Part shown: in pieces, positions 1 through 64,000 of the stretch
Layout of the letters: each line of letters opens with the position of its first letter
Position numbering within the stretch: position 1 is the first letter of the stretch
From: an uncultured Pseudomonadota bacterium
Lineage (GTDB): Bacteria; Pseudomonadota; Alphaproteobacteria; Rs-D84
Length of the DNA: 64,000 nt
Assembly (NCBI GenBank): GCA_902801125.1
Contig: CADCGT010000002.1
Span: forward strand, 7,157-71,156
Direction: 5' to 3'
Program-made: the position numbers and the translations under genes
Notes under the pieces: generated by a model
What the model was told of the DNA's origin: nothing
What the model saw: the letters and a program-made list of their open reading frames with translations, nothing else
Database searches by the model: none

Positions 1-138
1 AATACCCGTACGATGATATTATTTTGCCGGAAAACATGGTGTATATGCCCTGAATGTTTTCCACGTTGCATTTTCCACTTGCCCGGTGCGGGCAAAATCT
101 GTATCATAGATTCCCGTAGAGCAGGGAAACAATTTATT

Positions 139-2745
139 ATGAAATATCGTGGATTGACCGCCGCCGCGGTCGCGCAAAGTCGCGAAAAATATGGCGCAAA
201 CACTATGCCGGAACCACATGCGAAAACCGCATGGGAATTTTTATTGGATGTGTTTCGCGATAAAATAAACATTATTTTGTTGATAATGACGATTATATTC
301 GCGGTCCTTGCGATATTGGGCTTTGGCGAATTGACCGAGGCATTGGGTATCGGGGCGGTCTTGGTTATTGTATGTGTTGTAAATGTTATTACCCACCTGC
401 GCGCGCAGCACAGTACCATTGAACTGCGTCGCCGCGCATCAAAACAGATGTGCAATGTCGTGCGTGCCGGACGCGTGCGCAATATAGACAGCACAGAAAT
501 CGTCGTTGGCGATATAGTTTTAATTTCGGCGGGCGAAACAATCCCGGCCGATGGCTATATCGTGTCGGGACATGTGGAAGTAAATAATTCCGTCCTTAAT
601 GGCGAAAGTGACGAAGTTCATAAATCACCGGTTGCAAATTTCAAGTATAACCGCGATGCCACTGTGACGGCGGATGATTATACCGATGCGAATCATGTCT
701 TTGCGGGAACAACGGTTCATGGCGGCGGGGGCGCAATGATTGTGACGCGCGTTGGCATGGATACCGAAAACGCAAAAATCTTGCGCGCGGTCGGCGATGT
801 CCGCGAAGTAAAAACGACATTACAATTACAACTGGACCGGATTGCGCGTGTAATTGGAAAATTTGGTGCGATATGTGCGATTGTGGTTGCGGCCTGTATG
901 ATAATATTTCACCTGGTCGCGTCCGATGCGCACGGGGTTGGGAACATTGTTTATATTGTTGTGTCGGCAATAACACTGGCATTGACGATTTTTGTTGCCG
1001 CCGTTCCCGAAGGACTGCCGTTTATCATAGAAATCATTACATCCCAAAATGCGCACAAAATGACACGGGCGAACCTGTTGGCAAAAAATCCCCATAAAAT
1101 CCCAGAGGCCGGAAATATACAATTACTCTGTACCGACAAAACCGGCACGATTACATTTGGCCGGATGCAGCCGGTTGCAAATTACCTTGGCGATGGGACA
1201 AATGTCGGGTTTGCGGTCCGGTCGATTGGTGCCACGGCCGAAATTGCGAATAATATCGTCCTTAACGGGCGTGCAATGTTGGATGCAAACGGCAATATAG
1301 TCGGCGGAAACACGACGGAAAGGGCTTTGTTCGGGGCAATGAATTTAACCGCACACCGCATCGCAACCATTCGCCGCGAAAATCATATTGTTGCAAAAAT
1401 TCCGTTCGCCAGTGCGCATAAATTTTCGGCCACAACCGTGCGTGGCCCAAACGGCACGCGAACATATGTTATGGCGGCCCCAGAAATCATATTGGCGCAC
1501 GCGAACCGGTATATTGATACGGACGGTGCGGTTCATTCTATGCGTGGGTCCAAGGTAAAACGTTTAATGGTGTCAAATGCGCGCCGCGCGATGCGTGTAA
1601 TTGCAACCGCGTATTATGATGGCGCAATATCGGGTAATGCCGTGCCGAACAATTTGGTCTTTATCGCGTTGTCCATTATGCGGGACGAAGTGCGCCCCGG
1701 TGTTGCGGATGTTGTTGGCGCAATGCATGAATCGGGTGTTCGTGTTATGATGATAACGGGCGATAATTTGGAAACCGCGCGGGTTATCGCAACGGAATCG
1801 GGTATCATATCAAACGACCAAGACATCGCAATATCGGCCACCGAATTTGATGCTTTGCCGGATGCGCGGGCGCGCCGAATGTTGCCCAAGATATCGGTGA
1901 TTGCGCGTGCAACACCATACACTAAATTGCGCGTGGTTGAATTGGCGCGCATGGATGGAATAAGTATAGGTATGTGTGGCGACGGCACGAACGATGCGCC
2001 GGCACTGCGCGCCGCCGATGTGGGCTTTGCCATGGGCGACAGTACCGATGTATGCAAAGGCGCAAGCGATATAATCATTGTCGATAATAATTTTATATCT
2101 ATCGCGAACAGTATTTTGATGGGGCGCACATTTATGCACAATGTGGTTGGATTTTTGCGGTTTCAATTACCGATAAACTTTATCTTGGTCGCGGTCAGCA
2201 TTCTGTTCCCGATGTTTTTAGGTTTCAATGCGATAATGGCGGTCCAGATTTTGATTATAAACATTATTATCGACAGTTTGAATTCTTTGGCCTTTGGTGG
2301 CGAAGCGGCGCGACCCGAATACATGCGCGAACCCGTACGCGGGAAAAATTCGCCATTGATTACGCGTGAAACATTGCGCGGTGTTATTTGGACAACGGTG
2401 GTGGGCGTGTTCATAGTATCCATTACCACAACGCCGGCGGCAATGCGTTTGTTTGGCAATGCGGACGTGGCGTTGTCGGCCCGTTTCGCATTGATAATTA
2501 TTGTTGCGATGTTAAATGGTTTTTGTGTGCGTGCGCCGGGCTATAATATATTTTCGGGATTGCGTGCGAACCCAATGTTTGTGGCGGTGGCGGCGTTTGT
2601 ATTTGTGGGAACATACCTTTGCGTGACATTTGGTGGCGCGGCATTACACTTGGCACCAATGGGGTGGGAACAATGGTTTGTTGTTGCGGGATTGGGATTA
2701 TGCGTTGTTCCATTAAATATACTTTATAAAAGAATCTTTCGATAA
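139..2745 (+). CDS. P-type cation-transporting ATPase (E1-E2, Ca2+/Mg2+-type)
   Basis: Phosphorylation motif CTDKTGTIT, hinge MITGDN and GDGTNDAPAL, ~10 TM segments. Start moved to the internal ATG at 139 (MKYRGLTAAAV). Confidence 0.85.
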   Translation: MKYRGLTAAAVAQSREKYGANTMPEPHAKTAWEFLLDVFRDKINIILLIMTIIFAVLAILGFGELTEALGIGAVLVIVCVVNVITHLRAQHSTIELRRRASKQMCNVVRAGRVRNIDSTEIVVGDIVLISAGETIPADGYIVSGHVEVNNSVLNGESDEVHKSPVANFKYNRDATVTADDYTDANHVFAGTTVHGGGGAMIVTRVGMDTENAKILRAVGDVREVKTTLQLQLDRIARVIGKFGAICAIVVAACMIIFHLVASDAHGVGNIVYIVVSAITLALTIFVAAVPEGLPFIIEIITSQNAHKMTRANLLAKNPHKIPEAGNIQLLCTDKTGTITFGRMQPVANYLGDGTNVGFAVRSIGATAEIANNIVLNGRAMLDANGNIVGGNTTERALFGAMNLTAHRIATIRRENHIVAKIPFASAHKFSATTVRGPNGTRTYVMAAPEIILAHANRYIDTDGAVHSMRGSKVKRLMVSNARRAMRVIATAYYDGAISGNAVPNNLVFIALSIMRDEVRPGVADVVGAMHESGVRVMMITGDNLETARVIATESGIISNDQDIAISATEFDALPDARARRMLPKISVIARATPYTKLRVVELARMDGISIGMCGDGTNDAPALRAADVGFAMGDSTDVCKGASDIIIVDNNFISIANSILMGRTFMHNVVGFLRFQLPINFILVAVSILFPMFLGFNAIMAVQILIINIIIDSLNSLAFGGEAARPEYMREPVRGKNSPLITRETLRGVIWTTVVGVFIVSITTTPAAMRLFGNADVALSARFALIIIVAMLNGFCVRAPGYNIFSGLRANPMFVAVAAFVFVGTYLCVTFGGAALHLAPMGWEQWFVVAGLGLCVVPLNILYKRIFR

Positions 2746-2751
2746 AATCCC

Positions 2752-2780
2752 TTGACCGGGGTATGCGTTTTTGATAAAAT
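2752..2780 (+). promoter_or_regulatory. sigma70-like promoter TTGACC-N17-TAAAAT at the head of the conserved leader
   Basis: CCCTTGAC box and a -10 at 2775-2780. The same arrangement recurs at 35157-35186. Confidence 0.4.
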
Positions 2781-3021
2781 AGCAAATGAATCGGATGGGA
2801 ATCCGTTTCGGGGCTGTAGCAGGCCTATGTGTATCCGGTGCAAAGCATCGTAATCCGTTGCGATTTCCGTGTTTTTGCACCGCAATATTACCCCAATAGT
2901 GGTTGGGGTGCCGGTGGTGTATATATAAATATCATCGGGATCGTTGATACACATGATTTGCTAACACCCCGACCGTCAATTTCCATTGACGGTTGTTTTA
3001 TACCAAAAAAGAGGGAATTCA
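2781..3021 (+). promoter_or_regulatory. Conserved structured 5' leader (copy 1) ending in a hairpin (2972-2993) plus U-rich tract just before the RBS
   Basis: Blocks shared with 35187-35437: GGGAATCCGTTTCGGGGCTGTAGCAGGCC, ACCCC..GGGGTGCCGGTGGT, ATCGGGATC, GATTTGCTAACACCCCGACCGTCA. Terminal hairpin ACCGTCAatttccaTTGACGGT then TTGTTTTAT. Confidence 0.45.
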
Positions 3022-3504
3022 ATGAGCAAAAAATTACTTTTCGCCATAATCGCGACAATTTGCACCACCACCGCATTTGCAGATACCAAAACCGTCACCA
3101 CCAAGGATTATGTGGATACCGCGGACGCATTAAAGCAAGATAAAATAGTCGGACATACACAATACCGGCCCGATTCTGTTATAACAGATACCACAAATGA
3201 TGGCGTGCTGGGTAAACGTTTAACTTTGGGTAGTGATCACTGGCTTACCCCCGAGTTTTGGGCAGCTTATTTGGAAGCTGGGTCACTTACGCAAAATCCA
3301 AATGAAGATGTGCAAGAGATGGTAGAAGATGGAGAATTTACTTATGATGATTTGAGAAAATCGTTAGTCCAGGCAAATGTTTTGGAAATCGCATTATCAA
3401 GACTTACTAGCACAATAAATTTGAAACGTATGACCTGTGCGCGGTATGTTGAAAATGCCGCCCAAACGGCCGAAAATTGCCTGCTGTGGAACGTGGTGCA
3501 ATAA
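3022..3504 (+). CDS. Secreted protein, 'KTVTT-YVD / CLLW' family paralog 1
   Basis: Signal peptide MSKKLLFAIIATICTTTAFA, motif DTKTVTTKDYVDTADALKQDK, C-terminal ENCLLWNVVQ. Paralogous to 35438-35986 and 36094-37566. RBS AAGAGGGAA. Confidence 0.7.
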   Translation: MSKKLLFAIIATICTTTAFADTKTVTTKDYVDTADALKQDKIVGHTQYRPDSVITDTTNDGVLGKRLTLGSDHWLTPEFWAAYLEAGSLTQNPNEDVQEMVEDGEFTYDDLRKSLVQANVLEIALSRLTSTINLKRMTCARYVENAAQTAENCLLWNVVQ

Positions 3505-3572
3505 AACGCCGACGAATGTTTTATCATAATACCAAAAACCACCGCTTTTGCGATGGTTTTTATTGTGTGTAT

Positions 3573-3600
3573 TGACAAAAATAAATTTATGTATTATAAT
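3573..3600 (+). promoter_or_regulatory. Near-consensus sigma70 promoter TTGACA-N16-TATAAT
   Basis: TTGACA at 3573-3578 and TATAAT at 3595-3600, directly upstream of the HNH-motif gene. Confidence 0.5.
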
Positions 3601-3622
3601 TTTGTCAAACAAAGGGATTATA

Positions 3623-4669
3623 ATGCGTAAAATGTGTATTTTTTGCGGGCATCGGCCGGTGGACAAGAATAAAGAACATGTTATTCCGCAATGGTTAATA
3701 CGTGAAACCGGTCGGACAAAATCCCCAATTATTGATACACCGGATAAAAAAATTCCGTTCTTGGCGTTTACTATGCCGGCGTGTACGGCGTGCAATGAAC
3801 GGTATTCCAAAATGGAATCCGACGCGCAATCGGTAATGCAGAAAATTTTGGGCGGTATGTCAATAACCGCACCGGAAATCAACACATTGCTTGATTGGTT
3901 TGACAAGGTTCGCGTGGGCCTTTGGCTGGCGAACGCGTATTTGAATCCGCAAAAGTACGATTTTCAACCCAAAATTGCCATAGACACACGTGTCGGCAAA
4001 CTGGACCGCGCATTGGTCGTGGAAAAGATAGATATGCCGGCATCCGACAAGGGAATTTTAATTGAAGGCATTTATTCGCCGATATTCATATATTCTCCGT
4101 CGGTTTTTCAAATGTTGATAAATAATTATTCTTTTACCAGTGCATCGTGTGCAAACCTGGTATCAAACAGGTTGGGTTTCCCGGTTATAAGCAATGTCAC
4201 ATTGGTGTCGGGTGGTCGTACGCATGGTAATTTGTGCCCCGGCCGTGAAAAAGTGACACACCCCGTTATCAAAGATTTTGCACCGTCGGATAACCAGATT
4301 ATTTTATATCAACCGATTTTTTCTCAATTTCAAAAATCGCCACTGTGCCAAACAAAATATGTTCAAAAATACTCTTTGGACCATAATGCAGGTTTGGGCG
4401 GAATATTCTATCAACGCGGTGCAAATTCACCGGTTGTGTATATGTCGGGCGATGATAAAATCCGCCTGAATCCGCGACCATATCCCGATGATGACGCAGA
4501 ATTGGATAAAATATATAAACGTATGTATAACCTGCAAATTGCGGTAAATAATATGCCCATACGTTTCGATACGGGTGATACCGTGGCGGATGCGCAATAC
4601 GCGTTTTTGCGGAAATGTAAATCAGATTTAGTTGCAAATTATGTTAAAGATAATTTTAACGGCCGGTAA
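3623..4669 (+). CDS. HNH-motif nuclease-like protein with a ~300-aa C-terminal extension of unknown function
   Basis: N-terminus CIFCGHRPVDKNKEHVIPQWL (CxxC...EH.IP, HNH-like) and a second CTACN pair. The rest is unrecognised. Single gene with its own promoter. Confidence 0.55.
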   Translation: MRKMCIFCGHRPVDKNKEHVIPQWLIRETGRTKSPIIDTPDKKIPFLAFTMPACTACNERYSKMESDAQSVMQKILGGMSITAPEINTLLDWFDKVRVGLWLANAYLNPQKYDFQPKIAIDTRVGKLDRALVVEKIDMPASDKGILIEGIYSPIFIYSPSVFQMLINNYSFTSASCANLVSNRLGFPVISNVTLVSGGRTHGNLCPGREKVTHPVIKDFAPSDNQIILYQPIFSQFQKSPLCQTKYVQKYSLDHNAGLGGIFYQRGANSPVVYMSGDDKIRLNPRPYPDDDAELDKIYKRMYNLQIAVNNMPIRFDTGDTVADAQYAFLRKCKSDLVANYVKDNFNGR

Positions 4670-4826
4670 TATACGATTTTCCTTGATTTTTCAAAATAAA
4701 TGGTATAGTATGGCATCCGCTGGATAATATTTCAGGACTGATTAAGGCGCGGTGCGTTTTGGTCCCGCGGTCGATAAGGTTCCTGTCAAACGTCCGGCAC
4801 AATAAAAAACCAAAAGGATTATAAAA

Positions 4827-5459
4827 ATGGCAAGAGATGGGGCAAAACGTAATACCCGTAAATTGAAAATTGGCCGCCGGTTGGGTGTCAACCTGTGGGG
4901 CCAGGCAAAATCACCGTTTAACAAACGCAAATATAAACCGGGCCAGCATGGACCAACTTCGCGTGGCGGCAATATGACCGATTACGCAAAACAGATGCGT
5001 GCAAAACAGACCCTGAAAGGTTATTATGGCAATATCGGTGAAAAGAAGTTCCGTGCATATTATCTGGAAGCGGACAATATGAAAGGCGATACACCGGATA
5101 ACCTTATCGGTTTGTTGGAACGCCGTTTGGACGCGGTTGTATATCGTGCGAAATTTGCACCGACGGTTTTCTCGGCACGTCAGTTGGTAAGCCACGGTCA
5201 TATCTATGTCAACGATAAACGCGTGAAAATTGCATCTTACCAGGTTAAACCGGGCGATGTTATCACGGTAAGTGACAAGGCAAAACAAATGCCGTTGGTC
5301 GTTTTGGCGTTGGAATCGGGCGAACGCAATACACCGGACTATATCAATGTGGATTCTGCGAACTTTGTCGCAACATACACACGCGTTCCGGCATTTGCGG
5401 ATGTTCCGTATCCGGTCCAAATGTCCCCAGAATTGGTCGTCGAATTTTATTCACGTTAA
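4827..5459 (+). CDS. rpsD: 30S ribosomal protein S4
   Basis: [25 protein letters not shown]...KPGQHGP..., S4 N-terminal and S4-domain signature. Confidence 0.95.
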
Positions 5460-5480
5460 TTTTGGAACGCAAAATTCAGA

Positions 5481-5505
5481 ATCCGCCGTTTGGCGGATTT
5501 TTCTT
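5481..5505 (+). terminator. Rho-independent terminator after rpsD
   Basis: ATCCGCC-gttt-GGCGGAT followed by TTTTCTTTG. Confidence 0.6.
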
Positions 5506-5533
5506 TGATTTTCAATTCAATTCGTTGTATAAT
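5505..5533 (+). promoter_or_regulatory. sigma70-like promoter TTGATT-N17-TATAAT for trpS
   Basis: Hexamers at 5505-5510 and 5528-5533. Confidence 0.45.
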
Positions 5534-5560
5534 AATGCAAACAAAATAAAAGATTACAAA

Positions 5561-6565
5561 ATGTCAGATAACAAGATTTATTTGTCGGGGATAAAACCCA
5601 CTGGAACCGTCCATTTGGGCAACTATATTGGTATGCTGAGCCAAATGCGCGATATATCGCACGAACACAAAACGGTTATGTTTATTGCGGATTTGCACGC
5701 GTTGAATATTATGCGCGATGCGAATGCTGTGCGTGAACACACATACGAAATCGCCGCGATTATTATGTCTATGGGTTTTAATATGAACAATGTTTTAATG
5801 TTCCGCCAATCGGATGTGCCGGCCGTGTGCGAATTGTCAACAATGCTGACCAATGTCACGCCCAAGGGTTTAATGGATCGCGCCCATTCGTATAAGGCCG
5901 CGGTTGATAAAAACATCTCCGCCGGAAACGATACGGATTTGGGTGTGAATATGGGACTGTACACATATCCTATTTTGATGGCGGCGGATATATTACTGTA
6001 TAATTCCGATATTGTGCCCGTCGGTGCCGACCAAAAACAACATGTGGAATTTGCGCGTGATATTGCGGGACATTTCAATACAATATACGGCAATGTGTTC
6101 CGGTTGCCCGAACCCCAGATTATGCCAGATGCCGGAATTATACCGGGATTGGATGGCCGGAAAATGAGTAAATCTTATGATAACATCATCCCACTTATGG
6201 CGCCAAGTGCCGAATTGAAAAAGCGTATTATGCGCATAATCACCGACAGCAAAACACCCGACGAATCCAAAGACCCGGATGAATCTACGATATATATGCT
6301 TTATCGTCATTTTGCAACCGCGGCGGAATCGGCCGATTTGGCGGAAAAATTCCGCGCCGGCGGTATGGGATATGGCACGGCGAAGACAATCCTGTTTGAA
6401 AAATTGGATTCTGTGTTATCACCAATGCGGGTCCAATATGAATATTTAATGGCGAATAGCAATGAATTGGACGATGCGTTGTCGAACGGTGCGGAAATCG
6501 CGCGCCGTATCGCGGACAAGACCATGACACGCGTGCGCCATGTAATGTTGGGAACAAAAAAATAA
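5561..6565 (+). CDS. trpS: Tryptophan--tRNA ligase
   Basis: GIKPTGTVHLGNYIG (HIGH-type) and KMSKS. Start at the internal ATG 5561. Confidence 0.95.
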   Translation: MSDNKIYLSGIKPTGTVHLGNYIGMLSQMRDISHEHKTVMFIADLHALNIMRDANAVREHTYEIAAIIMSMGFNMNNVLMFRQSDVPAVCELSTMLTNVTPKGLMDRAHSYKAAVDKNISAGNDTDLGVNMGLYTYPILMAADILLYNSDIVPVGADQKQHVEFARDIAGHFNTIYGNVFRLPEPQIMPDAGIIPGLDGRKMSKSYDNIIPLMAPSAELKKRIMRIITDSKTPDESKDPDESTIYMLYRHFATAAESADLAEKFRAGGMGYGTAKTILFEKLDSVLSPMRVQYEYLMANSNELDDALSNGAEIARRIADKTMTRVRHVMLGTKK

Positions 6566-6586
6566 ATAAAAAACAAGGAGAGAGCA

Positions 6587-7315
6587 ATGAACAACAAAAC
6601 AATTGGAATAATCGCATGCGCGTTGTGCGTGTTGGTGTTGGGGTGGGGCGCGGTAAATCGATTGGCCGAACCACGGACAATAAGTGTGAATGGTGAATGT
6701 TTGACATCCGCGCCAAAGGACAGAACCGCAATCACAATTCGGGTCAGTGTCACGGATAAAAGTGCGGCAAAATCTATGAAGGCGGCATCATCCAAGATTG
6801 CAGAAATCAACAAATACCTTAAAACACTGGATGTCCAGGTTCAAACCAGTGAATTTAATTCATACGAAAAAAATGAATGGAATCCAACAACGCACAAGTC
6901 TGATTTTGTGGGCATTGAAACAAATATCGCACTGGATGTTTCCGCGGCCAGTATTGATACCATTGAAACGGTCTTGACACAATTCGCGGGCCAACCAGAT
7001 GTGTTTGTGACAAACCTGCGTATGTTCACATCAAGCGAAACAATGAAACCGATTCTGGAATCGTGCCTTGGGACGGCGGTTGAAAATGCGCGCGCCCGTG
7101 CGGACGCATTGGCCGCGGGCGTGGGTCGCCGTGCGGGTAAAATGTTAGCGGCATCCTATGGAACGGGCGGTTCATACGATGTGCGCCCAACGGCAAACTT
7201 CCGTATGGCAAAAATGGAAATGGCGGCGGTCGCGGATTCTTATGCCGGTGGCGCAATTACCGGTAAAGATACCGAGGTTTCCGTCACCGTTTCCGCAATA
7301 TTCGAAATAAAATAA
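6587..7315 (+). CDS. SIMPL/DUF541-family periplasmic protein (26-kDa periplasmic immunogenic protein-like)
   Basis: Signal peptide and an 'ISVNGE...' beginning typical of SIMPL proteins. RBS AAGGAGAGAG. Confidence 0.55.
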   Translation: MNNKTIGIIACALCVLVLGWGAVNRLAEPRTISVNGECLTSAPKDRTAITIRVSVTDKSAAKSMKAASSKIAEINKYLKTLDVQVQTSEFNSYEKNEWNPTTHKSDFVGIETNIALDVSAASIDTIETVLTQFAGQPDVFVTNLRMFTSSETMKPILESCLGTAVENARARADALAAGVGRRAGKMLAASYGTGGSYDVRPTANFRMAKMEMAAVADSYAGGAITGKDTEVSVTVSAIFEIK

Positions 7316-7316
7316 A

Positions 7317-8228
7317 ATGCAAGAAATCATTGATGAATTTACGAACTATTTAATCAAGACGCGTAATTATTCGGGCCATACGGCGGCGGCCTATGGAATG
7401 GATATTGATGATTTTTGCCGATTCTTTGAACGTTTTAATGGTGCGGCGGTCGGTGTGCGTGATTTTGCGCGCGCCGACACAATTTGTTTTCGTGCATGGT
7501 TGGCGGACCGGCAAAAACGCGAATTAGCGTTCAAATCTACGGCGCGCGCGTTGTCGGCATTGCGCGGGTTTTATAAATATCTGGCAAAGCATTATGATAT
7601 AAAAAATGATGCGATTGGTTTAATATCTTCGCCACGGATTCCAAAAAAGTTATCCAAGGCAATCGATGCATCCGATGTTGCAAACATGGCGGGCGCAATA
7701 CGTGTTGTTGACGGGGCCGAACCGTGGATTGCGGCACGCGATTGGGCGTTGGTGACATTACTGTTTGGTTGTGGATTGCGTATATCCGAAGCATTGGCAT
7801 TAAAAAATTCCGATGTTGCACATGCGCCGGAATCACTGCGCATTTTGGGCAAGGGTTCCAAGGAACGCATTGTTCCCGTGTTGCCGGCGGTGAATACGGC
7901 AATAAAAAAATATATGGACGTGCGACCCTGTGGAAACGCACCGGATGATGAATTGTTCCGCAGTGTTCGGGGCCTGCCTATGTCGGCACGCATGGCGGAA
8001 AAGGTTATTGAAAAATTGCGTGCATATTTACAATTGCCGGACTATGTGACGCCGCACGCATTGCGACACACTTTCGCGACGGCATTATTGTCAGATGGGG
8101 CGGATTTGCGCAGTCTGCAAGAATTATTGGGGCATTCATCGCTTTCCACTACGCAACTTTATACCAAGGTGAACATGTCGGAAATTATGGATATTTATGA
8201 ACATTGCCACCCCCGTGCCGGGGAATAG
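7317..8228 (+). CDS. Tyrosine site-specific recombinase, XerC/XerD family
   Basis: C-terminal HALRHTFATALLSDGADLRSLQELLGHSSLSTTQLYTKV with the catalytic R..H..R..Y arrangement. Confidence 0.85.
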   Translation: MQEIIDEFTNYLIKTRNYSGHTAAAYGMDIDDFCRFFERFNGAAVGVRDFARADTICFRAWLADRQKRELAFKSTARALSALRGFYKYLAKHYDIKNDAIGLISSPRIPKKLSKAIDASDVANMAGAIRVVDGAEPWIAARDWALVTLLFGCGLRISEALALKNSDVAHAPESLRILGKGSKERIVPVLPAVNTAIKKYMDVRPCGNAPDDELFRSVRGLPMSARMAEKVIEKLRAYLQLPDYVTPHALRHTFATALLSDGADLRSLQELLGHSSLSTTQLYTKVNMSEIMDIYEHCHPRAGE

Positions 8229-8392
8229 AATTAAATTGACTTGTTTGTGCATCTGTGCAAAAATAGAAACATGACAATAAGGTTTATAAATTTTTACTGT
8301 TGTTGTTAAATTGTTTTTCTGCAAACATATTGTTTGCGTATTCTGTGTGATTTTGTTATTATAACCATTACGAAAAATATAAGGATTTTGTT

Positions 8393-9811
8393 ATGCAAAT
8401 AAAACTTTACAACACCATGACCCGCAAAGTGGAAGAATTTGTGCCGATTACCCCCAACCATGTTGGAATATACAATTGCGGTCCAACCGTTTATTGGGAT
8501 CAACATTTGGGTAATATGCGCACATTTTTCAACAGTGATATGATGAAACGTATGTTTTTGGCAAATGGGTACACGGTGAATCATGTTATGAATTTTACGG
8601 ATGTTGGGCACCTTACCAGTGATGAAGACACCGGTGAAGATAAAATGGAAAAGGGTGCCGCGCGTGAAAATATGTCTGTGTGGGATATTGCAAACAAATA
8701 TATAAAAAGTTGCGTGAACGATATGAATTTGTTAAATATTATTCCACCGACCCATACACCGCGGGCCACCGACCATATCAAAGAACAAATAGAACTTATT
8801 CAAAAATTGGAAAAATTAGGCTTTACATATGAAATCCCAAACGACGGTATTTATTATGATACATCTAAATTGCCGGACTATGGCAAACTGGGCGGACAAA
8901 ATTTGTCCGAATTGCGTGGCGGCGCGCGCATAGAAAATAATAATAAACGCAATATAACCGATTTTGCGCTTTGGAAATTTTCCCCAAAGGATAAAAAACG
9001 TCAAATGGAATGGGACAGCCCATGGGGCGTGGGATTTCCGGGGTGGCACCTTGAATGCAGTGCAATGAGTATGAAATACCTTGGGGAACATTTTGATATT
9101 CACAGTGGCGGTCAAGAACATATCAAGGTGCATCATACCAATGAAATTGCACAATCTGAACCAATCGTTGGTGCGCCATGGGTGCGTTATTGGGTGCATT
9201 GGGCTTGGCTGATGTTGCGCGATGGGAAAATGGCCAAATCTTCGGGTTCTTTTTACACGGTTCGTGGTTTGATAGAAAAAGGCTATGACCCAATGGCGTT
9301 TCGTTATTTGTTGCTTACGGGGCATTATCGTCAACCGATGGAATTTTCATTTGAATCTTTGGATGCGGCGGCGGCGGGCTATAAAAACATGGTTCGTAAA
9401 ATTGCCGATTTAATGGCCGCGGGTGATACGGAACCGGTCAACCAAGATTTGTATAACGAATGGCATGACAAGATTCTGACCCCGATTTCTGATAATCTTA
9501 AAACATCGGAAACATTGGCGGCGGTCCAGGATTTATTGAAAAATCAGGTTGTAAATCCGGCAACAAAATTGTCGCTGGTCAATTTTATTGATGAATTATT
9601 GGGGTTGCAATTGATGGACCGTGCAAATAAATTGCGCGCGGCGGAATCAGAAACGGCGCCGGCGGATGTTCAAGAATTAGCGAACGCGCGGGCGGATGCC
9701 AAGAAAAATCGTGATTTTGCAACCGCGGACGAATTGCGTGCCAAGATAGATGCGGCGGGTTGGACGGTCATGGATACGCCGGGCGGATTCAAATTGGTTA
9801 AAAAACAGTAA
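8393..9811 (+). CDS. cysS: Cysteine--tRNA ligase
   Basis: YNCGPTVYWDQHLGNMRTF (HIGH region), KMAKSSG (KMSKS), zinc-binding Cys positions. Confidence 0.95.
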   Translation: MQIKLYNTMTRKVEEFVPITPNHVGIYNCGPTVYWDQHLGNMRTFFNSDMMKRMFLANGYTVNHVMNFTDVGHLTSDEDTGEDKMEKGAARENMSVWDIANKYIKSCVNDMNLLNIIPPTHTPRATDHIKEQIELIQKLEKLGFTYEIPNDGIYYDTSKLPDYGKLGGQNLSELRGGARIENNNKRNITDFALWKFSPKDKKRQMEWDSPWGVGFPGWHLECSAMSMKYLGEHFDIHSGGQEHIKVHHTNEIAQSEPIVGAPWVRYWVHWAWLMLRDGKMAKSSGSFYTVRGLIEKGYDPMAFRYLLLTGHYRQPMEFSFESLDAAAAGYKNMVRKIADLMAAGDTEPVNQDLYNEWHDKILTPISDNLKTSETLAAVQDLLKNQVVNPATKLSLVNFIDELLGLQLMDRANKLRAAESETAPADVQELANARADAKKNRDFATADELRAKIDAAGWTVMDTPGGFKLVKKQ

Positions 9812-9886
9812 AATATTTTACAAAAACCGCTTGAATATAACACATTTTGTGCTATATTAAGGCACGTTGCAACAAGAGGATTTTTT

Positions 9887-10438
9887 ATGAATTACCCATA
9901 TATGCCTAAATCCACTGCACTGTGGTTGATTGAAAATACGTCTTTAACATTTGAACAAATCGGCGAATTCTGCGGTCTGCACGAACTTGAGGTTAAAAAT
10001 ATCGCGGATGCCGAGGTTCAAAAGATTCAGGGTCTTGATCCGATTTTGAATGGGCAACTTACCCGTGAAGATATTCAAAAATGTGAATCTGATCCAAATG
10101 CGCGGTTGACATTGCGTGAAAATATTGTTCGTGCCCAAAATGCTCAAAATAAAAAGGGTGTAGGATACACACCAAAATTGCATCGCCAAAATCGTTTGGG
10201 CGGGATTTTGTGGATTTTGAAAAACTGTCCAGAATTGTCGGACGGTCAAATTGCGCGCCTTATGCGCAGCACAAACCCAACGGTTGCATCGGTGCGCAAT
10301 AAAACGCATAAAAATTACAGTGATATTCAAATTCAAAGCCCGATAGTATTGGGGTTGTTGTCGGAATCTGCACTACACGACGCGGTGGCCAAGGCAAACC
10401 GCGCGGCGGAAAAGACAACCAAAGGTAAAAAGAAATAA
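9887..10438 (+). CDS. DUF1013-family protein (alphaproteobacterial, commonly next to rpoD)
   Basis: MPKSTALWLIENTSLTFEQIGEFCGLHELEVKNIADAEV matches my recollection of the DUF1013 N-terminal signature. Confidence 0.55.
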   Translation: MNYPYMPKSTALWLIENTSLTFEQIGEFCGLHELEVKNIADAEVQKIQGLDPILNGQLTREDIQKCESDPNARLTLRENIVRAQNAQNKKGVGYTPKLHRQNRLGGILWILKNCPELSDGQIARLMRSTNPTVASVRNKTHKNYSDIQIQSPIVLGLLSESALHDAVAKANRAAEKTTKGKKK

Positions 10439-10456
10439 TTTATCAAACCATAAATC

Positions 10457-12547
10457 ATGGGGTTTTTGATGTCCAAAAAACTTGATAGCGCAACCAAATT
10501 ATTGGTGGATTCATTACCGGAAAACCTGCAAAAATTGGCGACTTCGTCATTGGAAAACGGGTATTTGTCCCAAATGGACTTTAATGCCGCGGTTGATGCC
10601 GACGAAATTCCCGACGAAGAACAATCCGAAGTCCAAGATTTCTTTAAACAAGATTTGGGTCTTGAATTTATTGAAAACGACGATTATCCCAAAGATTTGG
10701 AAAAGTATTATGATGAAGATTCCGATGAAAATGCGGAAAAATATCGCAATATTTTGAACGCCGATGCAGAACAGGTTGATATCAACGACGAAGACTATGA
10801 ACATTATGCCAAGCAATTGGAACGCAGCCAAACCGGCAATCTGGTCTTGGGCGTCCAAGATTCTGTGCAATCGTATTTGAAACAAATTGGTATGGTGCAA
10901 TTATTGACCGCCGCAGGTGAAGTCGCCATTGCCCAGCGTATAGAGGCCGCATCGCGTTTAATGATTTATGGCCTGTGCGAAAGCCCTATGACAATTCAGG
11001 CAATGCTTGATTGGTATCAACAATTATTGAATGAAGATATTCGGTTGCGATACATTGTGAATCTAGAAGCCATGTATTCGTCTGATTCTGAACAAAAATC
11101 TTTGGCGGCGATTTCCGAAACATTAAAATCCAAGGGCGTAGATCAGGTTGACGATTTGGACGACGATGATTTAGATGATTTGGAAGAAAGCGTCGGCGAC
11201 GACGATGACGATGATGATGATGACGATGTTTTGGACGACGACAAGAAAGAAGATACACCGCGCGGCACATCTGGGGTTCCGATTCCGGTAATGGAAGAAG
11301 CATTGATGCCGATGATTATGGATTTGTTCGCAAAAATCAAACGCACATTTACCGGTATGCAAAAATTACAGAATATGCGTTTGGAAAATTTGCTGACTTC
11401 GTCAAAGCCGGACCAGGCACTGGAAGACAAATACAATAAAATGCGCCTGAACCTGTTCGAGTATGTAAGCAAGATTCGAATGAACGACGACCGCATCGCG
11501 GAAATTATGGAAAAATTGACCCAGCGTGACCAGTTGTTGATGGGGTTGGAAGGCAAACTGTTGCGCCTTGCCATGGCGAACAAGATTAAACGCGAAGATT
11601 TCTTGGCGGAATATGTTGGCAACGAATTGAATCGTAATTGGGTCAAGAAATTATTGAAACACAAAAGCAATACATGGGTCAACTTTGCTAAAAAGCACGG
11701 TGCCGACATTGCAAAAATCCAAGACGATATTCGTGCGATTGCGTTTGAAACCGGTCAACCGACCGCCGAATATAAAAAAGTTGTAGAATTGGTCCGCCGT
11801 GGCCAGAGTGAGGCCGCCCGCGCAAAACGCGAAATGATTGAGGCAAATTTGCGTCTTGTTATCAAATTTGCGAAAAAAAGCAGTAATCGTGGTCTGGGGC
11901 TGGATTTTTCCGATTTGGTCCAAGACGGCAATATCGGTTTGATGAAGGCGGTTGATAAATTTGACTATCGTTTGGGAAACAAATTTTCAACATATGCCAC
12001 AAATTGGATACAACAGGCCATTTTGCGCAGCATCGCAGACCAGGCCCGCACAATTCGTATTCCGGTGCATATGATTGATAACATACACAAAATTCAACGT
12101 GCGTCGCGGCAATTTATGCATAAATATGGCCGGCAACCGACCGCCGAAGAATTGTCCAAAATTATATACTTGCCGGTGGAAAAAATTCACAAGGCCATGA
12201 AAGTGAACCTGCGTCCGATATCGCTTGAGGCACCCGTTGGCACCGAAGACGACAGTTCGCGTATGGAAATCATTGCGGATGAAACGGCAAAGAATCCATT
12301 TACATCGGCGGCGCAAAAGAATTTGCGGAAAATTGTCACACAAATTCTGTCTGAATTGGATCCCAAGGAAGAAACCGTCCTGCGCCAGCGCTTTGGTATG
12401 AGTACCAATAAAACCAGCACATTGGAAGAGGTTGGCGAATACATCGGTGTGACGCGTGAACGCATCCGCCAGATTGAACAAAAGGCACTGAACAAATTAA
12501 AGCACCCAACGCGGGCACGCAAATTGCGCAGTTTCTTGGAAGATTAA
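10457..12547 (+). CDS. rpoD: RNA polymerase sigma factor RpoD (sigma-70)
   Basis: Acidic region [23 protein letters not shown]. Regions 2-4 include IAKKYSNRGL-like and YATWWIRQAI-like segments. Confidence 0.97.
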
Positions 12548-12552
12548 ATAAC

Positions 12553-12576
12553 CGGGGGCGTTTTTGCGCCCCCGAT
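12553..12576 (+). terminator. Hairpin terminator after rpoD
   Basis: CGGGGGCG-ttttt-GCGCCCCCG palindrome. Confidence 0.5.
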
Positions 12577-12596
12577 TATAACCAAAGGGGGCAAAT

Positions 12597-13238
12597 ATGA
12601 AAAATACAATTTTGTTTTGTACGGGACCTTCGGGTTCGGGAAAATCGTATTTTATCAAGAACACTTTACCGGATGGGTTGTTCTATAACCTAAAATCTGC
12701 GACAACGCGCGATATGCGTGTGGGCGAGGTTGATGGGCGCGAGTATTATTTTCGTGATGAAGCATATTTTGATAATACGCCATTGGTTACGCGTTTGTGG
12801 GTGAATCGTGATTTTTGGAAACCGGGTGACCGGAAATGGTTGTATGGTGTTCCGGAAAGTGAAGTTATAAGCCACCTGGGCCAGAATTTTACATACGATG
12901 TAATTCAACCGCAATATGTGCGCCAAATGATAGATTGGTTCAACATGCACGGTTTGGATACATCGTACACGTATAAAATTGCGTGGTTTTTGCCCCCGAA
13001 AAATAATTTTGATGTTGTGGCGGCGCGCGCAAATATGCCGAACGATATGGCGGTTCGTCGCCAGAATACGTGTGATGCAAGTGATTTTTTGGATGCGGCT
13101 ATCTGGCCGGATTATATCTTGCGACCAATCACGGGCGATATGGATGCGCGTTTGATGCAATATATTGGCGCAGTATATGACGATATGATATGGCACCGTT
13201 CCAAAATCAAACCCAACCAACCCAAGAATGCGCGATAA
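12597..13238 (+). CDS. Guanylate-kinase-like P-loop NMP kinase (atypical, orphan)
   Basis: Walker A GPSGSGKS and a Gmk-like KSATTRDMRVGEVDGREYYF. The C-terminal half diverges from canonical Gmk. Confidence 0.5.
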   Translation: MKNTILFCTGPSGSGKSYFIKNTLPDGLFYNLKSATTRDMRVGEVDGREYYFRDEAYFDNTPLVTRLWVNRDFWKPGDRKWLYGVPESEVISHLGQNFTYDVIQPQYVRQMIDWFNMHGLDTSYTYKIAWFLPPKNNFDVVAARANMPNDMAVRRQNTCDASDFLDAAIWPDYILRPITGDMDARLMQYIGAVYDDMIWHRSKIKPNQPKNAR

Positions 13239-13244
13239 AAAACA

Positions 13245-13268
13245 CCGCCCGTTCGGGCGGCTTTTAAT
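13245..13268. terminator. Bidirectional hairpin terminator between convergent genes
   Basis: CCGCCCG-ttc-GGGCGG followed by CTTTTAATT. Confidence 0.5.
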
Positions 13269-14349
13269 TATCCAACACGCCGGCGTGATAGACGGTATTG
13301 TTGTATGTTAAATTCAAACTGACGGTGCCGCCGTTACCGGCCTCAAGTGGCACATAGCATGTCACGCCGTTTTGCCTAATATTGATTGCCACACTTGTCA
13401 CCTTGGTTGCAAACAGCGGAAATGATAAACCGGTACCGGTTTTTAATTGTGTGGCAAACGAACACAAATCCGGACACACACCATTATACGCGTGATCACA
13501 CGCCACCGCATCCGGTTTACAGGCAACACGCGGCGTTGCCGCGGTACCGCTTGTGCCAGGTTTCCAATAATTTTCATATCCGGTTGTTACTTGTGTTGTC
13601 CCGGTTGGACATGTTGTAGCCAACTTGGTATCGTTTTTGAATATATCGGTCATATTGGATGTGTTGGATGTGCTTATATTGTCAATACCATCAAATAAGT
13701 TATATGGTATATATCCATCCAAATTAGTGCATCCATAAAACATCTCGTTAAACATTCGTGTTCGTGCGTTTCCGTGTATCCCATCAAATAATGTAGCTGG
13801 AATTAGACCACGCAGGTTGGTTGCGCCACGAAACGCCGAATAAAATAATGGTTGATCCGTTGCACTGGTCCCGTTGTTCAGTGTTGGAAACAAAGCGCCC
13901 AAACTGCCCGAAATTTCGTACAGGTATTCTGGTGTTGCATAACCACCATATATACTTATAACCGCATTTGCATAATTTGTATCTTTCTTTGGATACTGAG
14001 TAAAATTGCCGCTCAATCTAATGGTATAACATTCTTGGTTATCATAAAATTTGCGCGTAATTGCCATACGGTTGTTCAGGTTATTATTTCCTAATGTTTT
14101 GGTTTCTGTGTACCCGTCCCCCCAATCAATATACAAAGTTCCAAGTGCAGAAACATAAAAAGTAAAATCGTCTCCGTTTGATGGGAAATTACATACCCGC
14201 ATTTCAAATTGTGATGGGACACATGTTGCACCGTTGTTTATAGAAATTTCATCAGCTGTGCATGCGACCGCGGGCGCGATATGAAGCGCGCCAAAAACAC
14301 CGACAAATACGAGTGTCGAAATACGCAAAAAACGCACAAGATTCAACAT
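13264..14349 (-). CDS. Secreted repeat protein of unknown function
   Basis: Signal peptide MLNLVRFLRISTLVFVGVFGALHIAPAVA. Internal repeats GLIPATLFDGIHGN / GYIPYNLFDGIDNIS. Cys-rich C-terminus. Confidence 0.55.
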   Translation of the reverse strand: MLNLVRFLRISTLVFVGVFGALHIAPAVACTADEISINNGATCVPSQFEMRVCNFPSNGDDFTFYVSALGTLYIDWGDGYTETKTLGNNNLNNRMAITRKFYDNQECYTIRLSGNFTQYPKKDTNYANAVISIYGGYATPEYLYEISGSLGALFPTLNNGTSATDQPLFYSAFRGATNLRGLIPATLFDGIHGNARTRMFNEMFYGCTNLDGYIPYNLFDGIDNISTSNTSNMTDIFKNDTKLATTCPTGTTQVTTGYENYWKPGTSGTAATPRVACKPDAVACDHAYNGVCPDLCSFATQLKTGTGLSFPLFATKVTSVAINIRQNGVTCYVPLEAGNGGTVSLNLTYNNTVYHAGVLDN

Positions 14350-14399
14350 GTTATATTTTTGCTGGTTTTTCCTTTCCTTATCTTTAATTTAAGGCTAGC

Positions 14400-14420
14400 A
14401 AAAATGCGCCAAACGGCGCA
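14400..14420 (-). terminator. Rho-independent terminator downstream of the coiled-coil gene
   Basis: GCGCC-gttt-GGCGC followed on the minus strand by ATTTTT. Confidence 0.5.
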
Positions 14421-14458
14421 AGTATAAATATATATTTTTTACAATTTTTTTAGATTTT

Positions 14459-16387
14459 TTATATCTGTGCGGCAAGTGCGGAATATATCACACCCAAATC
14501 CGTCTTGATCAATGTTGCCGACAATTTATCGGGGGCGTCTGTTTGTTTTGCCGCCACCAATATTTTATCGAAACTGCGCACGAATTGTGTCGCCTGGGAC
14601 CGGAATACAGAATCAGATTTTAACAAATCGCGAATCCTTTTTTTGTCGGCGGCGCGAACGATTTTCGCCATCCACTTTGCGAATATTGTTTTGTCGCCAT
14701 CGTGATACTTTTTCCAAACAACATCTGGAATTTCACCACCCATAGCGCGGGTAAGGTCGATTGTCTGTTCATACATTTTATCAAATTCACGCGCACTGGC
14801 GTCCAAGAAATCGCGGCTGCTGGCGCCCGGGATCGGTGCCGCGGTGGTGGCGGATTTAATCGCCTCCATCGGGGCGGCGGCGCGCGCAACCATCATTTGT
14901 TTGTTCAATGTCTGCATCGTGTCAACGGCCTTGGCATAGTCAGACATCAAATCAATCATTTGTTGGCGCGATGCCCCGGCCAGGTTTTCCAATTTCAACG
15001 CAGATTCAGAAACACTGACCGTCGATTTTTCGACCGTATCGCGTATTGCGGCAATTTTTTCATCCAATTCCGATACAATTTTGCCAAGTCCAATTCCGGC
15101 GTCGCCCGATTGCCGCGCCAATTCGGGCAGGGCTTCATAGTATTTTTCAATCAATTCAGACAGCGGTTTTAACTGGGCGGTTGTTTGTTCCGACATTTTA
15201 ATCAATCCTTCGGATTGGCCGGTCAATTGCGTGTGTGCCGCGTTCATTTCTATCAATGTTTCGCGCACGCCCGTCGCCATGGATTTAACCGATTCGGAAA
15301 ACGCGTTTGCGGCGGTCTTGGTGTCTTTTAATGTTGTGTTCGCAACGCCAGATACGGTCTGTAATTCACCAACAACATCGTTTGCAAAATCCTTGATTTC
15401 GGTTTCAAAATGATTGGTCAAACCCGACAATTCGGACGATATGCCGCGCACAGAACTTTCCGTTTCGGTTGCACTGGTCATCAAAGATTCAACCGCATCG
15501 GTCAATTTCTTGATTTGTTTTTCGATGGACGATTCCGATAATAAAACCTGGGCGCCGACGACATTCGCGGTGTTCGTAAGGGTGTTCATCTGGGCCGTCA
15601 ATTGCTTTTTGCTCTGTTTGCCGAAATTATCAAGTTTGCTAAGGTATGCATTTATAACCTTGTTATTTTCATCGATAACATTTTCATAATTTGATGCAGA
15701 ATTTTTAATTTCATTAAATCCATCAACACTGTTTTTGGTCAATTCTGAAATTTGACCCTGGATAGTATTTGATTCTTCGGTCATTTTTTGAAATTGTTCT
15801 GTGTTGGATTCAAACGCACTACGCAATTGGTTTTCAAGGTTTCCACTGGCATCGGTCCACTGTGCGATTTTTGTGTCGATTTGTGAAATTTTGTCGGTGG
15901 AATCGTTTGTGGTTTCGGTTATGCGCGCCAATGTTTCGCCAACGGTTTGTGCAAATCGGTCTGTTGCCGATGCGGCGTTTTCCCACGATTTGGATGTCAC
16001 CACCTGGGTAAGGCCGGAAATAGTATTATCCATGCGCCCGGTCATTTGAACCACGCGTTGAATCGCATTGTTTGCAACATCAACCAATTCTGTATTGTGC
16101 GTGTTCAATTCATCACGCAATTTCTGGGCAGATTCGATTTGTGAATTTAATGTTGCCTGCATGTTTTGGAAACACGCAATAATGCGTTTAATTTCATCCG
16201 CCATTATTACCTGTAATACGCGTGACGCATCGGTGATTCGCGCACGGTCGGGCGCGGTCATAATCGATATGACCGATTCCATAACGCGCTGGGATTTTCG
16301 CGATATGAAAAACAGCACAATCAACGCGATAAACATTAAACCCATAACCGATATACCGGCGATAACCAAAATATTGTTTAAATCCAT
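14459..16387 (-). CDS. Membrane-anchored long coiled-coil protein
   Basis: N-terminal TM segment ILVIAGISVMGLMFIALIVLFFI, then ~550 aa of Q/E/T/S-rich heptad-like sequence and a globular C-terminal domain. No MCP signalling signature. Start at the internal ATG with RBS AAGGAAATG. Confidence 0.55.
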   Translation of the reverse strand: MDLNNILVIAGISVMGLMFIALIVLFFISRKSQRVMESVISIMTAPDRARITDASRVLQVIMADEIKRIIACFQNMQATLNSQIESAQKLRDELNTHNTELVDVANNAIQRVVQMTGRMDNTISGLTQVVTSKSWENAASATDRFAQTVGETLARITETTNDSTDKISQIDTKIAQWTDASGNLENQLRSAFESNTEQFQKMTEESNTIQGQISELTKNSVDGFNEIKNSASNYENVIDENNKVINAYLSKLDNFGKQSKKQLTAQMNTLTNTANVVGAQVLLSESSIEKQIKKLTDAVESLMTSATETESSVRGISSELSGLTNHFETEIKDFANDVVGELQTVSGVANTTLKDTKTAANAFSESVKSMATGVRETLIEMNAAHTQLTGQSEGLIKMSEQTTAQLKPLSELIEKYYEALPELARQSGDAGIGLGKIVSELDEKIAAIRDTVEKSTVSVSESALKLENLAGASRQQMIDLMSDYAKAVDTMQTLNKQMMVARAAAPMEAIKSATTAAPIPGASSRDFLDASAREFDKMYEQTIDLTRAMGGEIPDVVWKKYHDGDKTIFAKWMAKIVRAADKKRIRDLLKSDSVFRSQATQFVRSFDKILVAAKQTDAPDKLSATLIKTDLGVIYSALAAQI

Positions 16388-16476
16388 TTCCTTTGCCCCC
16401 CAAAAAATAGAACATATATGTTCTTGCAGTTTCTGACACTTTATACTAAAATTCATAAAATAAAGCAAGGATATAA

Positions 16477-19107
16477 ATGATAAAAAAAGATAAACTTTCA
16501 CCCGAACAGGAAATTGCCGCCGAACCAACACTTAATGTCTGGGTCCAGGCAAACGCCGGCACCGGAAAAACCAGTGTTTTAACCGAACGGTTGTTGCGTA
16601 TATTGTTTCGGGCCGATGAACCAATGGGTGGAATTTTATGTTTGACCTATACCAACGCGGCGGCGGGCGAAATGCGTAATCGTATTTTGGCGGCGTTGCG
16701 TCGTTGGGCAATGTCAAATGATAAAGATTTGTGCGAATTATTGCGCGGGGTGACAACAAATAAAAATCCAACGCCGGCGGATATATCGCATGCGCGCGAC
16801 ATATTTTTTAAATATATCGACACACCGGAAATATTAAAGATAAAAACTATACACGGTTTTTGTGAAGAAATTTTGCATCGTTTCCCGACCGAGGCCGGCC
16901 TTTCACCATCTTGGTCTTTGATATCCGATGCACCGCAACAGGTTTTGTTAAATGATGCGTTAAATGCGCTTGTAAATTCTCCGTCAAACGATGCGCGAAC
17001 GGTTGGGGCGTTTAACCATATTGTTGGCATAGTATCTGAATATAAAATCGATGATTTATTAAAAAATATTGGTCAACAATACAAGCACTTTTTTACGGTG
17101 AATAATTTTGATAACTATCGCGAATACTTTATTGATACGATTGAAAAAATTCTAAATATAAAAAATAAAAATTATACACAAAAAAACGATGAAAAATTGC
17201 GTTTCATCGTTGAAAGCGCAAAAAACGAAAAAAAGATCGGTAAAAAACTTGAAAACCTGATTCGCCTTACCGAACAATATATTAAAAACACAATAGATTT
17301 TGAAGAATACAAATCTGCGTATTTAACCACGGCCGGAACGATTATCCAGGGAGGTCTAAATTATGATTATTTAGATGCGGAAAAAGAACGTGTGTTCAAC
17401 GAAAATGTGTATCGCATAAATTATAAAATTTATACGGCGACAATTGCGTTGTTTGATTTGTCGGCGGCATTTGCAAAAAAATATATGGAATTGAAACAAA
17501 TTCATAATGTGTTGGATTTTGAAGATTTGATTTTATACACACACCGTTTGTTTTCAAACCCGGAAAATATGGGCTGGGTTTTATCCCAGATGGATTTGTC
17601 CTTGTCGCATATCTTGGTGGACGAGGCCCAAGATACCGGCCCATTGCAATGGGAACTGTTGCAAATGTTGTCTGGGGATTTCTTTGCCGAAGGCGATAGA
17701 ACGAATTTGCCGCGTTCGTTGTTCGTTGTGGGCGATACAAAACAATCAATCTATGGATTCCAAGGTGCCGACCCGAACGCGTTTGCGGCAAGTCGCGAAC
17801 AAATATCGGCCCAAATTAAAAACAACGCGCGCCAAATACGCGAAGTACCACTGACGCAAAGTTTCCGTTCGGTTGAACCGATATTGCAAACGGTCGATAT
17901 GTTTTTTGGAAACGAAAATGTTGCCGCGCGCACGGGCTTTGTAAACAATCCGCATAAATGTTTTCGTGTTGGTGATGTGGGCGCGGTTGAATTGCATGGA
18001 CTGTGCACACCGGGCGAAAGGCAAACGGAAATCGCCCGCAAAGAATACATTCGTGATATTGCCGATAAAATAGAAACATTATTGTTGGGCGGTAAATATG
18101 AACCGCACGACATTATGATTCTTGTACAAAATCGGAATCCGCTTGCGGTTCCGATGGCAAATGAATTAAAGCGTCGCGGCATAGATGTCGCGGGCAGTGA
18201 TCGCGTCATTTTGCCAAATTTCCCGGTGATTCGCGATTTAATGAACTTGTTGCGTTTTTGCATGGATAATGACGATGATTATTCTTTGGCGTGTGTGTTA
18301 AAAAGTCCGTTATTCGGATTAAATGACGATGCGTTATATAAAATATGCATGGCGCGAAATAATGAAACGGTGCGTCGCCGTCGTGAAAATCCGGAGGCAC
18401 CGCGCGCAACAATTCGTGAATTTGTTAAAAATATGTATCCAGAAATATATTCGTGCCTGGTCGATTTTGTGGCGCGTGCGCAAATCGATGGACCATACAG
18501 TTTCTTTACATACGTATTAAACACAAATAAAACGCGTGAAAAGTTTATTGCGGCGCTTGGCCCCCAGATAATAGATCCATTGGAAGAATTTATTACCATG
18601 TGTCTTGCGTATGAACGCACGCGTCCTGGGGGGCTTAGACATTTTATAAAGTGGTTTATTACCGGAAACAGTGAAATAAAACGCGATATGGATTCGGGGT
18701 CTGGGGTTCGTATTGTCACTGTCCATGGCAGTAAAGGTCTGCAATCGCCCGTTGTATTTTTAATAGACACAACATCGGTTCCAAAATCACACAATATATA
18801 TGATTTGCCCGATGCCAATATGCCGATATGGCTTTGGACGCCACACACCGCGGATGGCGTGACACCACAATTATTAAACATTCGTGATAAACAATTGTCC
18901 AAAGATATCGAAGAAAGTTTTCGTTTGTTGTATGTGGCGATGACGCGTGCGCGTGACGAATTGTATATTTATGGGTTTACACCAAACAAATCCGCCCCAG
19001 AAATATCGTGGCATTCAATGTTGTGGGAAACTTTATCGCGGGCGCCGGGTATAACGGTTTCAAATGATTTAATAAGGATTTCAAACGATGACGGCAATGT
19101 TAAATGA
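16477..19107 (+). CDS. addA: Double-strand break repair helicase AddA, N-terminal UvrD-like helicase portion
   Basis: LSPEQEIAAEPTLNVWVQANAGTGKTSVLTERLLRIL (AddA N-terminus with Walker A), UvrD motifs, C-terminal VHGSKGLQ.. / YVAMTRARDELYIY. Confidence 0.8.
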   Translation: MIKKDKLSPEQEIAAEPTLNVWVQANAGTGKTSVLTERLLRILFRADEPMGGILCLTYTNAAAGEMRNRILAALRRWAMSNDKDLCELLRGVTTNKNPTPADISHARDIFFKYIDTPEILKIKTIHGFCEEILHRFPTEAGLSPSWSLISDAPQQVLLNDALNALVNSPSNDARTVGAFNHIVGIVSEYKIDDLLKNIGQQYKHFFTVNNFDNYREYFIDTIEKILNIKNKNYTQKNDEKLRFIVESAKNEKKIGKKLENLIRLTEQYIKNTIDFEEYKSAYLTTAGTIIQGGLNYDYLDAEKERVFNENVYRINYKIYTATIALFDLSAAFAKKYMELKQIHNVLDFEDLILYTHRLFSNPENMGWVLSQMDLSLSHILVDEAQDTGPLQWELLQMLSGDFFAEGDRTNLPRSLFVVGDTKQSIYGFQGADPNAFAASREQISAQIKNNARQIREVPLTQSFRSVEPILQTVDMFFGNENVAARTGFVNNPHKCFRVGDVGAVELHGLCTPGERQTEIARKEYIRDIADKIETLLLGGKYEPHDIMILVQNRNPLAVPMANELKRRGIDVAGSDRVILPNFPVIRDLMNLLRFCMDNDDDYSLACVLKSPLFGLNDDALYKICMARNNETVRRRRENPEAPRATIREFVKNMYPEIYSCLVDFVARAQIDGPYSFFTYVLNTNKTREKFIAALGPQIIDPLEEFITMCLAYERTRPGGLRHFIKWFITGNSEIKRDMDSGSGVRIVTVHGSKGLQSPVVFLIDTTSVPKSHNIYDLPDANMPIWLWTPHTADGVTPQLLNIRDKQLSKDIEESFRLLYVAMTRARDELYIYGFTPNKSAPEISWHSMLWETLSRAPGITVSNDLIRISNDDGNVK

Positions 19108-19534
19108 TTTAATATCTGTGCGCACACACCAAGAATACGCAACCGCATCGGGGCGTCGCACGCACGCACAAATGGCGCATGTCTTTTACACCAAAGATGG
19201 CTGGACGGGCGATACAGAATTGATAAAACAAATTTCTGGGATTCCAAATATGTCGGAATTTTTTGGGCCACTTTCCAGGACCGAGGTTCCAATCGCGGGG
19301 TATGTCGATGGAAAGTTTATAAGCCGTCGCGTTGACCGATTGTATGTTGATGATATGGCGCACAAAGTGGTTGTCTTGGATTATAAAACAGATGTAAATA
19401 AAAATTTGTTCCGTAAAAAATATACAGAACAATTAAAAGAATATTATTTATTGTTAAAGCAAATTTACAAAAATTATTCGATTGAATGCAATGTGCTTTG
19501 GCTGAATGATTTTACACTGGAAAACATAATATAA
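19088..19534 (+). CDS. addA: AddA C-terminal RecB-family nuclease domain in the +1 frame (frameshift-split or pseudogenised addA)
   Basis: GYVDGKFISRRVDRLYV...VVVLDYKTD...EQLKEYYLLL matches the RecB nuclease motifs (D...D.K, Q..Y). Overlaps the upstream ORF by 20 nt in another frame. Confidence 0.7.
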   Translation: MTAMLNDLISVRTHQEYATASGRRTHAQMAHVFYTKDGWTGDTELIKQISGIPNMSEFFGPLSRTEVPIAGYVDGKFISRRVDRLYVDDMAHKVVVLDYKTDVNKNLFRKKYTEQLKEYYLLLKQIYKNYSIECNVLWLNDFTLENII

Positions 19535-19551
19535 ACGGGTATAATACTGGC

Positions 19552-21201
19552 ATGCTTACGAACCTTAATATTTCTAATATTGTTTTAATAGATAAACTGA
19601 ACCTTGGGTTTGGTGTGGGTTTAAATATTTTGACCGGTGAAACGGGCGCGGGTAAAAGTATATTGCTGGATGCGCTTGCACTTGCGTTGGGTGCGCGGTC
19701 GGATATGGGGCTTGTGCGACATGGTGCAGACATGGCATCCGTGGTCGCGGAATTTGATGGGGCGAATGATAAAATATATTCGATTATGGACGAGGCGGGC
19801 ATTGAACGCGATACAAACATTATATTGCGACGCACGCTTGGCGCGGATGGTAAAAGTCGCGCCTGGGTCAATGACACGCCGGTATCAATCAAAACCCTTA
19901 AATCAATTGGTGATGAATTGGTGTCTGTGCACGGTCAATTTGCCAACCATGCATTATTGAACCAGGCAACACATCGCGCAACATTGGATGATTTTGCATT
20001 AAAAAACTATAATGATTTTAATGTGTTGTTAAACGATGTTCGCGAAACGTATCACGAATATCACACATTGGCACAACGCTTGAAAGAAACCGAAGATTTT
20101 ATTGCGCGCAATGCAACGGAACAAGAATACCTTGAACACAATGTTGCGGAATTGCGCAAATTGAATGTGCAACCGGGCGAAGAAGAAGAATTGGCTACGC
20201 GCCGCGCCGATTTAATAAATGCCGAAAAAAACGCCGCGATATTGACCGATGCGGCAAATGCAATTGGCGCGGGTGGCAATACTTTGGATGCCCAGATATT
20301 TGCGGTTGCACATATTTTGGAACGCATAAAAACCGAACCAAATCCATTTTCGGAACAAATAGACGCACTTTATAACGCGGCGGAAATGGTTGCGAATGTT
20401 GCGGGCGCGATTTCACCCGACGAAATCGACACAGACACGGTCGATTCAATCGAAGAACGTTTGTTCGCAATACGTGCGGTGGCGCGCAAACATCATGTCA
20501 CTGCGGATGAATTGCCAAATAAACTGCACGATATGGAATCGCAATTAAATACTATAAATAACAGTGACGCCGAATTAAAAAAATTGCGCGATGCCGTTGA
20601 TGGGGCGCATAAAAAATACGTGGTGTGTGCGGCGAAATTGACCGATGCGCGTCATGTGGCGGCGGCGAATATGCGCGAACGCATTTTGCGTGAATTGCCA
20701 GATTTGAAATTGGCAAATGCGGATTTTATGGTTGAATTTTCACAAATTGCGCCGTGTGCATCCGGTATGGATGACATAACATTTATGATAAAAACAAATC
20801 CAGGTATGCCATTTGCCCCATTGCATAAATCGGCCTCGGGGGGTGAATTGGCGCGTTTAATGTTGGCGATGCGCGTGGTGTTGGCAACGGCCGATAAGGC
20901 GCATACATTTGTTTTTGACGAAATTGACACGGGAATAAGTGGCGCCACCGCTTCGGCGGTGGGGGAACGGTTAAATCGCCTTGCCGCCGGGGGCCAGGCA
21001 TTGGTTATAACCCATTCGGCCCAGGTTGCAGGCTTTGCCGACCGGCATTTCAAAATTGAAAAGAATTCCAAGGACAATATTACAACAACCACAGTTCGCG
21101 AGATTTCCGGGGCCGAACGGCTAAACGAAATCGCCCGAATAATCAGTGGTGCGGAAATAACCCCCGAATCATTGGCCACCGCCAAGACATTGATGAAATA
21201 A
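19552..21201 (+). CDS. recN: DNA repair protein RecN
   Basis: LNISNIVLIDKLNLGFGVGLNILTGETGAGKSILLDAL. SMC-like coiled coil. C-terminal SGGELARLMLA...FVFDEIDTGISG. Confidence 0.95.
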   Translation: MLTNLNISNIVLIDKLNLGFGVGLNILTGETGAGKSILLDALALALGARSDMGLVRHGADMASVVAEFDGANDKIYSIMDEAGIERDTNIILRRTLGADGKSRAWVNDTPVSIKTLKSIGDELVSVHGQFANHALLNQATHRATLDDFALKNYNDFNVLLNDVRETYHEYHTLAQRLKETEDFIARNATEQEYLEHNVAELRKLNVQPGEEEELATRRADLINAEKNAAILTDAANAIGAGGNTLDAQIFAVAHILERIKTEPNPFSEQIDALYNAAEMVANVAGAISPDEIDTDTVDSIEERLFAIRAVARKHHVTADELPNKLHDMESQLNTINNSDAELKKLRDAVDGAHKKYVVCAAKLTDARHVAAANMRERILRELPDLKLANADFMVEFSQIAPCASGMDDITFMIKTNPGMPFAPLHKSASGGELARLMLAMRVVLATADKAHTFVFDEIDTGISGATASAVGERLNRLAAGGQALVITHSAQVAGFADRHFKIEKNSKDNITTTTVREISGAERLNEIARIISGAEITPESLATAKTLMK

Positions 21202-21203
21202 AA

Positions 21204-21226
21204 ATCGCCCATTTGGGCGGTTTATA
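21204..21226. terminator. Bidirectional hairpin terminator
   Basis: CGCCC-attt-GGGCG followed by GTTTATATATT. Confidence 0.4.
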
Positions 21227-21614
21227 TATTCATTTGCATTTGTTGGTTTTTCAATTGGTATTCGCGCACATTTAGATTTGTCTTGGCATTCAACCATTCC
21301 GCGACCAGATGCCTGTGACAAAACTTTTCCGGCGATTCAAAGCATAACAAAACAACATCGGTTCCCATTTGCTGTAATTGTTTTGCAACATCGTTTGGAT
21401 TCAACACATTTAAAACGGTTTCATAATATTTTTCTGCATACCATTTTTCAGATAAATTATTGTCGTGCCATTCGCGCCACCACGAATATTTGGGCGCCAA
21501 TTTTTTATACGTTTTTCCGGTATAACCACTGGGCGACCACCCAGAGATTCCAACAGGCGTTAGATGATTTAATTCATAATCATGTATTTTTGCCCAATAA
21601 CCCGTATAAATCAT
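21222..21614 (-). CDS. DUF488-like protein
   Basis: C-terminal VVLLCFESPEKFCHRHLVAEWL resembles the DUF488 LLCaE...CHR motif. Confidence 0.45.
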   Translation of the reverse strand: MIYTGYWAKIHDYELNHLTPVGISGWSPSGYTGKTYKKLAPKYSWWREWHDNNLSEKWYAEKYYETVLNVLNPNDVAKQLQQMGTDVVLLCFESPEKFCHRHLVAEWLNAKTNLNVREYQLKNQQMQMNI

Positions 21615-21970
21615 TTTGTTTTATCCTTTATCTTTTTCTCAAACCTTGTTTGTTGGGCAAGATAACGAATTTGCAACCAGTTATAAATTTCCAATATATC
21701 TTCCGCCCATGGGGTGTGAAACACGGCGCGTGGCCGTGCCAGGCATGAAATTTTCTTGCCGTCTGGGGTTGCTATTTCATATCTGCTAAAATGGCGTGAT
21801 ACCGTGGTGACAGAAATGTCCACCAATGGTTTGGAACACGAATCAAAAACTTTATAATATTTTGTTGGTTCATTTAGATATTCTGTATAATTGCAAAGTT
21901 CAATTTTAATATTTGGTTGTACAAATATGTCCGACATTTTTGCTTTATAATCTTTATTTATTCTGCACAT
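21611..21970 (-). CDS. Hypothetical protein, translationally coupled to the DUF488 gene
   Basis: ORF overlaps the downstream gene by 4 nt (ATGA). No recognisable motif. Start chosen at an internal ATG downstream of the xseA stop. Confidence 0.35.
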   Translation of the reverse strand: MCRINKDYKAKMSDIFVQPNIKIELCNYTEYLNEPTKYYKVFDSCSKPLVDISVTTVSRHFSRYEIATPDGKKISCLARPRAVFHTPWAEDILEIYNWLQIRYLAQQTRFEKKIKDKTK

Positions 21971-21986
21971 GTTCGCTCCATTTATT

Positions 21987-23222
21987 TTATATTTTTTTGA
22001 TTCCGTCTGCAAATTCAATGCTGGCAATTGGTTGTGTGGCATCGATGCTTGATATAATCGCGCCATTTGCCGCGCGCGCAATCGCATACCCGCGCGACAA
22101 AACATTTTTATAACCCAAAGAGTTTAGCATTTGCGCATTGTGTTCAACGCCGCGTTTCATATTTGCCATTTTATTATTCAATATGTCTGGCATACGCGCA
22201 ACAATGTCCATTTTACGACGCGCGTCGGTCATTTTCGCGTTTATAATTATCCCCAGTGTGCGCGTAATATCGTCCAACCGTTGTGCGCGTTCCATAACCA
22301 TTTGCCGCGGGCTTTTGATATTTATATTTTCAACGCGTGCGCGTGCATTTGTGATGCGCGTTGTAAAATTCACAGAAAGCCTGTGTCCCATATTATCAAT
22401 TTCTTGGACCAGTGATATTTTTGTTGGAACGACGGCCTCGGCTGCACCGGTTGGGGTTGGTGCCCGAAAGTCCGCCGCAAAATCAACCAGCATCCAATCT
22501 GGTTCATGTCCGACACCGGTTATAACGGGAATTTCACTGTTTGCGACGGCGCGCACGACAATTTCTTCGGAAAACGGCAACAGGTCTTCCAACGAACCAC
22601 CCCCGCGCGCCACAATTATAACATCAACATTTTTTGCGCGGTTAAAATATTCCACACCGGCGGCAACCTCGGTGGCGGCGGTCTGTCCCTGGACGGTGGC
22701 GGGGTACAGAATCACGCGCACCGGGAACCGTTCGCGCAAACGATTTTGAATATCTTGGAATGCGGCACCGGTCGGACTTGTCACTACGCCGATTGTTGTT
22801 GGCAATTTTGGTAATGGTTTTTTGCGCGATGCATCAAATAAACCTTCGCGTGATAATTTCTGTTTGCGTTCTTCCAACATTTTAAGAATCGCACCGACGC
22901 CCGCCATTTCTATGCTTGCGGCAACAATTTGATAATTGCTGCGTGCCGGATATGTAGTAAGGCGACCGGTAATAATAACCTCCATCCCGTCGGTCAAGGC
23001 GAAATTTACGGGTGTCCCACGCCATATAATAACCGACATCGCCGCACCGGAATCTTTGATAGTCATATACATGTGTCCCGATGTTGCGCGCGTAATCTGG
23101 GATAATTCGCCACGAATCTTGATAACTGGAAATGCGGCTTCAACAACATTTTTAAGTAATGCCGACGCATCGGTCACAGAAAAAATCATATCAGGTTTTA
23201 CAAATGGTTCGGGTTTTTGCAT
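21987..23222 (-). CDS. xseA: Exodeoxyribonuclease VII large subunit
   Basis: N-terminal OB-fold IFSVTDASALLKNVVEAAFPVIKIRGELSQI. Central catalytic region. Confidence 0.9.
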   Translation of the reverse strand: MQKPEPFVKPDMIFSVTDASALLKNVVEAAFPVIKIRGELSQITRATSGHMYMTIKDSGAAMSVIIWRGTPVNFALTDGMEVIITGRLTTYPARSNYQIVAASIEMAGVGAILKMLEERKQKLSREGLFDASRKKPLPKLPTTIGVVTSPTGAAFQDIQNRLRERFPVRVILYPATVQGQTAATEVAAGVEYFNRAKNVDVIIVARGGGSLEDLLPFSEEIVVRAVANSEIPVITGVGHEPDWMLVDFAADFRAPTPTGAAEAVVPTKISLVQEIDNMGHRLSVNFTTRITNARARVENINIKSPRQMVMERAQRLDDITRTLGIIINAKMTDARRKMDIVARMPDILNNKMANMKRGVEHNAQMLNSLGYKNVLSRGYAIARAANGAIISSIDATQPIASIEFADGIKKI

Positions 23223-23232
23223 AACACATACC

Positions 23233-24345
23233 TTATAATTCGGTCAGTGGCCAACGCGGACGTGGTGCAATCGGTTCACGAACGACATTACCAATTTTGT
23301 AGTTTTCCAATCCAGCCCAGGCAATCATTGCACCATTGTCGGTGCAAAGGCTCATTGGCGGGGCGGCAAAAATCATATTATGTTCATGCGCCAGGCGTTC
23401 CATCGCGTTTCTTATTGCGCTGTTTTTCGCGACGCCCCCCGCCACAACCAGTGTCTTGGGTTTAGCATTCAACACGACATCAGATTTCATCGCATGCCCA
23501 AGGCGGTTTATAATGCAATCTACAACCGCCGCCTGGAACGAAGCACAGAAATCATTTATAAATTCATCGGACCACGGCGCGGGCGTGCGTGATAAAAATG
23601 TCCGTGCGGCGGTCTTAATGCCACTAAACGAAAAATCACAGCCGGGTTTGTCACATAATGGACGCGGAAAATCAAATGCGCATGGATTTCCCAACGCGGC
23701 GCGTCGATCCACAATCGGCCCGCCCGGATACCCCAGGCCCAACATTTTTGAAACTTTATCGAATGCTTCGCCGGCACTGTCGTCCAATGTTTGCCCAATC
23801 AAATCGTATTTGCCAACCCCGCGCACCAATAAAATTTGGCAATGGCCACCCGACGCCAGCATAAGCAAGTACGGAAATTCCACCGTCACCGGGGCCGCCG
23901 AATTGTCCGCCGTTGCCGCGGCAAGGCGCGGAACCAACGCGTGGCCTTCTAAATGATTGACGGCAACCAACGGTTTGCCGGTTGATTGTGCGATACCCGT
24001 TGCCGCCATCCAACCGACCAATACCCCCCCAATAAGGCCCGGGCCCGCCGTCGCCGCAATAACATCAATATCGTCAATTGTCATATTCGCGCGGTTCAGT
24101 GTTTCATGAATAACCGTGTCAATTGCCAATATATGTGCGCGTGCGGCCAATTCCGGCACAACGCCGCCGTATTTTTGGTGTTCTGGAATTTGTGAATAAA
24201 TAATATGCGCAAGTATGTTTTTGTTTGAATCGACTATTGCGGCACTGGTTTCGTCGCACGAAGATTCAACACCCAAACAAACGGTGCCGCGTGCGGCGGT
24301 GCCGGATGCCCCCATATCCATATGAATAATTTTTTCGTCTGTCAT
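23233..24345 (-). CDS. tsaD: tRNA N6-adenosine threonylcarbamoyltransferase TsaD
   Basis: LGVESSCDETSAAIV. Kae1/Gcp family His pair and metal-binding motifs. The exact start is uncertain (several in-frame ATGs). Confidence 0.9.
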   Translation of the reverse strand: MTDEKIIHMDMGASGTAARGTVCLGVESSCDETSAAIVDSNKNILAHIIYSQIPEHQKYGGVVPELAARAHILAIDTVIHETLNRANMTIDDIDVIAATAGPGLIGGVLVGWMAATGIAQSTGKPLVAVNHLEGHALVPRLAAATADNSAAPVTVEFPYLLMLASGGHCQILLVRGVGKYDLIGQTLDDSAGEAFDKVSKMLGLGYPGGPIVDRRAALGNPCAFDFPRPLCDKPGCDFSFSGIKTAARTFLSRTPAPWSDEFINDFCASFQAAVVDCIINRLGHAMKSDVVLNAKPKTLVVAGGVAKNSAIRNAMERLAHEHNMIFAAPPMSLCTDNGAMIAWAGLENYKIGNVVREPIAPRPRWPLTEL

Positions 24346-25034
24346 TTTTTTATTTCCAAAATCATTATACCCAGATTGTTTGTATTTTTCATCATTTGTT
24401 TTGCATATTCAACAAAATTCATATCAACCACGCGGCCACGCCTTTTTGATGCGTGGCGCAACCGCCCATCTGGCAACAAGAACCCCATGTGCCGAATTGC
24501 CAAATCTGTACCGATTTTGTTTTTAATACCGTTGTCGCCACGCACAAACAATACAACAACCGGCCGGTCAACCACAATATCCAACGCGCGGGAATAGGGT
24601 ATATATTCTAAATCTATGGTTTGTGGTGTCGCGGCCACATTTATACCATACATCGTCTTGAACCATTTTTGTTTATCGATTGTGACACGGCGTCCAGATG
24701 TTGGGCCAAATTTTCGCGTAATATTTTTGACGATATCTGAATTATTTGTCATCCAATCGGTTTCAATAAAATGATTGCGATTTACAAAATCGACATTTCC
24801 GTCACGGTATCTTATTTTCGTAAGTTTATCTATATCGCCACCCGCCAATGCGGTTTCAACAAAAGTGGTGCAATCAAACGCATCAAAACGAATATTGGGG
24901 TCTGGGTCCGGGGGCGTGCCTTCGCCCAACGGGTTTGCAACGTATTTTGCCCCAATGTATTTTTCGCCGATATATTCGTTATGATTATTGCCCGCACATC
25001 CAACCAGTAAAACGCACAGTAATATCCGCCACAT
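24342..25034 (-). CDS. Putative lipoprotein (possibly DUF1460-like)
   Basis: Lipobox LLVGC. FDCTTFVETALAGGD motif. Confidence 0.45.
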   Translation of the reverse strand: MWRILLCVLLVGCAGNNHNEYIGEKYIGAKYVANPLGEGTPPDPDPNIRFDAFDCTTFVETALAGGDIDKLTKIRYRDGNVDFVNRNHFIETDWMTNNSDIVKNITRKFGPTSGRRVTIDKQKWFKTMYGINVAATPQTIDLEYIPYSRALDIVVDRPVVVLFVRGDNGIKNKIGTDLAIRHMGFLLPDGRLRHASKRRGRVVDMNFVEYAKQMMKNTNNLGIMILEIKK

Positions 25035-25345
25035 TAAATGTTTTCTTTAAGTTGGATGCCGATTAAACAAAGTTCCACCGCGTCACGCACGGCCATTTCC
25101 GATGAATCAGGCAGTTCCGCCATTTTATCAACACATTTCACTAACAAATCAAGATTTTTATCCGAAGCGGTTAAAATCTTGGTGGCATCGACACGACGTT
25201 CAATCGACGCGCCCCGCCAATTCTTTAATTGACCAGATTCCAGGGCGGTTGTTTTCTGGGTTTGAATAAACACCAGGGCAAAAAAGACCAACGCCGCCAC
25301 ACCGATTAAAAACACCAGATATTTTTTTATAAATTTTATCATTGT
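25034..25345 (-). CDS. Small membrane protein
   Basis: N-terminal TM segment LVFLIGVAALVFFALVFI. Confidence 0.35.
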   Translation of the reverse strand, partial: TMIKFIKKYLVFLIGVAALVFFALVFIQTQKTTALESGQLKNWRGASIERRVDATKILTASDKNLDLLVKCVDKMAELPDSSEMAVRDAVELCLIGIQLKENI

Positions 25346-25359
25346 TCCCCCCGTTTTAA

Positions 25360-25716
25360 TTATTCGCACCGCACCAACCACGCGTCATAGTCCGGATTCT
25401 GGACCGGATTTTTTCCTGGGTTGTTTCGATTCATCCAATTTGAAAATATTTTTGTATCGTTGTTTGCGGTAATCTCTATAAACGCATAGAAATTTTCCGC
25501 CTTGAATGGGTCACTTTGTTTGCATGCGCGCACGGTTATATTCAGTTTTTCGAACTGTGCGCTTTGTTCGACGGGAATGTTTAGTGTTTGTGCTTTGCCG
25601 GCGGCCTTGTTCATAACCTGGATAACCGCAGTATTACGATTAGTATACGCGTTCGCGCCCGTCGCCAAAACCGCGCCACAGAGTAAAATTAAAAAAAATC
25701 TTGAAATTTTCATCAT
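25360..25716 (-). CDS. Secreted DUF2155-like protein
   Basis: Signal peptide MMKISRFFLILLCGAVLATGANA. Conserved small periplasmic protein of alphaproteobacteria. Confidence 0.45.
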   Translation of the reverse strand: MMKISRFFLILLCGAVLATGANAYTNRNTAVIQVMNKAAGKAQTLNIPVEQSAQFEKLNITVRACKQSDPFKAENFYAFIEITANNDTKIFSNWMNRNNPGKNPVQNPDYDAWLVRCE

Positions 25717-25760
25717 GGTTAAATACTACCGCCATATCGCCAACAAGTCAAATTAAAAAA

Positions 25761-25794
25761 AGTGGCTAGTGCAAGTGGTTAGTGTTAGTGGGGG
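25761..25794 (+). repeat. Tandem TTAGTG-type hexamer repeats (GTGGCTAGTG CAAGTGG TTAGTG TTAGTG GGGG)
   Basis: Direct reading. Same motif at 35128-35150, 37683-37700 and 44053-44069. Confidence 0.6.
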
Positions 25795-25803
25795 TATTTA
25801 TCG

Positions 25804-25831
25804 TTGACTTGCCTTGATTTTATAGTATCAT
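25804..25831 (+). promoter_or_regulatory. Candidate sigma70 promoter TTGACT-N16-TATCAT for the orphan operon
   Basis: Hexamers about 25 nt upstream of the first ATG at 25857. Confidence 0.35.
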
Positions 25832-25856
25832 ACCCACAAAACCAAAGGATATTAGA

Positions 25857-26414
25857 ATGGCAGATAACGATAATTTTGAAGAAAAAGAAATACAATCTGA
25901 TGACCCAATGATCCAAAAATGTTTGGATATTATCCGTGATAAAAGGGCCTGGGTGGAAGATTTATGTGATAATGGTATTTACAGTGTATATATTGGTAGG
26001 AAAAAATATTTTCAAATTCAGAGATGTTATAATAGTGGTACGAAATACAATATAGACATAAACTACCAAACTTATAAGTTTTATGGGTCACGACCGGATT
26101 TGGAAGAATTGTATAGGTTGTGTAATTCTAAATATGCCGACAAATCAAAAGAAAGACAACAAAACGCACTTGATTTTTTGCGTACCAAGGAAAGTACCAA
26201 GGAAAGATGCAGAATAAAACCTGGGGTGCTTTTTATGATTGCGGGAATACTGGTCATGGCTGCAGCGATTGTGAAATATCAAAAAGACCAAAAAACGCAA
26301 CGCGTGGAAGAAAAAGTTAAAGCATATGAAAAAACTCTGCCGGCGGATTATTTGGAATATAAACAGGCGGTTGAACACTATCGCGACAGTTTAATGCACG
26401 CCAAAGGCCGGTAA
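25857..26414 (+). CDS. Orphan operon gene 1, hypothetical protein with one C-terminal TM helix
   Basis: ORF with RBS AAAGGAT. TM segment GVLFMIAGILVMAAAIV. AT-rich, AGA/AGG Arg codons. Confidence 0.5.
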   Translation: MADNDNFEEKEIQSDDPMIQKCLDIIRDKRAWVEDLCDNGIYSVYIGRKKYFQIQRCYNSGTKYNIDINYQTYKFYGSRPDLEELYRLCNSKYADKSKERQQNALDFLRTKESTKERCRIKPGVLFMIAGILVMAAAIVKYQKDQKTQRVEEKVKAYEKTLPADYLEYKQAVEHYRDSLMHAKGR

Positions 26415-26430
26415 ACAAAAAAGGAATAAA

Positions 26431-26826
26431 ATGCCAGCGCAATCGATAAATGAATACACTGAAATGATGTCTGAACCCGGGGTTAGCGTTTCCAAGGTCG
26501 ACCTGGGGGATTTTTGTGGCTTTATGGATGACCGGCGGGACAACAGTTTTATTATATCCAAAGATGGCGAAAAAGTATTCGGTATTCGGAATTCGCACAT
26601 ATACTTTGGCCGCATTATTAGAATCAAAATGAACACTATCACTTTGTATGATCCGCACGACTATCGGTCTTTGGTGACCAAGCGGTTCGGTCAAAATGGT
26701 TATAAAGAACTGTATAAATTGCAACGTGCGGTGGAAAATATCTATACAAAACAAAATGAATACGAAAAATCCAATATGTCGGATGTTCGTGGTCAGATGT
26801 TTCGGCATGATAACGGTCGGCAATAA
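26431..26826 (+). CDS. Orphan operon gene 2, hypothetical protein
   Basis: ORF 16 nt after gene 1 with RBS AAAGGAATAAAATG. Confidence 0.45.
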   Translation: MPAQSINEYTEMMSEPGVSVSKVDLGDFCGFMDDRRDNSFIISKDGEKVFGIRNSHIYFGRIIRIKMNTITLYDPHDYRSLVTKRFGQNGYKELYKLQRAVENIYTKQNEYEKSNMSDVRGQMFRHDNGRQ

Positions 26827-26838
26827 AAAGGATAAAAA

Positions 26839-27264
26839 ATGAATCAAACTGACAAGAAAACCGTGGTAACATTGACCAATATTCCACAGGGTTTGGGTGA
26901 ACGAACGAAATTGAATTGTGGCGAAATAACCGAAAAACAGAAACAAGATTTCTTGGCCTCAATTATGCGCTTTGACCCAGAATCAACAAATTTTGCCAAT
27001 CATTGTGGGTTTAATTTGTATTATGATAAATTTAATGCTTGGGTTGCTCCGTTTGGTATGAAAAGGAACTATAAACCACAATATCGCAGAAATGGTGACA
27101 AAGAAATGGTAATAGAAACCATGCCTATGAAATCCCCAGAATGCGGTGCATATGAAAAAAGCGAATGTCCAAAATATTTAGCAGACGGCAAATGCACATC
27201 GCCATTGGTTAAACGGACCGTTGGTGCACTGTTGTTCCCCGATAAATATGGGAAAGAAAGATAA
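26839..27264 (+). CDS. Orphan operon gene 3, hypothetical Cys-containing protein
   Basis: RBS AAAAGGATAAAAAATG. Cys pairs CGEI..., ECGAYEKSECPKYLADGKC. Confidence 0.45.
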   Translation: MNQTDKKTVVTLTNIPQGLGERTKLNCGEITEKQKQDFLASIMRFDPESTNFANHCGFNLYYDKFNAWVAPFGMKRNYKPQYRRNGDKEMVIETMPMKSPECGAYEKSECPKYLADGKCTSPLVKRTVGALLFPDKYGKER

Positions 27265-27282
27265 AAATAAAAGGATAAAACA

Positions 27283-27897
27283 ATGCGATTACAATCATCT
27301 GTTCATTTTGAGATTTTTTCCGAGCTGTTTTATTTGAAAAATATATCCGACCAGACTGGATACAAGCAGCTGTTGACACCGGCATCACGCAGAGCCTCCA
27401 TAGCCGCGCAATTACGTGACGGCACATCAAAACAACCCCAGGACCTGTTGGAATCTGTCCGCGATTTTTGTTTGCATATTGCGACAAGTGCCGAAGATTC
27501 CTTTTACCTGGACAAACTGACATACTTGGTTAAATTGTATCGCAAGGTTAGAATTGCCGATACTGATGACAAAGAGTATTTTCAACATCATGATTTTAAT
27601 GGTGACAAATTTGAATTTATACTGGCCACAAATGATAAATTGATATACCCACGCGATATTAAAAGTGCTTTGCGTGTCCCATTTTATTTTAGCAGCATTA
27701 TAAGCGATAAAGAATTAAAGTCGGATACCCCAGTATATATAGAAAAATATGACACACATAATGCCGTTGTGCGACCATTGACAATGCAAGATAGGGTCGT
27801 TGATAAAAATTTGAACCAAATTTGGCCACTGGATACAAGAGAAACTCCAATGGGGTTAAAGAAATTGCTAGAACAAACAACCGAAAAAGTGAGATAA
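27283..27897 (+). CDS. Orphan operon gene 4, hypothetical protein
   Basis: RBS AAAAGGATAAAACAATG. Confidence 0.45.
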   Translation: MRLQSSVHFEIFSELFYLKNISDQTGYKQLLTPASRRASIAAQLRDGTSKQPQDLLESVRDFCLHIATSAEDSFYLDKLTYLVKLYRKVRIADTDDKEYFQHHDFNGDKFEFILATNDKLIYPRDIKSALRVPFYFSSIISDKELKSDTPVYIEKYDTHNAVVRPLTMQDRVVDKNLNQIWPLDTRETPMGLKKLLEQTTEKVR

Positions 27898-27928
27898 CCA
27901 ATACGGTAAAAAATAAAAAGGTATTAAA

Positions 27929-28381
27929 ATGAACGATAATGAAGTAAATAAACTTATTCGTTATATATTAGAACATAAGCCACCAAAGTTTCGTCTGCGC
28001 ATAGAATATTTAGGAAAAGAAGTATCAAGAGCCGAACTTTTCGATATCGCGTATCCATTTAGGTATAATGATAGCGTTTTGCATTTAGGTAAAAAAATAA
28101 AACTGTCTTTTAATATGCTTGACACGTGTCAACGTTGTAAAGATGAAATCAATATAATGACATCTTTAACTAAATCAGATGTTGCATCAGAATTACTGCA
28201 ACATCACACCATTCAACCGGGCAATTATAGTATGGATGCAGATACTAAGAAAATGGTGATCAAGGCGTTTATACAGCAAAAGAACAAAGACATTCGTATC
28301 AGAAAATTTCAAGACGGGATCTATGCTGTGTTTCATCAGTTGGCGCACTTTGGTAAAAAAGCACAAACAAATAATCGATAA
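27929..28381 (+). CDS. Orphan operon gene 5, hypothetical protein
   Basis: RBS AAAAAGGTATTAAAATG. Confidence 0.45.
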   Translation: MNDNEVNKLIRYILEHKPPKFRLRIEYLGKEVSRAELFDIAYPFRYNDSVLHLGKKIKLSFNMLDTCQRCKDEINIMTSLTKSDVASELLQHHTIQPGNYSMDADTKKMVIKAFIQQKNKDIRIRKFQDGIYAVFHQLAHFGKKAQTNNR

Positions 28382-28399
28382 AAAAAAAGGAAAATAAAA

Positions 28400-29020
28400 A
28401 TGTCTTATTGGTTTTGGGATGATTGTGGTGGTATGTCGGATTTTCAACAGGAGTATGTTGCGGCATTCCTGGATGGTAAAATGCCCGATTTAATGAACGA
28501 AATTATGGAAACCGCCAACAAGTTCAACAATGATGTTTGTAAAAATGATGTCCGTAAATCTGATATTCCAAATACAGAATACATAACAATAAACGCCAAT
28601 GGTATCTTTGTTGGTGGTAAACCATCGACACATTATCGTGGTGAAAAAATAAAGTCCTCGGACTTGGCAATTAGCATTTTTGGTTCCATACAAAGAGAAA
28701 TCAATCCAAATGTTCAAGAATTACATGTTTTGTCATCTGAAACCAGGGGGCATCGTGCGCAAACTGGGAAACCAAGTGCTGAACCTGGCGAAAATGCATG
28801 GTATCGTGTGAAATTTAATGATGGAACAATATCTGATTGGGTTTATCTTTCATCACAAGGCAGTGGCCCAAGTTGTGCACGAATTTGTGCATATATTTGT
28901 GCAGATGATGCCCGCTATGGCCACCAATTTCTTCCTGTAGAAAAGCCGGAAGAAACAATGTCCGCTTGCGAAAGAATAAAAAGATTTTTTGGTAAAAAAA
29001 CAACCGAAATTTCGCGATAA
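28400..29020 (+). CDS. Orphan operon gene 6, hypothetical protein
   Basis: RBS AAAAGGAAAATAAAAATG. CARICAYICADD Cys cluster. Confidence 0.45.
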   Translation: MSYWFWDDCGGMSDFQQEYVAAFLDGKMPDLMNEIMETANKFNNDVCKNDVRKSDIPNTEYITINANGIFVGGKPSTHYRGEKIKSSDLAISIFGSIQREINPNVQELHVLSSETRGHRAQTGKPSAEPGENAWYRVKFNDGTISDWVYLSSQGSGPSCARICAYICADDARYGHQFLPVEKPEETMSACERIKRFFGKKTTEISR

Positions 29021-29034
29021 TAAAAAGGCAACAA

Positions 29035-29940
29035 ATGTCGAATTCGTATGATAAACATGTCTATAGGGTTAAGTCGGATGAAGAAATGGCAAAGATCGCG
29101 GCCAAGGCCGAGGAAGAATTTCGCGATCAACAAACAATCGAACTGAATAAAGAATTGGACCGGCATAAAACCGAACTCGATCAATTGCCGGAAATATTTC
29201 GTGTCCGAATTGGTGCCTTGCAAGAAGTCAACCCAGAAAAATTTTCGGATTGCCCCGAACTTACCCTGGCCAGTTTGGCGGCCGCGCGCCTGGTTCGGAG
29301 TTTGCCGGACAAATTCCGGGATATTTCAAACACATATTATAACGAGGTTATTTTTGAATATGGGATATTGTGGGACGTTATCAAACCGAACGCGGTATCA
29401 AAATTGGTGTATGCATATCGCGATGATGTAAAAAGCGGCGCAATTGATAAAAATGGTAATGTTAAAAATCTGACAAAATCCAAAGTTATGACACTATGTC
29501 ACGATTCCGAAGAATACGGCCGGCCGTGTGATGCCAATGGTGTGTATTTTCGGTTTAACTGTAAAAAGCCAAAATCGGGAATAACCCTTAAACAAATTAT
29601 TCGCAGTCATATACGACCATACAAATACTATTCCGATGATAACAAACTGGTTGGATCCTATGTCATGCATATGCCGAATGAATTTGATGGGCGACCATGG
29701 CCCAGTATAAAATTTACCCCATCTGTTGGAACGTATGTCGAAACCGCGGTTGGTGCATCAATTCAGATATCGTACGATTATCAAACCAATGTTTGGATGG
29801 TGTTCCGTGGTGTGCAAATCGATGTGCCGTATAAAACCAAACCCAGCGAGATTGAGGCAATTGTTGATAAATACCTTAACGCATGGCATCAATTGGTGGC
29901 GACACGTGGGCATCTTGTCGCCGCAGATTATAGCGATTAA
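29035..29940 (+). CDS. Orphan operon gene 7, hypothetical protein
   Basis: RBS AAAAAGGCAACAAATG. 301 aa, no recognisable motif. Confidence 0.45.
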   Translation: MSNSYDKHVYRVKSDEEMAKIAAKAEEEFRDQQTIELNKELDRHKTELDQLPEIFRVRIGALQEVNPEKFSDCPELTLASLAAARLVRSLPDKFRDISNTYYNEVIFEYGILWDVIKPNAVSKLVYAYRDDVKSGAIDKNGNVKNLTKSKVMTLCHDSEEYGRPCDANGVYFRFNCKKPKSGITLKQIIRSHIRPYKYYSDDNKLVGSYVMHMPNEFDGRPWPSIKFTPSVGTYVETAVGASIQISYDYQTNVWMVFRGVQIDVPYKTKPSEIEAIVDKYLNAWHQLVATRGHLVAADYSD

Positions 29941-29961
29941 ACAATATGAAAGGAAAATAAA

Positions 29962-30729
29962 ATGATGGATAAAACAAATTCAAAAACAATTCCAACACCA
30001 TTGTTCGAGGCATCTACGGCATACAAACGTCTGTGTGGCTTGCAATGTGATATTAAAAACAATGATGTATATGGGCTTTATGTTTATATGCGTGGCGATG
30101 GGGTCGCGTTGGTGCAAGACAAAGATACCGATTTAGGGGTTGAACAATATCATTTGGCCAATGGGGATTATTGCGACAAATATTACAATTTATTGTGCCA
30201 GGTCAAAGATTATGAAAATTTTTTGATTTCCGAGGTTAATGAAAACGCCAAAATAGCCAGCATTATGCCCAAAAATATTGATATATTTAACAAAGGATAT
30301 AACCCCAATGAAACAACATCGTGGCGCAGGTCGCGTTGCATTTTTCGATTTGGCAACCCACAAATGGTGCCATTGAATGTATTTGGCGGATACAATCCGA
30401 TAGTTATACAAAAAGATAGTGCCGATTTGATCGGGATTGGCGAATGTGTTCCTGTATTCAAAACGGTCATAGTTTGTAAAAACCAACCGGATTATTATGT
30501 GTATTTGATAAAATTGATTGATTCCATTCATGCCGGGGCCGGCACTTATGCAAAACGCCCCTGTATTCACATTTCGTTATTTGATAACAGGGAAAATGCG
30601 GATGCATACAAAGAATATATGGACTCGGAATCTGAAAAATTTCAAAACTATCCGATGTATCCGGACATTGAAAAACAGTGTTATCCCGCCCTGCAACGGT
30701 TCGATAAATATATGGGCAAATCGCGGTAA
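29962..30729 (+). CDS. Orphan operon gene 8, hypothetical protein
   Basis: RBS GAAAGGAAAATAAAATG. Confidence 0.45.
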   Translation: MMDKTNSKTIPTPLFEASTAYKRLCGLQCDIKNNDVYGLYVYMRGDGVALVQDKDTDLGVEQYHLANGDYCDKYYNLLCQVKDYENFLISEVNENAKIASIMPKNIDIFNKGYNPNETTSWRRSRCIFRFGNPQMVPLNVFGGYNPIVIQKDSADLIGIGECVPVFKTVIVCKNQPDYYVYLIKLIDSIHAGAGTYAKRPCIHISLFDNRENADAYKEYMDSESEKFQNYPMYPDIEKQCYPALQRFDKYMGKSR

Positions 30730-30742
30730 AAGGAAAACAAAA

Positions 30743-31495
30743 ATGGCAGAAGCTGCAAAGAAATTCTTGGAACAATATGGGCTGGACAAATTGCCACGAA
30801 TTGACGGTAATTACGCAAAGTTTCGGGGCAAATACGTCTTTATGTTGCACGATTATGCACCAATATCTCAATCGATACTGCATGGCGGTAGCGGTAGAAT
30901 TGGTGTTAAACGCATGGAAAATTTTTGGTCCTTGGTGGCGAACGGTGCACGCGTGGTGGATGGCATATTTATCTCCACCCCATGGTCAATCGAAGACCCT
31001 TTTCAAAGACGTTTGGGAGAACCAAAAAAAATAGATACAAATTATGTGATATATACTATGAAAGCTATCAAGAATGATAATTGGATTGATGTGCCACATG
31101 GATTTGCGAAAGACCCATACGATAAGACCTTTATGAAACACATGCGGGATGGCGACCGTGCAACATTAGAAAACATAATTATTCATGAACGGGATAAAGA
31201 AGGTTGGTGGGATTTTAACGAACGAAAAAAGTGGTGGGATTACGAAAAATCCAAGATCAAATCAGCACTGTTATTAGATGGTTTTGATGTGTTTGTTTGG
31301 GCAACGACTTTGTTGGATGTTGACCCAAAGGCAACACTTAACCTTTTGCGTTATGCTAGCACAAAAATGCCATGTTTCCTGGATTCTGGTTTTGAACATT
31401 ATTATGATGACAACAGTCAATGTGAACCATATATTCCTAACAAAGTCAGGGTAACCGTATATCTTGGTACAGAAATTGTGGACCAAAGTCGTTGA
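30743..31495 (+). CDS. Orphan operon gene 9, hypothetical protein
   Basis: Start chosen at MAEAAKKF with RBS AAAAGGAAAACAAAAATG. The longer track ORF (30518) overlaps gene 8. Confidence 0.45.
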   Translation: MAEAAKKFLEQYGLDKLPRIDGNYAKFRGKYVFMLHDYAPISQSILHGGSGRIGVKRMENFWSLVANGARVVDGIFISTPWSIEDPFQRRLGEPKKIDTNYVIYTMKAIKNDNWIDVPHGFAKDPYDKTFMKHMRDGDRATLENIIIHERDKEGWWDFNERKKWWDYEKSKIKSALLLDGFDVFVWATTLLDVDPKATLNLLRYASTKMPCFLDSGFEHYYDDNSQCEPYIPNKVRVTVYLGTEIVDQSR

Positions 31496-31521
31496 TTTTT
31501 AACAACAAAAAAGAGATAAAA

Positions 31522-31803
31522 ATGGCAAAAGAAATTGAAATGGAACCTTTGTATGAACGGGATTATAATTTGCCCCAAGACACATATGTTTGTTCGGCTA
31601 CTGGGTTGGTATGTGAAAAGGTATCACAACATTTTCGTGAATATCGTGCATTTATAGAACACTTGTCTGAAACAAATGATAACAGATTATTTTTACAAGG
31701 TGAACCAAATTTGTGTATTGATCCGGATTATTTTGGTCGTTGCACTGTTTATGATAATGTTATGAAAAAAGTTGCCGAGCTCGCCAAAAACAAAGGTCGT
31801 TAA
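31522..31803 (+). CDS. Orphan operon gene 10, hypothetical small Cys-containing protein
   Basis: Start at MAKEIEME with RBS AAAGAGATAAAAATG. Confidence 0.4.
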   Translation: MAKEIEMEPLYERDYNLPQDTYVCSATGLVCEKVSQHFREYRAFIEHLSETNDNRLFLQGEPNLCIDPDYFGRCTVYDNVMKKVAELAKNKGR

Positions 31804-31838
31804 AAATCCTATCCTTTACACCGATTTTATGATATAAT

Positions 31839-31863
31839 TCTCCTGTTATCACAGGAGATTTTT
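31839..31863 (+). terminator. Rho-independent terminator whose 3' arm supplies the SD for the next gene
   Basis: TCTCCTGT-tatc-ACAGGAGA followed by TTTTT, then ATG at 31864. AGGAGA sits 5 nt before the ATG. Confidence 0.55.
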
Positions 31864-32154
31864 ATGAAAGAAATAATTGCTTATGCATTTTTATCTGTTT
31901 ATACCATTTTGGAATTTGTTGCCTATATTCCCCAGATTATCAAGATATTAAAGACCCGGCATGCCGATGATTTAAGTTTAACATCTTGGTTCGTATGGAT
32001 TACAACCGATTTGTCTTATTTGGGGTATGTTCTGTTGGAAACACCAGAGGTTGGTGTGATATTTATCGCCACACTAGATTTGGTATTTATTGTGACCGTA
32101 TTCTTGCTAACCGCATATTATCAAAAACACAACAAACGTAAAAAAAGATGCTAG
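31864..32154 (+). CDS. PQ-loop / SemiSWEET-like small membrane transporter
   Basis: 96 aa, three predicted TM helices, YIPQIIKILKTRHADDLS (PQ-loop motif). Confidence 0.55.
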   Translation: MKEIIAYAFLSVYTILEFVAYIPQIIKILKTRHADDLSLTSWFVWITTDLSYLGYVLLETPEVGVIFIATLDLVFIVTVFLLTAYYQKHNKRKKRC

Positions 32155-32161
32155 CACTAAA

Positions 32162-32187
32162 AAAATCCCCGCATTTGCGGGGATTTT
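32162..32187. terminator. Bidirectional rho-independent terminator
   Basis: AAAATCCCCGC-attt-GCGGGGATTTT. Confidence 0.7.
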
Positions 32188-32201
32188 GAAATACGCAAAA
32201 A

Positions 32202-32600
32202 TTATTTTGCTTCTTTTGCGACCTTTTCGTTCGCGGTTGCGGACAAATCTTCCACAATACGCGCCTTTTTACCGGACAGTTTGCGCAAAAAGAACAATTT
32301 TGCACGACGCACACGGCCGATACGAACCTTTTCTATTTTTTCGATTGCCGGGCTGTACAGCGGGAATTTGCGTTCTACACCCACGCCATAGGATTCACGA
32401 CGAACGGTGAAAGACGCGGTATTACCCATACCACCATCACGTGCAATAACAACACCTTCGAATAACTGAATACGGAATTTGTCGCCATCTTTGATTTTTA
32501 CATGCACGCGCAGTGTATCACCGGCCTTGAAATTCGGGATTGTTTTACCCGCACGCATTTTTTCAACATTTTGTTGTTCTATTTTTTTTACAATGTTCAT
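32202..32600 (-). CDS. rplS: 50S ribosomal protein L19
   Basis: [41 protein letters not shown]... Confidence 0.95.
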
Positions 32601-33286
32601 TTTTTTGTTTCCTTTATTAAGTCCGGACGTCTTTGTTTGGTTATTGCGTCCGATTGTTGTTTCCGCCACCGTTCTATATTGCCGTGGTGACCGGACAGCA
32701 GGACTTCTGGGACACTTTGTCCACGCCATACTGACGGGCGGGTGTATAACGGCCATTCCAGCCCCCCGATTTCGAAACTTTCATTTGCGGTGGCATCAAC
32801 CCCACCACCGACGACATTATCAACCAAGCGAACGCAACTGTCAACAAAAACTTGCGCGGCAATTTCGCCACCCGAAAGGATGTAATCGCCGATTGATAAT
32901 TCCATAATATTATACGCGTCAATGACCCTTTGGTCAATTCCTTCGTACCGACCACAGAGCAGGGTATACACCGCATCATCCGGATTCTTTGCAAATTCAC
33001 GCACCATTTTTTGCGAAAGCCTTGGCCCGCGTGGCGAAAAGTATATAATTTGCCCCGGGTTTTTAATTGAATCAATCGCATCGCCCAACACATCGGGGCG
33101 CATAACCATGCCCGCGCCACCGCCGAATTGCGCGTCATCGACACTGCCGTAATCATTTATGGCAAAATCGCGAATATTTATCACATCATAAGACCAAATT
33201 CCGTTTTCCAACGCGCGCCCAACCACCCCGGCACCAAGTGTGCCCGGAAACATTTCTGGGAAAACGGTCAGTATATGAAAGTGCAT
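32597..33286 (-). CDS. trmD: tRNA (guanine37-N1)-methyltransferase
   Basis: [13 protein letters not shown]...; [13 protein letters not shown]; 4-nt overlap with rplS. Confidence 0.95.
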
Positions 33287-33287
33287 T

Positions 33288-33458
33288 TTATCTTTGTTTT
33301 TGTTGCAATTGACGCCAACATTTGATGCATGTTTCACATATTTCTGCGTTGGTTTTTTCTTCCATTTCTGCCTGAACCGCCGGGCATTCGCTCAACGACA
33401 AACATTTTTTATTAGAACCTGTAAGTATTGAATAAATAACTTCTTTGAAAACGCCCAT
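33288..33458 (-). CDS. Candidate small Cys-rich ORF (56 aa) between rimM and trmD, not in the ORF track
   Basis: Minus-strand ATG at 33458 with GGAG 7 nt upstream. Translation MGVFKEVIYSILTGSNKKCLSLSECPAVQAEMEEKTNAEICETCIKCWRQLQQKQR (C-x5-C...C-x2-C-x2-C). Stop overlaps the trmD start (TAAAATG). Confidence 0.3.
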   Translation of the reverse strand: MGVFKEVIYSILTGSNKKCLSLSECPAVQAEMEEKTNAEICETCIKCWRQLQQKQR

Positions 33459-33461
33459 TTT

Positions 33462-33926
33462 TTACTCCGTATAAATTATGTTCGAATCGAAATCAACCGT
33501 TGCGCCACGGAAAGAAACCATGTCACCGTTGTCCAGTTCCATAATATCGCCGGCACCAAAGTTTTGAAAGCACACAACGCGTCCCAATATTTCCCCGTCA
33601 CGCACAACCGTCATCCCAACCAGGTCCGCCTGGTAATATTCGCCATCTTGGGCCGCGGGCAAAGAATCGCGCATTATGAACAATTCGGTCCCGCGCAGTG
33701 TTTCCGCCGCATTTCGGTCGGTAATTCCGTCAATTCGTGCAATAATAACATTTGTGTTTGGAACCTTGCGCACAAAGTGAAACGCGGACGCATCGATATT
33801 ATTGCCGAATACCGACAATTTTTTGAAATCGTCCGGTGCGGCGGTAAAGGCCTGAACGCGCACTTCGCCCCGTATTCCCTGGGCTGCGACGATTTTTCCA
33901 ACCAAGATTTGTTTATTGTTTTTCAC
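33462..33926 (-). CDS. rimM: Ribosome maturation factor RimM
   Basis: ILVGKIVAAQGIRGEVRVQAFTAAPDDF (RimM N-terminal beta-barrel) and the PRC-barrel C-terminus. Confidence 0.85.
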   Translation of the reverse strand: MKNNKQILVGKIVAAQGIRGEVRVQAFTAAPDDFKKLSVFGNNIDASAFHFVRKVPNTNVIIARIDGITDRNAAETLRGTELFIMRDSLPAAQDGEYYQADLVGMTVVRDGEILGRVVCFQNFGAGDIMELDNGDMVSFRGATVDFDSNIIYTE

Positions 33927-34185
33927 GGTGCTTTTTCTTTAACCAGGTTTTATATCGGGCACAATCAAACCCTTCTTTGTTTATGTTCGGGCATTCGGCA
34001 AAGAAATCTTTGCCGGGCGACACAAACATACTTTCCCGAAAACGTATGCTCAAACTTTCGGCCAATTTTTTGCGTGCATCCAATTCGTATTGGAATTCGG
34101 GGCAATGCGCCCGATCATACGGGCAAATATGGTCGCGAATTTGTTCTGGGGTTGGGTCCGACATATCAAAATCCTTATCGTTCAT
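33913..34185 (-). CDS. Hypothetical Cys-rich small protein inserted between rpsP and rimM
   Basis: HICPYDRAHCPEF...ECPNINKEGFDCARY. Overlaps the rimM start. Confidence 0.4.
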   Translation of the reverse strand: MNDKDFDMSDPTPEQIRDHICPYDRAHCPEFQYELDARKKLAESLSIRFRESMFVSPGKDFFAECPNINKEGFDCARYKTWLKKKHREKQ

Positions 34186-34423
34186 GCACGCCGGGCATTT
34201 TTAACAATGTTTCCCGGATGGCCAGCAAGTAATCCAGTTCATCAATACGGTTTTTGTGTGCATATTGCATCATAGGCCAAAGGTTTATAAAATAACTATC
34301 GCGCATAATACGACCAAAATCAACATCATCGAATTTGACAGAATCAAATACGAATCCCAACGCCTTTTGACGCAGGCGCGACGGATATTCATGATATGGT
34401 TGCCTATGCGCGATGTTATTCAT
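34175..34423 (-). CDS. Hypothetical small protein inserted between rpsP and rimM
   Basis: 82-aa ORF on the operon strand, 14 nt from the rpsP stop. Confidence 0.4.
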   Translation of the reverse strand: MNNIAHRQPYHEYPSRLRQKALGFVFDSVKFDDVDFGRIMRDSYFINLWPMMQYAHKNRIDELDYLLAIRETLLKMPGVHER

Positions 34424-34436
34424 ATTTCAAACCCAA

Positions 34437-34874
34437 TTATTCTGCCGCTGCGTCACTGGCCGGGGCTTCTGCGGGTGCTTCGGCTGCGGCTTTGGCGGCT
34501 TCTTCTGCCTTGGCTTTTTCTTCGGCTAACTTGGCCAATTTATCGGCTTTGTCTTTAATTTTCTGTAAAGTTTTTTCGCTTTGCAGGTTTTTCTTGGTCT
34601 GGTTCGGCACAACGCGTTTCGCGACCAATCCGGCGTTGGCAAGGAAACGATACACACGGTCAGACGGCTTTGCGCCCTTGGCCATCCAAGCCTTGATTTC
34701 ATCGATTTTCAAAATAACGCGTTTTTCATTATCGCGTGCCAACATTGGGTCATATTTACCAACGACTTCCAGGACATTACCGGAATTACGCGCCACACGT
34801 GAATCGACCACAACGATGTGGTAATACGGGCGTTTTTTTGCACCATGACGTGCCAAACGAATAACAGTTGCCAT
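34437..34874 (-). CDS. rpsP: 30S ribosomal protein S16 with Ala/Lys-rich C-terminal extension
   Basis: MATVIRLARHGAKKRPYYHIVVVDSRVARNSG... Confidence 0.95.
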   Translation of the reverse strand: MATVIRLARHGAKKRPYYHIVVVDSRVARNSGNVLEVVGKYDPMLARDNEKRVILKIDEIKAWMAKGAKPSDRVYRFLANAGLVAKRVVPNQTKKNLQSEKTLQKIKDKADKLAKLAEEKAKAEEAAKAAAEAPAEAPASDAAAE

Positions 34875-35062
34875 ATTTGCTCCTTTTGGGTTTGTTAAAA
34901 CTGTTTTTTATCCACAAAGAAAACCGCCATCAAGGGTGAAACTCACCGGATGATGTTCCTTGTGCATACCGCACACAGGTTTTATTCAAATGGCAATCTT
35001 TGGGATTTGCGCGTCCATTATGCGCCACAAATATTAAAAAGTCAAGTATTTTCACAAATAAT

Positions 35063-35089
35063 GCGGGGCGAATTCCCCGCACACTAACC
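35063..35089. repeat. GC hairpin GCGGGGC-gaatt-CCCCGC followed by CACTAACC, the same module as at 44078-44108
   Basis: Direct comparison of the two loci. Confidence 0.5.
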
Positions 35090-35127
35090 CATTGTCGCGA
35101 CGGAGCACACAAAATGTGCGTAGACGG

Positions 35128-35150
35128 AACTAACACTAACCACTAACACT
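35128..35150 (-). repeat. Tandem hexamer repeats AACTAAC ACTAAC CACTAAC ACT (reverse complement of TTAGTG repeats)
   Basis: Direct reading. Sits immediately 5' of the leader promoter -35 element. Confidence 0.6.
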
Positions 35151-35156
35151 TTTCCC

Positions 35157-35186
35157 TTGACGCCGAATCGTGTTTTTTGTTAGAAT
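35157..35186 (+). promoter_or_regulatory. sigma70-like promoter TTGACG-N18-TAGAAT (leader copy 2)
   Basis: Aligned with the 2752-2780 copy, including the CCCTTGAC box. Confidence 0.4.
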
Positions 35187-35437
35187 GTGTTTGAACCAAT
35201 GGGAAACCATTCTCGGTTCGGGCTGTCGTAGGCCCACATCTTGGACGGCACGCAATTTTTTTGGGTGTGCCAAATACCCCGCCTGTCGGGGTGCCGATGG
35301 TTATAATGCGCTGTCAAAAGGCCTATCGGAATCAAATTCCAAGATGTGATTTACGAACACCCCGACCGTCATGGATTCCACGACGGTTTATTTATACACA
35401 AAACAATCCCGCACGGGGGGAAGGAGAAAAACAAGCA
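35187..35437 (+). promoter_or_regulatory. Conserved structured 5' leader (copy 2) ending in a hairpin (35365-35387) plus U-rich tract before the RBS
   Basis: Same conserved blocks as 2781-3021. Terminal hairpin ACCGTCatggattccacGACGGT followed by TTTATTTAT. Confidence 0.45.
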
Positions 35438-35986
35438 ATGACAAATCACAAAATTCTATTATTTGGCGCGGTTCTGTCCGCTTTGACAATTGATACATTT
35501 GCGGTGACAAAAACCGTCACGACCCAGGGTTATGTTGATAACGCGGTCGCCACGAAACAGAATAAATTATCGGGTTCATCCGGCTATGCCGTCACATACG
35601 GATCAAGCGCGGGTACAACGGATGAACGGCAAATCGTAACATCACTTGGGTCGGATACGACGGCGACGACATTGCCGACAACGGGTGCGGTTGTGTCGGG
35701 CCTGAACGCGAAACAAAATACATTAAACGGTGCGGCAAACACGGTTATTACATATACCGGCACGGCGGGCGGCACCGGTTCCAAGGGCGTGTACCAGGCA
35801 TCGGGTTCTTACAGTTCCCAGACAAATAGTTTGGCCGAGGCCGGACATGTCAACACGGCGGTTGCGAACGCGTTTAATGAACATTTAACATGCAATACAT
35901 ACGCAACACCCGGGGATACGACCAGTGATTGTTTGCTCTGGAATGTGAACACATTGTCGGGAACATATATGCCGCAAAACCAGTAA
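35438..35986 (+). CDS. Secreted protein, 'KTVTT-YVD / CLLW' family paralog 2
   Basis: Signal peptide MTNHKILLFGAVLSALTIDTFA; AVTKTVTTQGYVDNAVATKQNK; ...SDCLLWNVNTL. RBS GGGGGAAGGAGAAAA. Confidence 0.7.
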   Translation: MTNHKILLFGAVLSALTIDTFAVTKTVTTQGYVDNAVATKQNKLSGSSGYAVTYGSSAGTTDERQIVTSLGSDTTATTLPTTGAVVSGLNAKQNTLNGAANTVITYTGTAGGTGSKGVYQASGSYSSQTNSLAEAGHVNTAVANAFNEHLTCNTYATPGDTTSDCLLWNVNTLSGTYMPQNQ

Positions 35987-36093
35987 GCGTGGCCATGTCA
36001 CCCCGCGGACGCGCGGGGCCCAGTGCGAGCAAAGCGAACACCAGTGTTGGCGCCGGCGTATAAAATGAAAGAGAGAATAAAAGGACAGAGAAT

Positions 36094-37566
36094 ATGAAAC
36101 TATCAAAATACGGTTTTAATGTTGCATTGGTTTTATTATTGGTACCGGGAATCGCCCGTGCAGAAAATCCCGACCTTATGACGCTTATCGGCGCCAGCGG
36201 CGAGGCCGACACATATGCGGCACGTGACAACAATGGGGAGGATACGAACGACAACGCATCAACATACGGATTAAGTTCATCCGACCATAATTCATTTGCG
36301 GTTGATTACGGCAACAGCGGTATCGTACGTGGTCATGGCCGTTGCAGCACGCGTGCGGGCGATTCTGGGACGTGGAATAATGACACATACAATGTAATAT
36401 CCGGTAATTTTGTAGATAGCTTAACCGATGAAACGGGCCAAAGCGGTGCACAATATTGCTATTGCCAATTGGACAGTTATACGGCCTCTGGTGGTTCTGC
36501 CCAGGCTTTGTCTGGCCCGTGGGTGTTCCGCAGTGACGACGAGGACGCGGACACTTGCGCGGACGACTGTGCGCTCGACTGTGCGGATGCCCTGATGTTC
36601 GGCGGCGCGGACGGTCTCGCGTTCCGGGCTGCAATGTTTAATGCCTATGCGCCGGCGGGCGGGGCCAGTGGTGGCAGTGCGGTGACGACACAAACCTATG
36701 TTGATAATAAATTGGCGACAAAACAGGCGCGGATTACCACCACCGGCACAAATAAACTTATGACATACGGTGCATCCACGGGCGCGACCCCGGGTTCGCG
36801 TGATATTGTGACCGCGCTTGGCACATCCACCACCGCAACCACTGTGCCAACGGTTGGCCCAATCGTCACGGCCGTAAATAATAAACAAGACGCGGTCAAC
36901 GGCACAGCGGACTATGTTATGACCGGCACCGGCACGGCCGGCACACTCGGTGAAAAACCGGTCTACAGTGCCAGTGCACAATTGTCGACCGCCCTGGTAA
37001 CCGCCCAGACGATAAATACGGCGGCAATGGACGCGGCCAACAGTGAAATGATGTGTCATTCCTATGTTGCCAACGCATCTCAAACCCCGGAGAATTGCCT
37101 GCTGTGGGAAATAAAACAAAGTATTTCTAAACCGTTGCAATCGTATTGGCAAAATCCGTCGACACCATACACAAGTTCTTGTTATCGTAAGGCATATGGT
37201 AATTATACAGAAGGCGGTATAGCACGTAATGATCAGAATGGTAATTGTAGCAGTGCAACTGTATCGTATCTTGGGGCATTGAACAACAAAAGTGGTAAAT
37301 GGGGCACTGTTTTCCCATATGGTGATATAAGCGGTGTAAGTAAATGTGTTAATTATATTGCCAATCCTGGTATTGCGACAGATGAGCAAATTAATTCGCA
37401 GTCTACGGGCGGGGTTTGTTGGTGCAAGATGCAAAATCCGATAGTTTCAAAATGGGCGATCGGCATGAGTTATGGAAATCTTACCAATTGTAATAAGGTA
37501 TGTGCAGGGACGTGCGCCGCACTTCAACCATCGTATAGAGAAGTTATGTACAGCACAATAGAATAA
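36094..37566 (+). CDS. Secreted protein, 'KTVTT-YVD / CLLW' family paralog 3 with extra N- and C-terminal Cys-rich domains
   Basis: Signal peptide MKLSKYGFNVALVLLLVPGIARA. Internal VTTQTYVDNKLATKQARI...PENCLLWEIKQ domain alignable to paralogs 1 and 2. Confidence 0.7.
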   Translation: MKLSKYGFNVALVLLLVPGIARAENPDLMTLIGASGEADTYAARDNNGEDTNDNASTYGLSSSDHNSFAVDYGNSGIVRGHGRCSTRAGDSGTWNNDTYNVISGNFVDSLTDETGQSGAQYCYCQLDSYTASGGSAQALSGPWVFRSDDEDADTCADDCALDCADALMFGGADGLAFRAAMFNAYAPAGGASGGSAVTTQTYVDNKLATKQARITTTGTNKLMTYGASTGATPGSRDIVTALGTSTTATTVPTVGPIVTAVNNKQDAVNGTADYVMTGTGTAGTLGEKPVYSASAQLSTALVTAQTINTAAMDAANSEMMCHSYVANASQTPENCLLWEIKQSISKPLQSYWQNPSTPYTSSCYRKAYGNYTEGGIARNDQNGNCSSATVSYLGALNNKSGKWGTVFPYGDISGVSKCVNYIANPGIATDEQINSQSTGGVCWCKMQNPIVSKWAIGMSYGNLTNCNKVCAGTCAALQPSYREVMYSTIE

Positions 37567-37651
37567 TGTTTGTTATTGTACAATATAACCCTGCAAATGC
37601 GGGGTGTTTTTATGAAATAATTGCCGTGAATACTGCGCCGTGGTGACAATT

Positions 37652-37680
37652 AAAAAGGTTGCCAAACGCAACCTTTTTTA
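37652..37680. terminator. Bidirectional rho-independent terminator between paralog 3 and gdhA
   Basis: AAAAAGGTTGC-caaac-GCAACCTTTTTTA. Confidence 0.65.
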
Positions 37681-37682
37681 AT

Positions 37683-37700
37683 ACTAACACTAATCACTAA
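37683..37700 (-). repeat. Tandem hexamer repeats ACTAAC ACTAAT CACTAA immediately 3' of the gdhA stop
   Basis: Direct reading. Confidence 0.55.
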
Positions 37701-38954
37701 CTAGCACCAGCCGCGCAGTTTCATTGCCGTTGCAACGCGTTTAATGGAATACATATATGCGGCCTCACGCATAGACACATTATATTCACATTTGATTTTA
37801 TAAATCGCGTCAAATGCGGTAATCATCGCATGGCGTTCTTTGTCTTCGACTTCGCTTTCCGGCCAATAATACCCATAGCGATTTTGCACCCATTCAAAGT
37901 ACGAAACCGTCACACCGCCGGCGTTCGCCAAAATATCCGGCACAATCATAACGCCGCGCGATGCCAATATTTCTTCCGCTTCCAGTGTGGTTGGACCATT
38001 CGCACCTTCGACAATCAAATTTGTTTTAATCAATGGCGCGGTGTCCGCGTTGATTGTGTTTTCCATCGCGCACGGCGACAACACATCCACATCCAGGCCC
38101 CAAAACTCATCGGCGGAAATAACCCGTGCGCCCGGGAAATCCTTGATTGACCCCGCGTTTTTGTTTTTGTATTCCATCAACGCGTCAATATCCAACCCCG
38201 CATCATTAAACAGTATTGTATTCCATTCCGCAATCGCGACAATTTTTGCGCCCATATCCGCCGCGCATTTGGCGGTAAAAGACCCAACATTACCGAAACC
38301 TTGAATCGCGATGCGCGCGCCATTTATATCTTTGTTCAATGTCTTTAATGCGGATGCGATTGTAATCGCAATGCCCAATCCCGTTGCGCGCGTGCGCCCC
38401 AACGAACCATTTAATTCAACCGGTTTTCCGGTAAATGTGCCAAACGAATTATCGCCCGAAAGTTTAATATACTCGTCAATCATCCAAGACATAATTTGCC
38501 CGTTGGTGTTGACATCCGGCGCCGGCACATCGCACTTTTCGCCCAAAATCGGGTAAATTGCATCAACATATCCGCGGCACAGCCGTTCCAATTCGCCCGC
38601 CGACAGTGTTTTCGGGTCAACGATAATGCCACCCTTGCCACCACCATAGGGCAGGCCCGTCACGGCGCATTTGAATGTCATCCAAATAGAAAGTGCCGAC
38701 ACTTCGTCGCGTGACACCATCGGGTGAAAACGAATTCCGCCCTTGCTTGGCCCCAATGCGGTATTATGTTGCGCACGGAACCCGGTAAAGGTCTTAATCG
38801 AACCGTCATCCATTTTGACCGGAATTTGCACTTCCACGATGCGTGCCGGATTTTTAAGAATTTCATATACATTGGTTGACAATCCCAACTTATCACACGC
38901 CGATTTAACGCGCGCCTGGGCGGCAACCAAAGGGTTTAAATTTTCAACTGACAT
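37701..38954 (-). CDS. gdhA: NAD(P)-specific glutamate dehydrogenase
   Basis: GPSKGGIRFHP...GLPYGGGKGGI (Glu/Leu/Phe/Val dehydrogenase signature) and a GFGNVG dinucleotide-binding motif. Confidence 0.9.
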   Translation of the reverse strand: MSVENLNPLVAAQARVKSACDKLGLSTNVYEILKNPARIVEVQIPVKMDDGSIKTFTGFRAQHNTALGPSKGGIRFHPMVSRDEVSALSIWMTFKCAVTGLPYGGGKGGIIVDPKTLSAGELERLCRGYVDAIYPILGEKCDVPAPDVNTNGQIMSWMIDEYIKLSGDNSFGTFTGKPVELNGSLGRTRATGLGIAITIASALKTLNKDINGARIAIQGFGNVGSFTAKCAADMGAKIVAIAEWNTILFNDAGLDIDALMEYKNKNAGSIKDFPGARVISADEFWGLDVDVLSPCAMENTINADTAPLIKTNLIVEGANGPTTLEAEEILASRGVMIVPDILANAGGVTVSYFEWVQNRYGYYWPESEVEDKERHAMITAFDAIYKIKCEYNVSMREAAYMYSIKRVATAMKLRGWC

Positions 38955-39046
38955 TTTTATTTCTCCATTTGAAAAACAATATAATAAAAATTCGCTTACG
39001 TCACCACAACCCAAAAATACAATTGGTACAAGACCAATTCTATTTT

Positions 39047-39120
39047 TGGTGCGAGTGAAGGGAATCGAACCCTCGTCTAAAGCTTGGGAAGCTTTCGTTC
39101 TACCATTGTACTACACTCGC
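39047..39120 (-). tRNA. tRNA-Gly (anticodon CCC)
   Basis: Minus-strand cloverleaf GCGAGTG-TA-GTAC-AATGGTA-GAAC-G-AAAGC-TTCCCAA-GCTTT-AGAC-GAGGG-TTCGATT-CCCTT-CACTCGC-A-CCA. Closely resembles E. coli glyU. One A.A mismatch in the D-stem. Confidence 0.85.
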
Positions 39121-39170
39121 ACTTGCCCAGACATTTTATACCCAACAACACCAATTGTCCAGGATAAAAA

Positions 39171-39659
39171 TTATTTGCTACGCCCCTTGCCATATACCGC
39201 CGATATGTCAACGCCCGAAGCGCCGTTTATACGAACATGCTTGCGCCGCCTGTCGCCAGAATTATCATATTTGTTTTTCTTTGATTTTCCGCCAGACCGT
39301 CCACATTTCTTTTTGCCGTCTTTAAGCATTTGTTCCAACAATTCCGGGTCAACATGGCAAAAATACGTCTCGTCTATTTCATCGCCTTTGGCAACATTGC
39401 ACCATGTATGCATCGGTTGCAGGTTTCCAATTTGTGTTGGACCGCCCTTGGATTCTGCGATAACATGATCCCATGAAAAATCATCCATACTAAATATCGG
39501 TTTGCCACACGCGGCACATTTTGGCAATTCGCCACGCACAACCAAGATTTTAAGCAAACTTTTGACCTCGGTCGGGGTTAAAGATTTCCAATGTTCTAAT
39601 ATACCCGCCAAAATGGCCTGAACTTCGTTTTCTGTCATGTTGCTATTCTGTTCTTTCAT
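39171..39659 (-). CDS. HNH endonuclease
   Basis: CAACGKPIFSMDDFSWDHVIAESKGGPTQIGNLQPMHTWCN (HNH/H-N-H with flanking Cys zinc knuckle). Basic C-terminal tail. Confidence 0.7.
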   Translation of the reverse strand: MKEQNSNMTENEVQAILAGILEHWKSLTPTEVKSLLKILVVRGELPKCAACGKPIFSMDDFSWDHVIAESKGGPTQIGNLQPMHTWCNVAKGDEIDETYFCHVDPELLEQMLKDGKKKCGRSGGKSKKNKYDNSGDRRRKHVRINGASGVDISAVYGKGRSK

Positions 39660-40846
39660 TATTTCTTTGTTGGAATTTGCAGTAATTGATTTGTTAGAAT
39701 TAAATCCGGGTTTTCAATATTATTGCGTTCTGCAATTATACTGAACAATACACCGCGACGCAGAAAATTCCGCGCAATAATCCACAAACAATCACCACGA
39801 CGCACAGTATAAAATGTATCGTTGTCGCCCGTCATTTCTGGCATAATAAAGTTGTGATTTACCGTCGCAATCGTTTGGCCGTCACCGTCATGCAACCGCA
39901 CAGTCAGGTTATATTCATTTCCAGGCTTTAATTCACCGACATCGGCACCAACACCAAAATGTTTATAATCTGATACGCGGGCAAATCCCATATATTTATC
40001 ATTTAATGACAAAGACACGCGCAACCGCGGCAATGCGTCACCCGTCACAATTATGCGACCGGTATCAAGATAATCTATCTTTGAAACGACCAAATCGCCA
40101 TCGGTCAAAATAGACGGTGATTGTAAAACGCGACTGCCGTCACGGGTCATCAACAAAGACACAGAATTCCGATAATCCGCATCCGAGATATAAAGGAAAA
40201 CTTTATCTTTGGATTTCATTTTTGGATTTGCCCCCAACAAAGACAATGTATAATTACCCGGTTTTAACCCGGTGTTTGGTGCATAAACAAATTCGCCGTT
40301 TTCATTTGTCCTTTCGGTGGCGACAATTTTATTATTGATTAAAACAGAAATATTTTTATTCGCCTGCCAACGCCCGGCGACAATAATGCCGTTTTCTTTA
40401 ACACGAACAATATCAAATGTTGGAATGTCCGTCGGTTCAACAATATTTTTAACCGTGTCACGCGACACGGTTTCAATTGGTACAGGATTTGCTTTCGCAT
40501 TTGCGTTCATGTCCAATCCAACAACGCGTCCCGGTACACCAACACGAATAAATACAACCCAAACCGCAACAAACAAAACAATCAGCGCGCACAATATTGG
40601 AAACCAATATTCGCGCAACACAGATTTGTTTTTATTTTTTTCATCACGTGTGGTGCGTTCACGAACAACAACTTTTTCTTCTTGTGGTTCAGACTTGCGC
40701 GAAAAAACATTCACGCTTTTAAGGAAACGCCGTGTAAAGTTGCGACGCCGATTTAACCAACCGTTTTGTTGTGCGATTGCTTCGTCAATCATGTTATCGG
40801 TGGAACGTTTTGTCTTGCCGATTGCGGTGCTGTTATTGTTTGCCAT
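39659..40846 (-). CDS. LysM domain-containing membrane protein
   Basis: One TM segment WFPILCALIVLFVAVWVVFI. C-terminal LysM YTVRRGDCLWIIARNF...LQIPTKK. Confidence 0.7.
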   Translation of the reverse strand: MANNNSTAIGKTKRSTDNMIDEAIAQQNGWLNRRRNFTRRFLKSVNVFSRKSEPQEEKVVVRERTTRDEKNKNKSVLREYWFPILCALIVLFVAVWVVFIRVGVPGRVVGLDMNANAKANPVPIETVSRDTVKNIVEPTDIPTFDIVRVKENGIIVAGRWQANKNISVLINNKIVATERTNENGEFVYAPNTGLKPGNYTLSLLGANPKMKSKDKVFLYISDADYRNSVSLLMTRDGSRVLQSPSILTDGDLVVSKIDYLDTGRIIVTGDALPRLRVSLSLNDKYMGFARVSDYKHFGVGADVGELKPGNEYNLTVRLHDGDGQTIATVNHNFIMPEMTGDNDTFYTVRRGDCLWIIARNFLRRGVLFSIIAERNNIENPDLILTNQLLQIPTKK

Positions 40847-40950
40847 AATAATTATCTCCTGCGGATAGTTTTTCTAATGGACAAATTAGCATAAAAAAGT
40901 TTTCTTTGTCAATTTATTTATGATATAATCTTGAAATAAATGGGGGAAAA

Positions 40951-42030
40951 ATGAAAAAAATAGGAATTATGACAACGGGCGGCGATTGCAGTGGCCTTAA
41001 CAGTGTAATAAATCGCGTTGTTTTGGGCGCGTATAATCGTGGTTGGCGCACATTTGGTATTATTGACGGCACAGATGGCCTGTGCCACATGCCGGCGAAC
41101 GCGATAGAATTGACACCGGAATCTTTGCCGATTGAAAACGCGCGCCTTGCGGGCAGTTTTCTGCACAACGGCAATTCCGGGGTTATGAATTTTGAAACCG
41201 CGGTTAAAATGGGGCGCATTGCAACATTTAACAAGAACCTTAAAAAATCTTTGGCGGGCATGGGGCTGGACGCGTTGATTTTAATCGGTGGCAACGGCAG
41301 TTTTTCGCTTGCATACAAAAACAACGATATTTATAACAACCTGTCATTGGTATGTATTCCCAAAACAATCGATTTTGATATACCACTGACCGACCGGACA
41401 ATCGGTTTTGATACGGCGGTAAACGAATTGGTAAAATACTGTGACCAGGTTTTATTGACCGCACGCAGTCATCATCGTTGGTTTGTTGTTCAAACCATGG
41501 GGCGCGAATGTGGGCGGCTTGCGCTGAATGCGGGTGTGGCGGTCGGGGCCGATGCAATCATTGTCCCGGAAATAAAGTTTAACATTCATGATTTGGTTGA
41601 ACATATTAAATGTGCAACACGCGACTATGGCATAATCATGGTATCCGAAGGCATTACAATTCGTGGTCATTCGGGCCGGCCGGCGGATATGATATCGCGC
41701 GCATTGTCGGCCGCGGGCATCAACAACCGTGCCGCATTTCCGGACTATATCCAACGCGCCGGTGACACAACCGCGGCGGACCGGATTACGGCGGCAAAAA
41801 TGGTGACCTGTGCGTTGGATGCGATTGAAAACGGCGAAACAAATGTTATGACGGCGTTGCGCGGGGGCGAATGTATGACGGTGCCATTGGCGGAATTTTA
41901 TGCGGCGGGCGATGTGTCGCCGGACCCGAATATTCCGGACCTGTGCACATCAAACGCATATATTGAACCAGATGACCCATTATTGGATGTTGCCGCGGCA
42001 ATGAACATTTACATCGGTGAAATGAAATAA
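40951..42030 (+). CDS. pfkA: 6-phosphofructokinase
   Basis: MKKIGIMTTGGDCSGLNSVI, IGGNGS, GFDTAVN, PFK family signatures. Confidence 0.88.
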   Translation: MKKIGIMTTGGDCSGLNSVINRVVLGAYNRGWRTFGIIDGTDGLCHMPANAIELTPESLPIENARLAGSFLHNGNSGVMNFETAVKMGRIATFNKNLKKSLAGMGLDALILIGGNGSFSLAYKNNDIYNNLSLVCIPKTIDFDIPLTDRTIGFDTAVNELVKYCDQVLLTARSHHRWFVVQTMGRECGRLALNAGVAVGADAIIVPEIKFNIHDLVEHIKCATRDYGIIMVSEGITIRGHSGRPADMISRALSAAGINNRAAFPDYIQRAGDTTAADRITAAKMVTCALDAIENGETNVMTALRGGECMTVPLAEFYAAGDVSPDPNIPDLCTSNAYIEPDDPLLDVAAAMNIYIGEMK

Positions 42031-42034
42031 AAAA

Positions 42035-42056
42035 TACGGGGCGTTTGCCCCGTATT
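42035..42056. terminator. Bidirectional rho-independent terminator between pfk and dnaK
   Basis: ATACGGGGC-gttt-GCCCCGTAT with A/T runs on both sides. Confidence 0.7.
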
Positions 42057-42074
42057 ATAAGTATCGAATACCGA

Positions 42075-43973
42075 TTATTTCTTTTCAGAAAAATCTGCAT
42101 CACGTGCGCCATCGGATTTGTTGTCGTCCGCATTATTTGCACCGGCGGCATTTTGTGCCTCTTGTTGTGCTTTATACACGGCTTCGCCCAACTTCATGGC
42201 TTTTTCGCTTAACGCATCGGTTTTCGCCTTTAAACTTTCCGCGGTCGCATCAGATTTTGCCAATTCGTCCGCCAAATCTTTCTTGGCGTTTTCAATCGCA
42301 GATTTTTCATCGGCCGAAATTTTATCGCCGTGTTCTTTTAACGATTTTTCAATCGCAAAGATTGCGGTTTCGGCGGCATTTTTTGCCTCGGCCAATTCGC
42401 GTTTCTTTTTATCTGCGTCGGCATTTGCGGCGGCTTCGTCAACCATGCGTTTGATTTCATCTTCGGACAAACCACCATCAGATTTAATCGAAATCGCCTG
42501 TTCTTTGCCAGTGCCTTTATCTTTGGCCGACACATGAACGATACCGTTTGCGTCGATATCAAAAGACACTTCGATTTGCGGCATACCGCGCGGGGCCGGT
42601 GCGATACCTTCCAAATTAAATTGACCCAACAATTTATTATCTGCGGCCATATCGCGTTCGCCTTGGAATACCCGAATTGTCACGGCCGATTGGTTATCTT
42701 CGGCGGTTGAAAAGACCTGGGACTTTTTGGTTGGAATTGTTGTGTTCCGGTCAATAAGGCGCGTGAACACACCGCCCAACGTTTCAATACCCAACGACAA
42801 CGGCGTCACATCCAACAACAGGACATCTTTAACATCGCCCTTTAACACACCACCTTGAATTGCGGCACCCATTGCGACAACTTCGTCCGGGTTCACGCCC
42901 TTGTGCGGTTCACGACCAAAGAATTCTTTGACGGTTTCGACCACTTTTGGCATACGGGTTTGGCCACCGACCAAGATAACTTCGTTGATTTGCGATTTTT
43001 GGATACCCGCATCCGCCAACGCCTTTTTGCACGGTTCGATTGTGCGTTCAATCAAATCGGATACCAAAGATTCCAACTTTGCGCGGGTCAACGTTGTATT
43101 AAAGTGTTTCGGACCCGACGCGTCTGCCGTAAGAAAGGGCAGGTTGATATCGGTTGACATCTTGGACGACAGTTCGATTTTCGCCTTTTCGGCGGCTTCT
43201 TTCAAACGTTGCAACGCCAATTTATCGCCCGACAAATCAATTCCGGTTTGCGATTTGAATTCTTCAATCAAATATTTCAACACGCGCGCATCAAAATCCG
43301 AACCACCCAAGGTCGTATCGCCATTGGTTGATTTTACTTCAAACACGCCGTCAACGATTTCCAACACGGACACATCGAATGTTCCACCACCAAGGTCATA
43401 GACAACAATCGTTCCGTCTTTGTTTTTATCCAAACCATAGGCCAGGGCGGCCGCCGTCGGTTCGTTCACAATACGCAACACATTAAGGCCCGCAATACGC
43501 CCCGCGTCTTTGGTTGCCTGGCGTTGGGAATCATTAAAATACGCCGGCACAGTAATAACCGCATCGGTCACCGTTTCGCCCAAATAACTTTCTGCGTCTT
43601 TTTTCAGTTTTGCCAACACCATAGCCGAAATCTGGGACGGCGCGTATTTTTTGCCGTCAATTTCGACCCATGCGTCGCCATTATCGCCGGCAACAATTTT
43701 ATACGGCACGCGCGCCATAATTTCACGCACGGCGGGACTGTCAAAGCGCAATCCCATAAGGCGTTTAATTTCATAAATAGTATTTTCTGGGTTTGTGACC
43801 GCCTGGTTTTTTGCGGTGACACCAACCAATTGTTCGCCATTTGATGTAATTGCGACGACGGACGGCGTAGTGCGCCCACCTTCGGCGTTTTCAATAATTT
43901 TTGGGTCATTTCCGTCCATGAATGCCATTGCGGAATTTGTTGTTCCCAAATCGATACCAAGTACTTTTGCCAT
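42075..43973 (-). CDS. dnaK: Chaperone protein DnaK (Hsp70)
   Basis: [27 protein letters not shown], full Hsp70 architecture. Confidence 0.98.
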
Positions 43974-44052
43974 AATTCACTCCTATTTGCATTTCTTGTA
44001 TGCCAGAAATATAGTTACCCCAAAACCGATTTCAAGACCATAGGAATAAAAA

Positions 44053-44069
44053 TTAGTGGTTAGTGGACA
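44053..44069 (+). repeat. TTAGTG GTTAGTG repeat upstream of the rplY terminator hairpin
   Basis: Direct reading. Inverted partner CACTAACC at 44099-44106. Confidence 0.5.
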
Positions 44070-44097
44070 ACAAAAAAACGCGGGGCAAACGCCCCGC
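44070..44097 (-). terminator. Rho-independent terminator for rplY
   Basis: Minus strand: CGCGGGGC-gttt-GCCCCGCG followed by TTTTTTTGTT. Confidence 0.7.
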
Positions 44098-44126
44098 GCA
44101 CTAACCAATTTATACTGGCCATTATA

Positions 44127-44747
44127 TTATTTCTTGGCCGGTGCCGCCGGTGCCGCAGCCGCCGCCGGTTTTTTCGCATCGGCTTCTTCAGGCATTTTAC
44201 CACCGATGGTGGCGAATGCCAATTCCGCCTGGTGCAGGCCCAACGACACGCCGTCCGGCAATTTCAAATCCGAACCGTGAACCGTGTCGCCAATGGTCAA
44301 ATCGGCCAAATCCAAAATAATCTTTTCCGGTAATTTATCAACCAAGGCAACAACCGAAACCTTACGAACTGCAAAGTTCAAAACACCGCCCAATTTCAAA
44401 CCCTTGGACGTTTCTGCGTTGATGATTTCAACCGGAACAGACACACAAACCGGCTTTTTAACATCGATGCGTTTGAAATCGACATGAATTATACGGTCGG
44501 TCACCGGGTGATATTGAATATCCATCAACATCGCGTCTTCTTTGCCTTTGCCGGTTGTAATGTTGAAAAGTTTTGTCCGCAACGCCGGAATCACAGATAT
44601 TGGTGCAAAATCACGACCGGAAATTTCAATTGCGACCGGTTCTTTTTTTTCACCATAGATAACGGCGGGGATGTTTTTATTATTACGAATTGCACGTGCG
44701 GCCCCCTTGCCGGCAACATTGCGAATTTCTGCCTTTAATTCAATTGC
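44127..44747 (-). CDS. rplY: 50S ribosomal protein L25 / general stress protein Ctc
   Basis: MAIELKAEIRNVAGKGAARAIRNNKNIPAVIYGEKKEP. Pro/Ala/Lys-rich C-terminal tail. Confidence 0.85.
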   Translation of the reverse strand, partial: AIELKAEIRNVAGKGAARAIRNNKNIPAVIYGEKKEPVAIEISGRDFAPISVIPALRTKLFNITTGKGKEDAMLMDIQYHPVTDRIIHVDFKRIDVKKPVCVSVPVEIINAETSKGLKLGGVLNFAVRKVSVVALVDKLPEKIILDLADLTIGDTVHGSDLKLPDGVSLGLHQAELAFATIGGKMPEEADAKKPAAAAAPAAPAKK

Positions 44748-44845
44748 CATTTTTAGTCCTTTTTGTTTTTTTATGGTCTTGCGCAACCTCCAAGGGTGTT
44801 GCGCGGACGACATTATGTAATAAAACAAACGAAAAATCAAGCATT

Positions 44846-45406
44846 TTATTTGCCACGTCGGCGCAAAATCAAGAATCGCGCCCGACCGTATTTTTTATCC
44901 CGCAAAACATCCCATTTTGTTTCATCGGGCGTATAGGACACATTTGATTCAATTTCTTGGACAACAACGGTGCCGGCCCGCGCCTGTTCCGCCAATTTCG
45001 CGACAAAATCGATTCCGACACGCGCATCTTCATATGGCGGATCAACAAATATCAAATCAACACCAACGGCGTGTTTTTTTATTTCTTTTAATGCGTCTGC
45101 CTTGACAATACGAATACGATTTGCAGCAATATCAGTGGTGTTTTTTGTTATGGTTTTGATTGATGTATCCGATATATCGGTAAAAATCGCCGTTGAATTT
45201 GCATATCGCGACAGGGCTTCCACCCCCAATGCACCGGAACCAGCAAACGCATCCCATACGATAATCTTGTTGCCCGCCGGTATAATAGTCGCCAACATAT
45301 TGAATATTGCCCCGCGTGCCATATTTTGTGTTGGACGGGCAAACGGTGGCAATATCAGCCGCCGCCCACGAAATTCCCCAGAAATAATTTGCAATTTTGA
45401 ATCCAT
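44846..45406 (-). CDS. rsmD: 16S rRNA (guanine966-N2)-methyltransferase RsmD
   Basis: LQIISGEFRGRRLILPP...DAFAGSGALGVEALSR...FVDPPY. Confidence 0.85.
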   Translation of the reverse strand: MDSKLQIISGEFRGRRLILPPFARPTQNMARGAIFNMLATIIPAGNKIIVWDAFAGSGALGVEALSRYANSTAIFTDISDTSIKTITKNTTDIAANRIRIVKADALKEIKKHAVGVDLIFVDPPYEDARVGIDFVAKLAEQARAGTVVVQEIESNVSYTPDETKWDVLRDKKYGRARFLILRRRGK

Positions 45407-45424
45407 GTGGTAGATTCTATATCA

Positions 45425-45871
45425 ATGAACATAATGACGCAAGTTTTAAATTTGGCGCGACGCGCGGGCGACGCGGGCGATGTGCCTGTTGGCGCGGTAA
45501 TTGTCCGCGACGGGAAAATTATTTCACGCGGGGAAAACCTGGTCCAACGGAAAATGAACCCAACATTGCATGCAGAAATCGTTGCGATAAACCGCGCATG
45601 TAGAAAATTGGGAACAAAATTCTTGGACGACTGTGACATTTATGTATCATTGGAACCATGTGCGATGTGTGCGACGGCAATATCTTTTGCACGCATACGC
45701 AATATATACTTTGCGGCACGGGACGACAAGGGCGGCGGCATAACCGCAAACGCCCGCGTGTTTGAAAACGACAAACACCTGTGGCGCCCAAATATAGTCC
45801 AAATGCCGGAATACGCGGACGCGTCCGCCGAATTACTGCGCGGATTTTTTGCCCGGCGGCGAAAACAATAA
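45425..45871 (+). CDS. tadA: tRNA-specific adenosine deaminase TadA
   Basis: HAEIVAI...LEPCAMCA (CDA zinc-binding motifs). Confidence 0.9.
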   Translation: MNIMTQVLNLARRAGDAGDVPVGAVIVRDGKIISRGENLVQRKMNPTLHAEIVAINRACRKLGTKFLDDCDIYVSLEPCAMCATAISFARIRNIYFAARDDKGGGITANARVFENDKHLWRPNIVQMPEYADASAELLRGFFARRRKQ

Positions 45872-45894
45872 CCATAACAAAAAAAAGGAAAAAT

Positions 45895-46455
45895 ATGTCA
45901 AAGAACTTAACTCCTATGGAAAAATTTAACGCAATGGAAGAAAAACGCATATTTAACGAATATATTGTTGTGGATTACAACTGTCGCAATAAAGGCACTG
46001 TTACCGTGACATTGATTTCAACATATACAACCGCAGCCCCTAAACAAATTACATTAGATAATCATTGGGGTGCCCGCAAAAAAATGTTAGATGCAGACAG
46101 TTGTATATGGAACATTGGTTCTTTGGTCACTTTAACCAAAGACGGTAAAATCAAACCGGTTAAATATGATATGCGTAAATGCGACACTATGTTGGTCACC
46201 GGTGCATATAACACCTTTAACACATCGCGAATATTATCGTTGATGGGCAAAAAGTTTGGTCAGACAACACTGTGTATTTCCCCGGAACCAATACATATTT
46301 GGCATCAAAAATTCTATTCAACTGAACGGGGCGATATCGTATTGGTTCGCCCAACCAACCCACAATTGGAACCAGACAACGAATATCAAATCCTGCGTAA
46401 TTTCACAATGGAAGAAAAAATACGCAAGTTTTTTGAATCGCAACGCCAAAGATAA
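45895..46455 (+). CDS. Hypothetical protein (mini-island gene 1)
   Basis: Start at MSKNLTPMEKF with RBS AAAAAGGAAAAATATG. AT-rich, AGA codons, no recognisable motif. Confidence 0.45.
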   Translation: MSKNLTPMEKFNAMEEKRIFNEYIVVDYNCRNKGTVTVTLISTYTTAAPKQITLDNHWGARKKMLDADSCIWNIGSLVTLTKDGKIKPVKYDMRKCDTMLVTGAYNTFNTSRILSLMGKKFGQTTLCISPEPIHIWHQKFYSTERGDIVLVRPTNPQLEPDNEYQILRNFTMEEKIRKFFESQRQR

Positions 46456-46537
46456 TACCACGGTGCATTACAAGTGCCGGAATATGTGGGCGTGTTTGCC
46501 GAACGGCGAAAAAAAGAATAAAATAAAAAGATTAAAA

Positions 46538-47422
46538 ATGTTAAAGAATAGGTGGGTTGTTACCAAGAAAAATAATGTTGCAAATTGTCCCGGTATATTT
46601 AATTACACTATTGTTCCTGTGGATGGATGGGGCGACAAGGATGATTATGAATTATATGATAAAGACATTTTATCAAAACGAAATCTTGATATTGGCACAT
46701 ATACCGATGATGACCTGAACCCGGTATATGAACACTATAAATACCTGAACACCGATATCGCCACCGTAGAATCAACCACAGTCCAGGTGTATAAACCTGG
46801 CATGACCCGGTTAAATGTTTTTGGGGACCGTTTTGGTGAATTTTCCTTTTTGGTTGATGACCAAGGCATACCGTTCAGAATCACCCGTGGCGATAACATC
46901 TTGGTTCAGCGCAAATATGACGTGGCGGACTTTGTGTGGCCCCAAAAACCCGATGATGATGACGATGAATACAGCGACCCATTATTGCAGGATATTATGG
47001 GGACACGCCGTGAAATGCAAAGATGCCAAGAACCAGAAGAATTGGTTGGGCCTTACTTTCACATACTGTATAATGTGACCACAAAACGCAAAGCAAAAAG
47101 TTTTCCAAAAACCAAAAAAACGCACTCAAAAAGTAATTTCGGCGATTGTGACCGTGTGGTCGTATTGGGTGTTTCACCCACATGTCTTGAATACGATATG
47201 CAAAAGCACCTGATTATACACAGTGACAAATTCGGGTTAATAAGTTGTTTGGCCGATGAATATCAATCCGAATTTCATGCCTATACCCAAGATAAACTTT
47301 TAATTCAGCAATACTATGATTACAACGCGGGCGAAATTGCATACAGGATACTGGCCAACAAAACCATCGATGACATGCGCAGCTTGATGTTAAGACGGAA
47401 TATTCAATTCCGTCATCGGTAA
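46538..47422 (+). CDS. Hypothetical protein with poly-Asp tract (mini-island gene 2)
   Basis: Start at MLKNRWVV with RBS AAAAAGATTAAAAATG. KPDDDDDEYSD acidic tract. Confidence 0.45.
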   Translation: MLKNRWVVTKKNNVANCPGIFNYTIVPVDGWGDKDDYELYDKDILSKRNLDIGTYTDDDLNPVYEHYKYLNTDIATVESTTVQVYKPGMTRLNVFGDRFGEFSFLVDDQGIPFRITRGDNILVQRKYDVADFVWPQKPDDDDDEYSDPLLQDIMGTRREMQRCQEPEELVGPYFHILYNVTTKRKAKSFPKTKKTHSKSNFGDCDRVVVLGVSPTCLEYDMQKHLIIHSDKFGLISCLADEYQSEFHAYTQDKLLIQQYYDYNAGEIAYRILANKTIDDMRSLMLRRNIQFRHR

Positions 47423-47426
47423 CAAA

Positions 47427-48899
47427 CTAAATCAAACTTTTACCGGTCATATCGGCGGGCTTTGGCATGCCCAACAATTTTAATATTGTTGGGGCCACAT
47501 CGGCCAATCCACCGTTTTTAATCTTTTTTACCCGTGGTTCGCCAACCATAATCGCACGCACTTTGTTGTTTGTGTGCGCCGTCCATGGTGCATTTGCTTT
47601 ATCGTCCCACATTTTTTCTGCGTTTCCGTGGTCCGCGATAATAAGCATTTTTCCGCCAAGTTTCAACACCGCCGGAACAATTTCCGCCAATTGCGCATCA
47701 AGGCATTCCATGGCACGAATTGCCGCAGATTCATTTCCGGTATGTCCAACCATATCGCCATTGGCAAAGTTCATCAACACCACATCAAACCTGTCAAGGC
47801 GTGGCAACAATGCACGCGTAATTTCCGGCGCAGACATTTCCGGTTTCAAATCAAATGTTGCGACATTCGGCGAATCAATCAACACCTTTTCTTCGCCGGG
47901 AAAATCGATCGTGCGTTCCGCATCCATAAAGTATGTGACATGATTATACTTTTCGGTTTCAGCGATACGCAACTGACGCAATCCCGCCGCCGCAATAACA
48001 TCACCCAAGGTATTTTTAACCGGAATATCAGAAAGCAGTGCAGGGCATTTTTCATTTAATCCTTCGCCATATTGTGAAAAGCATAACATATGCGCACCCG
48101 TATCCAACATGGCACGCACAATCTGGCGCGCGCGGTCACTGCGATAATTTCCAAATACAAATCCATCACGCGCGGTAATTGGCGTGGCATTTATAATTGT
48201 CGGTTTGAAAAATTCATCGGTCACGCCCGCGGCATAGGATTGTTTAATCGCGTCTTCGATGGTATCCGCATGCGCGTCGGCCGTCGCATTTGCAATTGCA
48301 TTAAACGCCAATTCTGTGCGGTCCATATTCTTGTTGCGGTCCATCGTCCAATACCGCCCAGAAAGGGTTCCAAAGAACGCGCGTCCGTCCGCAAAATACG
48401 GTGCCAACATGCGTTTAATTGTTCGAACATATTTTAATGCAGATTTCGGTGGCGTGTCGCGCCCATCGCCAATAAAATGAATACAAACGCGCAATCCCGC
48501 GTCAAGGATGTATTTTGCAATCTTCATTTCGTCGCGCACATCGGAATGCACACGCCCATCGGACATAAGGCCCGCAAAATGCACAATTCCGCCATCGCGC
48601 CGCACATCGGCAATAAAATTATTTAACGGTTTATTTTTCGTCCAATCTTCACGCGCGAACCGCAACAGGTATTGCATAACTACGCGCCCGGCACCGATAC
48701 AGATATGTCCAACCTCGGAATTACCCATCAAATTACCCGGCAACCCGACGGCGGTTCCACTTGCGCGCAACAAAGAATTCGGATATTTCTTAACCAAGCC
48801 ATTAAAAAACGGCATTTTTGCCATTTCCACCGCATTATGTTCACGCACATCACTGACCCCAACACCATCAAGGATACATAAAACAACTGGTTTTGTCAT
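47427..48899 (-). CDS. gpmI: 2,3-bisphosphoglycerate-independent phosphoglycerate mutase
   Basis: MTKPVVLCILDGVGV...; metal-binding and Ser-phosphorylation motifs of iPGM. Confidence 0.95.
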   Translation of the reverse strand: MTKPVVLCILDGVGVSDVREHNAVEMAKMPFFNGLVKKYPNSLLRASGTAVGLPGNLMGNSEVGHICIGAGRVVMQYLLRFAREDWTKNKPLNNFIADVRRDGGIVHFAGLMSDGRVHSDVRDEMKIAKYILDAGLRVCIHFIGDGRDTPPKSALKYVRTIKRMLAPYFADGRAFFGTLSGRYWTMDRNKNMDRTELAFNAIANATADAHADTIEDAIKQSYAAGVTDEFFKPTIINATPITARDGFVFGNYRSDRARQIVRAMLDTGAHMLCFSQYGEGLNEKCPALLSDIPVKNTLGDVIAAAGLRQLRIAETEKYNHVTYFMDAERTIDFPGEEKVLIDSPNVATFDLKPEMSAPEITRALLPRLDRFDVVLMNFANGDMVGHTGNESAAIRAMECLDAQLAEIVPAVLKLGGKMLIIADHGNAEKMWDDKANAPWTAHTNNKVRAIMVGEPRVKKIKNGGLADVAPTILKLLGMPKPADMTGKSLI

Positions 48900-49031
48900 A
48901 ATTTCCCCCATAATTAGAATTTATTGTCCATAAATCATATCACAACGCTTTTTTGATTGCAAAACAAAAAGAAAAATAGTATGTATAAATAAAACTAGGA
49001 CATGTGTCCTTGTGGATTAAAGGGGAAAATT

Positions 49032-49460
49032 ATGGCAGGCAAGTCATATATACCAACTGCTGTGGACCAACATATCGGCAAACGCATGCAACTGCGTCGG
49101 ACTATGCTTGGGCTATCATTAAAAGACTTGGCGAAAATTTGTGGTGTCACATTTCAACAGATTCAAAAATATGAAACGGCGGACAATCGTATATCTGCGT
49201 CGCGTCTGTTTGAAATTGGTATGGCGATGCAAACGCCGGTTTCGTTTTTCTTTAACGGGTTGCCGGGGAATATGCCGGACGAAACGCGCGCGACGCGTTC
49301 CATGCACCTGCATCAACCGGATTTGAACGAAAATTTGGACGACCCAATGTTGCGCACAGAAAGCCTTAAATTGGTCCGTCTTTATTGGCGCCTTGCCAAT
49401 GATGAACAGCGTGCGGCCATCATGAATATGTTAAAGACAATGGTTGGCGCGCCGGAATAG
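49032..49460 (+). CDS. XRE-family (Cro/C1-type) helix-turn-helix transcriptional regulator
   Basis: IGKRMQLRRTMLGLSLKDLAKICGVTFQQIQKYETADNRISASRLFEI. RBS AAAGGGGAAAATTATG. Confidence 0.7.
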   Translation: MAGKSYIPTAVDQHIGKRMQLRRTMLGLSLKDLAKICGVTFQQIQKYETADNRISASRLFEIGMAMQTPVSFFFNGLPGNMPDETRATRSMHLHQPDLNENLDDPMLRTESLKLVRLYWRLANDEQRAAIMNMLKTMVGAPE

Positions 49461-49481
49461 GGCGCCCAAGGTAAAAATTCA

Positions 49482-49510
49482 ACACCGCCAAACGGCGGTG
49501 TATTTTTGTT
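49482..49510. terminator. Rho-independent terminator (convergent junction)
   Basis: ACACCGCC-aaac-GGCGGTGT followed by ATTTTTGTTT. Confidence 0.7.
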
Positions 49511-49559
49511 TATTGCACATAAAACACCGACCAGCCGGCCGATGTATTATTTGGGTCAC

Positions 49560-51632
49560 CTATTGATCAGCCTTTGGTGCCGCACAAGTCGAACAAGCCT
49601 CCATAGCGGTTACACGACTTTGCAACGCCGTGTAATTTGCGGACAATGTACTATAATTATTCTGCAACGTGGTATAACTATTCCGCAAATCGGTAAGTTG
49701 CGCCTGCAATCCCTGTGTACAATTACCACCATCAGAAACACTGGTGCCACTGCATGTGCCATTAACAGTTGTTTCAACGGTACCTAAACGCCCCAGAACA
49801 CTGTTCGCACCGGCCGTACCTATACCAACCGTAGTGTTCAAAGTGTTAATCTGTGACGTATGACCACTGGCTGTGGTTTGTGCGCTTTGTGCTGCGCTTA
49901 ACGCACTGGATGCGTCGTTGGCCGCATTGTTCGCGGTGGTCTCGACGGTTGTCAATGCCGACTTGGTCGCATAGGTGCTTGATGCGTTGTTTTGTGTTAA
50001 ATACGTACTGCTGGCATCAGTCTGTTTTAGATACGTGTTGGTTGCATCGGTTTTGCTAAGGTACGTACTTTGCGCGTCTGTTTTATTCAACTTGTCATCC
50101 AAACCGCTTAATGCGCTGGCTGCATCTTGCTTTGCCTGGGTTGCATCGGTTGATGCCGTATTCGCGGTACTTACCGCATTTGCCGCACTTGTCTTGGCAT
50201 CTGCAACATCTTTGACCAGGCCACCGGACGCATTGCCAATGGTACTGGTGTTTGTTGTCACCTGTTTAACCAGACCGCCATTCGAATCACCAACCGTTGT
50301 TTCCAACGCAGTAATTTTGCCATCTGCGGTATTCAACGCCGTTTGTGTTGCGTACGTTGATGACGCATCCGCACTGGTAAGGTATCCGGTTAACGCACCC
50401 GAACCCGCAACCGCGCTTGCCAAATCTGTCTTCACAGAATTGTCCTTTAACGCGGTTCCCAAATTCGCCGTTTGCAGATACGAACTTAATGTCGTATTCA
50501 AACTATCGGTCGTTACCTTGTTAGATGTTGCCGACGTGATTTTATTGGTCACTTGAGCTGACGTATCATAATCCGACAACGCCGTGCTTATCGCACTGTT
50601 TACATCGGACGATGTCACCTTGTTTGCGACCGCATTATCGGTATAAGTTTCCGCCGCAGTTTGCGCCGCATCAATTGCCGTAGAAATTGCACTGGCATTT
50701 TGTGTGGTTATCGGACGACAGATATTATATACCGCACTGGTATCTTGACGTGCACATTCCATATATACTCCGTCATTACCACTGCATATATCCTTGTTTG
50801 ATGAAACAATTGGAACACACGTATCTTCATAATCTGTGCTGTTTATGGTATCGTTGCACATTGTTTGCGCCAATCTTACATACCCCGCCTTCGTCGCAGT
50901 CGGCGCCGTATATGTTTTTGTATACGTTTTCACCGCGGTCGCCGGATTTGCAACATTATCGCAAATTCCGACACCGTTTGTACCCGGCGCACCATCGTTA
51001 CCATCCTGACCGTCCGGTATATCCACCGTACTGGTGCTGCCGCAACCACTAATGGTCACAACTGTCTTTTTATTCGTGGCATCATGTGCACTGCTGAATG
51101 TCGGTTCGCAATTTGTACCATTGGTACCCGGCGCACCGTCACATACCAGTTTATTAACTGGTGTGCCGGCGGTACAGGCGTCATTTACCAAAGAATACGG
51201 TGTCTTGGTAATAGTATAGCAACCCTGGGCATTCTTATCGCTAATATCAACCTTGTCCGCACAACCCGGCGCACCGTCTTGACCCGCGGCACCGTCTGTA
51301 CCGTCTTGAACGGTTTCCGTCCAAACCGTGGTGTTATTACAATCCGTTGCCGTCAGTGTCGTTGTGCCCCCAACTTTACTCTTGGTAATCGTCGTTGCAC
51401 AACCTGGCGCGCCATCTTGACCCGCGGCACCGGTTGCGCCAACCAGCGATGCCAAGAAATCGGCCTCGCTTCCGGTATTACCGGCATCCTGCCAAATCTG
51501 ATATGCAGATTTACCGGTTGCACCAACAGGAACCTTGATAGTTCCCATGGTTGTCTGTGCGGAAACATTATCGGTCACACCGAAACCCAACAACACAGCA
51601 CCACACAAACACAACAAACTTACTTTCTTCAT
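49560..51632 (-). CDS. Large secreted fibre protein with collagen-like GxY triplets, Cys-paired beta modules and Ala/Thr/Ser-rich coiled-coil repeats
   Basis: Signal peptide MKKVSLLCLCGAVLLGFGVTDNVSA. Repeated GQDGAPGC / DGAPGTNG. Module shared with the next gene (VANPATAVKTYTKTYTA...YEDTCVPIV). STY-rich heptads. Confidence 0.6.
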   Translation of the reverse strand: MKKVSLLCLCGAVLLGFGVTDNVSAQTTMGTIKVPVGATGKSAYQIWQDAGNTGSEADFLASLVGATGAAGQDGAPGCATTITKSKVGGTTTLTATDCNNTTVWTETVQDGTDGAAGQDGAPGCADKVDISDKNAQGCYTITKTPYSLVNDACTAGTPVNKLVCDGAPGTNGTNCEPTFSSAHDATNKKTVVTISGCGSTSTVDIPDGQDGNDGAPGTNGVGICDNVANPATAVKTYTKTYTAPTATKAGYVRLAQTMCNDTINSTDYEDTCVPIVSSNKDICSGNDGVYMECARQDTSAVYNICRPITTQNASAISTAIDAAQTAAETYTDNAVANKVTSSDVNSAISTALSDYDTSAQVTNKITSATSNKVTTDSLNTTLSSYLQTANLGTALKDNSVKTDLASAVAGSGALTGYLTSADASSTYATQTALNTADGKITALETTVGDSNGGLVKQVTTNTSTIGNASGGLVKDVADAKTSAANAVSTANTASTDATQAKQDAASALSGLDDKLNKTDAQSTYLSKTDATNTYLKQTDASSTYLTQNNASSTYATKSALTTVETTANNAANDASSALSAAQSAQTTASGHTSQINTLNTTVGIGTAGANSVLGRLGTVETTVNGTCSGTSVSDGGNCTQGLQAQLTDLRNSYTTLQNNYSTLSANYTALQSRVTAMEACSTCAAPKADQ

Positions 51633-51662
51633 ATCAACATCTCCATAAATTATCAATTGTCT

Positions 51663-52901
51663 TTAATCGTTGCAAATAATATCATAGGCTACCGCAGTTT
51701 CGCTTGATTGTCCTGGATTAGGCGCCACACTGAACGAATTACATCCTTTATCACCTTTTTCACCCTTGATGTCCGCCAATGCAACAACATTTTTGGTTGT
51801 GTCTCCATCGGTCAAAACAATATATCCCGTTTGGGTATTTGTGCTAAAAGTTGCATTTTTAGATATTTTGCTATCCGCTGTTGATTGCGCATTCGCCGCC
51901 GCAGTATTTGCCTGGGATGCCAACGAATATGTCGCCGCCAAACCAGTTGTATTATTATCAACCTTGTTCGCGGTTGTGGTTGCGGTTGATTGCGCATTGT
52001 CCGCGGCTGATTGTGCCGCGCCAATGGCCGCGCCTATTGACTGTGCGTTTTCACTGGTCACAGTCTTGCAGATATTATACGTGTTGCCGCCATTTTGTGG
52101 GGTGCATTCCATATATGTTCCATTACTGCAAATATTTTGTGCGGTTCGCGTTGGAACAATTGGCACACAGGTATCTTCATATATTGTGTTATTGGTATTG
52201 TTGTCGCACATGGTTTGCTCCAATGTCACATAACCCGCAGCCGTTGTTGTGTGTGCAGTATATGTCTTGGTATATGTTTTAACCGCCGTTGCCGCATTTG
52301 CAACCCCGTCACAGATTCCCGCGCCATTGTTACCGTCGGCAATTTCAAAACTTTGGTTTGTCGAACCGCATACATATTGTACTGTTGTTTTGCGTGCAGT
52401 CGAATTATAGGCACTGGTAAACGACGGTGTGCACGGTTCTGCGCCATCGGCAATTTCAAAACTTTCATCTGTGTTGCCACAGGTATATCTTACCGTCGTC
52501 TTGCGCGTGGCATCGTTATGTGATGAGGTAAATGCCGGAATACATGCATCCTGACCCGCGGTTCCTTGTGGTCCCTGTGGACCGACGGGTCCCTGTTCAC
52601 CTTGTTCACCCTTGAACGGAACACCACCACCCGGACACGTTGGAAACGCGGTTCCATTATAAATGTAAAGCAATCCTTCATCACGGTTGTAATATGCGTC
52701 ACCCTGGATCATGCCAGTCAATTGCCCAAGTTCAGTACAATTATCAACCTCTCCCTTGTAAGTAATGCCTACACCCGGTTCACCTTGGGGACCGCGCGGA
52801 ACGGTGATAGTTCCGATAACTGTCGATGCCGCATACGCACCCGCGCCAATCAACATGGCAACCGCCGCACAGATTCCACCAAAAATTTTTGCTTGTTTCA
52901 T
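51663..52901 (-). CDS. Secreted collagen-like repeat protein, paralog of 49560-51632
   Basis: Signal peptide MKQAKIFGGICAAVAMLIGAGAYA; GEQGEQGPVGPQGPQGTAGQD; duplicated CxPxFTSxxNxTxRKTTVxYxCG modules; shared VANAATAVKTYTKTYTA block. Confidence 0.6.
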   Translation of the reverse strand: MKQAKIFGGICAAVAMLIGAGAYAASTVIGTITVPRGPQGEPGVGITYKGEVDNCTELGQLTGMIQGDAYYNRDEGLLYIYNGTAFPTCPGGGVPFKGEQGEQGPVGPQGPQGTAGQDACIPAFTSSHNDATRKTTVRYTCGNTDESFEIADGAEPCTPSFTSAYNSTARKTTVQYVCGSTNQSFEIADGNNGAGICDGVANAATAVKTYTKTYTAHTTTAAGYVTLEQTMCDNNTNNTIYEDTCVPIVPTRTAQNICSNGTYMECTPQNGGNTYNICKTVTSENAQSIGAAIGAAQSAADNAQSTATTTANKVDNNTTGLAATYSLASQANTAAANAQSTADSKISKNATFSTNTQTGYIVLTDGDTTKNVVALADIKGEKGDKGCNSFSVAPNPGQSSETAVAYDIICND

Positions 52902-52946
52902 TTTTTCCTTCCTTTTTTTTTATTTTAATTGTTTGTTTATTGTTTT

Positions 52947-54464
52947 TTACTTTGCTGCCCCATCTTCACACACCAGGTTGTATGTTGCTCCGCCGGCGTC
53001 TGTTGATACAGGCTCCAAACTTATACCACCCGGGCATGGGTTCACACCACGTTTAACTGTATAGCGTCCAAGAACCTTACTGCTATCTTCTTTACAGGTT
53101 ATTACAACATCTGTATCGCCGTTGGCATTTTCGGTGCCGGTATATTGTGGCTCGCAGGCATCCGCACCATCATTTCCATTATTTCCGGCCGGCCCAGTAA
53201 TATCATTTACCGAAACAATGTCTTTTACAACACCATTTTCTGGATCGGTATAGACAATTTTTCCATCAGAAATACTAAATGTGCCATCGTTGCTTAACAC
53301 CTCACTCTTTTTCGCATATTCGCCAAGGGCAGATTTATCCGCCTTGTCGGTTTGCAGGCCACTGATGCTTGTCTCATTTGTGCCGACACGAGCGCCAAGC
53401 GCTGTTAAATCAGATTCTTTTGCAAAACCTGCACCATCAACCGCCTGTGTAATCAATTCGGAAACACGATTTTCATCAAACCCAGATGACGCATTTTCAA
53501 TTTTCGCATCAACGTCCGCCTTGCTGTACGAAAAATCTTTACCGGCATAATATTCGTCCGCTTGTTCCCTGGTCAGTTTTCCATCCGCCGCAGATTGTGC
53601 GCTTTGTGCCGCCAACAATGCTTCATCGGCCTTGGAACCGGCATTTTCCGCCGCGGATTGTGCCGTGGTTATTTTGCCGTCTGTGGTTGCTTTATCTGTA
53701 TCATAGGTTTCACGTGTCACATAATTTCCGGACAAAAATTCTTTGGACGGTAAATCTTTTTCATCAATCTTTTCATTTACAACGCGTTCCAACTGGGCCG
53801 CATCAACCGAACCGTCCTCGCCTTTCTCACCCCTGTCACCTTTGTCGCCCTTAAGGTCGGACAAAAGTGCCACATTTTTGGTGACACCGTTGCCATCGGT
53901 CATAATAATATGCGTATCATTCTTGGAAAAACTGACATTCTTGTCCAAGGCATAATCTTTCATTGCGTTCTCGTCAACCAATTTCTTTTCATCGGCACGT
54001 GTATCAAATTTAGATTCAAATTCGTCCTTGGCCAATTTCGCGCTGTCCGCATCGTCAACATACGGAACCGTAGCGTAATTTTTGTTTGCCAATTCAGAAT
54101 CCAAAATATCGCGAACCGCGCCTTCGTCAACGCCGGCATTGCGTAACGCATCTACATCCGCGGATAATTCACTTAATTTATCCTGTAAATCGGCAACCGC
54201 CGCCGCAGACGCGCCCGATGGCAATTTCGGTTTTGCCCCAAGGTTATTCATGCCCGCCAATGTCGCCATACGCGATGGTTCGGATGAAACCGTTGGCGTC
54301 GCCACCGACGACGATGACACAGACCGCGACCCGGTCACCCCCGGTTGAACACGCAACGACCCGGCACGCCCAGGAACGGCCGCCACGGCACTTCCCGCCG
54401 CAAACACAGCCCCCATACAGCTTGCCATCGCTACTACACTAACAAACTTTTTCTTACCCAACAT
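52947..54464 (-). CDS. Secreted collagen-like / coiled-coil repeat protein
   Basis: Signal peptide MLGKKKFVSVVAMASCMGAVFAAGSAVAA. KGDKGDRGEKGEDG triplets. TDGNGVTKNVALLSDLKGDKGD block shared with 51663 gene. Cys-containing C-terminal domain. Confidence 0.6.
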   Translation of the reverse strand: MLGKKKFVSVVAMASCMGAVFAAGSAVAAVPGRAGSLRVQPGVTGSRSVSSSSVATPTVSSEPSRMATLAGMNNLGAKPKLPSGASAAAVADLQDKLSELSADVDALRNAGVDEGAVRDILDSELANKNYATVPYVDDADSAKLAKDEFESKFDTRADEKKLVDENAMKDYALDKNVSFSKNDTHIIMTDGNGVTKNVALLSDLKGDKGDRGEKGEDGSVDAAQLERVVNEKIDEKDLPSKEFLSGNYVTRETYDTDKATTDGKITTAQSAAENAGSKADEALLAAQSAQSAADGKLTREQADEYYAGKDFSYSKADVDAKIENASSGFDENRVSELITQAVDGAGFAKESDLTALGARVGTNETSISGLQTDKADKSALGEYAKKSEVLSNDGTFSISDGKIVYTDPENGVVKDIVSVNDITGPAGNNGNDGADACEPQYTGTENANGDTDVVITCKEDSSKVLGRYTVKRGVNPCPGGISLEPVSTDAGGATYNLVCEDGAAK

Positions 54465-54486
54465 TTTACACCTTTCCTTTTTGTTT

Positions 54487-56913
54487 TTAATTACCAGATG
54501 AAGATATATAACACACCCCATCCAAATAATATCCTGTTCCTAACTCGGCACACTTGTGTTCGTACCATGAATCATAGAATATACACATACGATTCGCTTC
54601 GTCCCATCTTGTTACCGGGTTTTCCGTCGTTCCCCATATATCTTGATAATATTCGCATGCCAATTTCGCGCTGCTTCTGAAACAGTATCCCCACCCGGAC
54701 CCGTCTGCACGATTCGCCGTTGTTCCATCATTGCCATCACCCGTCGGTGGCGTATTCCCGCCAAACGCCGTATCATAAAACGCCAACAGCAATTCAGAAC
54801 CATCCGTATTCCGCGTATCGATATGTGACCACATTCCGCCCAATTCTGTACACACATCGGCCAATGCGCCACTCATTGCATCATCTACATCACGAATCAG
54901 CCAATCCACACGCGATCTAACGGTTTCTGGCAAACTGATATAATTTCCCGCACCACCATTGATCGGGTCGGCGCAATTACTGGCCGCGAAATTCTGTATA
55001 TTTGTCGTCAATTCGTTTTTCGACAACCGGCGACAGTTATATGGATACGAATATGTTGAATCCGGCGCGCACAGGTCTTGAACATATTCATCCAATGCCG
55101 CGATACATTTTTCCGCCACACTTAACGAATCAACCGCCGACACATAATTCAACAAAGATGTCAAACCACAATTTGCCCCGCTGTTGGTAAGGTGACCGCG
55201 CGAATCAAAACTGCATTGCGTCGTTTGTTCCCGGTTACCCCATAATGTTGCACACGCCACAACGCGTTCGTGGCACATATCGCCCGCCACATAACGTGCC
55301 AACGCCGCCGCGGTTGTCGCCGTATTTTTATCCACATTCTTTAATGCATTTGTTTGCGTGTCATAGCATTCAGAAATTACATTCACACACGAAGATTTAA
55401 CTTCTTCTATTTTTTCTGTTTGCGCCTGGGCAATTTCAATAATGGCGTTGCGTTTGAATTCCGTCCAAACGAAATCCGCGATGTCACGGCATGTATCCAA
55501 TGCGCCGGCCGCATATTTACGATATGTTTCCAAGAAATTAGAATAGGTGGGGTTTTGTCCAATTATGTCGGTCACAACATCCCCATTCGTCGTCACGCCA
55601 TCCAACGCAATTGTTTGTTCCAATTGGAACAGGCGCGGGCTGTAAATTGCCTCTCCGGTGGCACCATTTATATATGCACCCGTCGGGTCTAAACACCGTT
55701 TATAGTTTGCGCCGCACGCGGTATCCGCCAATATCGCATTACGCACATTGGCGATACATTCATTGACATCGGCCGAATTATGCGCACGATATTCTTCCAG
55801 GCGCGCCTCGCGCAAATACTTTTCCGCCATACGCACCGCAGATGCCACCGTTTCGCGTTTTTTATTCAGTGTCTTTTCGTATGTGTTGCAATCCTGGGTA
55901 ATTAAAATATTATAAGAACTGCGCGCCATGGTTGCGACAGAATTACTGCTGCACATTTCTGCACTAAGGTTTGCGCACTGGCGTTGCGCCGCATTGAACA
56001 GCGCACTGCCTTCTAAACTGGATATATCCGATGTTGTCGAAGAAAATATAGACGACACATCATTTGACCAGATATCATCTAAATCGGTTGAAAAATTCAA
56101 ATCAAGTATACCAATGGAATTTCCGGTTCCCGAATATGTTGTGTTGGATTTTCCAGACAATAAATCACTTATTGCGTCCAATGTCTTGGCGGCGGCACTG
56201 GTGTCGCGTTTAATTGCCAATTCACCAACAGTTGCGGAATACATTGCTTCAACCTCGGCCGCGGTTTTATCGACCGCGTTCAGGTTGTTATCTTGAAAAT
56301 CTTGCAACATAATCATTGCCTGGTCCAAAGAATTTTCAATTTCGCGGAATTTTACAAATCGGTCACTGCAAAAACAGCGGCGATATGTATCATTTGCGTT
56401 TGCGCACATTTGGTCCATACATGTTGAATACGATTCACGACACGCGGCATAACCGGAACCAATCTTGCTTACATCATTAAAGACCGCGGTTGCACGGGCG
56501 GCCGATGCACTGCGCGCGATTCCCGCCATTCCCGATACGGTCTTTTTACCGGTGCGGGCATTTGTCGGCATGGACGCTGTTGCGGTCCTTGCGCTGCGTG
56601 CGCGGGCGACCGGCAACGCACTGCGTGTCGCAGACCCCGCACGCAGGTTCGGCGTGTCCGCCACACGAACCGCCGTTATAGTTGTCGCGCTGCGTCCGCC
56701 ATTTGAATTTACACGGGTTGGACCAATCGCGCGAATACGCGTTGGGTTTGCCACCGCGCGACGCGATGAAACATCCCCAGATAACGATTGTCGCGCCGAA
56801 ACATCCGAATCGGTTGCACGCGGATTCACCGGCATGGCCGCAAAGGAATGCGCACACACAGATGCCGCAAATACCGCAAAAAACCAAGAAAAATTCTTTG
56901 TTTTTGATACCAA
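54487..56913 (-). CDS. Large secreted Cys-rich protein (808 aa), first gene of the fibre-protein cluster
   Basis: Probable TTG start with RBS AAGGGAG. Signal peptide VSKTKNFSWFFAVFAASVCAHSFAA. RSA/RAT low-complexity stretch then ~650 aa with >30 Cys. Confidence 0.5.
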   Translation of the reverse strand: MVSKTKNFSWFFAVFAASVCAHSFAAMPVNPRATDSDVSARQSLSGDVSSRRAVANPTRIRAIGPTRVNSNGGRSATTITAVRVADTPNLRAGSATRSALPVARARSARTATASMPTNARTGKKTVSGMAGIARSASAARATAVFNDVSKIGSGYAACRESYSTCMDQMCANANDTYRRCFCSDRFVKFREIENSLDQAMIMLQDFQDNNLNAVDKTAAEVEAMYSATVGELAIKRDTSAAAKTLDAISDLLSGKSNTTYSGTGNSIGILDLNFSTDLDDIWSNDVSSIFSSTTSDISSLEGSALFNAAQRQCANLSAEMCSSNSVATMARSSYNILITQDCNTYEKTLNKKRETVASAVRMAEKYLREARLEEYRAHNSADVNECIANVRNAILADTACGANYKRCLDPTGAYINGATGEAIYSPRLFQLEQTIALDGVTTNGDVVTDIIGQNPTYSNFLETYRKYAAGALDTCRDIADFVWTEFKRNAIIEIAQAQTEKIEEVKSSCVNVISECYDTQTNALKNVDKNTATTAAALARYVAGDMCHERVVACATLWGNREQTTQCSFDSRGHLTNSGANCGLTSLLNYVSAVDSLSVAEKCIAALDEYVQDLCAPDSTYSYPYNCRRLSKNELTTNIQNFAASNCADPINGGAGNYISLPETVRSRVDWLIRDVDDAMSGALADVCTELGGMWSHIDTRNTDGSELLLAFYDTAFGGNTPPTGDGNDGTTANRADGSGWGYCFRSSAKLACEYYQDIWGTTENPVTRWDEANRMCIFYDSWYEHKCAELGTGYYLDGVCYISSSGN

Positions 56914-56983
56914 TTCGACTCCCTTCGATTAAGATTATAGTAAAAATTCAAAAAATGAATCAACCATAAAATCAATCAATTTT

Positions 56984-57562
56984 TTATTCAATACAACAAT
57001 TCACCGCGTTTTTAACCCAATCTCCCAATTTCCGCACTGTTGATTTGGATTCAGACATTTGTGCCTTGACATCCTTTTTGTCTTTCTTGGCGTCCATCCC
57101 AATCGCAGATGTGTATAATTCTGGTTCCATTTTTTGCACGCCGGCCAAATCGATCATCTTCATATTCAGTCCCCAGAACAAAGAATACAATTCATACGCG
57201 CGTTCAAACATCGCATAGGCATCTTTCTTGTTGCCCGCACCCAACGCCTTGGTTCCAACCTCGTACAAACGCATAGACGCCGCCAGTAAATGTTTTGATA
57301 TACACCAAACCTCGCCGCCCTGGGCCGCGTTTTTATCGACGATGCGCGCCATCAATTCTTTGCGCATTTCGCGCACAACATTTATCAAATCATAAAATCC
57401 AGGCTTTTTGGTCTTTGCGCCACTGAAAAAGAAATGTTCTTCCAACGACACAAGGTTCATCAACGCAATAGACAAATCTTGGTCCGAAGATAAATCCAAC
57501 GGATTTACTTTTTTTGAATCATCTATTTTTTGAACCATTTCTTCCAAAGACATTTTTTTCAT
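56984..57562 (-). CDS. Hypothetical protein
   Basis: ORF on the operon strand. No recognisable motif. Start ambiguous (MERRKVMKKM). Confidence 0.4.
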   Translation of the reverse strand: MKKMSLEEMVQKIDDSKKVNPLDLSSDQDLSIALMNLVSLEEHFFFSGAKTKKPGFYDLINVVREMRKELMARIVDKNAAQGGEVWCISKHLLAASMRLYEVGTKALGAGNKKDAYAMFERAYELYSLFWGLNMKMIDLAGVQKMEPELYTSAIGMDAKKDKKDVKAQMSESKSTVRKLGDWVKNAVNCCIE

Positions 57563-57586
57563 AACTTTTCTCCTTTCCAATATCTG

Positions 57587-58096
57587 TTATTTCGTAATAA
57601 ACCAAAACACCAGTGTCGCAACCAACAAGAAACTTATTGGAACAACAACTTTCTGAAACGCAAACTGTGCATGCCCACCGTTTCTGCGCTTGATTGAAAC
57701 ATACCAACGCGCCCCGGCCCAAAAACACACCGTTCCAACAATGATTCCCAACAAGAATTTATCGATTCCCCACAATGTGTGCATGCCATAATGAACATCT
57801 GGCAACAAATAAACCATGCCCAACAACGCGTAATAACATACGAACGGAACGACCAATTGCCAAAAAGCACTTGTCACGCCACGTTTTTTTAACCAACCCG
57901 CCGTCCACAAAAACAGCGATAATGTAAGTCCCCCGGCCCATATTCCGGTTATAACATCATCAACCCCCAAAAGGCGCGCACCTTCTAACCCCGCACCAAC
58001 GGCCACCGTACAAACCGGGCAAACCGCGTTCGCCACCGTCGCACACAAGGCGCCACACAACGCCGCGCCACCGATTTTCCAAATATTTTTCGTCAT
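57587..58096 (-). CDS. Integral membrane protein with N-terminal CPVC pair
   Basis: Four or more predicted TM helices; CGALCATVANAVCPVCTVAVGAG. Confidence 0.45.
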   Translation of the reverse strand: MTKNIWKIGGAALCGALCATVANAVCPVCTVAVGAGLEGARLLGVDDVITGIWAGGLTLSLFLWTAGWLKKRGVTSAFWQLVVPFVCYYALLGMVYLLPDVHYGMHTLWGIDKFLLGIIVGTVCFWAGARWYVSIKRRNGGHAQFAFQKVVVPISFLLVATLVFWFITK

Positions 58097-58151
58097 TTTT
58101 CCTTTCCTTTGTTTAATTTTTTGTCATCTTACAAAAATCCATGTGTGCGGG

Positions 58152-59000
58152 TCAATATGATTTTACAACGCCGCGCATATGCGCACTGCGCGCACGCGGA
58201 TTTTGGGTTATTTCCTGAATGGTTGGTGTTCGCGCCCGTATCAATTCAAATCGCGCCGCCGCCACCTGGGGCAGGTGGGAATCACCGGGCGCGGTCGTCC
58301 AATCACGAAAAGTATTCTTTACAATTCGATCTTCCAAAGAATGAAATGTCACACATATACACCGGCCACCAACATTCAATAAATTCGGCACCGAATCCAG
58401 CGCGCGTGACAATTCCCCCATTTCATCATTGACCGCGATACGCAACGCCTGGAACACCGGGGCAACATCGCGCGGATTATGAATCAAATCACGCAATTCG
58501 AATGTGGTCGTCGGCATTTTCCGCTTTATCGCGTTTGCAATTGCCACCGCCGGCCTAACATCGCCATAATCACGCAGCACCCTGGATATATCGGCCACCG
58601 TCCATTGTTCAAACATATCAACCACCGTTGGACCATTTTCCGACATGCGCATATCCAACGGCGCGTCCGCCCGGAAAGAAAAACCGCGTTCCGGATTATC
58701 TATCTGCATCGAAGAAATTCCCAAATCGAAAACTATCGCATCAAAAGTATCATTCAATTCCGCCATCGCCGAAAAAGGCCGTGCAATAAATTCAAATCGC
58801 GCACCAAATTCTTGTTTAATTTGTTTTGCATCATCCAATACATTCGGGTCACGGTCAAACGCCAAAACATTTGCACCCGCATTCAAAAATGCGCGCGTAT
58901 AACCACCCGCGCCGAATGTAGCATCTATGACGCGTGCAGCGTGAATATCGCCAATCGCATCCATAACCGAACCCAACAAAACCGGAATATGTTTTATCAT
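58152..59000 (-). CDS. rsmH: 16S rRNA (cytosine1402-N4)-methyltransferase RsmH (MraW)
   Basis: HIPVLLGSVMDAI...DATFGAGGYTRAFL...DLGISSMQ. Confidence 0.9.
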   Translation of the reverse strand: MIKHIPVLLGSVMDAIGDIHAARVIDATFGAGGYTRAFLNAGANVLAFDRDPNVLDDAKQIKQEFGARFEFIARPFSAMAELNDTFDAIVFDLGISSMQIDNPERGFSFRADAPLDMRMSENGPTVVDMFEQWTVADISRVLRDYGDVRPAVAIANAIKRKMPTTTFELRDLIHNPRDVAPVFQALRIAVNDEMGELSRALDSVPNLLNVGGRCICVTFHSLEDRIVKNTFRDWTTAPGDSHLPQVAAARFELIRARTPTIQEITQNPRARSAHMRGVVKSY

Positions 59001-62000
59001 TCTATTGTCACCTTGATTCCCAAACCCATAAAATCACCGATTGTGTTTTTTCCCAACTCCACACCGCCACGCAATTCCATTGTCGTCTTTTTGTCACCGG
59101 AATAAAGGTTTAGTGCGACACGCGTGCCGCCGGCCGGCAATGTAGCAAGTGCCTTTTTAACATCCGCCAAGACCGATTTTTCACGAATATCCAATGTAAT
59201 TTTCTTTGCGATTTTCGCAACCCATTGGGCCAGTGGCATAATAGAATCAACGAAAACCGACACCCGGTCATCACGATTCGACAATCGACCAGAAATTACA
59301 ACCTCGTTTTCGGTTGCCAATATTGGCGCCAATGTTGCAACCGCGTCCCCAAACGCAACCGCATCTATGTTACCAAAACCATCGGACGCATTTATAGTTA
59401 TCATATCTTTGCCGGCCTTGGTCCGCCGTTGCGAATAAGAATTTACATTTGCGGCAATACGAACATTTGCACGATCGGGCATTTCCATAATCTTGGCACT
59501 GGTTGCCAAATTTGCCCCGGCGATTAAATGTTTGTATCGGTCCAATGGGTGCGCCGATATATAGAATCCCAATGCCGACAATTCATTTTCTAATTTCTGA
59601 CTAAATGTCCATGGTTCAGTTTTAACCAAATTCTTGGCCAACCGATCTTCGGTGACATCATCTTCAACCGTGTTCGCAAACAGCGACAACATATTCGCAC
59701 TTTCTTTTGATTTTGCGGCATACGACAGAATCATATCTGCATTCATAAATATCTCTGCGCGGTTAGGATTGATAGAATCCAACACACCTACCTTGGCAAA
59801 GGCCTCTAGTATTCGTTTATTCATTATCGGTGCGCAACGCTTTGCAAAATCGGTAATGTTTTTGAATTTACCCTTGGCGCGTTCTGCAATAATTGCATCG
59901 GTTGCGGCAACCCCGACACCCTTGATTGCCGCCAACGCATAAATAATCTTGCCGCCATCAACCGTGAACAAAGATTCACTCTTATTTATATCTGGCGGAA
60001 CAATTTGTATTCCAAAATTAGACTTTGCATCATCAACAAACAACGCCAATTGGTCGGTGTCATTCATATTACTGGACATAGATGCCGCCAAAAATTCCGG
60101 CGTATAGTGCGCTTTCAGATACGCACATTGGTTTGCAACAATAGAATAGGCGATAGCATGTGATTTATTAAACGCATATTTTGCAAATTCTTTGAATTTT
60201 TCCCAAAGGTCTTTTGCGGTCACTTCGTCCAATGTTCCTTCGGCTTTACATCCTTCAAGGAATTTAACCTCTAATTTCGCCAACAAATCCAGTTTCTTTT
60301 TACCCATTGCCTTGCGCACGGTATCCGATTCCCCACGGGTAAACCCGGCCAATGCACGCGTCAACTGCATAACCTGTTCTTGATAAACAATAATACCATA
60401 ACTTTCTTTCAAAATGGGTTCTGCGCACGGATGCACATATTCAATTGGTTCTTCGCCATGCATACGTTTTATAAATTGCGGAATAAATGCAATTGGTCCC
60501 GGGCGATTTAATGCATTCAAAGCCGAAATTTCCAAGAAATTTGTTGGATGCATCTGACGCAAAGTTTGTTGAACAAACGGGGCATCGAATTGGAATATAC
60601 CTTCGGTCATACCCGATTGCCAAAGTCCCAAAGTCTTTTCATCATCTGTGGGAATTTCGTCCAAATTCACATTGATACTGCGCGTTTTTTGAATAAGTTT
60701 TGTCGCATATTTTAACACCACCAATGTTTCCAACCCCAAAAAGTCAAATTTAATCAAACCGGCCGATTCCAAATAATGCCCATCAAATTGACACGACGGC
60801 AACGGGTTCGCCGGGTCACGATAAACCGGCGCAATCTTGGTTGTGGGTCTGTCACCAATAACAACCCCGCATGCGTGTTGACCAAGGTTACGGAAAGAGC
60901 CTTCCAATTCTTCGGCGATTGAAAACACCTTGGCCATGTCGGAATCTGTATCTAATACATTTTGAATTTCTTGCGACGTATCAACGGCTTCTTTTAGCTT
61001 CTTGGCATCGGGCGGAATCATTTTAGAAAGCCTGTCCGATTTAGAATATGGTATGCCATACACACGCCCGACATCGCGAATTGCACCACGGGCTTGCAAA
61101 CTGCCGAATGTAATGATACGACACACGGAATCGTGACCATATTTATCACAAATATAGGCCAAAACCTGTTCAATACCATTCGGTTCAAAATCAACATCAA
61201 AATCCGGCATTGAAATACGGTCCGGGTTCAAGAAACGTTCAAACAACAACCCATACTTTAACGGATTCACATGCGTGATACCCAACGCCCACGCCACAAT
61301 GGATCCCGCGCCCGAACCACGCCCCGGGCCGGTCAAAATATCGTGTTTTCGGCACCAATCTATATAATCTGCAACAATAAGGAAATACCCCGGAAATCCC
61401 ATACCAATAATAACATCTAATTCATAATTTGCCTGTTCAAAATACGGGGCCGTATCGGTAATATTATGTTGTTTCAAACGTTCTGTAAGGCCGTTTATCG
61501 TATTATCACGTAACATTTTACATTCGGTATCAAAATCATCACCAAAACGTGGCAGCAACGGTTTTTCATGAACATTTACAAGGAACGCGCACCGATGCGC
61601 AATCACCACAGTGTTTTCTATCGCCTCTGGTAAATCTGAAAAAACATCAATCATTTCCGCCGAACTTTTAAAGTATTGCTCCGACGATTTCCGTGGTCGT
61701 TCTGGGTCAATAACTTTAACCTGGTTTAAAATACAACCCAATGCATCGGCGGCCTCGTAATCCGACGCGCCGGCAAAACAAACATCATTTGTTGCAACAA
61801 TCGGGATATTTAAATCTTTTGCAATTTGCAAAAACATCGGTTCGGTTTTAATTTCATCATTCAAACCATGACGCTGGATTTCCATATAAAAACGGTCTCC
61901 AAAAATTTTTGTAAAACGTTCCGCATACATACGTGCCTGGGTATCCTGGTTATTTATTATCGCCATTCCTATTGGCCCCAAATGCGCCCCAGACAAACAT

Positions 62001-62404
62001 ATCACACCATCCGAATGTGATTCTAATTCCTCAAAGGTTATATAAGGTCCCAAATGATGATTGACATCACGCATATACATAACGCGGCTAAGTTCACACA
62101 GATTCAAATACCCCGCGTGATTTTGCGCCAACAAAACAATCCGCGACAACGCAGACGCGCGCAGCATTTTTGGATCGGCCGTATGATGATTTAATGTTAT
62201 TTCCACGCCAATAATCGGTTGAACATGACCGCCCGGCATAACATCCGAAAATTCTGCACAGCCCGACATCATGTTCGTATCGGTCAACGCGCACGCAAAC
62301 ATACCGTTTTCCGCGCAAAGTTTCGGAATACGCTTTACTTCCAGTGTGCTTGCCCCAATAGACAAACGGCTGTGTACATGAAGATGAATAAAGTTGCCTT
62401 CCAT
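58997..62404 (-). CDS. dnaE: DNA polymerase III subunit alpha
   Basis: N-terminal PHP domain FIHLHVHS..., polymerase core, OB-fold. 1135 aa. 4-nt overlap with rsmH. Confidence 0.97.
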   Translation of the reverse strand: MEGNFIHLHVHSRLSIGASTLEVKRIPKLCAENGMFACALTDTNMMSGCAEFSDVMPGGHVQPIIGVEITLNHHTADPKMLRASALSRIVLLAQNHAGYLNLCELSRVMYMRDVNHHLGPYITFEELESHSDGVICLSGAHLGPIGMAIINNQDTQARMYAERFTKIFGDRFYMEIQRHGLNDEIKTEPMFLQIAKDLNIPIVATNDVCFAGASDYEAADALGCILNQVKVIDPERPRKSSEQYFKSSAEMIDVFSDLPEAIENTVVIAHRCAFLVNVHEKPLLPRFGDDFDTECKMLRDNTINGLTERLKQHNITDTAPYFEQANYELDVIIGMGFPGYFLIVADYIDWCRKHDILTGPGRGSGAGSIVAWALGITHVNPLKYGLLFERFLNPDRISMPDFDVDFEPNGIEQVLAYICDKYGHDSVCRIITFGSLQARGAIRDVGRVYGIPYSKSDRLSKMIPPDAKKLKEAVDTSQEIQNVLDTDSDMAKVFSIAEELEGSFRNLGQHACGVVIGDRPTTKIAPVYRDPANPLPSCQFDGHYLESAGLIKFDFLGLETLVVLKYATKLIQKTRSINVNLDEIPTDDEKTLGLWQSGMTEGIFQFDAPFVQQTLRQMHPTNFLEISALNALNRPGPIAFIPQFIKRMHGEEPIEYVHPCAEPILKESYGIIVYQEQVMQLTRALAGFTRGESDTVRKAMGKKKLDLLAKLEVKFLEGCKAEGTLDEVTAKDLWEKFKEFAKYAFNKSHAIAYSIVANQCAYLKAHYTPEFLAASMSSNMNDTDQLALFVDDAKSNFGIQIVPPDINKSESLFTVDGGKIIYALAAIKGVGVAATDAIIAERAKGKFKNITDFAKRCAPIMNKRILEAFAKVGVLDSINPNRAEIFMNADMILSYAAKSKESANMLSLFANTVEDDVTEDRLAKNLVKTEPWTFSQKLENELSALGFYISAHPLDRYKHLIAGANLATSAKIMEMPDRANVRIAANVNSYSQRRTKAGKDMITINASDGFGNIDAVAFGDAVATLAPILATENEVVISGRLSNRDDRVSVFVDSIMPLAQWVAKIAKKITLDIREKSVLADVKKALATLPAGGTRVALNLYSGDKKTTMELRGGVELGKNTIGDFMGLGIKVTIE

Positions 62405-62466
62405 ACCACCAAGGCTAGCAAAAATATCAAATCGCTGTAAAGTAAATTATTTGGAAAATTTATATT

Positions 62467-63192
62467 TTATGCGGATTTTCTTTTATTTCTCATAAACCGA
62501 TTCCAAAAGAAATCAAAAACATACCTGTCTGTATCTGGACTTTTTGCGATTGAACACATATCCCAATCTATAATACCAATTATATTCATTTTATCATCAA
62601 ACAACAAATTGGTTTCGTTTAAATCAAAATGCGCCAAAACCGGATGCGGAACATTTATTTTTGGTTCTGCATTGCGTTCTGGTTGCAAACTGTGCAAAAA
62701 ACGTTTATAGCCTGGTATAGATTCAATTTTAATTGATTGGATTTCAGAAATGATTTTTTCAACCTGACTTTTTATCTTATTTTCGTTTTTTAAAATTGTA
62801 TCATTATCAAATTCATCGATTTTACGTCCTGGAATCTTTTCACTAACATACATCGCCATACTTTTGTCGGCATGCACAACCGGCATACGAACACTTATGC
62901 GCGGCGCGATAAAATCCATAAGTTCCTGATAATTCCTTACACGTTCTGGTGTAATATTACGAAACAATTTCACATAATATTTATCATTCACACAAAGACA
63001 CACGCGATTCAAATTTATTTGACGAATAAATTTTATGCTTTTAACCGGTTCATTATAAACCCGTTTAATAAAGTGTTTAATACGCGGTGCATACAAGGCC
63101 ATATTCACATTACCGCGCACACGCGCACGACGCACACCATCAGGCACAAACATTGCCAAAAAATTTCCAACATAAAACGGTACTTTGCTCAT
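62467..63192 (-). CDS. Aminoglycoside/choline-kinase-like phosphotransferase (APH family)
   Basis: HFDLNETNLLFDDKMNIIGIIDWDMCS (catalytic HxDxxxxN...IDW/D motif of the ePK-like APH fold). Confidence 0.55.
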   Translation of the reverse strand: MSKVPFYVGNFLAMFVPDGVRRARVRGNVNMALYAPRIKHFIKRVYNEPVKSIKFIRQINLNRVCLCVNDKYYVKLFRNITPERVRNYQELMDFIAPRISVRMPVVHADKSMAMYVSEKIPGRKIDEFDNDTILKNENKIKSQVEKIISEIQSIKIESIPGYKRFLHSLQPERNAEPKINVPHPVLAHFDLNETNLLFDDKMNIIGIIDWDMCSIAKSPDTDRYVFDFFWNRFMRNKRKSA

Positions 63193-63271
63193 TTTAACCC
63201 TCAATGATAATACCTGCATACTACACAAAAATCACCAGGAAGGCAAGACAATATTCCCATTTGCGCCACAT

Positions 63272-63295
63272 AAAAAAACAGGCCCGTTTGGGCCC
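63272..63295 (-). terminator. Rho-independent terminator for secA
   Basis: Minus strand: GGGCC-aaac-GGCCC stem followed by TGTTTTTTT. Confidence 0.5.
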
Positions 63296-63298
63296 GTT

Positions 63299-64000
63299 TT
63301 ATTTTAATTTACCACAACAATGTTTATATTTTAATCCCGAACCACACGGGCAGGGCGCGTTTCGTCGCGCCTCGCCGGCGGAATTCAACGCCTGGTCATG
63401 TTCGGCGCGCTGTTTTTCGGTTGCGTCAACATCCGCACGTGTCAATTCCATGCGCGAAATATACGCCACGGACATTATTTTGAAATTGTTTATAGTATTT
63501 TTAAACAATCCCAACGCTTCGCGTTTATATTCATACAGCGGATTTTTTTGCGCATATCCACGCAAACCGATACCGGTCTGTAAATAATCCATCTGTTGCA
63601 GGTGTTGTTTCCAAACCGTATCCAACGCCCCCAACATCATTTGACGCGTTGCCGTTTGCATCATTTCTGGGCCATACTTTTCCGCCTGTTGATTATACCG
63701 TTGTTTGGCTAAATTCAACAAAGTTTCATACGCCTTGCGTTCTGTAATTGTTTCATCTTTCTTCCAATTTTCGATATCGGTAATATCCAGTGCAAAAATA
63801 CGAACCATTGCGTCATGAATGCCGCGAATATTCCAATCTGCCGGTTGTGTTTTTTCCGGAATATTATTTTCGCAAATAATTTCAACGACATCGGCAATCA
63901 TTTCATTCGCCAACGGCGCCAAGTCTTTGGCGGTCATCAAATCGTCGCGTTGTTTATAGACCACACCACGCTGTTCGTTCATAACATCGTCGTATTTAAG
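63299..64000 (-). CDS. secA: Protein translocase subunit SecA, C-terminal fragment (continues past the window edge)
   Basis: NEQRGVVYKQR...; C-terminal zinc finger NAPCPCGSGLKYKHCCGKLK. The reading frame stays open to position 64000. Confidence 0.85.
   Translation of the reverse strand, partial: LKYDDVMNEQRGVVYKQRDDLMTAKDLAPLANEMIADVVEIICENNIPEKTQPADWNIRGIHDAMVRIFALDITDIENWKKDETITERKAYETLLNLAKQRYNQQAEKYGPEMMQTATRQMMLGALDTVWKQHLQQMDYLQTGIGLRGYAQKNPLYEYKREALGLFKNTINNFKIMSVAYISRMELTRADVDATEKQRAEHDQALNSAGEARRNAPCPCGSGLKYKHCCGKLK

Follow-up and report, generated by a model that had tools for sequence, protein, structure and literature searches.

A new structured RNA family of ~190 bases, most likely an RNA switch for cell-surface genes, in uncultured gut Alphaproteobacteria

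Terminating riboswitches of the SAM-I (S-box) type lie in sense-strand, promoter-proximal 5' leaders, in several copies per genome before functionally related genes. Their covarying helices surround a junction whose unpaired nucleotides do not vary, an intrinsic terminator just before the Shine-Dalgarno (SD) sequence directly adjoins the 3' strand of P1, and one shared strand has two exclusive pairing partners. The leader described in this study has counterparts to each of these features, the exclusive partners of its shared strand being predicted from sequence. It differs in that its genes encode secreted proteins rather than biosynthesis or transport functions, its alternative helix overlaps the terminator by 1–6 nt, and the motif is limited to one uncultured clade. 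The c-di-GMP riboswitches (GEMM-I and c-di-GMP-II) regulate secreted or surface proteins, among them pili, flagella, and adhesins, often at several genes per genome, and this non-metabolic surface-protein regulon resembles that of the leader; the two-helix GEMM fold, in contrast, is unlike the four-way junction with an additional 5' hairpin (P0) found here.

T-box leaders are likewise ~200 nt long, occur in many copies per genome, combine a terminator with competing helices, and have a short variable triplet within a segment that is elsewhere invariant, as does P1 of the new leader (NNN). Here, however, the triplet is base-paired and covaries with its partner, the leader has no Stem I, specifier loop, T-box sequence, or Rfam T-box match, and the linked genes are not aminoacyl-tRNA synthetase or amino-acid genes. 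HK022 put, Bacillus EAR, and LoaP-dependent leaders are structured RNAs that open surface or exopolymer operons and affect terminator read-through, and as with the present leader their effector need not be a small molecule. They act on distant terminators and have smaller or different folds, whereas here the terminator-like hairpin is immediately adjacent.

No family in Rfam accounts for the leader. A search of the window (the whole 64-kb stretch of DNA analysed) with Rfam 15 (4227 models) returned one tRNA alone at the gathering threshold. Neither of the two leader copies in the window matched SAM-I, c-di-GMP, put/EAR/LoaP, or other Rfam models at E up to 10, where only unrelated noise matches appeared, and 12 diverse members searched at E up to 5 had no recurring family at the leader. 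This agrees with the preliminary description, which had recognized no known riboswitch class and had proposed the Rfam search. In the literature on Enterousia or Rs-D84 combined with riboswitches we found no prior description.

The two copies, at 2749-3021 (copy A) and 35153-35437 (copy B), are homologues (nhmmer E 1e-10 to 2e-10, with 2748-3010 aligning to 35153-35403). Recovery was reciprocal, each copy as query finding the other, and no third copy was found in the 64-kb window by nhmmer or by a covariance model with filters off. Their leaders are 60–61% identical, compared to 48% for shuffles (maximum 52%). Both have the same order of units: a sigma-70 promoter with an extended -10, the structured RNA, a terminator-like hairpin with a U tract, an SD sequence, and a signal-peptide gene.

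The two regions had been described as aligning block by block, and all five blocks were recovered on reading and aligning. Block (i) is the promoter, TTGACC-N17-TG-n-TAAAAT in copy A and TTGACG-N18-TG-n-TAGAAT in copy B; block (ii), GGGAA(T/A)CC...GGGCTGT.G.AGGCC, block (iii), GGGGTGCCG(G/A)TGGT (GGGGUGCCGRUGGU as RNA), and block (iv), ATCGG(G/A)ATC (AUCGGRAUC as RNA), are present in both. The 3' block (v) is shared as claimed, with an identity of 23/26 on recount instead of 22/26. The stem-loop and U-rich tract reported before the SD were found in copy A by terminator scan and in copy B by fold. The parts of copy A, with the strands named e1 to e4 that are discussed below, are as follows.

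2752-2780, forward strand: promoter, -35 TTGACC, 17-nt spacer, extended -10 TG-n-TAAAAT
near 2786-2788, forward strand: transcription start, as predicted from the promoter sequence
2788-2809, forward strand: P0, a 5'-terminal hairpin, GAAUCGGAU-GGGA-AUCCGUUUC, with a GNRA-type loop, from the fold
2807-2996, forward strand: core RNA, covariance model R1, 196 bits, E 2e-63
2810-2823 and 2957-2970, forward strand: 5' and 3' strands of P1
2826-2835 and 2946-2955, forward strand: 5' and 3' strands of P2
2836-2882, 2890-2909, and 2911-2938, forward strand: P3, P4, and P5
2901-2910, forward strand: e3, GGUUGGGGUG, the shared strand, made up of the P4 3' strand and junction UG; its partner is e2 (CCCCAAU, 2891-2897) in P4 or e4 in the alternative helix Y
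2939-2945, forward strand: conserved junction GAUCGUU
2965-2974, forward strand: e4, CACCCCGACC, the last part of P1's 3' strand, entering the terminator base; its partner is e1 (UUCGGGGCUGU, 2807-2817) or e3
2971-2999, forward strand: intrinsic-terminator-like hairpin, GACCGUCAAU-UUCC-AUUGACGGUU, U tract UUGUUUU (terminator scan call at 2970-2995, then TTTTATACCA)
3010-3017, forward strand: SD, AGAGGGAA
3022 (ATG) to 3504 (stop), forward strand: gene A, 160 aa, signal peptide, TKTVTTKDYVD motif

Copy B is a variant with a short P3. Its hairpin was missed by the simple terminator scan because the stem has an internal mismatch; the fold shows it.

35157-35186, forward strand: promoter, TTGACG, 18-nt spacer, TG-n-TAGAAT
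35193-35219, forward strand: P0 hairpin, GAACC...GGUUC closing AAUGG-GAAA-CCAUU, from the fold
35216-35390, forward strand: core RNA, short-P3 variant, R1 106.5 bits, E 2e-33
35217-35226, forward strand: e1
35277-35283, forward strand: e2
35285-35293, forward strand: e3, GUCGGGGUG
35294-35329, forward strand: P5
35358-35366, forward strand: e4, CACCCCGAC
35364-35395, forward strand: terminator-like hairpin, GACCGUC-A-UGG-AUU-CCA-C-GACGGU, U tract UUUAUUUAU
35420-35426, forward strand: SD, GAAGGAG
35438 (ATG) to 35986 (stop), forward strand: gene B, 182 aa, a secreted paralogue of gene A
36094-37566, forward strand: gene C, downstream of gene B, carrying a related domain

The proteins of genes A and B are paralogues (BLASTP E 1e-12, 29% identity) with signal-peptide-like N termini and a common TKTVTT(K/Q)(D/G)YVD motif, and the mature part of gene A is hypervariable among close relatives. 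It had been claimed that the coding sequences have diverged much more than the leaders. Between A and B this is only mildly so (61% nucleotide identity in the leader vs. 53% in the coding sequence); at orthologous loci it holds strongly, with leader identities of 90–99% and coding-sequence identities of 45–67%. Copy B and its ortholog (L001) share 90% of leader nucleotides, 67% of coding nucleotides, and 63% of protein residues, and for copy A and its ortholog (L011) the corresponding values are 99%, 45%, and 25%. When the window is compared to a syntenic metagenome-assembled genome (MAG), identity is 96.5% over the leader, signal peptide, and initial ~32 codons of gene A. A replaced mature domain (450 vs. 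1024 bp) follows, and beyond it ~90% identity resumes. The synteny breakpoint thus lies just past the signal peptide of gene A, and gene C shows the same pattern relative to its counterpart in L015. Taken together, the ortholog identities and the breakpoint indicate a constant 5' module and an exposed protein part that is exchanged or fast-evolving.

A conserved non-coding 5' region and signal peptide followed by a wholly different mature domain recall the vsp/vlp genes of Mycoplasma and the sap genes of Campylobacter fetus, and the leader could be imagined as a DNA-level module for swapping surface-protein cassettes, kept uniform by gene conversion, or as a recent segmental duplication. The replaced mature part of gene A and the pairing of a 99% identical leader with a 25% identical protein would both suit such a module. 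Copies A and B, however, are only ~61% identical within one genome, so they have not been homogenized as in vsp/vlp and sap; their similarity stops at the SD and does not extend equally into coding sequence, and the 250 nt upstream of the leaders are 47% identical, which is the level of shuffles. The differences among copies are overwhelmingly compensatory within helices, G-U wobbles included, which would be meaningless in DNA, and it is RNA structure that explains the conservation of the leader. Cassette replacement is compatible with an RNA function and leaves the fold unexplained. We regard a DNA-level module as very unlikely, and DNA-level conservation as the sole explanation is largely refuted by the covariation presented below. 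With 61% identity between A and B, fixed orientation, and compensatory differences, the leader is not a repeat or mobile element such as a MITE or recent duplication.

From 5' to 3', the RNA consists of P0 with its GNRA-type loop, a closing helix (P1/P2), a four-way junction with P3, P4, and P5, and the terminator-like hairpin; model R1 covers the core RNA with P0 left out. Each copy folded alone reaches this same architecture at energies far below those of shuffles, with z-scores of -6.2 for copy A (minimum free energy [MFE] -93 kcal/mol) and -4.1 for copy B, and of -6.2 and -4.2 for the divergent relatives L087 and L084. Junction nucleotides are conserved among copies. The sequence of P2 is wholly different in A and B, and complementary in both.

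The earlier proposal of selection on an RNA structure was examined with 45 distinct leaders, aligned with MAFFT without structure information (alignment A2). A consensus structure was taken from separate MFE folds of each sequence, and its pairs were then counted on A2. Each P1/P2 pair is common to 28–39 of the 45 single-sequence folds. Standard pairs occupy 89.2% of A2 cells, compared to 38–46% if the 3' partner is slid by 1–3 columns. Double changes occur in 46 of 75 pairs (mean of 34.9 in shuffles, with 0 of 500 reaching 46, and 21–34 with slid partners), and the number of double-change cells is 435 vs. 143 in shuffles (0 of 500 reach 435). For P0 (helix 1), double changes occur in 6 of 9 pairs, and the paired fraction of cells is 87%. 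The three variable pairs of P1 and all of P2, P3, P5, and P0 use up to four Watson-Crick types each. A second analysis, independent of pair counts, computed mutual information on a model-based alignment (A5): the top 12 column pairs by MI-APC are all predicted base pairs (12 of 12), with four Watson-Crick types each. No mutual information signal for extra pseudoknots was found in A5 beyond the nested helices.

The massive compensatory variation in self-folded helices, together with the fact that the top mutual-information pairs are all predicted pairs, shows that the RNA structure is real. The leader is a conserved structured domain in the 5' untranslated region (UTR) of the downstream gene, supported by covariation across homologues, as the preliminary description had anticipated. 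Of the refuting outcomes that it had named, neither missing covariation nor similarity running equally into the coding sequence was observed.

Position relative to promoters and genes gives further clues to function. Of 46 copies, 42 have a sigma-70 promoter, usually with an extended -10 and near consensus, immediately before the RNA, and the -10 ends 25–29 nt before P1 in 41 of 46, a spacing that puts the transcript start at P0. In aligned copies the hairpin and U tract directly precede the SD; a terminator-like hairpin with a U tract was also called in L082. The element is a G+C-rich hairpin followed by a U tract, as in intrinsic terminators, and termination is predicted from its sequence. 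The proposed arrangement of promoter, structured RNA, hairpin, and ribosome-binding site (RBS) is thus kept across copies.

Every copy is oriented toward a gene on the same strand, and an ORF with a signal peptide begins within 14–125 nt downstream of ~44 of 54 copies (a lipoprotein signal in L087). The leader-linked ORFs fall into a number of unrelated families of secreted or surface proteins, in some of which the mature part is hypervariable; these include a TSKxYVD...KQxKI family, proteins with a weak Listeria-Bacteroides repeat match, Cys-rich proteins, and others without Pfam match. One leader-linked ORF is a family-2 glycosyltransferase. Pfam searches of the regulated proteins gave nothing, or sub-threshold Flg_new and Ephrin_rec_like matches; AlphaFold2 with 38 sequences produced a poor model (pLDDT 61), for which Foldseek found nothing in the PDB. 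Genes of the same protein families also exist without a leader (L002, L005, L007, L080, L085), a point against the reading favored below. No dedicated factor gene was seen adjoining the leaders.

Homologues of virB8, virB9, and virB10 lie shortly downstream of the leader-linked gene of L082. Since a terminator-like hairpin intervenes, we note the adjacency alone and do not claim co-transcription.

A complete unit of promoter, 5' hairpin, terminator-like hairpin, and U tract could also belong to a stand-alone sRNA that acts in trans, for example through C-rich strands on G-rich RBSs, with the downstream gene expressed by incidental read-through. The terminated RNA would be very stable, and its C-runs are complementary to G-run SDs, which precede 21 of 38 leader-linked genes vs. 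~12 of 57 other window genes, a noisy, if suggestive, comparison that we do not count as evidence. Having its own promoter and terminator does not discriminate an sRNA, however, because riboswitch leaders share both, and the C-runs are base-paired in the stable fold. Several diverged copies are present in every genome, and their position is not independent of a particular downstream gene: they are fixed in orientation and lie 14–125 nt from a secreted-protein gene with no room for a promoter of its own, which is the signature of cis control. An sRNA acting in trans is, in our judgment, quite improbable.

The evidence for switching comes from strands with more than one partner. RNAalifold preferred a helix, Y, between GUCGGGGUG (e3) and CACCCCGAC (e4). 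Strand e3 is the P4 3' strand plus junction UG, and e4 forms the last part of P1's 3' strand and continues into the terminator; e2, the P4 5' strand (CCCCGAC), has the same sequence as e4, and e1, the P1 5' strand (UUCGGGGCUGU), resembles e3. Throughout the copies, e2 and e4 are each complementary to e3, and 99.5% of cells pair in helix Y. Both e3 and e4 are invariant in the main alignment, and alone this is uninformative; in copies found by pattern, the invariance of e4 is partly due to ascertainment because the search patterns fixed e4. The informative copies are those found by adjacency or through proteins, outside pattern selection.

L087:2835-2989: e2 CCUCCAAC, e3 GUUGGAGG, e4 CCUCCAAC
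L084:9827-9972: e2 AUCCAACC, e3 GGUUGGAUG, e4 CAUCCAACC
L057:11605-11807: e2 CCCUGAU, e3 GUCGGGGAG, e4 CUCCCCGGC (GAG with CUC)

All three have an e3 perfectly complementary to e2 and e4, with e1 uncompensated and forming U-U mismatches; the covariation of Y comes from three or four divergent sequences. P4 also has support within the main set, where six copies pair CCCCAA with UUGGGG. By predicted energy, e3:e4 is always the strongest of the duplexes compared (-16 to -23 kcal/mol), with e2:e3 at -12 to -15 and e1:e4 at -7.6 to -16.5. P4 and Y are mutually exclusive, and Y is also incompatible with P1, so their joint preservation is evidence for two alternative conformations, which are typical of regulatory RNA switches. 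Judging from these strand sequences, it suggests a pair of mutually exclusive helices beside the terminator.

Two other candidates were considered and rejected. Helix X, between e1 and e2, is unsupported, with pairing in only 81% of cells and weak duplexes, and the view of P4 as a DNA palindrome or operator was dropped in light of G-U wobble compensation.

With four complementary segments, e1 to e4, ahead of a terminator, the leader recalls the 1:2 / 2:3 / 3:4 logic of trp-type attenuators, in which translation of a short ORF chooses between alternative hairpins. None of the 45 leaders has an ORF that is conserved by position, length, or sequence: the longest ATG ORFs start at columns 4 to 250, encode 1–59 aa, and differ in sequence. 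For lack of a conserved leader ORF, a leader-peptide attenuator is highly improbable, more so than any other explanation discussed here.

mRNA-stabilizing, expression-boosting 5' UTRs are known from the leaders of ompA and S-layer genes. A constitutive UTR of this sort, stabilizing the mRNA and boosting abundant surface proteins with no switching and with a hairpin that is structural or a weak terminator, would fit the near-consensus extended -10 promoters, the P0 hairpin at the very 5' end, and the association exclusively with secreted and surface proteins. It fits less well with a 190-nt four-way junction whose invariant junction nucleotides exceed the needs of 5'-end protection, with a terminator-like hairpin and U tract conserved immediately before the SD, or with two exclusive helices that are both kept by covariation, which points to a conformational switch. 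We consider this explanation unlikely.

The reading we favor, and think probable from the sequence comparisons, is a riboswitch-like leader acting in cis, in which a default junction fold and termination prevail and strand exchange modulates the expression of secreted and surface genes. A leader transcript of ~215–225 nt would be made from its own strong promoter and act on the gene that follows. In the default state, the junction fold would form, then the terminator, and most transcripts would stop before the gene. In the exchange, e3 (GUCGGGGUG) would leave e2 (CCCCGAC, in P4) and pair with e4 (CACCCCGAC), which otherwise would serve as the 3' side of P1 leading into the base of the terminator. 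An effector that stabilizes the junction fold, either a small molecule (as in a riboswitch) or a protein, would favor termination; in its absence, formation of helix Y would disrupt the junction and destabilize the terminator at its base. The balance between junction and Y would then set the fraction of transcripts that reach the gene, and the regulon would be the set of secreted and surface proteins of the genome-reduced Rs-D84 gut Alphaproteobacteria.

On paper, the coupling of Y to termination is weak because the overlap between Y and the terminator is small: 1–3 nt of the terminator stem in most copies and 5–6 nt in about a third, copy A being among the latter (GUGGUUGGGGUG with CACCCCGACCGU). 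The junction fold is predicted to be more stable than the Y conformer by ~9 kcal/mol until the 3' strand of the terminator is made, and by ~14 kcal/mol afterwards. A search for a universal antiterminator complementary to either terminator strand found no other conserved one; partial matches occur in about a third of copies, involving the P5 5' strand, an extended Y, or the P1 5' strand when NNN is CGA.

More specifically, the RNA might directly sense a small molecule or second messenger through the P4/Y exchange and so set how much of the entire variable surface and secreted proteome is made, possibly with type IV secretion-linked genes; this we put forward tentatively, as a possible but less than even prospect. 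The regulon as found is made up of secreted and surface proteins, from which no metabolite suggests itself. A signalling molecule fits better as effector than a metabolic intermediate would, by analogy to the c-di-GMP riboswitches, which is a likeness and not evidence.

In total, ~57 copies were gathered, all sharing the fold of P0, P1/P2, and four-way junction and all from uncultured Alphaproteobacteria of gut and rumen (Candidatus Enterousia with its relatives in order Rs-D84), and the known range of the motif is this one clade. They come from 6 MAGs, from rumen and gut metagenome contigs, and from loci reached through proteins. A pattern scan of species-representative genomes gave 11 sites in 6 rumen or gut MAGs of Candidatus Enterousia sp. 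and other Alphaproteobacteria, with 2–3 per MAG, and genomes overall carry 2–3 copies or more. The pattern scan of metagenome contigs yielded 58 loci, ~45 of which were confirmed by nhmmer and the covariance model. Protein searches likewise placed the leader-linked genes in MAGs of uncultured Alphaproteobacteria. The members of order Rs-D84, which includes Enterousia, have genomes smaller than about 1 Mb and no TCA cycle, respiration, or standard transporters; they may rely on partner organisms (PMC12306168).

Within riboswitch-like structured leaders, the new family stands out for its unusually good comparative support, its unusual regulon, and its unusual host. It also offers a clean model of a putative strand-exchange switch, backed by natural covariation of three strands. 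If the RNA binds a ligand, it would be a large and well-supported addition to the list of orphan riboswitches, with an unusual regulon; if the effector is a protein, the family would still be a handle for defining the surface-protein regulon in MAGs. For genome-reduced, probably partner-dependent bacteria to equip the promoters of secreted and surface genes with multiple copies of a 190-nt RNA implies a lifestyle in which surface control is central. A ligand, should there be one, would reveal a signal that these uncultured organisms monitor, and if the leader is indeed a riboswitch sensor, that ligand would report what Rs-D84 bacteria sense from their host or partner.

Comparison of the window with the syntenic Enterousia MAG (loci L011 and L015) places two replaced stretches between flanks that are 89-97% identical. 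The mature part of gene A, the secreted-protein gene behind the first leader copy, is swapped (window 3120-3569; 450 against 1024 bp), with retention of the leader, the signal peptide, the first ~32 codons and the last ~77 bp. For gene C, which follows the gene A paralog gene B, most of the sequence is swapped (about window 36150-37600). The replaced parts of genes A and C look like hypervariable surface-protein cassettes. Two further features lie in the window:

3548-4669, (+) strand: ORF of 349-373 aa between gene A and rpsD
39050-39120, (-) strand: tRNA gene, Rfam score 69.5 bits

The ORF contains a CxxC...H motif, and its match to HNH_5 is sub-threshold (E 0.05). The tRNA gene is the sole Rfam match in the window and is assigned to Gly because of its anticodon, CCC, as taken from the alignment.

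Within the leader RNA, conservation extends to the terminal loop of P5, one hairpin of the four-way junction:

2919-2930 and 35301-35320 of the window (about columns 150-176 of leader alignment A3): P5 terminal loop

A UAUAU...AAA(G) motif is conserved here, and the loop is either short or carries an inserted mini-hairpin, e.g., UAUACAACAGG...CC.AAAA. This motif and the GNRA loop of the 5' hairpin, P0, may jointly mark a tertiary loop-receptor contact. Shine-Dalgarno (SD) regions, located between the terminator and the start codon (e.g., window 35405-35420, with equivalents in L017 and L075), contain GGGG in 21 of 38 leader-linked genes vs. about 12 of 57 among other genes in the window, a noisy comparison. 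Several leader-linked genes also have an additional CCC...GGGG hairpin right before the SD. Pairing of leader C-runs with these G-run SD regions is possible, and would add a translational layer.

One relative of gene B that has no leader upstream has the following neighbors:

L002 4762-7671 (also L003): genes for proteins of 342 aa, 110 aa, and 333 aa, the last a reverse transcriptase (RVT_1)

The layout is reminiscent of a diversity-generating retroelement, i.e., a target, an Avd-like accessory protein, and an RT. The 300 nt 5' of the leader-less homolog P0044 (L002 3701-4000) contain strong hairpins unlike those of the leader (GUCCCCUUCUU...AAGAAGGGGAG, plus a GC hairpin with a U tract), which might represent another leader type or merely the terminator of the upstream gene.

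Gene neighborhoods of gene A homologs include secretion genes:

L082 10671-15421 (also L083): leader-linked gene A homolog followed by virB8, CagX/virB9, and TrbI/virB10 homologs

The gene A homolog (35% identity) lies directly upstream of the other three, with a terminator-like hairpin in between (L082 10500-10521), and this position suggests that the gene A protein family is tied to a type IV secretion system. TcpQ-like and secretin genes also occur in L085 (14347-16977), a few kb from a leader-less gene A homolog, a further sign of the investment of these small genomes in envelope machinery.

Follow-up and report, generated by a model that had tools for sequence, protein, structure and literature searches.

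The 64-kb window (the whole stretch of DNA that was analysed) carries three paralogous genes, P1, P2 and P3, which encode predicted exported proteins sharing a capped tandem-repeat array. P1 and the P2-P3 operon each follow a predicted sigma-70-type promoter and a structured leader common to both. The protein family is undescribed and uncharacterised, and has so far been seen only in the gut and rumen Rs-D84 / 'Candidatus Enterousia' group. The leader is an undescribed structured RNA, supported by covariation.

All three genes are on the forward strand, where a first-pass annotation had placed them: P1 at 3022-3504 (160 aa), P2 at 35438-35986 (182 aa) and P3 at 36094-37566 (490 aa). BLASTP related P1 to P2 (E=1e-12, 29% over 175 aa), P2 to P3 (E=3e-22, 46% over 147 aa) and P1 to P3 (E=4e-8, a match confined to the cap described below), a homology far above chance. 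A six-frame motif scan and a repeat HMM found exactly these three family members in the 64 kb, and the HMM detected no repeat copy in any other open reading frame of the window. A shared domain of about 180 aa had been proposed at first pass; the homology is real, and it corresponds to a repeat array of about 145 aa (P2 aa 27-170, P3 aa 197-340), not to a globular domain of that size.

This common unit reads as a tandem array closed by a cap. The first repeat is opened by the start motif VTTxxYVD..KQ.K; P3 has SAVTTQTYVD at this point, so that only VTT-x-x-YVD is common to the three proteins and the longer string first proposed is not. Each repeat comprises about 42 aa forming a helix and a beta-hairpin, and the repeat HMM counts one copy in P1 and two each in P2 and P3. 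P2 is the bare unit: repeat 1 (aa 29-70, 35522-35647) and repeat 2 (aa 81-122, 35678-35803), which match each other in hhalign (probability 95.5%, E=4.7e-9), precede a third, diverged helix-hairpin of pattern C-x12-14-C-L-L-W. This cap (aa 133-170, 35834-35947, with C152 and C165-LLW168) is followed by a conserved 12-aa tail, near-invariant in P2 orthologs as W-NVN-x-LSGTY-x-P. The unit has no cysteines besides the two in this cap, the conserved C-terminal cysteine noted at first pass proving to be a pair, and the two would form a disulfide outside the cytoplasm. The strings IVT[SA]LG..TTATT[LV]PT.G..V and TGTAG..G.K.VY.AS, described earlier for P2 and P3, are present in their BLASTP alignment. 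P1 (start motif aa 25-32, 3094-3117; single repeat aa 27-66, 3100-3219; cap C139...C153-LLW156, 3436-3489) shares with P2 and P3 only the start motif with the opening of the first repeat, and the cap; its acidic, helical middle is unrelated to theirs and cannot be aligned with them. In the AF2 model of P2, helix and hairpin recur three times, with pLDDT of 79-94 over aa 41-100, and the last hairpin has C152 in one of its strands and C165 just ahead of the other. Because model confidence is moderate for P2 (mean pLDDT 69), below 50 for the same unit within P3 and lowest at the unit's most conserved ends, the capped-array picture leans mostly on sequence logic.

P3 is a capped-repeat unit with one Cys-rich globular module on each side, as the first reading had noticed. 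Module A-N (aa 27-184, 36172-36645) precedes the unit (aa 197-340, 36682-37113; repeats aa 199-242 and 253-294; cap C321...C335-LLW338), and module A-C (aa 354-490, 37153-37563) ends the protein. Both modules are modelled by AF2 with pLDDT of about 90. The N-terminal module is found in more than 70 other proteins, some of which also carry PF09479 (InlB B-repeat); from such modular occurrence, one may guess that the Cys-rich modules are binding heads.

Re-analysis of the N-termini agrees with the cleavable signal peptides first assigned and predicts a classical (type I) Sec signal peptide for each protein (P1 aa 1-20, 3022-3081; P2 aa 1-22, 35438-35503; P3 aa 1-23). A basic n-region is followed by a hydrophobic core (10-residue Kyte-Doolittle maximum 2.5-2.9) and by small residues at -3/-1 of the predicted cleavage sites (AFA|D, TFA|V and ARA|E, respectively). 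Across 72 family members, Ala at -1 and a start motif immediately past the cleavage site are conserved. The mature proteins contain no second hydrophobic segment (19-residue maximum <=1.12). The first-pass term 'pilin-like' has to be given up: the proteins show an AxA-type Sec site and a polar mature end, and they lack both a class III prepilin signal and its hydrophobic alpha-1 helix; Pfam returned no fimbrial domain for them, and no chaperone/usher or pilus-assembly genes adjoin them. Other secreted fibre-like genes of the window, at 49560-52901, match PHROG tail-fibre families via collagen-like runs.

No homology to a well-characterised family emerged, as searches of Pfam, NCBIfam, PHROGs, PDB, phages and plasmids gave no significant match for the proteins. 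At E<=1e-3 the relatives number 775 cluster representatives, of which 591 pass E<=1e-10; the 150 listed are between 110 and 1,243 aa long and have as many as 9 matched stretches. All 20 P1 homologs are hypothetical proteins. Of the 203 motif-bearing proteins, 149 have the start motif within aa 20-39, and members devoid of extra modules usually have exactly two cysteines. Three relatives (P0198, P0213 and P0199) display a signal peptide, the start motif, repeats and then the cap 3-4 residues from the C-terminus. Every named relative stems from a MAG of uncultured Alphaproteobacteria ('Ca. Enterousia', order Rs-D84), the loci being titled 'Candidatus Enterousia sp.' or rumen Alphaproteobacteria MAGs. 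Genomes of this group measure about 0.75-1.0 Mb and lack the TCA cycle and respiration, and a partner-dependent lifestyle has been proposed for these bacteria (PMC12306168).

Regarding the upstream regions, the promoter scan predicts TTGACC-17-TAAAAT with an upstream TG ahead of P1 (2752-2780, forward strand, 10/12 matches) and TTGACG-18-TAGAAT, also with an upstream TG, ahead of the P2-P3 operon (35157-35186, forward strand, 10/12 matches). The -35/-10 arrangement of the former is kept upstream of the leader in related loci, and the latter is conserved in L001-L004 and L132. The leader follows on the same strand, at 2781-3003 (MFE -92.2 kcal/mol, z = -6.7) and at 35186-35400 (MFE -86.7 kcal/mol, z = -5.5). 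Both window copies, of 215-223 nt, have a 5' hairpin, a long closing helix around three hairpins (a four-way junction) and an intrinsic terminator, detected by the terminator scan at 2970-2995 with a T-run in the first copy and folding as a hairpin at 35364-35388, then TTTATTTAT, in the second. In an alignment of 8 sequences from about 5 lineages, 28 of 58 pairs show compensatory changes on both sides, and 91.4% of cells are paired, compared to 38-49% when the partners are slid; none of 500 shuffles reached the observed value. None of the 4,227 Rfam families matched the leader, even at E<=10. In both window copies, the 3' arm of a junction hairpin can instead fold onto the 5' arm of the terminator, and an equivalent pairing, read by eye from the sequence, occurs in L010 (GGTTGGAGG/CCTCCAACC); this putative antiterminator pairing appears to covary. 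The folded leader would favour termination (OFF), and a ligand or factor would shift the balance. Every leader copy found in a scan of 24 related loci lies directly upstream of a small family gene. Leader control is not obligatory for the family, since orthologs L136, L138 and L142 are devoid of the leader and L144 has a different upstream element.

Within the 107-nt gap between P2 and P3, the promoter and terminator scans flagged neither element. The gap (fold of 35987-36093) contains a GC-rich hairpin at 36002-36017 on the forward strand, lacking a T-run, which may be a processing or stability element and not a terminator. As P3 has neither promoter nor leader of its own, it is most likely co-transcribed with P2, and therefore all three genes would be under leader control; the co-regulation first proposed for two of the three, on the leader common to P1 and P2, is thus widened. 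The operon is closed by a predicted intrinsic terminator (37588-37605, forward strand; terminator scan: 7-bp stem with 5 G-C pairs, then GTTTTTAT). A small bare gene with a larger module-bearing gene directly after it is a conserved arrangement in at least 11 related, paralogous loci (L002-L005, L008-L010, L132, L136, L138 and L143). In the syntenic locus L004, identities are 97% for S16, 94% for GDH, 90% for RimM, 86% for P2 and 46% for P3, whose counterpart there has lost its N-terminal module; by this comparison P3 evolves fast, much faster than its neighbours.

Taken together, these data are best explained by exported capped-repeat proteins acting as surface stalks or adhesins and switched by the leader RNA, a whole to which we give an even chance. 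The adhesin or surface antigen suggested at first pass is plausible through family expansion, variable repeat number, fusion to modules that sit elsewhere with InlB B-repeats and fast P3 evolution, all of which bear on it indirectly. The repeat array would be an elongated stalk or scaffold and the Cys-rich modules its binding heads. P2 and P3 would act jointly, for instance as a stalk subunit with a head-bearing one, or as one envelope-anchoring unit in its free and its loaded version. The proteins would build or decorate a cell-surface structure, giving this partner-dependent bacterium contact with other cells or with host material.

Alternatively, the proteins may never be surface-exposed and act inside the envelope as structural spacers, chaperone-like or stress proteins, which we consider unlikely. 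In a diderm, a Sec signal by itself predicts delivery to the periplasm, the window showed no surface-export machinery, and the neighbourhood of the genes no system for outer-membrane secretion or anchoring; after cleavage, the proteins are small, with an acidic pI of 4.5-5.5. P1 aa 129-156 also gives a sub-threshold HdeA/HdeB match (E=0.0034; 18.1 bits, cut-off 22), but this match spans 28 residues around the Cys pair and falls under the curated cut-off. An envelope-internal role further accords poorly with members of up to 1,243 aa and many repeats, with fusion of the unit to modules co-occurring with InlB B-repeat surface domains, and with a P3 that far outpaces its neighbours and shuffles domains.

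Rather unlikely, too, are pilus- or fibril-like subunits that polymerise, each docking its conserved N-terminal strand onto its neighbour's C-terminal disulfide cap. P2 would supply the major subunit and P3 a minor or tip subunit bearing the adhesin, by analogy with the major pilin and two-domain tip adhesin of chaperone-usher pili. Conserved ends around a variable middle, the small gene kept in an operon with the head-bearing large gene and the near-invariant tail past the P2 cap would suit such subunits, and a need for a partner in folding would account for conserved ends that are modelled worst and a unit left unmodelled in P3. However, there is no prepilin signal, hydrophobic alpha-1 helix or Fimbrial or N_methyl Pfam match, and chaperone, usher, sortase and pilus ATPase genes are absent near every copy examined. 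The P3 start motif is internal, leaving no free N-terminus, and long members carry many repeats per chain between one start motif and one cap, an arrangement easier to reconcile with capping within the chain than with exchange between subunits. It is very improbable that the proteins are phage tail-fibre or receptor-binding proteins domesticated from a prophage remnant or tailocin: the Thr/Ser/Gly/Ala-rich composition, the repetitive architecture, the fibre-like genes at 49560-52901 and BFVD Foldseek matches to a 'minor tail protein gp31 C-terminal domain' (top match, E=0.011, probability 0.89) and to tail fibre, tail-collar and Mtd N-terminal proteins (E>0.5) point that way, but no BFVD match reaches E<=0.001, PHROGs matches (E>=0.0078) are to families of unknown function, a tblastn search of 50,697 phage records with P2, P3 and a 1,004-aa relative as queries gave no match, phage fibres lack the Sec signal peptides present here, and all loci lie amid housekeeping genes with no phage morphogenesis genes.

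Among known systems, capped solenoids come close, for example the LRR proteins with LRRNT/LRRCT caps such as internalins and variable lymphocyte receptors. Such scaffolds serve in binding, either secreted or at the surface, and frequently carry other modules; in them a conserved start and a Cys-stabilised C-cap bracket a variable number of 20-29-aa alpha/beta repeats. The window proteins likewise place a variable number of short alpha/beta repeats between a conserved start and such a cap, with module fusions and a secreted or, presumably, surface location; by contrast, their repeat is of about 42 aa (one helix and one beta-hairpin), and they have no LRR Pfam match or confident solenoid model. 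YadA-family trimeric autotransporter adhesins, Sec-exported in Proteobacteria, and phage tail fibres are likewise repetitive, fibrous proteins rich in Thr/Ser/Gly/Ala whose body varies while one end is conserved, and the weak BFVD matches are enriched for tail proteins, but the YadA_anchor beta-barrel and Hep_Hag and HIM repeats are missing from P1, P2 and P3, as are phage sequence matches, and the genomic context is housekeeping. Chaperone-usher Fim/Pap operons for a major subunit and a tip adhesin also set a small subunit gene beside a larger one combining the subunit domain with putative binding modules, and a C-terminal Cys pair is a further likeness of the window proteins to pilins, including the type IV pilin D-region; here, P2 is predicted to be mixed alpha/beta and not Ig-like all-beta, and Fimbrial/N_methyl domains, prepilin signals and nearby chaperone, usher or assembly genes are lacking. 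PF09479 (Flg_new, the Listeria-Bacteroides repeat of gut-bacterial surface proteins) is absent from the three proteins and unrelated in sequence to their capped-repeat unit, yet its fusion to the P3 Cys-rich module in related genomes indicates a pool of surface-protein modules in common. Finally, although it matches nothing in Rfam and so far precedes only this one protein family, the leader resembles terminating (OFF) riboswitches and 5'-leader attenuators in its promoter-proximal multi-helix junction followed by an intrinsic terminator, its covariation-supported helices and its putative, mutually exclusive antiterminator pairing.

Three paralogous ORFs with cleavable signal peptides had been proposed by the first-pass annotation, and both points were borne out. 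All three genes lie on the + strand, P1 at 3022-3504 (160 aa), P2 at 35438-35986 (182 aa) and P3 at 36094-37566 (490 aa), and each is preceded by a purine run resembling a Shine-Dalgarno sequence. Pairwise BLASTP related P1 to P2 (E=1e-12, 29% over 175 aa), P2 to P3 (E=3e-22, 46% over 147 aa) and P1 to P3 (E=4e-8), the last through the C-terminal cap only, and no further member was detected in the 64-kb window by a six-frame motif scan and the repeat HMM. The signal peptides are of the canonical type I Sec class, with a length of 20-23 aa, one or two Lys/Arg within the first six residues, a hydrophobic core reaching 10-residue Kyte-Doolittle maxima of 2.5-2.9 and small residues at positions -3/-1 of the cleavage sites AFA↓DTK (P1), TFA↓VTK (P2) and ARA↓ENP (P3). 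No membrane-spanning segment follows the signal peptide in any of them (19-residue hydropathy maximum <=1.12). A lipoprotein reading of P1 (…ATIC…) was rejected because position -1 holds Ile and orthologs do not retain the Cys.

The homology of the domain common to the three proteins also held, but the proposed size of ~180 aa was too large, the common unit comprising ~145 aa. Likewise, VTT-x-x-YVD is found in all three proteins whereas the rest of the start motif initially quoted is not common to all. In its central part, P1 is not related to the other two proteins. An alignment of 72 sequences revealed two conserved blocks flanking a variable middle, the first directly after the signal-peptide cleavage site (T28, Y32, V33, D34, K40, Q41) and the second in the C-terminal region (C152, T162, C165, L166, L167, W168). 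Residues 29-70 and 81-122 of P2 are tandem repeats (hhalign probability 95.5%, E=4.7e-9; consensus TTGYVDTALATKQDKLSGTSGYVVTYTGTAGTTGSRQIYTSL), so that the start motif simply opens repeat 1. The repeat HMM found two copies in P2, two in P3 and one in P1 (E=3e-5). The AlphaFold2 model of P2 (mean pLDDT 69, 79-94 over aa 41-100) presents a helix followed by a β-hairpin three times: helix 30-40 with strands 50-54 and 61-67, helix 82-95 with strands 102-106 and 113-118, and helix 135-148 with strands 150-153 and 167-170. Since the last helix-hairpin repeats the same element, the CLLW block is best read as a diverged third unit. In the model, C152 lies within one strand of this last hairpin and C165 just ahead of the other, so that a C152-C165 disulfide could staple the hairpin of the third unit. 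It should be noted that P2-type proteins carry after the cap an almost invariant tail of 12-14 aa, W-NVN-x-LSGTY-x-P-x-N (window 35942-35983, aa 169-182 of P2, and orthologs), unlike P1-type and long members, which stop 3-4 residues past the cap; one possibility is that this tail serves for docking or sorting in the gene-pair subfamily only.

When 1.84 billion cluster representatives (50% clustering) were searched exhaustively with a profile, 775 family members were recovered at E<=1e-3, of which 591 reached E<=1e-10 and 108 reached E<=1e-30. The 150 matches listed are between 110 and 1,243 aa long and contain as many as 9 separately matched stretches. Three long relatives, P0198 (1,004 aa), P0213 (723 aa) and P0199 (543 aa), display the same order: a signal peptide, a T(V/I)TTxxYVD start, many repeats of the pattern '...IPTxGAV..L..KQ.KIPA....VVT....G.V..R.I...' and a cap, '...KQ.K..C..W....T..NC(L/W)LW..P(D/E)', with the stop codon 3-4 residues later. 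When 327 family proteins were considered, the start motif was located at aa 20-39 in 149 of the 203 proteins bearing it, and the cap ended 0-4 residues from the C-terminus in 54 proteins and 10-19 residues from it in 68, the latter being of the P2 type with its conserved tail. Most of the remaining proteins have other domains after the cap (at least 50 residues follow it in 54), and members devoid of extra modules usually contain exactly two cysteines. With one start, n repeats and one cap, the unit thus looks like a capped tandem-repeat array.

The homologs are unnamed or 'hypothetical protein' entries, all from metagenome-assembled Alphaproteobacteria, and the related loci, retrieved with an alignment of 16 close sequences as query, bear titles such as 'MAG: Candidatus Enterousia sp.' or are rumen 'Alphaproteobacteria bacterium' isolates. 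Ca. Enterousia (order Rs-D84) is common in the guts of ruminants, horse, chicken and human; its genomes of 0.75-1.0 Mb lack the TCA cycle, respiratory chain, flagella and most biosynthesis, and these bacteria are thought to depend on partner cells, probably as obligate symbionts or parasites according to the authors (PMC12306168).

P3 differs from its paralogs in carrying extra Cys-rich N- and C-terminal modules, as initially annotated. After the signal peptide come module A-N (aa 27-184, window 36172-36645), a Gly/Ser linker, the unit (aa 197-340) and module A-C (aa 354-490, window 37153-37563). Both modules contain the pattern CS...C(W/Y)C...W...C-x3-C-x3-CA...R, with K/Q after C(W/Y)C. They are linked through orthologs, P3 27-184 matching the C-terminal module of P0064 (E=1e-18) and P3 354-475 the N-terminal module of P0101 (E=2e-14); the direct comparison of A-N with A-C gave E=0.11. 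In the AF2 model of P3 both modules reach a pLDDT of ~90 and the repeat unit stays below 50, and neither Foldseek (E>=1) nor sequence profiles matched P3 to a PDB entry. Module A-N is also part of over 70 other proteins, which measure 290-700 aa and in some cases carry PF09479 (Flg_new / InlB B-repeat) as well. The Cys-rich module, also found in P0106-P0176, is thus confidently modelled yet without a PDB relative, and merits its own family definition.

The P2-P3 arrangement recurs: at L002, L003, L004, L005, L008, L009, L010, L132, L136, L138 and L143, a small gene encoding the bare unit is followed ~15-180 nt downstream by a larger gene in which the unit or its start motif is joined to module A, and P1-type genes are solitary. 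At the syntenic Enterousia locus L004, identity to the window is 97% for S16, 94% for GDH, 90% for RimM and 86% for P2, but only 46% for P3, whose counterpart at this locus has lost module A-N. The head-bearing partner is thus evolving far more rapidly than the genes around it. The neighbouring S16 protein (34437-34874, - strand, 145 aa) has a Lys/Ala/Glu-rich C-terminal extension of ~55 aa, also kept at 97% identity in L004.

Near-consensus promoters with an extended -10 element precede P1 (2752-2780, + strand) and P2 (35157-35186, + strand), a promoter upstream of the leader being kept in relatives, and each is followed on the same strand by a structured leader RNA, of 223 nt ahead of P1 (2781-3003, z = -6.7 vs shuffled) and of 215 nt ahead of P2 (35186-35400, z = -5.5 vs shuffled). 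Both leaders are built alike, with a 5' hairpin, a ~22-bp closing helix, three junction hairpins and an intrinsic terminator (2970-2995, then TTTT, in the P1 copy; 35364-35388, then TTTATTTAT, in the P2 copy; both + strand). RNAalifold on eight natural copies gave 58 pairs, of which 28 show compensatory double changes. In this structure 91.4% of cells are paired, compared to 38-49% when the partners were slid by 1-3 columns, and none of 500 shuffles matched any observed measure. The distal part of the closing helix is formed by entirely different sequences among copies: CACATCTTGG / CCAAGATGTG in the P2 copy, ATGTGTATC / GATACACAT in the P1 copy, TGAAATAC / GTATTTCA in L133, GTACTCGG / CCGAGTAC in L010 and ACTATC / GATAGT in L143.

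The 3' arm of junction hairpin P4 (GTCGGGGTG) has alternative partners, namely the base of the closing helix together with the terminator's 5' arm. This alternative pairing is GUCGGGGUG : CACCCCGAC in the P2 leader and is longer in the P1 copy, it appears once the 5' part is omitted from the fold, and the L010 leader follows the same logic (GGUUGGAGG : CCUCCAACC). The folded junction should therefore favour termination. With a covarying structured domain coupled to a terminator and a mutually exclusive alternative pairing, the leader shows two features of a transcription attenuator or riboswitch-like element, a functional class in which switching depends on a ligand or factor. Attenuation through a leader peptide was rejected because the P1 copy does not preserve the in-frame ORF upstream of P2 (35261-) and contains stop codons in its place. 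No Rfam 15 family matched the leader (only chance-level matches, E>=1.3), a tRNA being the sole RNA to pass its thresholds in the whole window, and motif searches allowing up to 3 mismatches detected no third copy in the window. The spread of the leader among taxa and genes is judged from nine natural copies only; the leader 15-mer AACACCCCGACCGTC matched 120 metagenome loci, which are chance matches because the second leader core is absent from all of them.

The first-pass annotation had placed two of the three genes behind a common leader, which was confirmed for P1 and P2. No promoter or leader specific to P3 was detected. Nothing but a GC hairpin lacking a T-run lies in the 107-nt gap between P2 and P3, and P3 is followed by a terminator (37588-37605, + strand). 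P2 and P3 therefore very probably form one operon, which would bring all three genes under the control of the leader. Not all orthologs keep the leader, those at L136, L138 and L142 having short 5' UTRs. Leaderless paralogs, including a P1 relative with 63% identity at L144, carry two copies of the palindrome AAA(G/C)GTAC(C/G)TTT, one over the -35 region and the other ~80-170 nt upstream (L005 3860-3957, L006 3928, L009 3932, L011 3838, L135 2766-2948, L139, L140, L144). This pair looks like an operator pair for a transcription factor; the palindrome does not occur in the window, even with 1 mismatch.

Other genes of the window deserve mention. Directly 3' of P1, ORF 3548-4669 (+ strand, at most 373 aa) has a CxxC...EHVIPQWL motif and no Pfam match; a perfect consensus promoter, TTGACA-17-TATAAT, lies at 3572-3600 within its annotated 5' end, so translation probably begins at the ATG near 3623. 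Four consecutive exported ORFs of 698, 412, 524 and 808 aa, devoid of Pfam matches, occupy 49560-56913 on the - strand. Short collagen-like G-x-y runs occur in the first three, along with Cys-bracketed modules and long Ala/Thr/Ser-rich 'S-S-T-Y-x-T-K' repeats, and two of them match PHROG tail-fibre families through their collagen-like parts (E=5.5e-10 and 4.5e-7); the fourth is large and Cys-rich. This genome accordingly encodes a second class of secreted, fibre-like proteins. Finally, about ten tandem ORFs at 25857-31803 (+ strand) have a G+C content of 0.38-0.39 vs ~0.45 elsewhere. They have neither signal peptides nor Pfam matches, their sole PHROG match is a weak one to a family of unknown function (E=0.0044), and nearly all end with a basic ...(G/S/K/N/V)R C-terminus (KGR, GRQ, KER, KVR, NNR, ISR, KSR, QSR, KGR). 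Possible readings are a foreign island or a group of effectors with a common C-terminal signal.

Taken together, these results point, with a confidence that we would put no higher than even, to an exported, disulfide-capped tandem-repeat stalk or scaffold family, in which P2 is the bare unit, P1 a short solitary version and P3 the unit with two putative binding heads; P2 and P3 might cooperate. The proteins would be used on the envelope or surface of a partner-dependent cell, and their production would be gated by the riboswitch-like attenuator. As the family is expanded and exported, with members of varying length, a fast-evolving headed member and dedicated regulation, it is a concrete candidate for the contact apparatus of Rs-D84 bacteria. 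Databases would gain a sizeable unannotated family with a clear start-repeat-cap grammar, a second, Cys-rich module that is confidently modelled but without match in the solved-structure searches run, and a well-supported structured RNA missing from Rfam. If the leader responds to a ligand, it would reveal the signal controlling surface remodelling in an obligate symbiont. The repeat grammar, the bare/headed gene pair and the strongly covarying leader together provide a testable lead.

The type I Sec signals are also compatible with P1-P3 being purely periplasmic; given the long, many-repeat family members and the fast-evolving P3, we consider this unlikely. We regard as slightly more doubtful that the proteins are pilus-like subunits polymerising head-to-tail with P3 as the adhesin. 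The conserved C-terminal Cys pair, 12-14 residues apart, recalls the D-region disulfide loop of type IV pilins but is not by itself diagnostic, and the 'pilin-like' label of the first-pass annotation did not survive comparison with either pilus class. Type IV pilins and pseudopilins have a PilD-cleaved class III signal (a short basic leader with Gly as its last residue, followed by Phe/Met(+1) and Glu(+5)) and a hydrophobic mature α1 helix of ~20-25 aa, whereas P1-P3 have type I signals, polar mature N-termini (DTKTVTTKDYVD, VTKTVTTQGYVD) and no N_methyl Pfam match. Chaperone-usher subunits are all-β proteins with an Ig-like Fimbrial (PF00419-type) domain, whereas P1-P3 have no such Pfam match at E<=1 and the predicted structure of P2 is mixed α/β, with alternating helices and hairpins; moreover, no gene for a periplasmic chaperone or an outer-membrane usher lies beside P1-P3 or at related loci, their neighbours being the ribosomal S16 gene, rimM, trmD, gdh, a P-type ATPase gene and the ribosomal S4 gene. 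A bolder version of the stalk reading, which we judge a long shot, is that the unit builds a previously unknown surface filament or stalk of reduced-genome, partner-dependent Alphaproteobacteria, P2 polymerising or stacking and P3 contributing Cys-rich binding heads whose fold has no solved relative, its production being switched by a new riboswitch class sensing a partner-cell metabolite or signal.

Trimeric autotransporter adhesins were discarded, as neither a C-terminal YadA-like β-barrel anchor nor Hep_Hag or HIM head or stalk motifs were detected by Pfam and NCBIfam in P1-P3 or ten long relatives, and the proteins stop 3-14 residues past the Cys cap. That P1-P3 are domesticated phage tail fibres or receptor-binding proteins is very improbable: tail proteins are enriched among the weak, non-significant BFVD Foldseek matches of the P2 model, a moderately confident monomer (best E=0.011, TM 0.25; none at E<=0.001), but PHROGs gave no tail family, tblastn no match to phages, and the context is housekeeping, the rest of the window being ordinary chromosome (P-type ATPase, S4, TyrRS/CysRS, TrcR, RpoD, UvrD, RecN, S16-RimM-TrmD, GDH, PFK, DnaK, DnaE). 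Nor did P2 match a plasmid collection by tblastn. Pfam, NCBIfam and PHROGs scans of P1-P3 and the long relatives returned nothing usable: HdeA/HdeB (PF06411) matched P1 only, over 28 residues and at 18.1 bits for a cut-off of 22, with no match in P2 or P3, and the sub-threshold HdeA, ACT_PSP_2, cEGF and atadenovirus fibre head matches were short or under cut-off. The sole 'significant' PDB profile rows, to designer pentatricopeptide proteins, are a repeat artefact (per-domain E 0.07-4) since the alignment runs through the recurrent VVTY/helix periodicity. None of the libraries searched contained a match to the protein family, to the Cys-rich module or to the leader RNA. The general kinds to which they belong are familiar, namely secreted repeat or adhesin-like families confined to one lineage, and structured leaders coupled to a terminator.

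Follow-up and report, generated by a model that had tools for sequence, protein, structure and literature searches.

The gene described here lies in a 64-kb stretch of DNA, the whole of which is referred to as the window; coordinates are window positions unless a contig is named. Within the window, the gene follows a P-type ATPase gene and a 160-aa open reading frame (ORF) and is itself followed by rpsD, trpS, a SIMPL-family gene, xerC and cysS. Between the 160-aa ORF upstream and rpsD downstream it forms a single-gene unit, to which the following features belong:

3572..3600, + strand: sigma-70-type promoter; -35 box TTGACA at 3572-3577, 17-nt spacer, -10 box TATAAT at 3595-3600
3611..3617, + strand: ribosome-binding site AAAGGGA, 5 nt 5′ of the ATG, as read from the sequence
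3623..4669, + strand: coding sequence (348 aa) of a stand-alone HNH-like protein with a novel C-terminal region, from the ORF list; ATG at 3623, stop at 4669
3623..3820, + strand: putative N-terminal zinc-finger HNH (His-Me finger) module, aa 1-66, assigned from conservation, a weak HNH_5 match and the predicted fold order
3869..4183, + strand: family-wide conserved core, aa 83-187, from conservation analysis
4184..4666, + strand: variable C-terminal part, aa 188-348, with a variable beta-hairpin (188-225) and poorly conserved C-terminal helices (291-345)

An earlier reading of the locus, made from its letters and referred to below as the sequence-only reading, had described a single-gene unit between a gene for a secreted protein and rpsD. 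That description holds; the N-terminus of the 160-aa ORF (3022-3504) resembles a signal peptide by eye, and the ORF has no Pfam match. A weak paralogue of this ORF lies elsewhere in the window (36982-37119, 40% over 50 aa). Its 3′ half and the spacer behind it (3120-3569) are absent from an otherwise near-identical locus in the metagenome-assembled genome (MAG) JAZQCF01 (L013); the stretch immediately 5′ of the promoter is thus variable too. On the other side of the gene, a scan of the spacer gave no terminator-like site, and the 157 nt before rpsD show no significant structure (z -1.4). At the gathering threshold, Rfam matches the 64-kb window only at a tRNA gene (39050-39120, minus strand).

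A promoter that travels with the gene

The promoter at 3572..3600 matches the sigma-70 consensus at 12 of 12 positions and is the sole such site in the 64-kb window, where 0.07 would be expected by chance. The sequence-only reading had both boxes right but began the promoter at 3573 and gave it a 16-nt spacer, each one nucleotide off. Near-consensus promoters also lie 5′ of most homologues, and of almost all copies in the host clade: at 44 of 73 homologous loci, a match of at least 11/12 ends 21-37 nt before the start codon, as compared with 0.9% of control windows that reach this score. The near-consensus promoter travels with the gene. Five relatives (L005 and L010-L013) keep both the promoter and AAAGGGA, their DNA further upstream being otherwise unrelated, and the AAAG core of the ribosome-binding site is kept in six. 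Homology of the window to each of the five close relatives starts exactly at the -35 box. Because homology between the genomes of the query clade starts at this box, the gene is a self-contained expression unit, and it would be transcribed constitutively from its own strong promoter. The GC content of the gene (0.42-0.44) equals that of its surroundings, and we dropped recent transfer, as judged by composition, on this ground.

The HNH module and the region attached to it

The N-terminal module has the pattern C5-x2-C8-G9, K15-N16-x-E18-H19-x-x-P22-x-W24-L25, P52-x-C54-x2-C57-N58 and E65. Its key residues (C5, C8, G9, K15, E18, H19, P22, W24, L25, P52, C54, C57, N58 and E65) are invariant or at least 97% conserved in sets of 32, 60 and 148 sequences, of which the 60 have less than 38% mutual identity and the 148 are representatives with only ~30% identity to the query. 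Specifically, E18, H19 and N58 are invariant in the two smaller sets and conserved at 99%, 100% and 100%, respectively, among the 148 representatives, in which the two CxxC knuckles (C5, C8, C54 and C57) are kept at 97-100%. The C-x2-C...EH.IP motif noted from the letters is thus real, with C5, C8, E18, H19 and P22 all present, and its residues are upheld by their conservation in homologues. The same reading had placed further cysteine pairs within an unrecognised C-terminal sequence; the C-terminal sequence does lack a database family, but the pair C54-x2-C57 belongs to the HNH zinc finger, and cysteines beyond the four named are not conserved.

Comparison with known nucleases points to the Pfam family HNH_5 (PF14279), which ranks first in Pfam for 28 of 32 members (E 6.2e-4 at best); the window protein itself scores 13.9 bits (E 0.053), below the gathering cut-off of 27.5. 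The motif CxxCG ... (K)N.EH.IP ... CxxCN is common to both. The window family differs in having a 30-residue insertion between the two strands and ~280 further residues that are always attached. HNH_5 has been placed in groups 1 and 8 of the His-Me finger superfamily (Jablonska et al. 2017, PMC5714182), in a paper that also counts McrA among the HNH restriction enzymes. An AlphaFold2 model of the window protein (pLDDT 89.4, pTM 0.89) has the predicted order strand-strand-helix (E17-19, E50-52, H55-76), with a variable beta-hairpin (aa 33-50) between the two HNH strands. A Foldseek search of the model against the PDB returned E>0.4 at best and gave no superposition on a solved HNH domain. Based on the motif, its conservation and the predicted order of strands and helix, we regard the module as a nuclease of the HNH type (His-Me finger). 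By analogy with the motif, the site would be of a catalytic type in which E18-H19 provide the general base and its acidic partner, N58 is a metal ligand and the four cysteines hold a structural zinc; we infer that this site cuts DNA.

The rest of the protein has its own pattern of conservation. The core (aa 83-187) contains a helix with W92-x-D94-K95-x-R97-x-G99-x-W101, followed by P116, R123, D128-R129, F155, P159, N167, N173, S175 and G185-x-P187, and conserved motifs also occur within the more variable aa 188-348 (Y229-Q230-P231 and G257-x-G259-G260-x-F262). The polar residues that are invariant family-wide outside the HNH module (W92, D94, K95, R97, R123, D128, R129, N167, N173, S175 and Q230) point to what may be a second conserved functional surface. 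A second active site of the PD-(D/E)xK type around D128...E134-K135 was considered and rejected, as E134 is not conserved.

The core matches nothing in Pfam, NCBIfam or the PDB, and the whole of the ~280 residues after the HNH module matches nothing in Pfam, NCBIfam, PADLOC or PDB sequences. Searches of PDB sequences with the protein and with the family profile returned nothing meaningful, and modified-base reader folds (SRA, PUA, EVE or McrA-N type) could not be recognised in the protein. The ~280 residues, which have no known sequence or structural relative, are rigidly joined to the HNH module in the model (pTM 0.89). In PHROGs, the only match is PHROG 10503 (E 6.6e-5, aa 4-95), to which no function is assigned there. 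The sequence-only reading had also proposed a comparison with defence-system profiles; this disappointed, as no model in PADLOC-DB v2.0.0 matches the window protein at E<=1, and 60 diverse members gave only scattered single matches (E>=0.0035).

The two parts of the protein belong to one large family. Word-indexed searching gave 236 homologues (E<=1e-3), all of them unnamed or called "hypothetical". When 1.84 billion cluster representatives (clusters at 50% identity) were searched exhaustively with a profile, 558 clusters passed E<1e-30 and 761 passed E<1e-10. Of the best 150 representatives, nearly all are ~340-400 aa long and cover the profile over most of its length, which argues that the HNH and C-terminal parts nearly always occur together; no alternative domain architecture was seen among the best-scoring cluster representatives. 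Where source labels are given (Klebsiella michiganensis, Acinetobacter indicus and Alphaproteobacteria MAGs) they read "hypothetical protein", and our literature searches found no published description of the family.

Inheritance and allele exchange in the host clade

Relatives are encoded in at least 143 GTDB species representative genomes, and nearly all of the best 80 of these 143 come from gut or rumen Alphaproteobacteria that are uncultured, many of them under the label Candidatus Enterousia. The closest match of the window protein (99%) is in MAG RUG585 (L010). Nearly all of the host-clade sequences come from MAGs, and at least one record title is evidently wrong: contig CAVGNU010000013.1 (L023), titled Bacteroides fragilis, holds the order Ldh-Grx-CvpA-hyp191-gene-U32 at 88-95% identity to Enterousia-like MAGs and is probably mis-binned or mislabelled. 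In another MAG (JAZNBN01, L017 6001-6929), the homologue matches as two pieces (aa 2-39 and 46-319) with a few bases between them, which suggests a frameshift, a pseudogene or an assembly error. One Enterousia-like genome with a 708-kb contig carries a Cas9 gene (HNH, RuvC_III and Cas9_RuvC) ~6 kb downstream of the homologue (L001 15019-17041).

Within the host clade the gene occupies three chromosomal contexts. In most genomes it lies with Grx, CvpA and a small membrane protein (hyp191); in others it follows a TPR/Slam-like gene and precedes ORFs of 254 and 389 aa; and in the query clade it is found in the SmpB/rpsD context. Neither hyp191 nor the 254-aa and 389-aa genes were retained as partners, since the window locus lacks all of them, as does every non-Enterousia context. 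The 254-aa ORF follows one Enterousia-like paralogue lineage (L004 9080-11013, where it overlaps the gene, and L053, L058, L064, L065, L071, L072, L056, L033 and L035). The 389-aa ORF, in which a CxxxCxxC motif looks radical-SAM-like by eye, is often next after it, and the TPR/Slam-like gene lies upstream; this arrangement may be a lineage-specific operon.

At 43 loci the pairwise divergence of the protein correlates with that of CvpA (Spearman 0.68), which indicates that inheritance in the host clade is largely vertical. This observation counts against a role in defence, as divergence that tracks CvpA fits a lineage-specific cellular function equally well. The protein could accordingly serve Candidatus Enterousia-like Alphaproteobacteria as a housekeeping nuclease, with a role in, for instance, recombination, DNA repair or the processing of nucleic acids, and mobile elements would have captured it occasionally in other bacteria. 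Several observations favour such a role: the number of species-level genomes, mostly of the host clade; the conserved neighbourhoods, with Grx-CvpA-hyp191 in most and SmpB/rpsD in the query clade; the rpsD, trpS, xerC and cysS genes beside it in the window; and the strong, presumably constitutive promoter. However, the protein evolves far faster than its neighbours (at a CvpA identity of 75-85%, its own median identity is ~45%), and strains exchange its alleles, as set out below. Its position and orientation within the neighbourhood vary among five arrangements at host-clade loci, and paralogues occur, two of them in one MAG (RGIG2010, L043 and L071) and another in an integron. Moreover, outside the clade the gene is purely accessory cargo of mobile elements, and, on a point that the sequence-only reading had singled out as decisive, the C-terminal region matches no housekeeping family. 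We consider a housekeeping function unlikely; were it correct, the family would define a new nuclease function in a poorly known bacterial clade.

The exchange of alleles is seen when the window is compared with two close relatives. Versus L013 the flanks are 92-100% identical in DNA, and the flanking proteins nearly so (P-type ATPase 99%, RpsD 100%, SIMPL 100%, XerC 97%), whereas the HNH protein is only 72% identical. Along the gene, DNA identity to L013 runs from 89% to 68%, 90% and 58-66%, returning to 93-100% from position 4620 on. The divergent blocks, at 3720-3870 and 4170-4620 (58-68% DNA identity), correspond to aa ~33-82, that is, the hairpin inserted in the HNH module and the first helix, and to aa ~183-332, the variable hairpin and C-terminal helices. 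Versus RUG585 the pattern is reversed, with 97-100% DNA identity in the gene and 74-93% in the flanks. As judged from these alignments, the window is a mosaic, consistent with gene-specific recombination of a kind known at loci under diversifying or balancing selection.

Mobile carriers and proposed function

The surroundings of the gene had earlier been described as a context in which single-gene defence nucleases occur. At the window locus this argument is weak: the gene lies among housekeeping genes, outside any defence island, and in its clade is mostly inherited vertically. Distant members lend the idea more support, as these are found in integrons, prophages and plasmids and next to RM, Abi_C and OLD genes. 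In Alkalilimnicola ehrlichii (L086), the homologue (6010-7101) is one cassette of a chromosomal integron with an IntI-type integrase upstream; the ORFs are bounded by attC sites (GTTAGGC...GCCTAAC, GTTAGAT...ATCTAAC and GTTACAC...GTGTAAC), and the inverse core of each attC agrees with the opening bases of the cassette to which it belongs. Two positions downstream is a cassette with a second, divergent paralogue (L086 7636-8609); where it matches the window protein best, the two share 31% identity. The Pseudomonas sp. GOM6 homologue also forms a cassette (GTTAGAG...CTCTAAC), ~75 nt from a truncated intI remnant.

Prophages carry the gene at several positions. In a Klebsiella P2/186-like prophage (L093) it sits at the prophage edge on the strand of cI and int, 14 nt beyond int; a second P2-like prophage has it between baseplate and tail-completion genes, in opposite orientation, and on a third viral contig an anti-repressor gene and the tape-measure gene flank it. 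The prophage homologue of Klebsiella michiganensis is WP_334261746.1, and the Klebsiella homologue had no blastn match in E. coli genomes. Minor defence hotspots of P2-like prophages, located between int and att and among the tail genes, are described in a 2026 survey (PMC13586616), the general principle of P2 prophage defence hotspots has been set out (PMC9122126), and integron cassettes carry defence genes (bioRxiv 10.1101/2024.07.02.601719). The family uses the same carriers and positions, namely single-ORF attC cassettes, the int-att edge and the tail-gene hotspot. It was not found among the systems named in these three sources, and the word 'HNH' is absent from both PMC papers.

Other members lie in islands or on plasmids. 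One immediately follows a type II RM pair within an integrase/Mob element, one lies after Abi_C and DUF2283 genes in an ICE-like element, one between a resolvase and an OLD-family ATPase-TOPRIM nuclease with a methylase in an integrative element, and one near NERD and WYL genes; eleven plasmids, conjugative or ICE-type plasmids among them, carry relatives as cargo adjoining IS elements or umuDC. At the inspected loci no partner gene is common to the integron, prophage, plasmid and island contexts, and the cassettes hold the ORF alone. A cognate methyltransferase is absent as a constant partner, and the single-ORF cassettes and varied contexts make the candidate nuclease a single polypeptide. 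We conclude that the family is associated with mobile elements and defence islands, an association observed at about ten hand-inspected loci rather than by a statistical score, the window locus itself not being in an island.

Mobile carriage might also reflect selfish behaviour, with the protein acting as a free-standing HNH homing endonuclease or an addiction-type nuclease that spreads by cutting genomes without it. A single-gene HNH protein that sits between conserved phage structural genes in opposite orientation, and that recombines between strains with homology starting exactly at the promoter, would fit such behaviour. However, tblastn with two different queries found no match in 50,697 deposited phage genomes, and both the integron cassettes and the stable inheritance at the same chromosomal locus across many species are at odds with such spread. 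In addition, the protein has no Pfam match to the DNA-binding modules of homing enzymes, and its whole 350-aa architecture is conserved at ~30% identity, which argues for selection on a cellular function. A selfish element therefore seems to us very improbable.

We instead propose, with moderate confidence, that these proteins are probably a new family of single-protein anti-phage or anti-plasmid HNH nucleases, in which the novel C-terminal domain gates or targets cleavage. This proposal rests on the distant members (integron cassettes, P2 hotspots, plasmid cargo, and RM, Abi_C and OLD neighbours), together with the fast evolution and allele swapping of the gene. The HNH site would cleave invading DNA, that of phages and possibly of plasmids, and host DNA would be spared without an immunity or methylase partner. 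A nuclease that is made constitutively, with no methylase, antitoxin or immunity protein, must be either restrained or specific; because host DNA has to be spared, we predict that discrimination comes from the novel C-terminal domain together with the variable hairpin adjacent to the active site. The mechanism that we prefer is direct recognition and cleavage of a non-self feature of DNA (modified bases or a phage-specific structure) in a manner similar to Type IV restriction, and to this we assign about half of the confidence placed in a defence role as a whole. Alternatively, and with about the same confidence, the nuclease might be auto-inhibited and switched on by a phage cue.

The latter would include an abortive-infection nuclease, in which the C-terminal region senses a phage protein or a change in the cell and the HNH site then degrades host and phage DNA alike. 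This is a variant of the defence proposal, so that the confidence given to it overlaps with, and does not add to, that given above. Constitutive expression without an immunity partner, hypervariable and recombining segments of the kind typical of sensor surfaces, the Abi_C neighbour at one locus and the moron positions in prophages all fit such a mechanism, but none of them distinguishes it from direct, restriction-like cleavage. Searches for a known sensor fold in the protein were negative, and the variable block in the HNH module (aa 33-82) fits contacts with a substrate or inhibitor as well as it fits sensing. We regard triggered abortive infection as possible but rather doubtful.

Several known systems provide a frame for the proposal of a defence nuclease. 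E. coli McrA, from the e14 prophage, is a Type IV (modification-dependent) enzyme made of one polypeptide, without a methyltransferase or immunity partner; it combines a zinc-finger HNH module with a separate discrimination domain and is carried by prophages and mobile elements. McrA and the window family are alike in being single polypeptides with an HNH module, a separate domain and mobile carriers. They differ in that the domain order is reversed, the HNH module being N-terminal in the window family, and in that the non-HNH part of the window family is unlike known modified-base readers in both sequence and structure. Septu PtuB and Zorya type II ZorE are HNH effectors of multi-gene defence systems that need partner ATPases or other subunits. 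There too an HNH nuclease is the presumed executioner, but the window family has no conserved partner, and PtuB models gave only isolated matches, at E ~0.007 in 1 of 60 members. We would describe the family as an HNH effector with an accessory domain that is without precedent, and predict a role in defence.

If this role is correct, the gene is a compact immune system of ~1 kb with a new sensor or targeting fold, from a family that spans hundreds of lineages, integrons and P2-like prophages included, and that Pfam, NCBIfam and PADLOC have missed. It would also offer a rare handle on the phage biology of uncultured Candidatus Enterousia-like gut and rumen Alphaproteobacteria. We extend the idea tentatively: the gene could be the founding example of a widespread one-protein immune family that couples an HNH nuclease to a non-self sensor of new fold and that, in these bacteria, is near-core, constitutive and diversified by allele exchange in the manner of restriction specificity subunits, a broader claim that seems to us quite possible though short of probable. 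Because the gene is small and self-contained and has homologues in Klebsiella, Pseudomonas and Vibrio, the hypothesis is directly testable.

The Klebsiella prophage holds a further pair of genes of interest. Its classical GpA-portal hotspot (L093 1315-3531) encodes a 552-aa HIRAN-domain protein and a 182-aa Rv2179c-like (3′-5′ exonuclease-like) protein, which we consider a candidate for another defence pair.

Follow-up and report, generated by a model that had tools for sequence, protein, structure and literature searches.

A conserved split of addA into overlapping helicase and nuclease genes in Candidatus Enterousia and related gut Alphaproteobacteria

The addA gene of Candidatus Enterousia (GTDB order Rs-D84) and related reduced-genome gut and rumen Alphaproteobacteria is divided between two genes. 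Comparison of the sequences indicates that more than 170 species of gut alphaproteobacteria with small genomes share this split. Very probably, it reflects an ancient and fixed fission of addA at the tether that joins the helicase domain to the nuclease domain, giving two polypeptides that would probably reassemble non-covalently. The preliminary description of the locus had named a sequencing indel, a pseudogene, and a genuinely two-piece addA as possible explanations; the conservation of the split supports the last. No split AddA or addA gene fission was found in the literature.

Results

The locus was analyzed in a 64-kb stretch of DNA, referred to here as the window. ORF1 (16477..19107, plus strand) encodes the AddA helicase subunit of 876 aa and ends with a TGA stop codon at 19105-19107. 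ORF2 (19088..19534, plus strand) encodes a stand-alone AddA nuclease subunit of 148 aa in the +1 frame relative to ORF1. Coordinates, Pfam, and TIGR02784 agree with the earlier placement of the helicase up to 19107 and of the nuclease from 19088. As had also been described, a gene for a coiled-coil protein lies upstream (14459-16531, minus strand); it has no real Pfam family. Downstream, recN (19552..21201, plus strand, 549 aa) starts 17 nt past the end of ORF2 and is a conserved neighbor, and its orthologs in ten related loci (L001-L010) carry Pfam SMC_N and AAA_23. The promoter and terminator scan, in which site numbers were at chance level, revealed no terminator-like site on the plus strand between 18205 and 21200. 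A promoter-like site (CTGACA-17-TAAAAT, 10/12) at 16433..16461 on the plus strand, just 5' of the ORF1 start, is weak evidence, as the region contained 17 such sites against a shuffled expectation of 16.8, with no excess over chance. ORF2 and recN probably belong to the same operon.

ORF1 contains an SF1 UvrD/Rep-type helicase core (PF00580 UvrD-helicase, 2e-52; PF13361 UvrD_C, 1e-26), and its top PDB sequence match was AddA (3u44_A). It matched positions 2-895 of the 1138-position TIGR02784 profile (addA_alphas) with 657.6 bits (E 5e-197), a score below the curated equivalog cut-off of 860.75 bits, so that ORF1 alone does not qualify as a whole AddA protein. The polypeptide ends a few residues past the conserved IRISN strand and has no nuclease domain. 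An AddA with its nuclease at the C-terminus of the same polypeptide was found neither in the window nor in any of the 84 relative loci of the clade with a detectable nuclease motif.

ORF2 matched a later part of the same profile (positions 1030-1132, 50.1 bits), and its match to PDDEXK_1 was weak. When PDB sequences were searched with a profile of ORF2, only noise was returned, and a fold search was therefore needed; this assigned ORF2 the fold seen in AddA/RecB nuclease domains. VDRLYV, VVVLDYKTD, and QLKEYY, the motifs noted previously, were all present. On the plus strand, the residues of the RecB-family PD-(D/E)XK nuclease are H26 (19163-19165), E66 (19283-19285), D83 (19334-19336), and D98-Y99-K100 (19379-19387), and those of the Q-x3-Y motif are Q115 (19430-19432) and Y119 (19442-19444). 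ORF2 carries the full set that marks the RecB family, namely the catalytic His, Asp, and Asp-x-Lys together with Q-x3-Y. Among 77 ORF2 sequences, H26, E66, D83, D98, Y99, K100, and Y119 were invariant, and Q115 was present in 76. We also considered that ORF2 might be a truncated "mini" nuclease; this was rejected, as the segment that runs from the catalytic His to its C-terminal end matches that of a canonical AddA (P0251) in length. The part missing relative to canonical AddA is the linker, not the nuclease.

The preliminary description had set comparison with the addA of relatives beforehand as one of its refuting tests. This comparison revealed a conserved split with intact expression signals, which indicates a functional split gene. 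The exact ORF2 protein was present on 13 independent contigs from different samples, and the identical 876-aa ORF1 preceded it in every locus in which the upstream region was included. The best 120 ORF1 homologs (97-57% identity) were all separate proteins of 857-888 aa, and approximately 120 listed ORF2 homologs (98-43% identity) were likewise all separate, nearly all of 145-163 aa. A genome scan detected relatives of ORF2 in 174 stretches of species-representative genomes, mostly from Candidatus Enterousia and other gut and rumen Alphaproteobacteria. An indel of sequencing or assembly that splits a truly single addA would fit the short stretch of approximately 29 nt open in both frames, with its short homopolymer runs. 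The 13 contigs, the occurrence of the split in approximately 170 species-level genomes and hundreds of protein clusters, and the species-specific junction sequences, throughout which the split is kept, exclude this explanation for practical purposes.

Decay of addA in a reduced genome, leaving a non-functional nuclease remnant, was also considered. Rs-D84 genomes are small (approximately 0.7-1.6 Mb; PMC12306168), no addB lies nearby, and in some strains of Wolbachia a premature stop has removed the nuclease domain of AddA (PMC4224334). In Wolbachia of supergroup B from isopod hosts, addA is interrupted between helicase and nuclease as it is here, and in the authors' reading of the premature stop a few strains lost their nuclease domain recently (PMC4224334). 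In the present clade, by contrast, the downstream part is old, conserved, separately initiated, and under purifying selection: the median dN/dS of ORF2 was 0.29 (312 pairs), its length was constant down to 43% identity, and its catalytic residues, start codon, and Shine-Dalgarno sequence were conserved. Rs-D84 has moreover been reported to show no pseudogene accumulation (PMC12306168). The pseudogene explanation offered earlier is therefore dismissed as highly improbable.

In the frame of ORF2, stop codons occur at 19070-19072 and 19073-19075, so both frames are open only over 19076-19104 (approximately 29 nt), in line with the previously described stop and span of approximately 30 nt. The two genes overlap by 20 nt on the plus strand (19088..19107, from the ORF2 ATG at 19088 to the ORF1 TGA). 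A putative Shine-Dalgarno sequence for ORF2, AGGA, is located at 19075..19078 on the plus strand, 9 nt 5' of the ATG, and arises where the AGG (Arg) codon of the ORF1 motif IRIS meets its ATT (Ile) codon. Of 73 unique junctions, 65 had AGGA 6 or 9 nt from the ATG, whereas the background at internal ATGs was 0.7%. AGG is otherwise rare (across ten genes of the window, it accounts for 1.7% of Arg codons), and the fused sister lineages have a CGT codon or Glu at this position and no AGG-based Shine-Dalgarno sequence. The ORF2 ATG was conserved in every junction, with overlaps of 4, 8, 11, 14, 17, or 20 nt in relatives. By this geometry, in which ORF2 has its start and Shine-Dalgarno sequence within ORF1 and the ORF1 stop is close by, the overlap resembles those of translationally coupled genes. 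Of the 84 junctions, 83 were in the +1 frame, which fits common descent and would also be expected under frameshifting.

Programmed +1 frameshifting of the prfB type, close to the ORF1 stop, would produce a fused AddA instead of or beside the two products. The prevalence of the +1 frame and the Shine-Dalgarno-like AGGA upstream of the ORF1 stop are compatible with it. However, the conserved slippery codon and the stop at a fixed short distance from the Shine-Dalgarno sequence that mark the prfB type were both missing: the last sense codons of ORF1 varied (AAA, GAA, AAC, GTC, and others), and the distance from AGGA to the ORF1 stop ranged from approximately 11 to 26 nt, whereas that from AGGA to ATG was fixed at 6 or 9 nt. 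In several species, an ORF2-frame stop immediately 5' of the ATG leaves only 11 nt for any shift. Other lineages separate the halves differently, with an ATGA overlap that puts the nuclease in the other frame (L064 and L098), an in-frame TAA and a spacer (L094), or an unlinked nuclease gene (L046), which also counts against programmed frameshifting. In Rfam, a single tRNA was the sole match in the whole window, and neither a frameshift element nor another RNA element was detected at the junction. We consider frameshifting improbable. The earlier term "frameshift" holds as a description of the geometry and fails as that of an event, since what is conserved at the junction is a gene boundary that has a Shine-Dalgarno sequence and an ATG of its own.

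Fused AddA proteins occur in sister lineages, namely the P0247 group and P0400-P0404. The closest fused relatives are P0404 (1069 aa) and P0247 (1007 aa), with 42-45% identity. The gene for P0404 lies at a syntenic locus (L093) with the order rpoD, TrcR, coiled-coil protein, addA, recN, xseA, and tsaD. These sisters share the compact nuclease domain and the lack of an adjacent addB with the split clade, and differ in having a single polypeptide with a disordered linker. In the AF2 model of P0404, residues 876-923 (approximately 48 residues) were disordered, with pLDDT below 50. Judged from this model, the position of the split is the disordered tether of P0404, which follows the final strand of the helicase and precedes the first helix of the nuclease. 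Helicase motif VI and the nuclease His were 83 residues apart in the split proteins when summed, versus 104-140 in fused forms. Sequences and model together indicate that the split is the derived state and that an ancestral tether was removed. The main Enterousia clade has +1 overlaps, while in a subclade nested among fused forms (P0405-P0409) the genes overlap at ATGA or are separated by an in-frame stop. The same tether may have been the site of more than one fission.

The absence of addB from the neighborhood, reported earlier, was confirmed by profile, motif, and sequence searches. No AddB was found in the 64-kb window among ORFs of at least 500 aa, which were compared with NCBIfam/Pfam or identified through synteny, and the 998-aa ORF of one relative (L008) was not AddB in the NCBIfam/Pfam scan. 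With AddB sequences of Rhizobium and Sphingomonas as queries, hmmsearch and phmmer of open frames of at least 80 codons yielded no AddB in the window and 95 related loci (1.79 Mb; best E 0.38); the search covered 64 kb of the source genome and, in relatives, 10 kb flanking each side of the locus. A second RecB nuclease motif ([LIVMF]D[YFW]K[TSG]) was sought in window open frames of at least 100 codons, where ORF2 alone matched, and in 94 loci the RecB nuclease expression matched only ORF2 and fused AddAs. The adjacent addB expected of an AddA locus was missing at the split locus, whereas the canonical loci L096 and L097 have the order addB-addA-trxA. On these searches, addB is unlinked or absent. 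The preliminary description had linked this to whether end resection is retained. The absence beside addA is real, and it says little about loss of resection, because the fused sisters also lack an adjacent addB and the locus tags of addA and addB lie far apart in Wolbachia (PMC4224334).

The products of the split genes might also have parted company, ORF2 having become a nuclease independent of ORF1 that perhaps acts with RecN or another partner. In most of the loci examined from the split clade, ORF2 lies next to recN, and in L046 the nuclease gene has no helicase gene upstream and is near recN, with one 293-aa ORF between them. On the other hand, ORF2 overlaps the helicase gene or comes immediately after it in every split locus examined except L046, the AddA-type active site and fold are retained, and the apparent translational coupling suggests selection for co-production. 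These findings make an independent nuclease unlikely.

Discussion

We propose that the fission of addA gave two products, an SF1 helicase (ORF1) and a complete RecB-type nuclease domain (ORF2), the latter translated from its own ATG through the AGGA within the last codons of ORF1. As the AGGA and ATG lie inside the end of ORF1, ribosomes finishing ORF1 would be able to reinitiate on ORF2, and such coupling would lead to roughly matched amounts of the two proteins. The free nuclease probably docks non-covalently on the helicase, and on AddB if this is encoded; the docked halves would form an AddA-like end-resection enzyme co-expressed with RecN. In the B. subtilis structure 3U4Q, the AddA nuclease domain sits on AddB. 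Less likely, though still to be weighed, is that the clade, possibly together with the fused sisters, is AddB-less and uses a lone SF1 helicase and an untethered RecB-type nuclease co-expressed with RecN. If true, this would be an AddB-less helicase-nuclease architecture distinct from AddAB, RecBCD, and AdnAB.

Compared with AddA of known AddAB enzymes (B. subtilis PDB 3U44/4CEH; alphaproteobacterial TIGR02784, for example Rhizobium sp. NLR16a, L096 4938-8483), ORF1 shares the SF1 UvrD-type helicase core, and ORF2 the RecB-family fold with catalytic H, D, D-x-K, and Q-x3-Y. Unlike canonical AddA, the present system consists of two genes and two proteins, with the tether deleted and no adjacent addB. 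E. coli RecB also combines a helicase with a RecB-type nuclease domain, the two being joined by a flexible tether. Chi control of RecBCD demands a covalent tether of the right length and flexibility (PMC6326792), whereas in the split clade the tether is cut altogether. Mycobacterial AdnAB differs in that AdnA and AdnB each carry a covalent nuclease; here, the searches revealed no second subunit of the helicase-nuclease type.

In a large natural clade, the AddA tether has been deleted and yet both halves are kept under purifying selection, which suggests that recruitment of the nuclease does not require covalent attachment. The split AddA may therefore serve as a ready-made two-piece system for the study of how nuclease docking is controlled. 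Annotation pipelines label the smaller of the two proteins "hypothetical" and the larger a generic UvrD helicase, and AddA function is consequently under-called in gut and rumen genomes; flags of a frameshift or pseudogene at the split addA locus would be wrong. These comparisons suggest that organisms with genomes of less than 1 Mb have retained both AddA activities for double-strand break repair.

Results

ORF1 (16477-19107, plus strand; 876 aa; stop codon TGA at 19105-19107) contained intact UvrD helicase domains (PF00580 and PF13361), and ORF2 (19088-19534, plus strand; 148 aa) lay in the +1 frame relative to ORF1. Stop codons were present in the ORF2 frame at 19070-19075, and both frames were open across 19076-19104 only. 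The alphaproteobacterial AddA model TIGR02784 matched ORF1 over profile positions 2-895 of 1138 with 657.6 bits, below its cut-off of 860.75 bits because the C-terminal part is missing. The end of the model (positions 1030-1132) matched ORF2, in which the PDDEXK_1 match was weak. With the frames and the TIGR02784 halves thus distributed over two ORFs, the preliminary description of an addA split between its helicase and nuclease parts was accurate. The conserved next gene, recN, begins 17 nt downstream of ORF2. Shortly ahead of the recN start codon (ATG, 19552), the 3' end of ORF2 contains a promoter-like site (TGGAAA-16-TATAAT, 19518-19545); the region as a whole had no more such sites than expected by chance.

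A sequencing indel, a pseudogene, or a genuine two-piece addA had been offered as possible explanations of the split. The exact ORF2 protein was found on 13 independent contigs, and wherever a locus extended far enough upstream, the same 876-aa ORF1 preceded it. The best 120 ORF1 homologues were all 857-888 aa (identity from 97% down to 57%), and nearly all of about 120 ORF2 homologues were stand-alone proteins of 145-163 aa (98% down to 43%). A genome scan with one genome per GTDB species yielded 174 stretches with an encoded relative. The 80 loci kept were labelled Candidatus Enterousia or uncultured Alphaproteobacteria and derive from the rumen or gut of hosts that include cattle, goat, yak, buffalo, deer, sheep, chicken, and horse. 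Enterousia is a member of the GTDB order Rs-D84; its genomes are mostly <1 Mb without pseudogene accumulation (PMC12306168). The nuclease open frame spanned 100-250 codons in all 84 loci with a locatable nuclease motif and was fused in none (0/84); seven further loci with small nuclease-motif variants had the identical arrangement. Because the split is conserved, it is neither a sequencing error nor decay. The indel was excluded, given the independent contigs and the split kept in relatives, and the two-piece addA was supported.

Two database labels were at odds with this distribution. OZ246409.1 (locus L054, a 716,531-bp "chromosome 1") is titled "uncultured Muribaculaceae bacterium" and bears an Enterousia-type split addA locus; it is probably mislabelled, because its size is in line with the reduced Rs-D84 genomes. 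Mislabelling also seems likely for the protein P0429, which is assigned to a "Lachnospiraceae bacterium".

Across 77 distinct ORF2 sequences, H26, E66, D83, D98, Y99, K100, and Y119 were invariant and Q115 was present in 76; together these residues make up the complete active site of the RecB family. For 312 sequence pairs whose dS fell between 0.05 and 1.5, the median dN/dS was 0.29 (range 0.10-0.56), and the AlphaFold model was confident (pLDDT 89.7). With active site and fold intact, ORF2 is predicted to be a functional nuclease. Together with the conserved ORF2 lengths, the invariant active site and low dN/dS made a pseudogene very unlikely.

Junctions were compared across 73 distinct sequences. 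All had an ORF2-frame ATG 4-20 nt before the ORF1 stop, preceded by AGGA in 65 and by a purine-rich variant in seven more, with a spacing to the ATG that was nearly always 6 or 9 nt. Among the internal ATGs of these helicase genes, only 0.7% had this configuration. Within the conserved ORF1 motif IRIS, the Arg codon and the adjoining Ile codon supply the AGGA. Because AGG is rare (1.7% of Arg codons in ten window genes) and fused relatives have a CGT codon or Glu at this Arg position, the nucleotide sequence itself is selected as a ribosome-binding site. ORF2 thus has its own start signals.

Programmed +1 frameshifting at the junction would instead carry ribosomes from ORF1 into ORF2, and four observations argue against it. 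The last sense codons of ORF1 vary from species to species; the AGGA-to-stop distance is variable, whereas the AGGA-to-ATG distance is not; in several species an ORF2-frame stop directly before the ATG leaves only 11 nt for a shift; and related lineages have other geometries. Rfam revealed no known RNA element at the junction. Among the other geometries, the two genes overlap by 4 nt (ATGA) at loci L098 (8592-8595) and L064, in another frame than the window, and at L094 (12659-12700) an in-frame TAA and then a spacer precede the nuclease ATG. In L046 (JAITJD010000030.1, "Rickettsiales bacterium Pcl387_bin15"), the ORF2-type nuclease gene (3226-3804) lies upstream of recN (4884-6524) with one 293-aa ORF between; its neighbours are an outer-membrane beta-barrel protein and ORFs without assigned identity. 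No AddA helicase was found in the 3.3 kb upstream, indicating that the nuclease gene can persist unlinked from the helicase gene.

Scores and lengths broke sharply in an exhaustive profile-free search: the ten nearest representatives of 50%-identity clusters were 846-1007 aa (868-551 bits), and canonical AddA (~1090-1200 aa) started at ~474 bits. Fused near relatives were 989-1035 aa (P0247 group) and 1032-1083 aa (P0400-P0404), and ORF2 aligned with residues 880-1006 of fused P0247 at 38% identity (E 1e-24). The locus of fused P0404 is syntenic (rpoD, TrcR, coiled-coil protein, addA, recN, xseA, tsaD, DUF2155, rplS, trmD), which indicates that the fission occurred in place. In the P0404 AlphaFold model, a disordered segment (876-923, pLDDT <50) separates the last helicase strand (ITRIA, the counterpart of IRISN) from the first nuclease helix; the ORF1 end and ORF2 start coincide exactly with the two edges of this tether. 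From helicase motif VI to the nuclease His, the window proteins summed to 83 residues versus 104-140 in fused forms. A second split group (P0405-P0409), with an ATGA overlap or in-frame stop, was placed among fused forms in a rough neighbour-joining tree without support values; its members include the helicases of L094 (P0406) and L098 (P0407), and the L064 helicase was left out of the tree. This position hints at more than one fission, with an independent one in the second group.

In canonical alphaproteobacterial loci, addB lies directly upstream of addA (Rhizobium L096, Sphingomonas L097). The reported absence of addB from the addA neighbourhood was confirmed. Large ORFs were screened against family models, a motif scan was run, and the two canonical AddB sequences served as queries for HMM searches over 1.79 Mb; no AddB turned up in the window or, in the related genomes, in the 10 kb on either side of the locus. 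The fused sister lineages likewise had no adjacent addB. In Wolbachia the locus tags of addA and addB are far apart (WD_0359 and WD_0912; PMC4224334), so a lack of adjacency is by itself uninformative about loss. A coiled-coil protein (605-690 aa; 14459-16531, minus strand; orthologues in L001-L010, L093-L095, and L098) that falls in no real Pfam family is conserved beside addA, or a few genes away from it, in split and fused lineages alike; it was not AddB-like. Positions 13264-14349 (minus strand) encode a Cys-rich protein of 361 aa, whose N-terminus carries a hydrophobic, signal-like segment and which has no Pfam match.

Elsewhere, 49560-56913 (minus strand) holds four consecutive large ORFs (698, 412, 524, and 808 aa) with no NCBIfam match and only weak alanine-zipper or collagen-like Pfam matches. 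GC content dips to 37.7-38.9% at 26000-32000 (window mean 44%); the two ORFs scanned there (29035-29940 and 29962-30729) had no Pfam match, and in relatives the corresponding place is occupied by a series of small ORFs that likewise match nothing in Pfam.

Discussion

The constituent parts of this AddA are ordinary, but their arrangement differs. The nearest published case found is Wolbachia, in some strains of which a premature stop removes the AddA nuclease domain; its authors read this as loss (PMC4224334). Chi control depends on the covalent tether in E. coli RecB (PMC6326792). The literature searched held no description of a clade-wide, selected, tetherless two-gene AddA.

On the sequence evidence, ORF1 and ORF2 represent two conserved genes, not one interrupted gene. 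They are probably co-translated from one mRNA, and their products probably come together again non-covalently. The nuclease domain of AddA packs against AddB in the B. subtilis AddAB enzyme (3U4Q). The assembled enzyme would be a three-subunit AddAB if AddB is encoded elsewhere in these genomes of about 0.7-1 Mb, and otherwise a minimal pair of helicase and nuclease.
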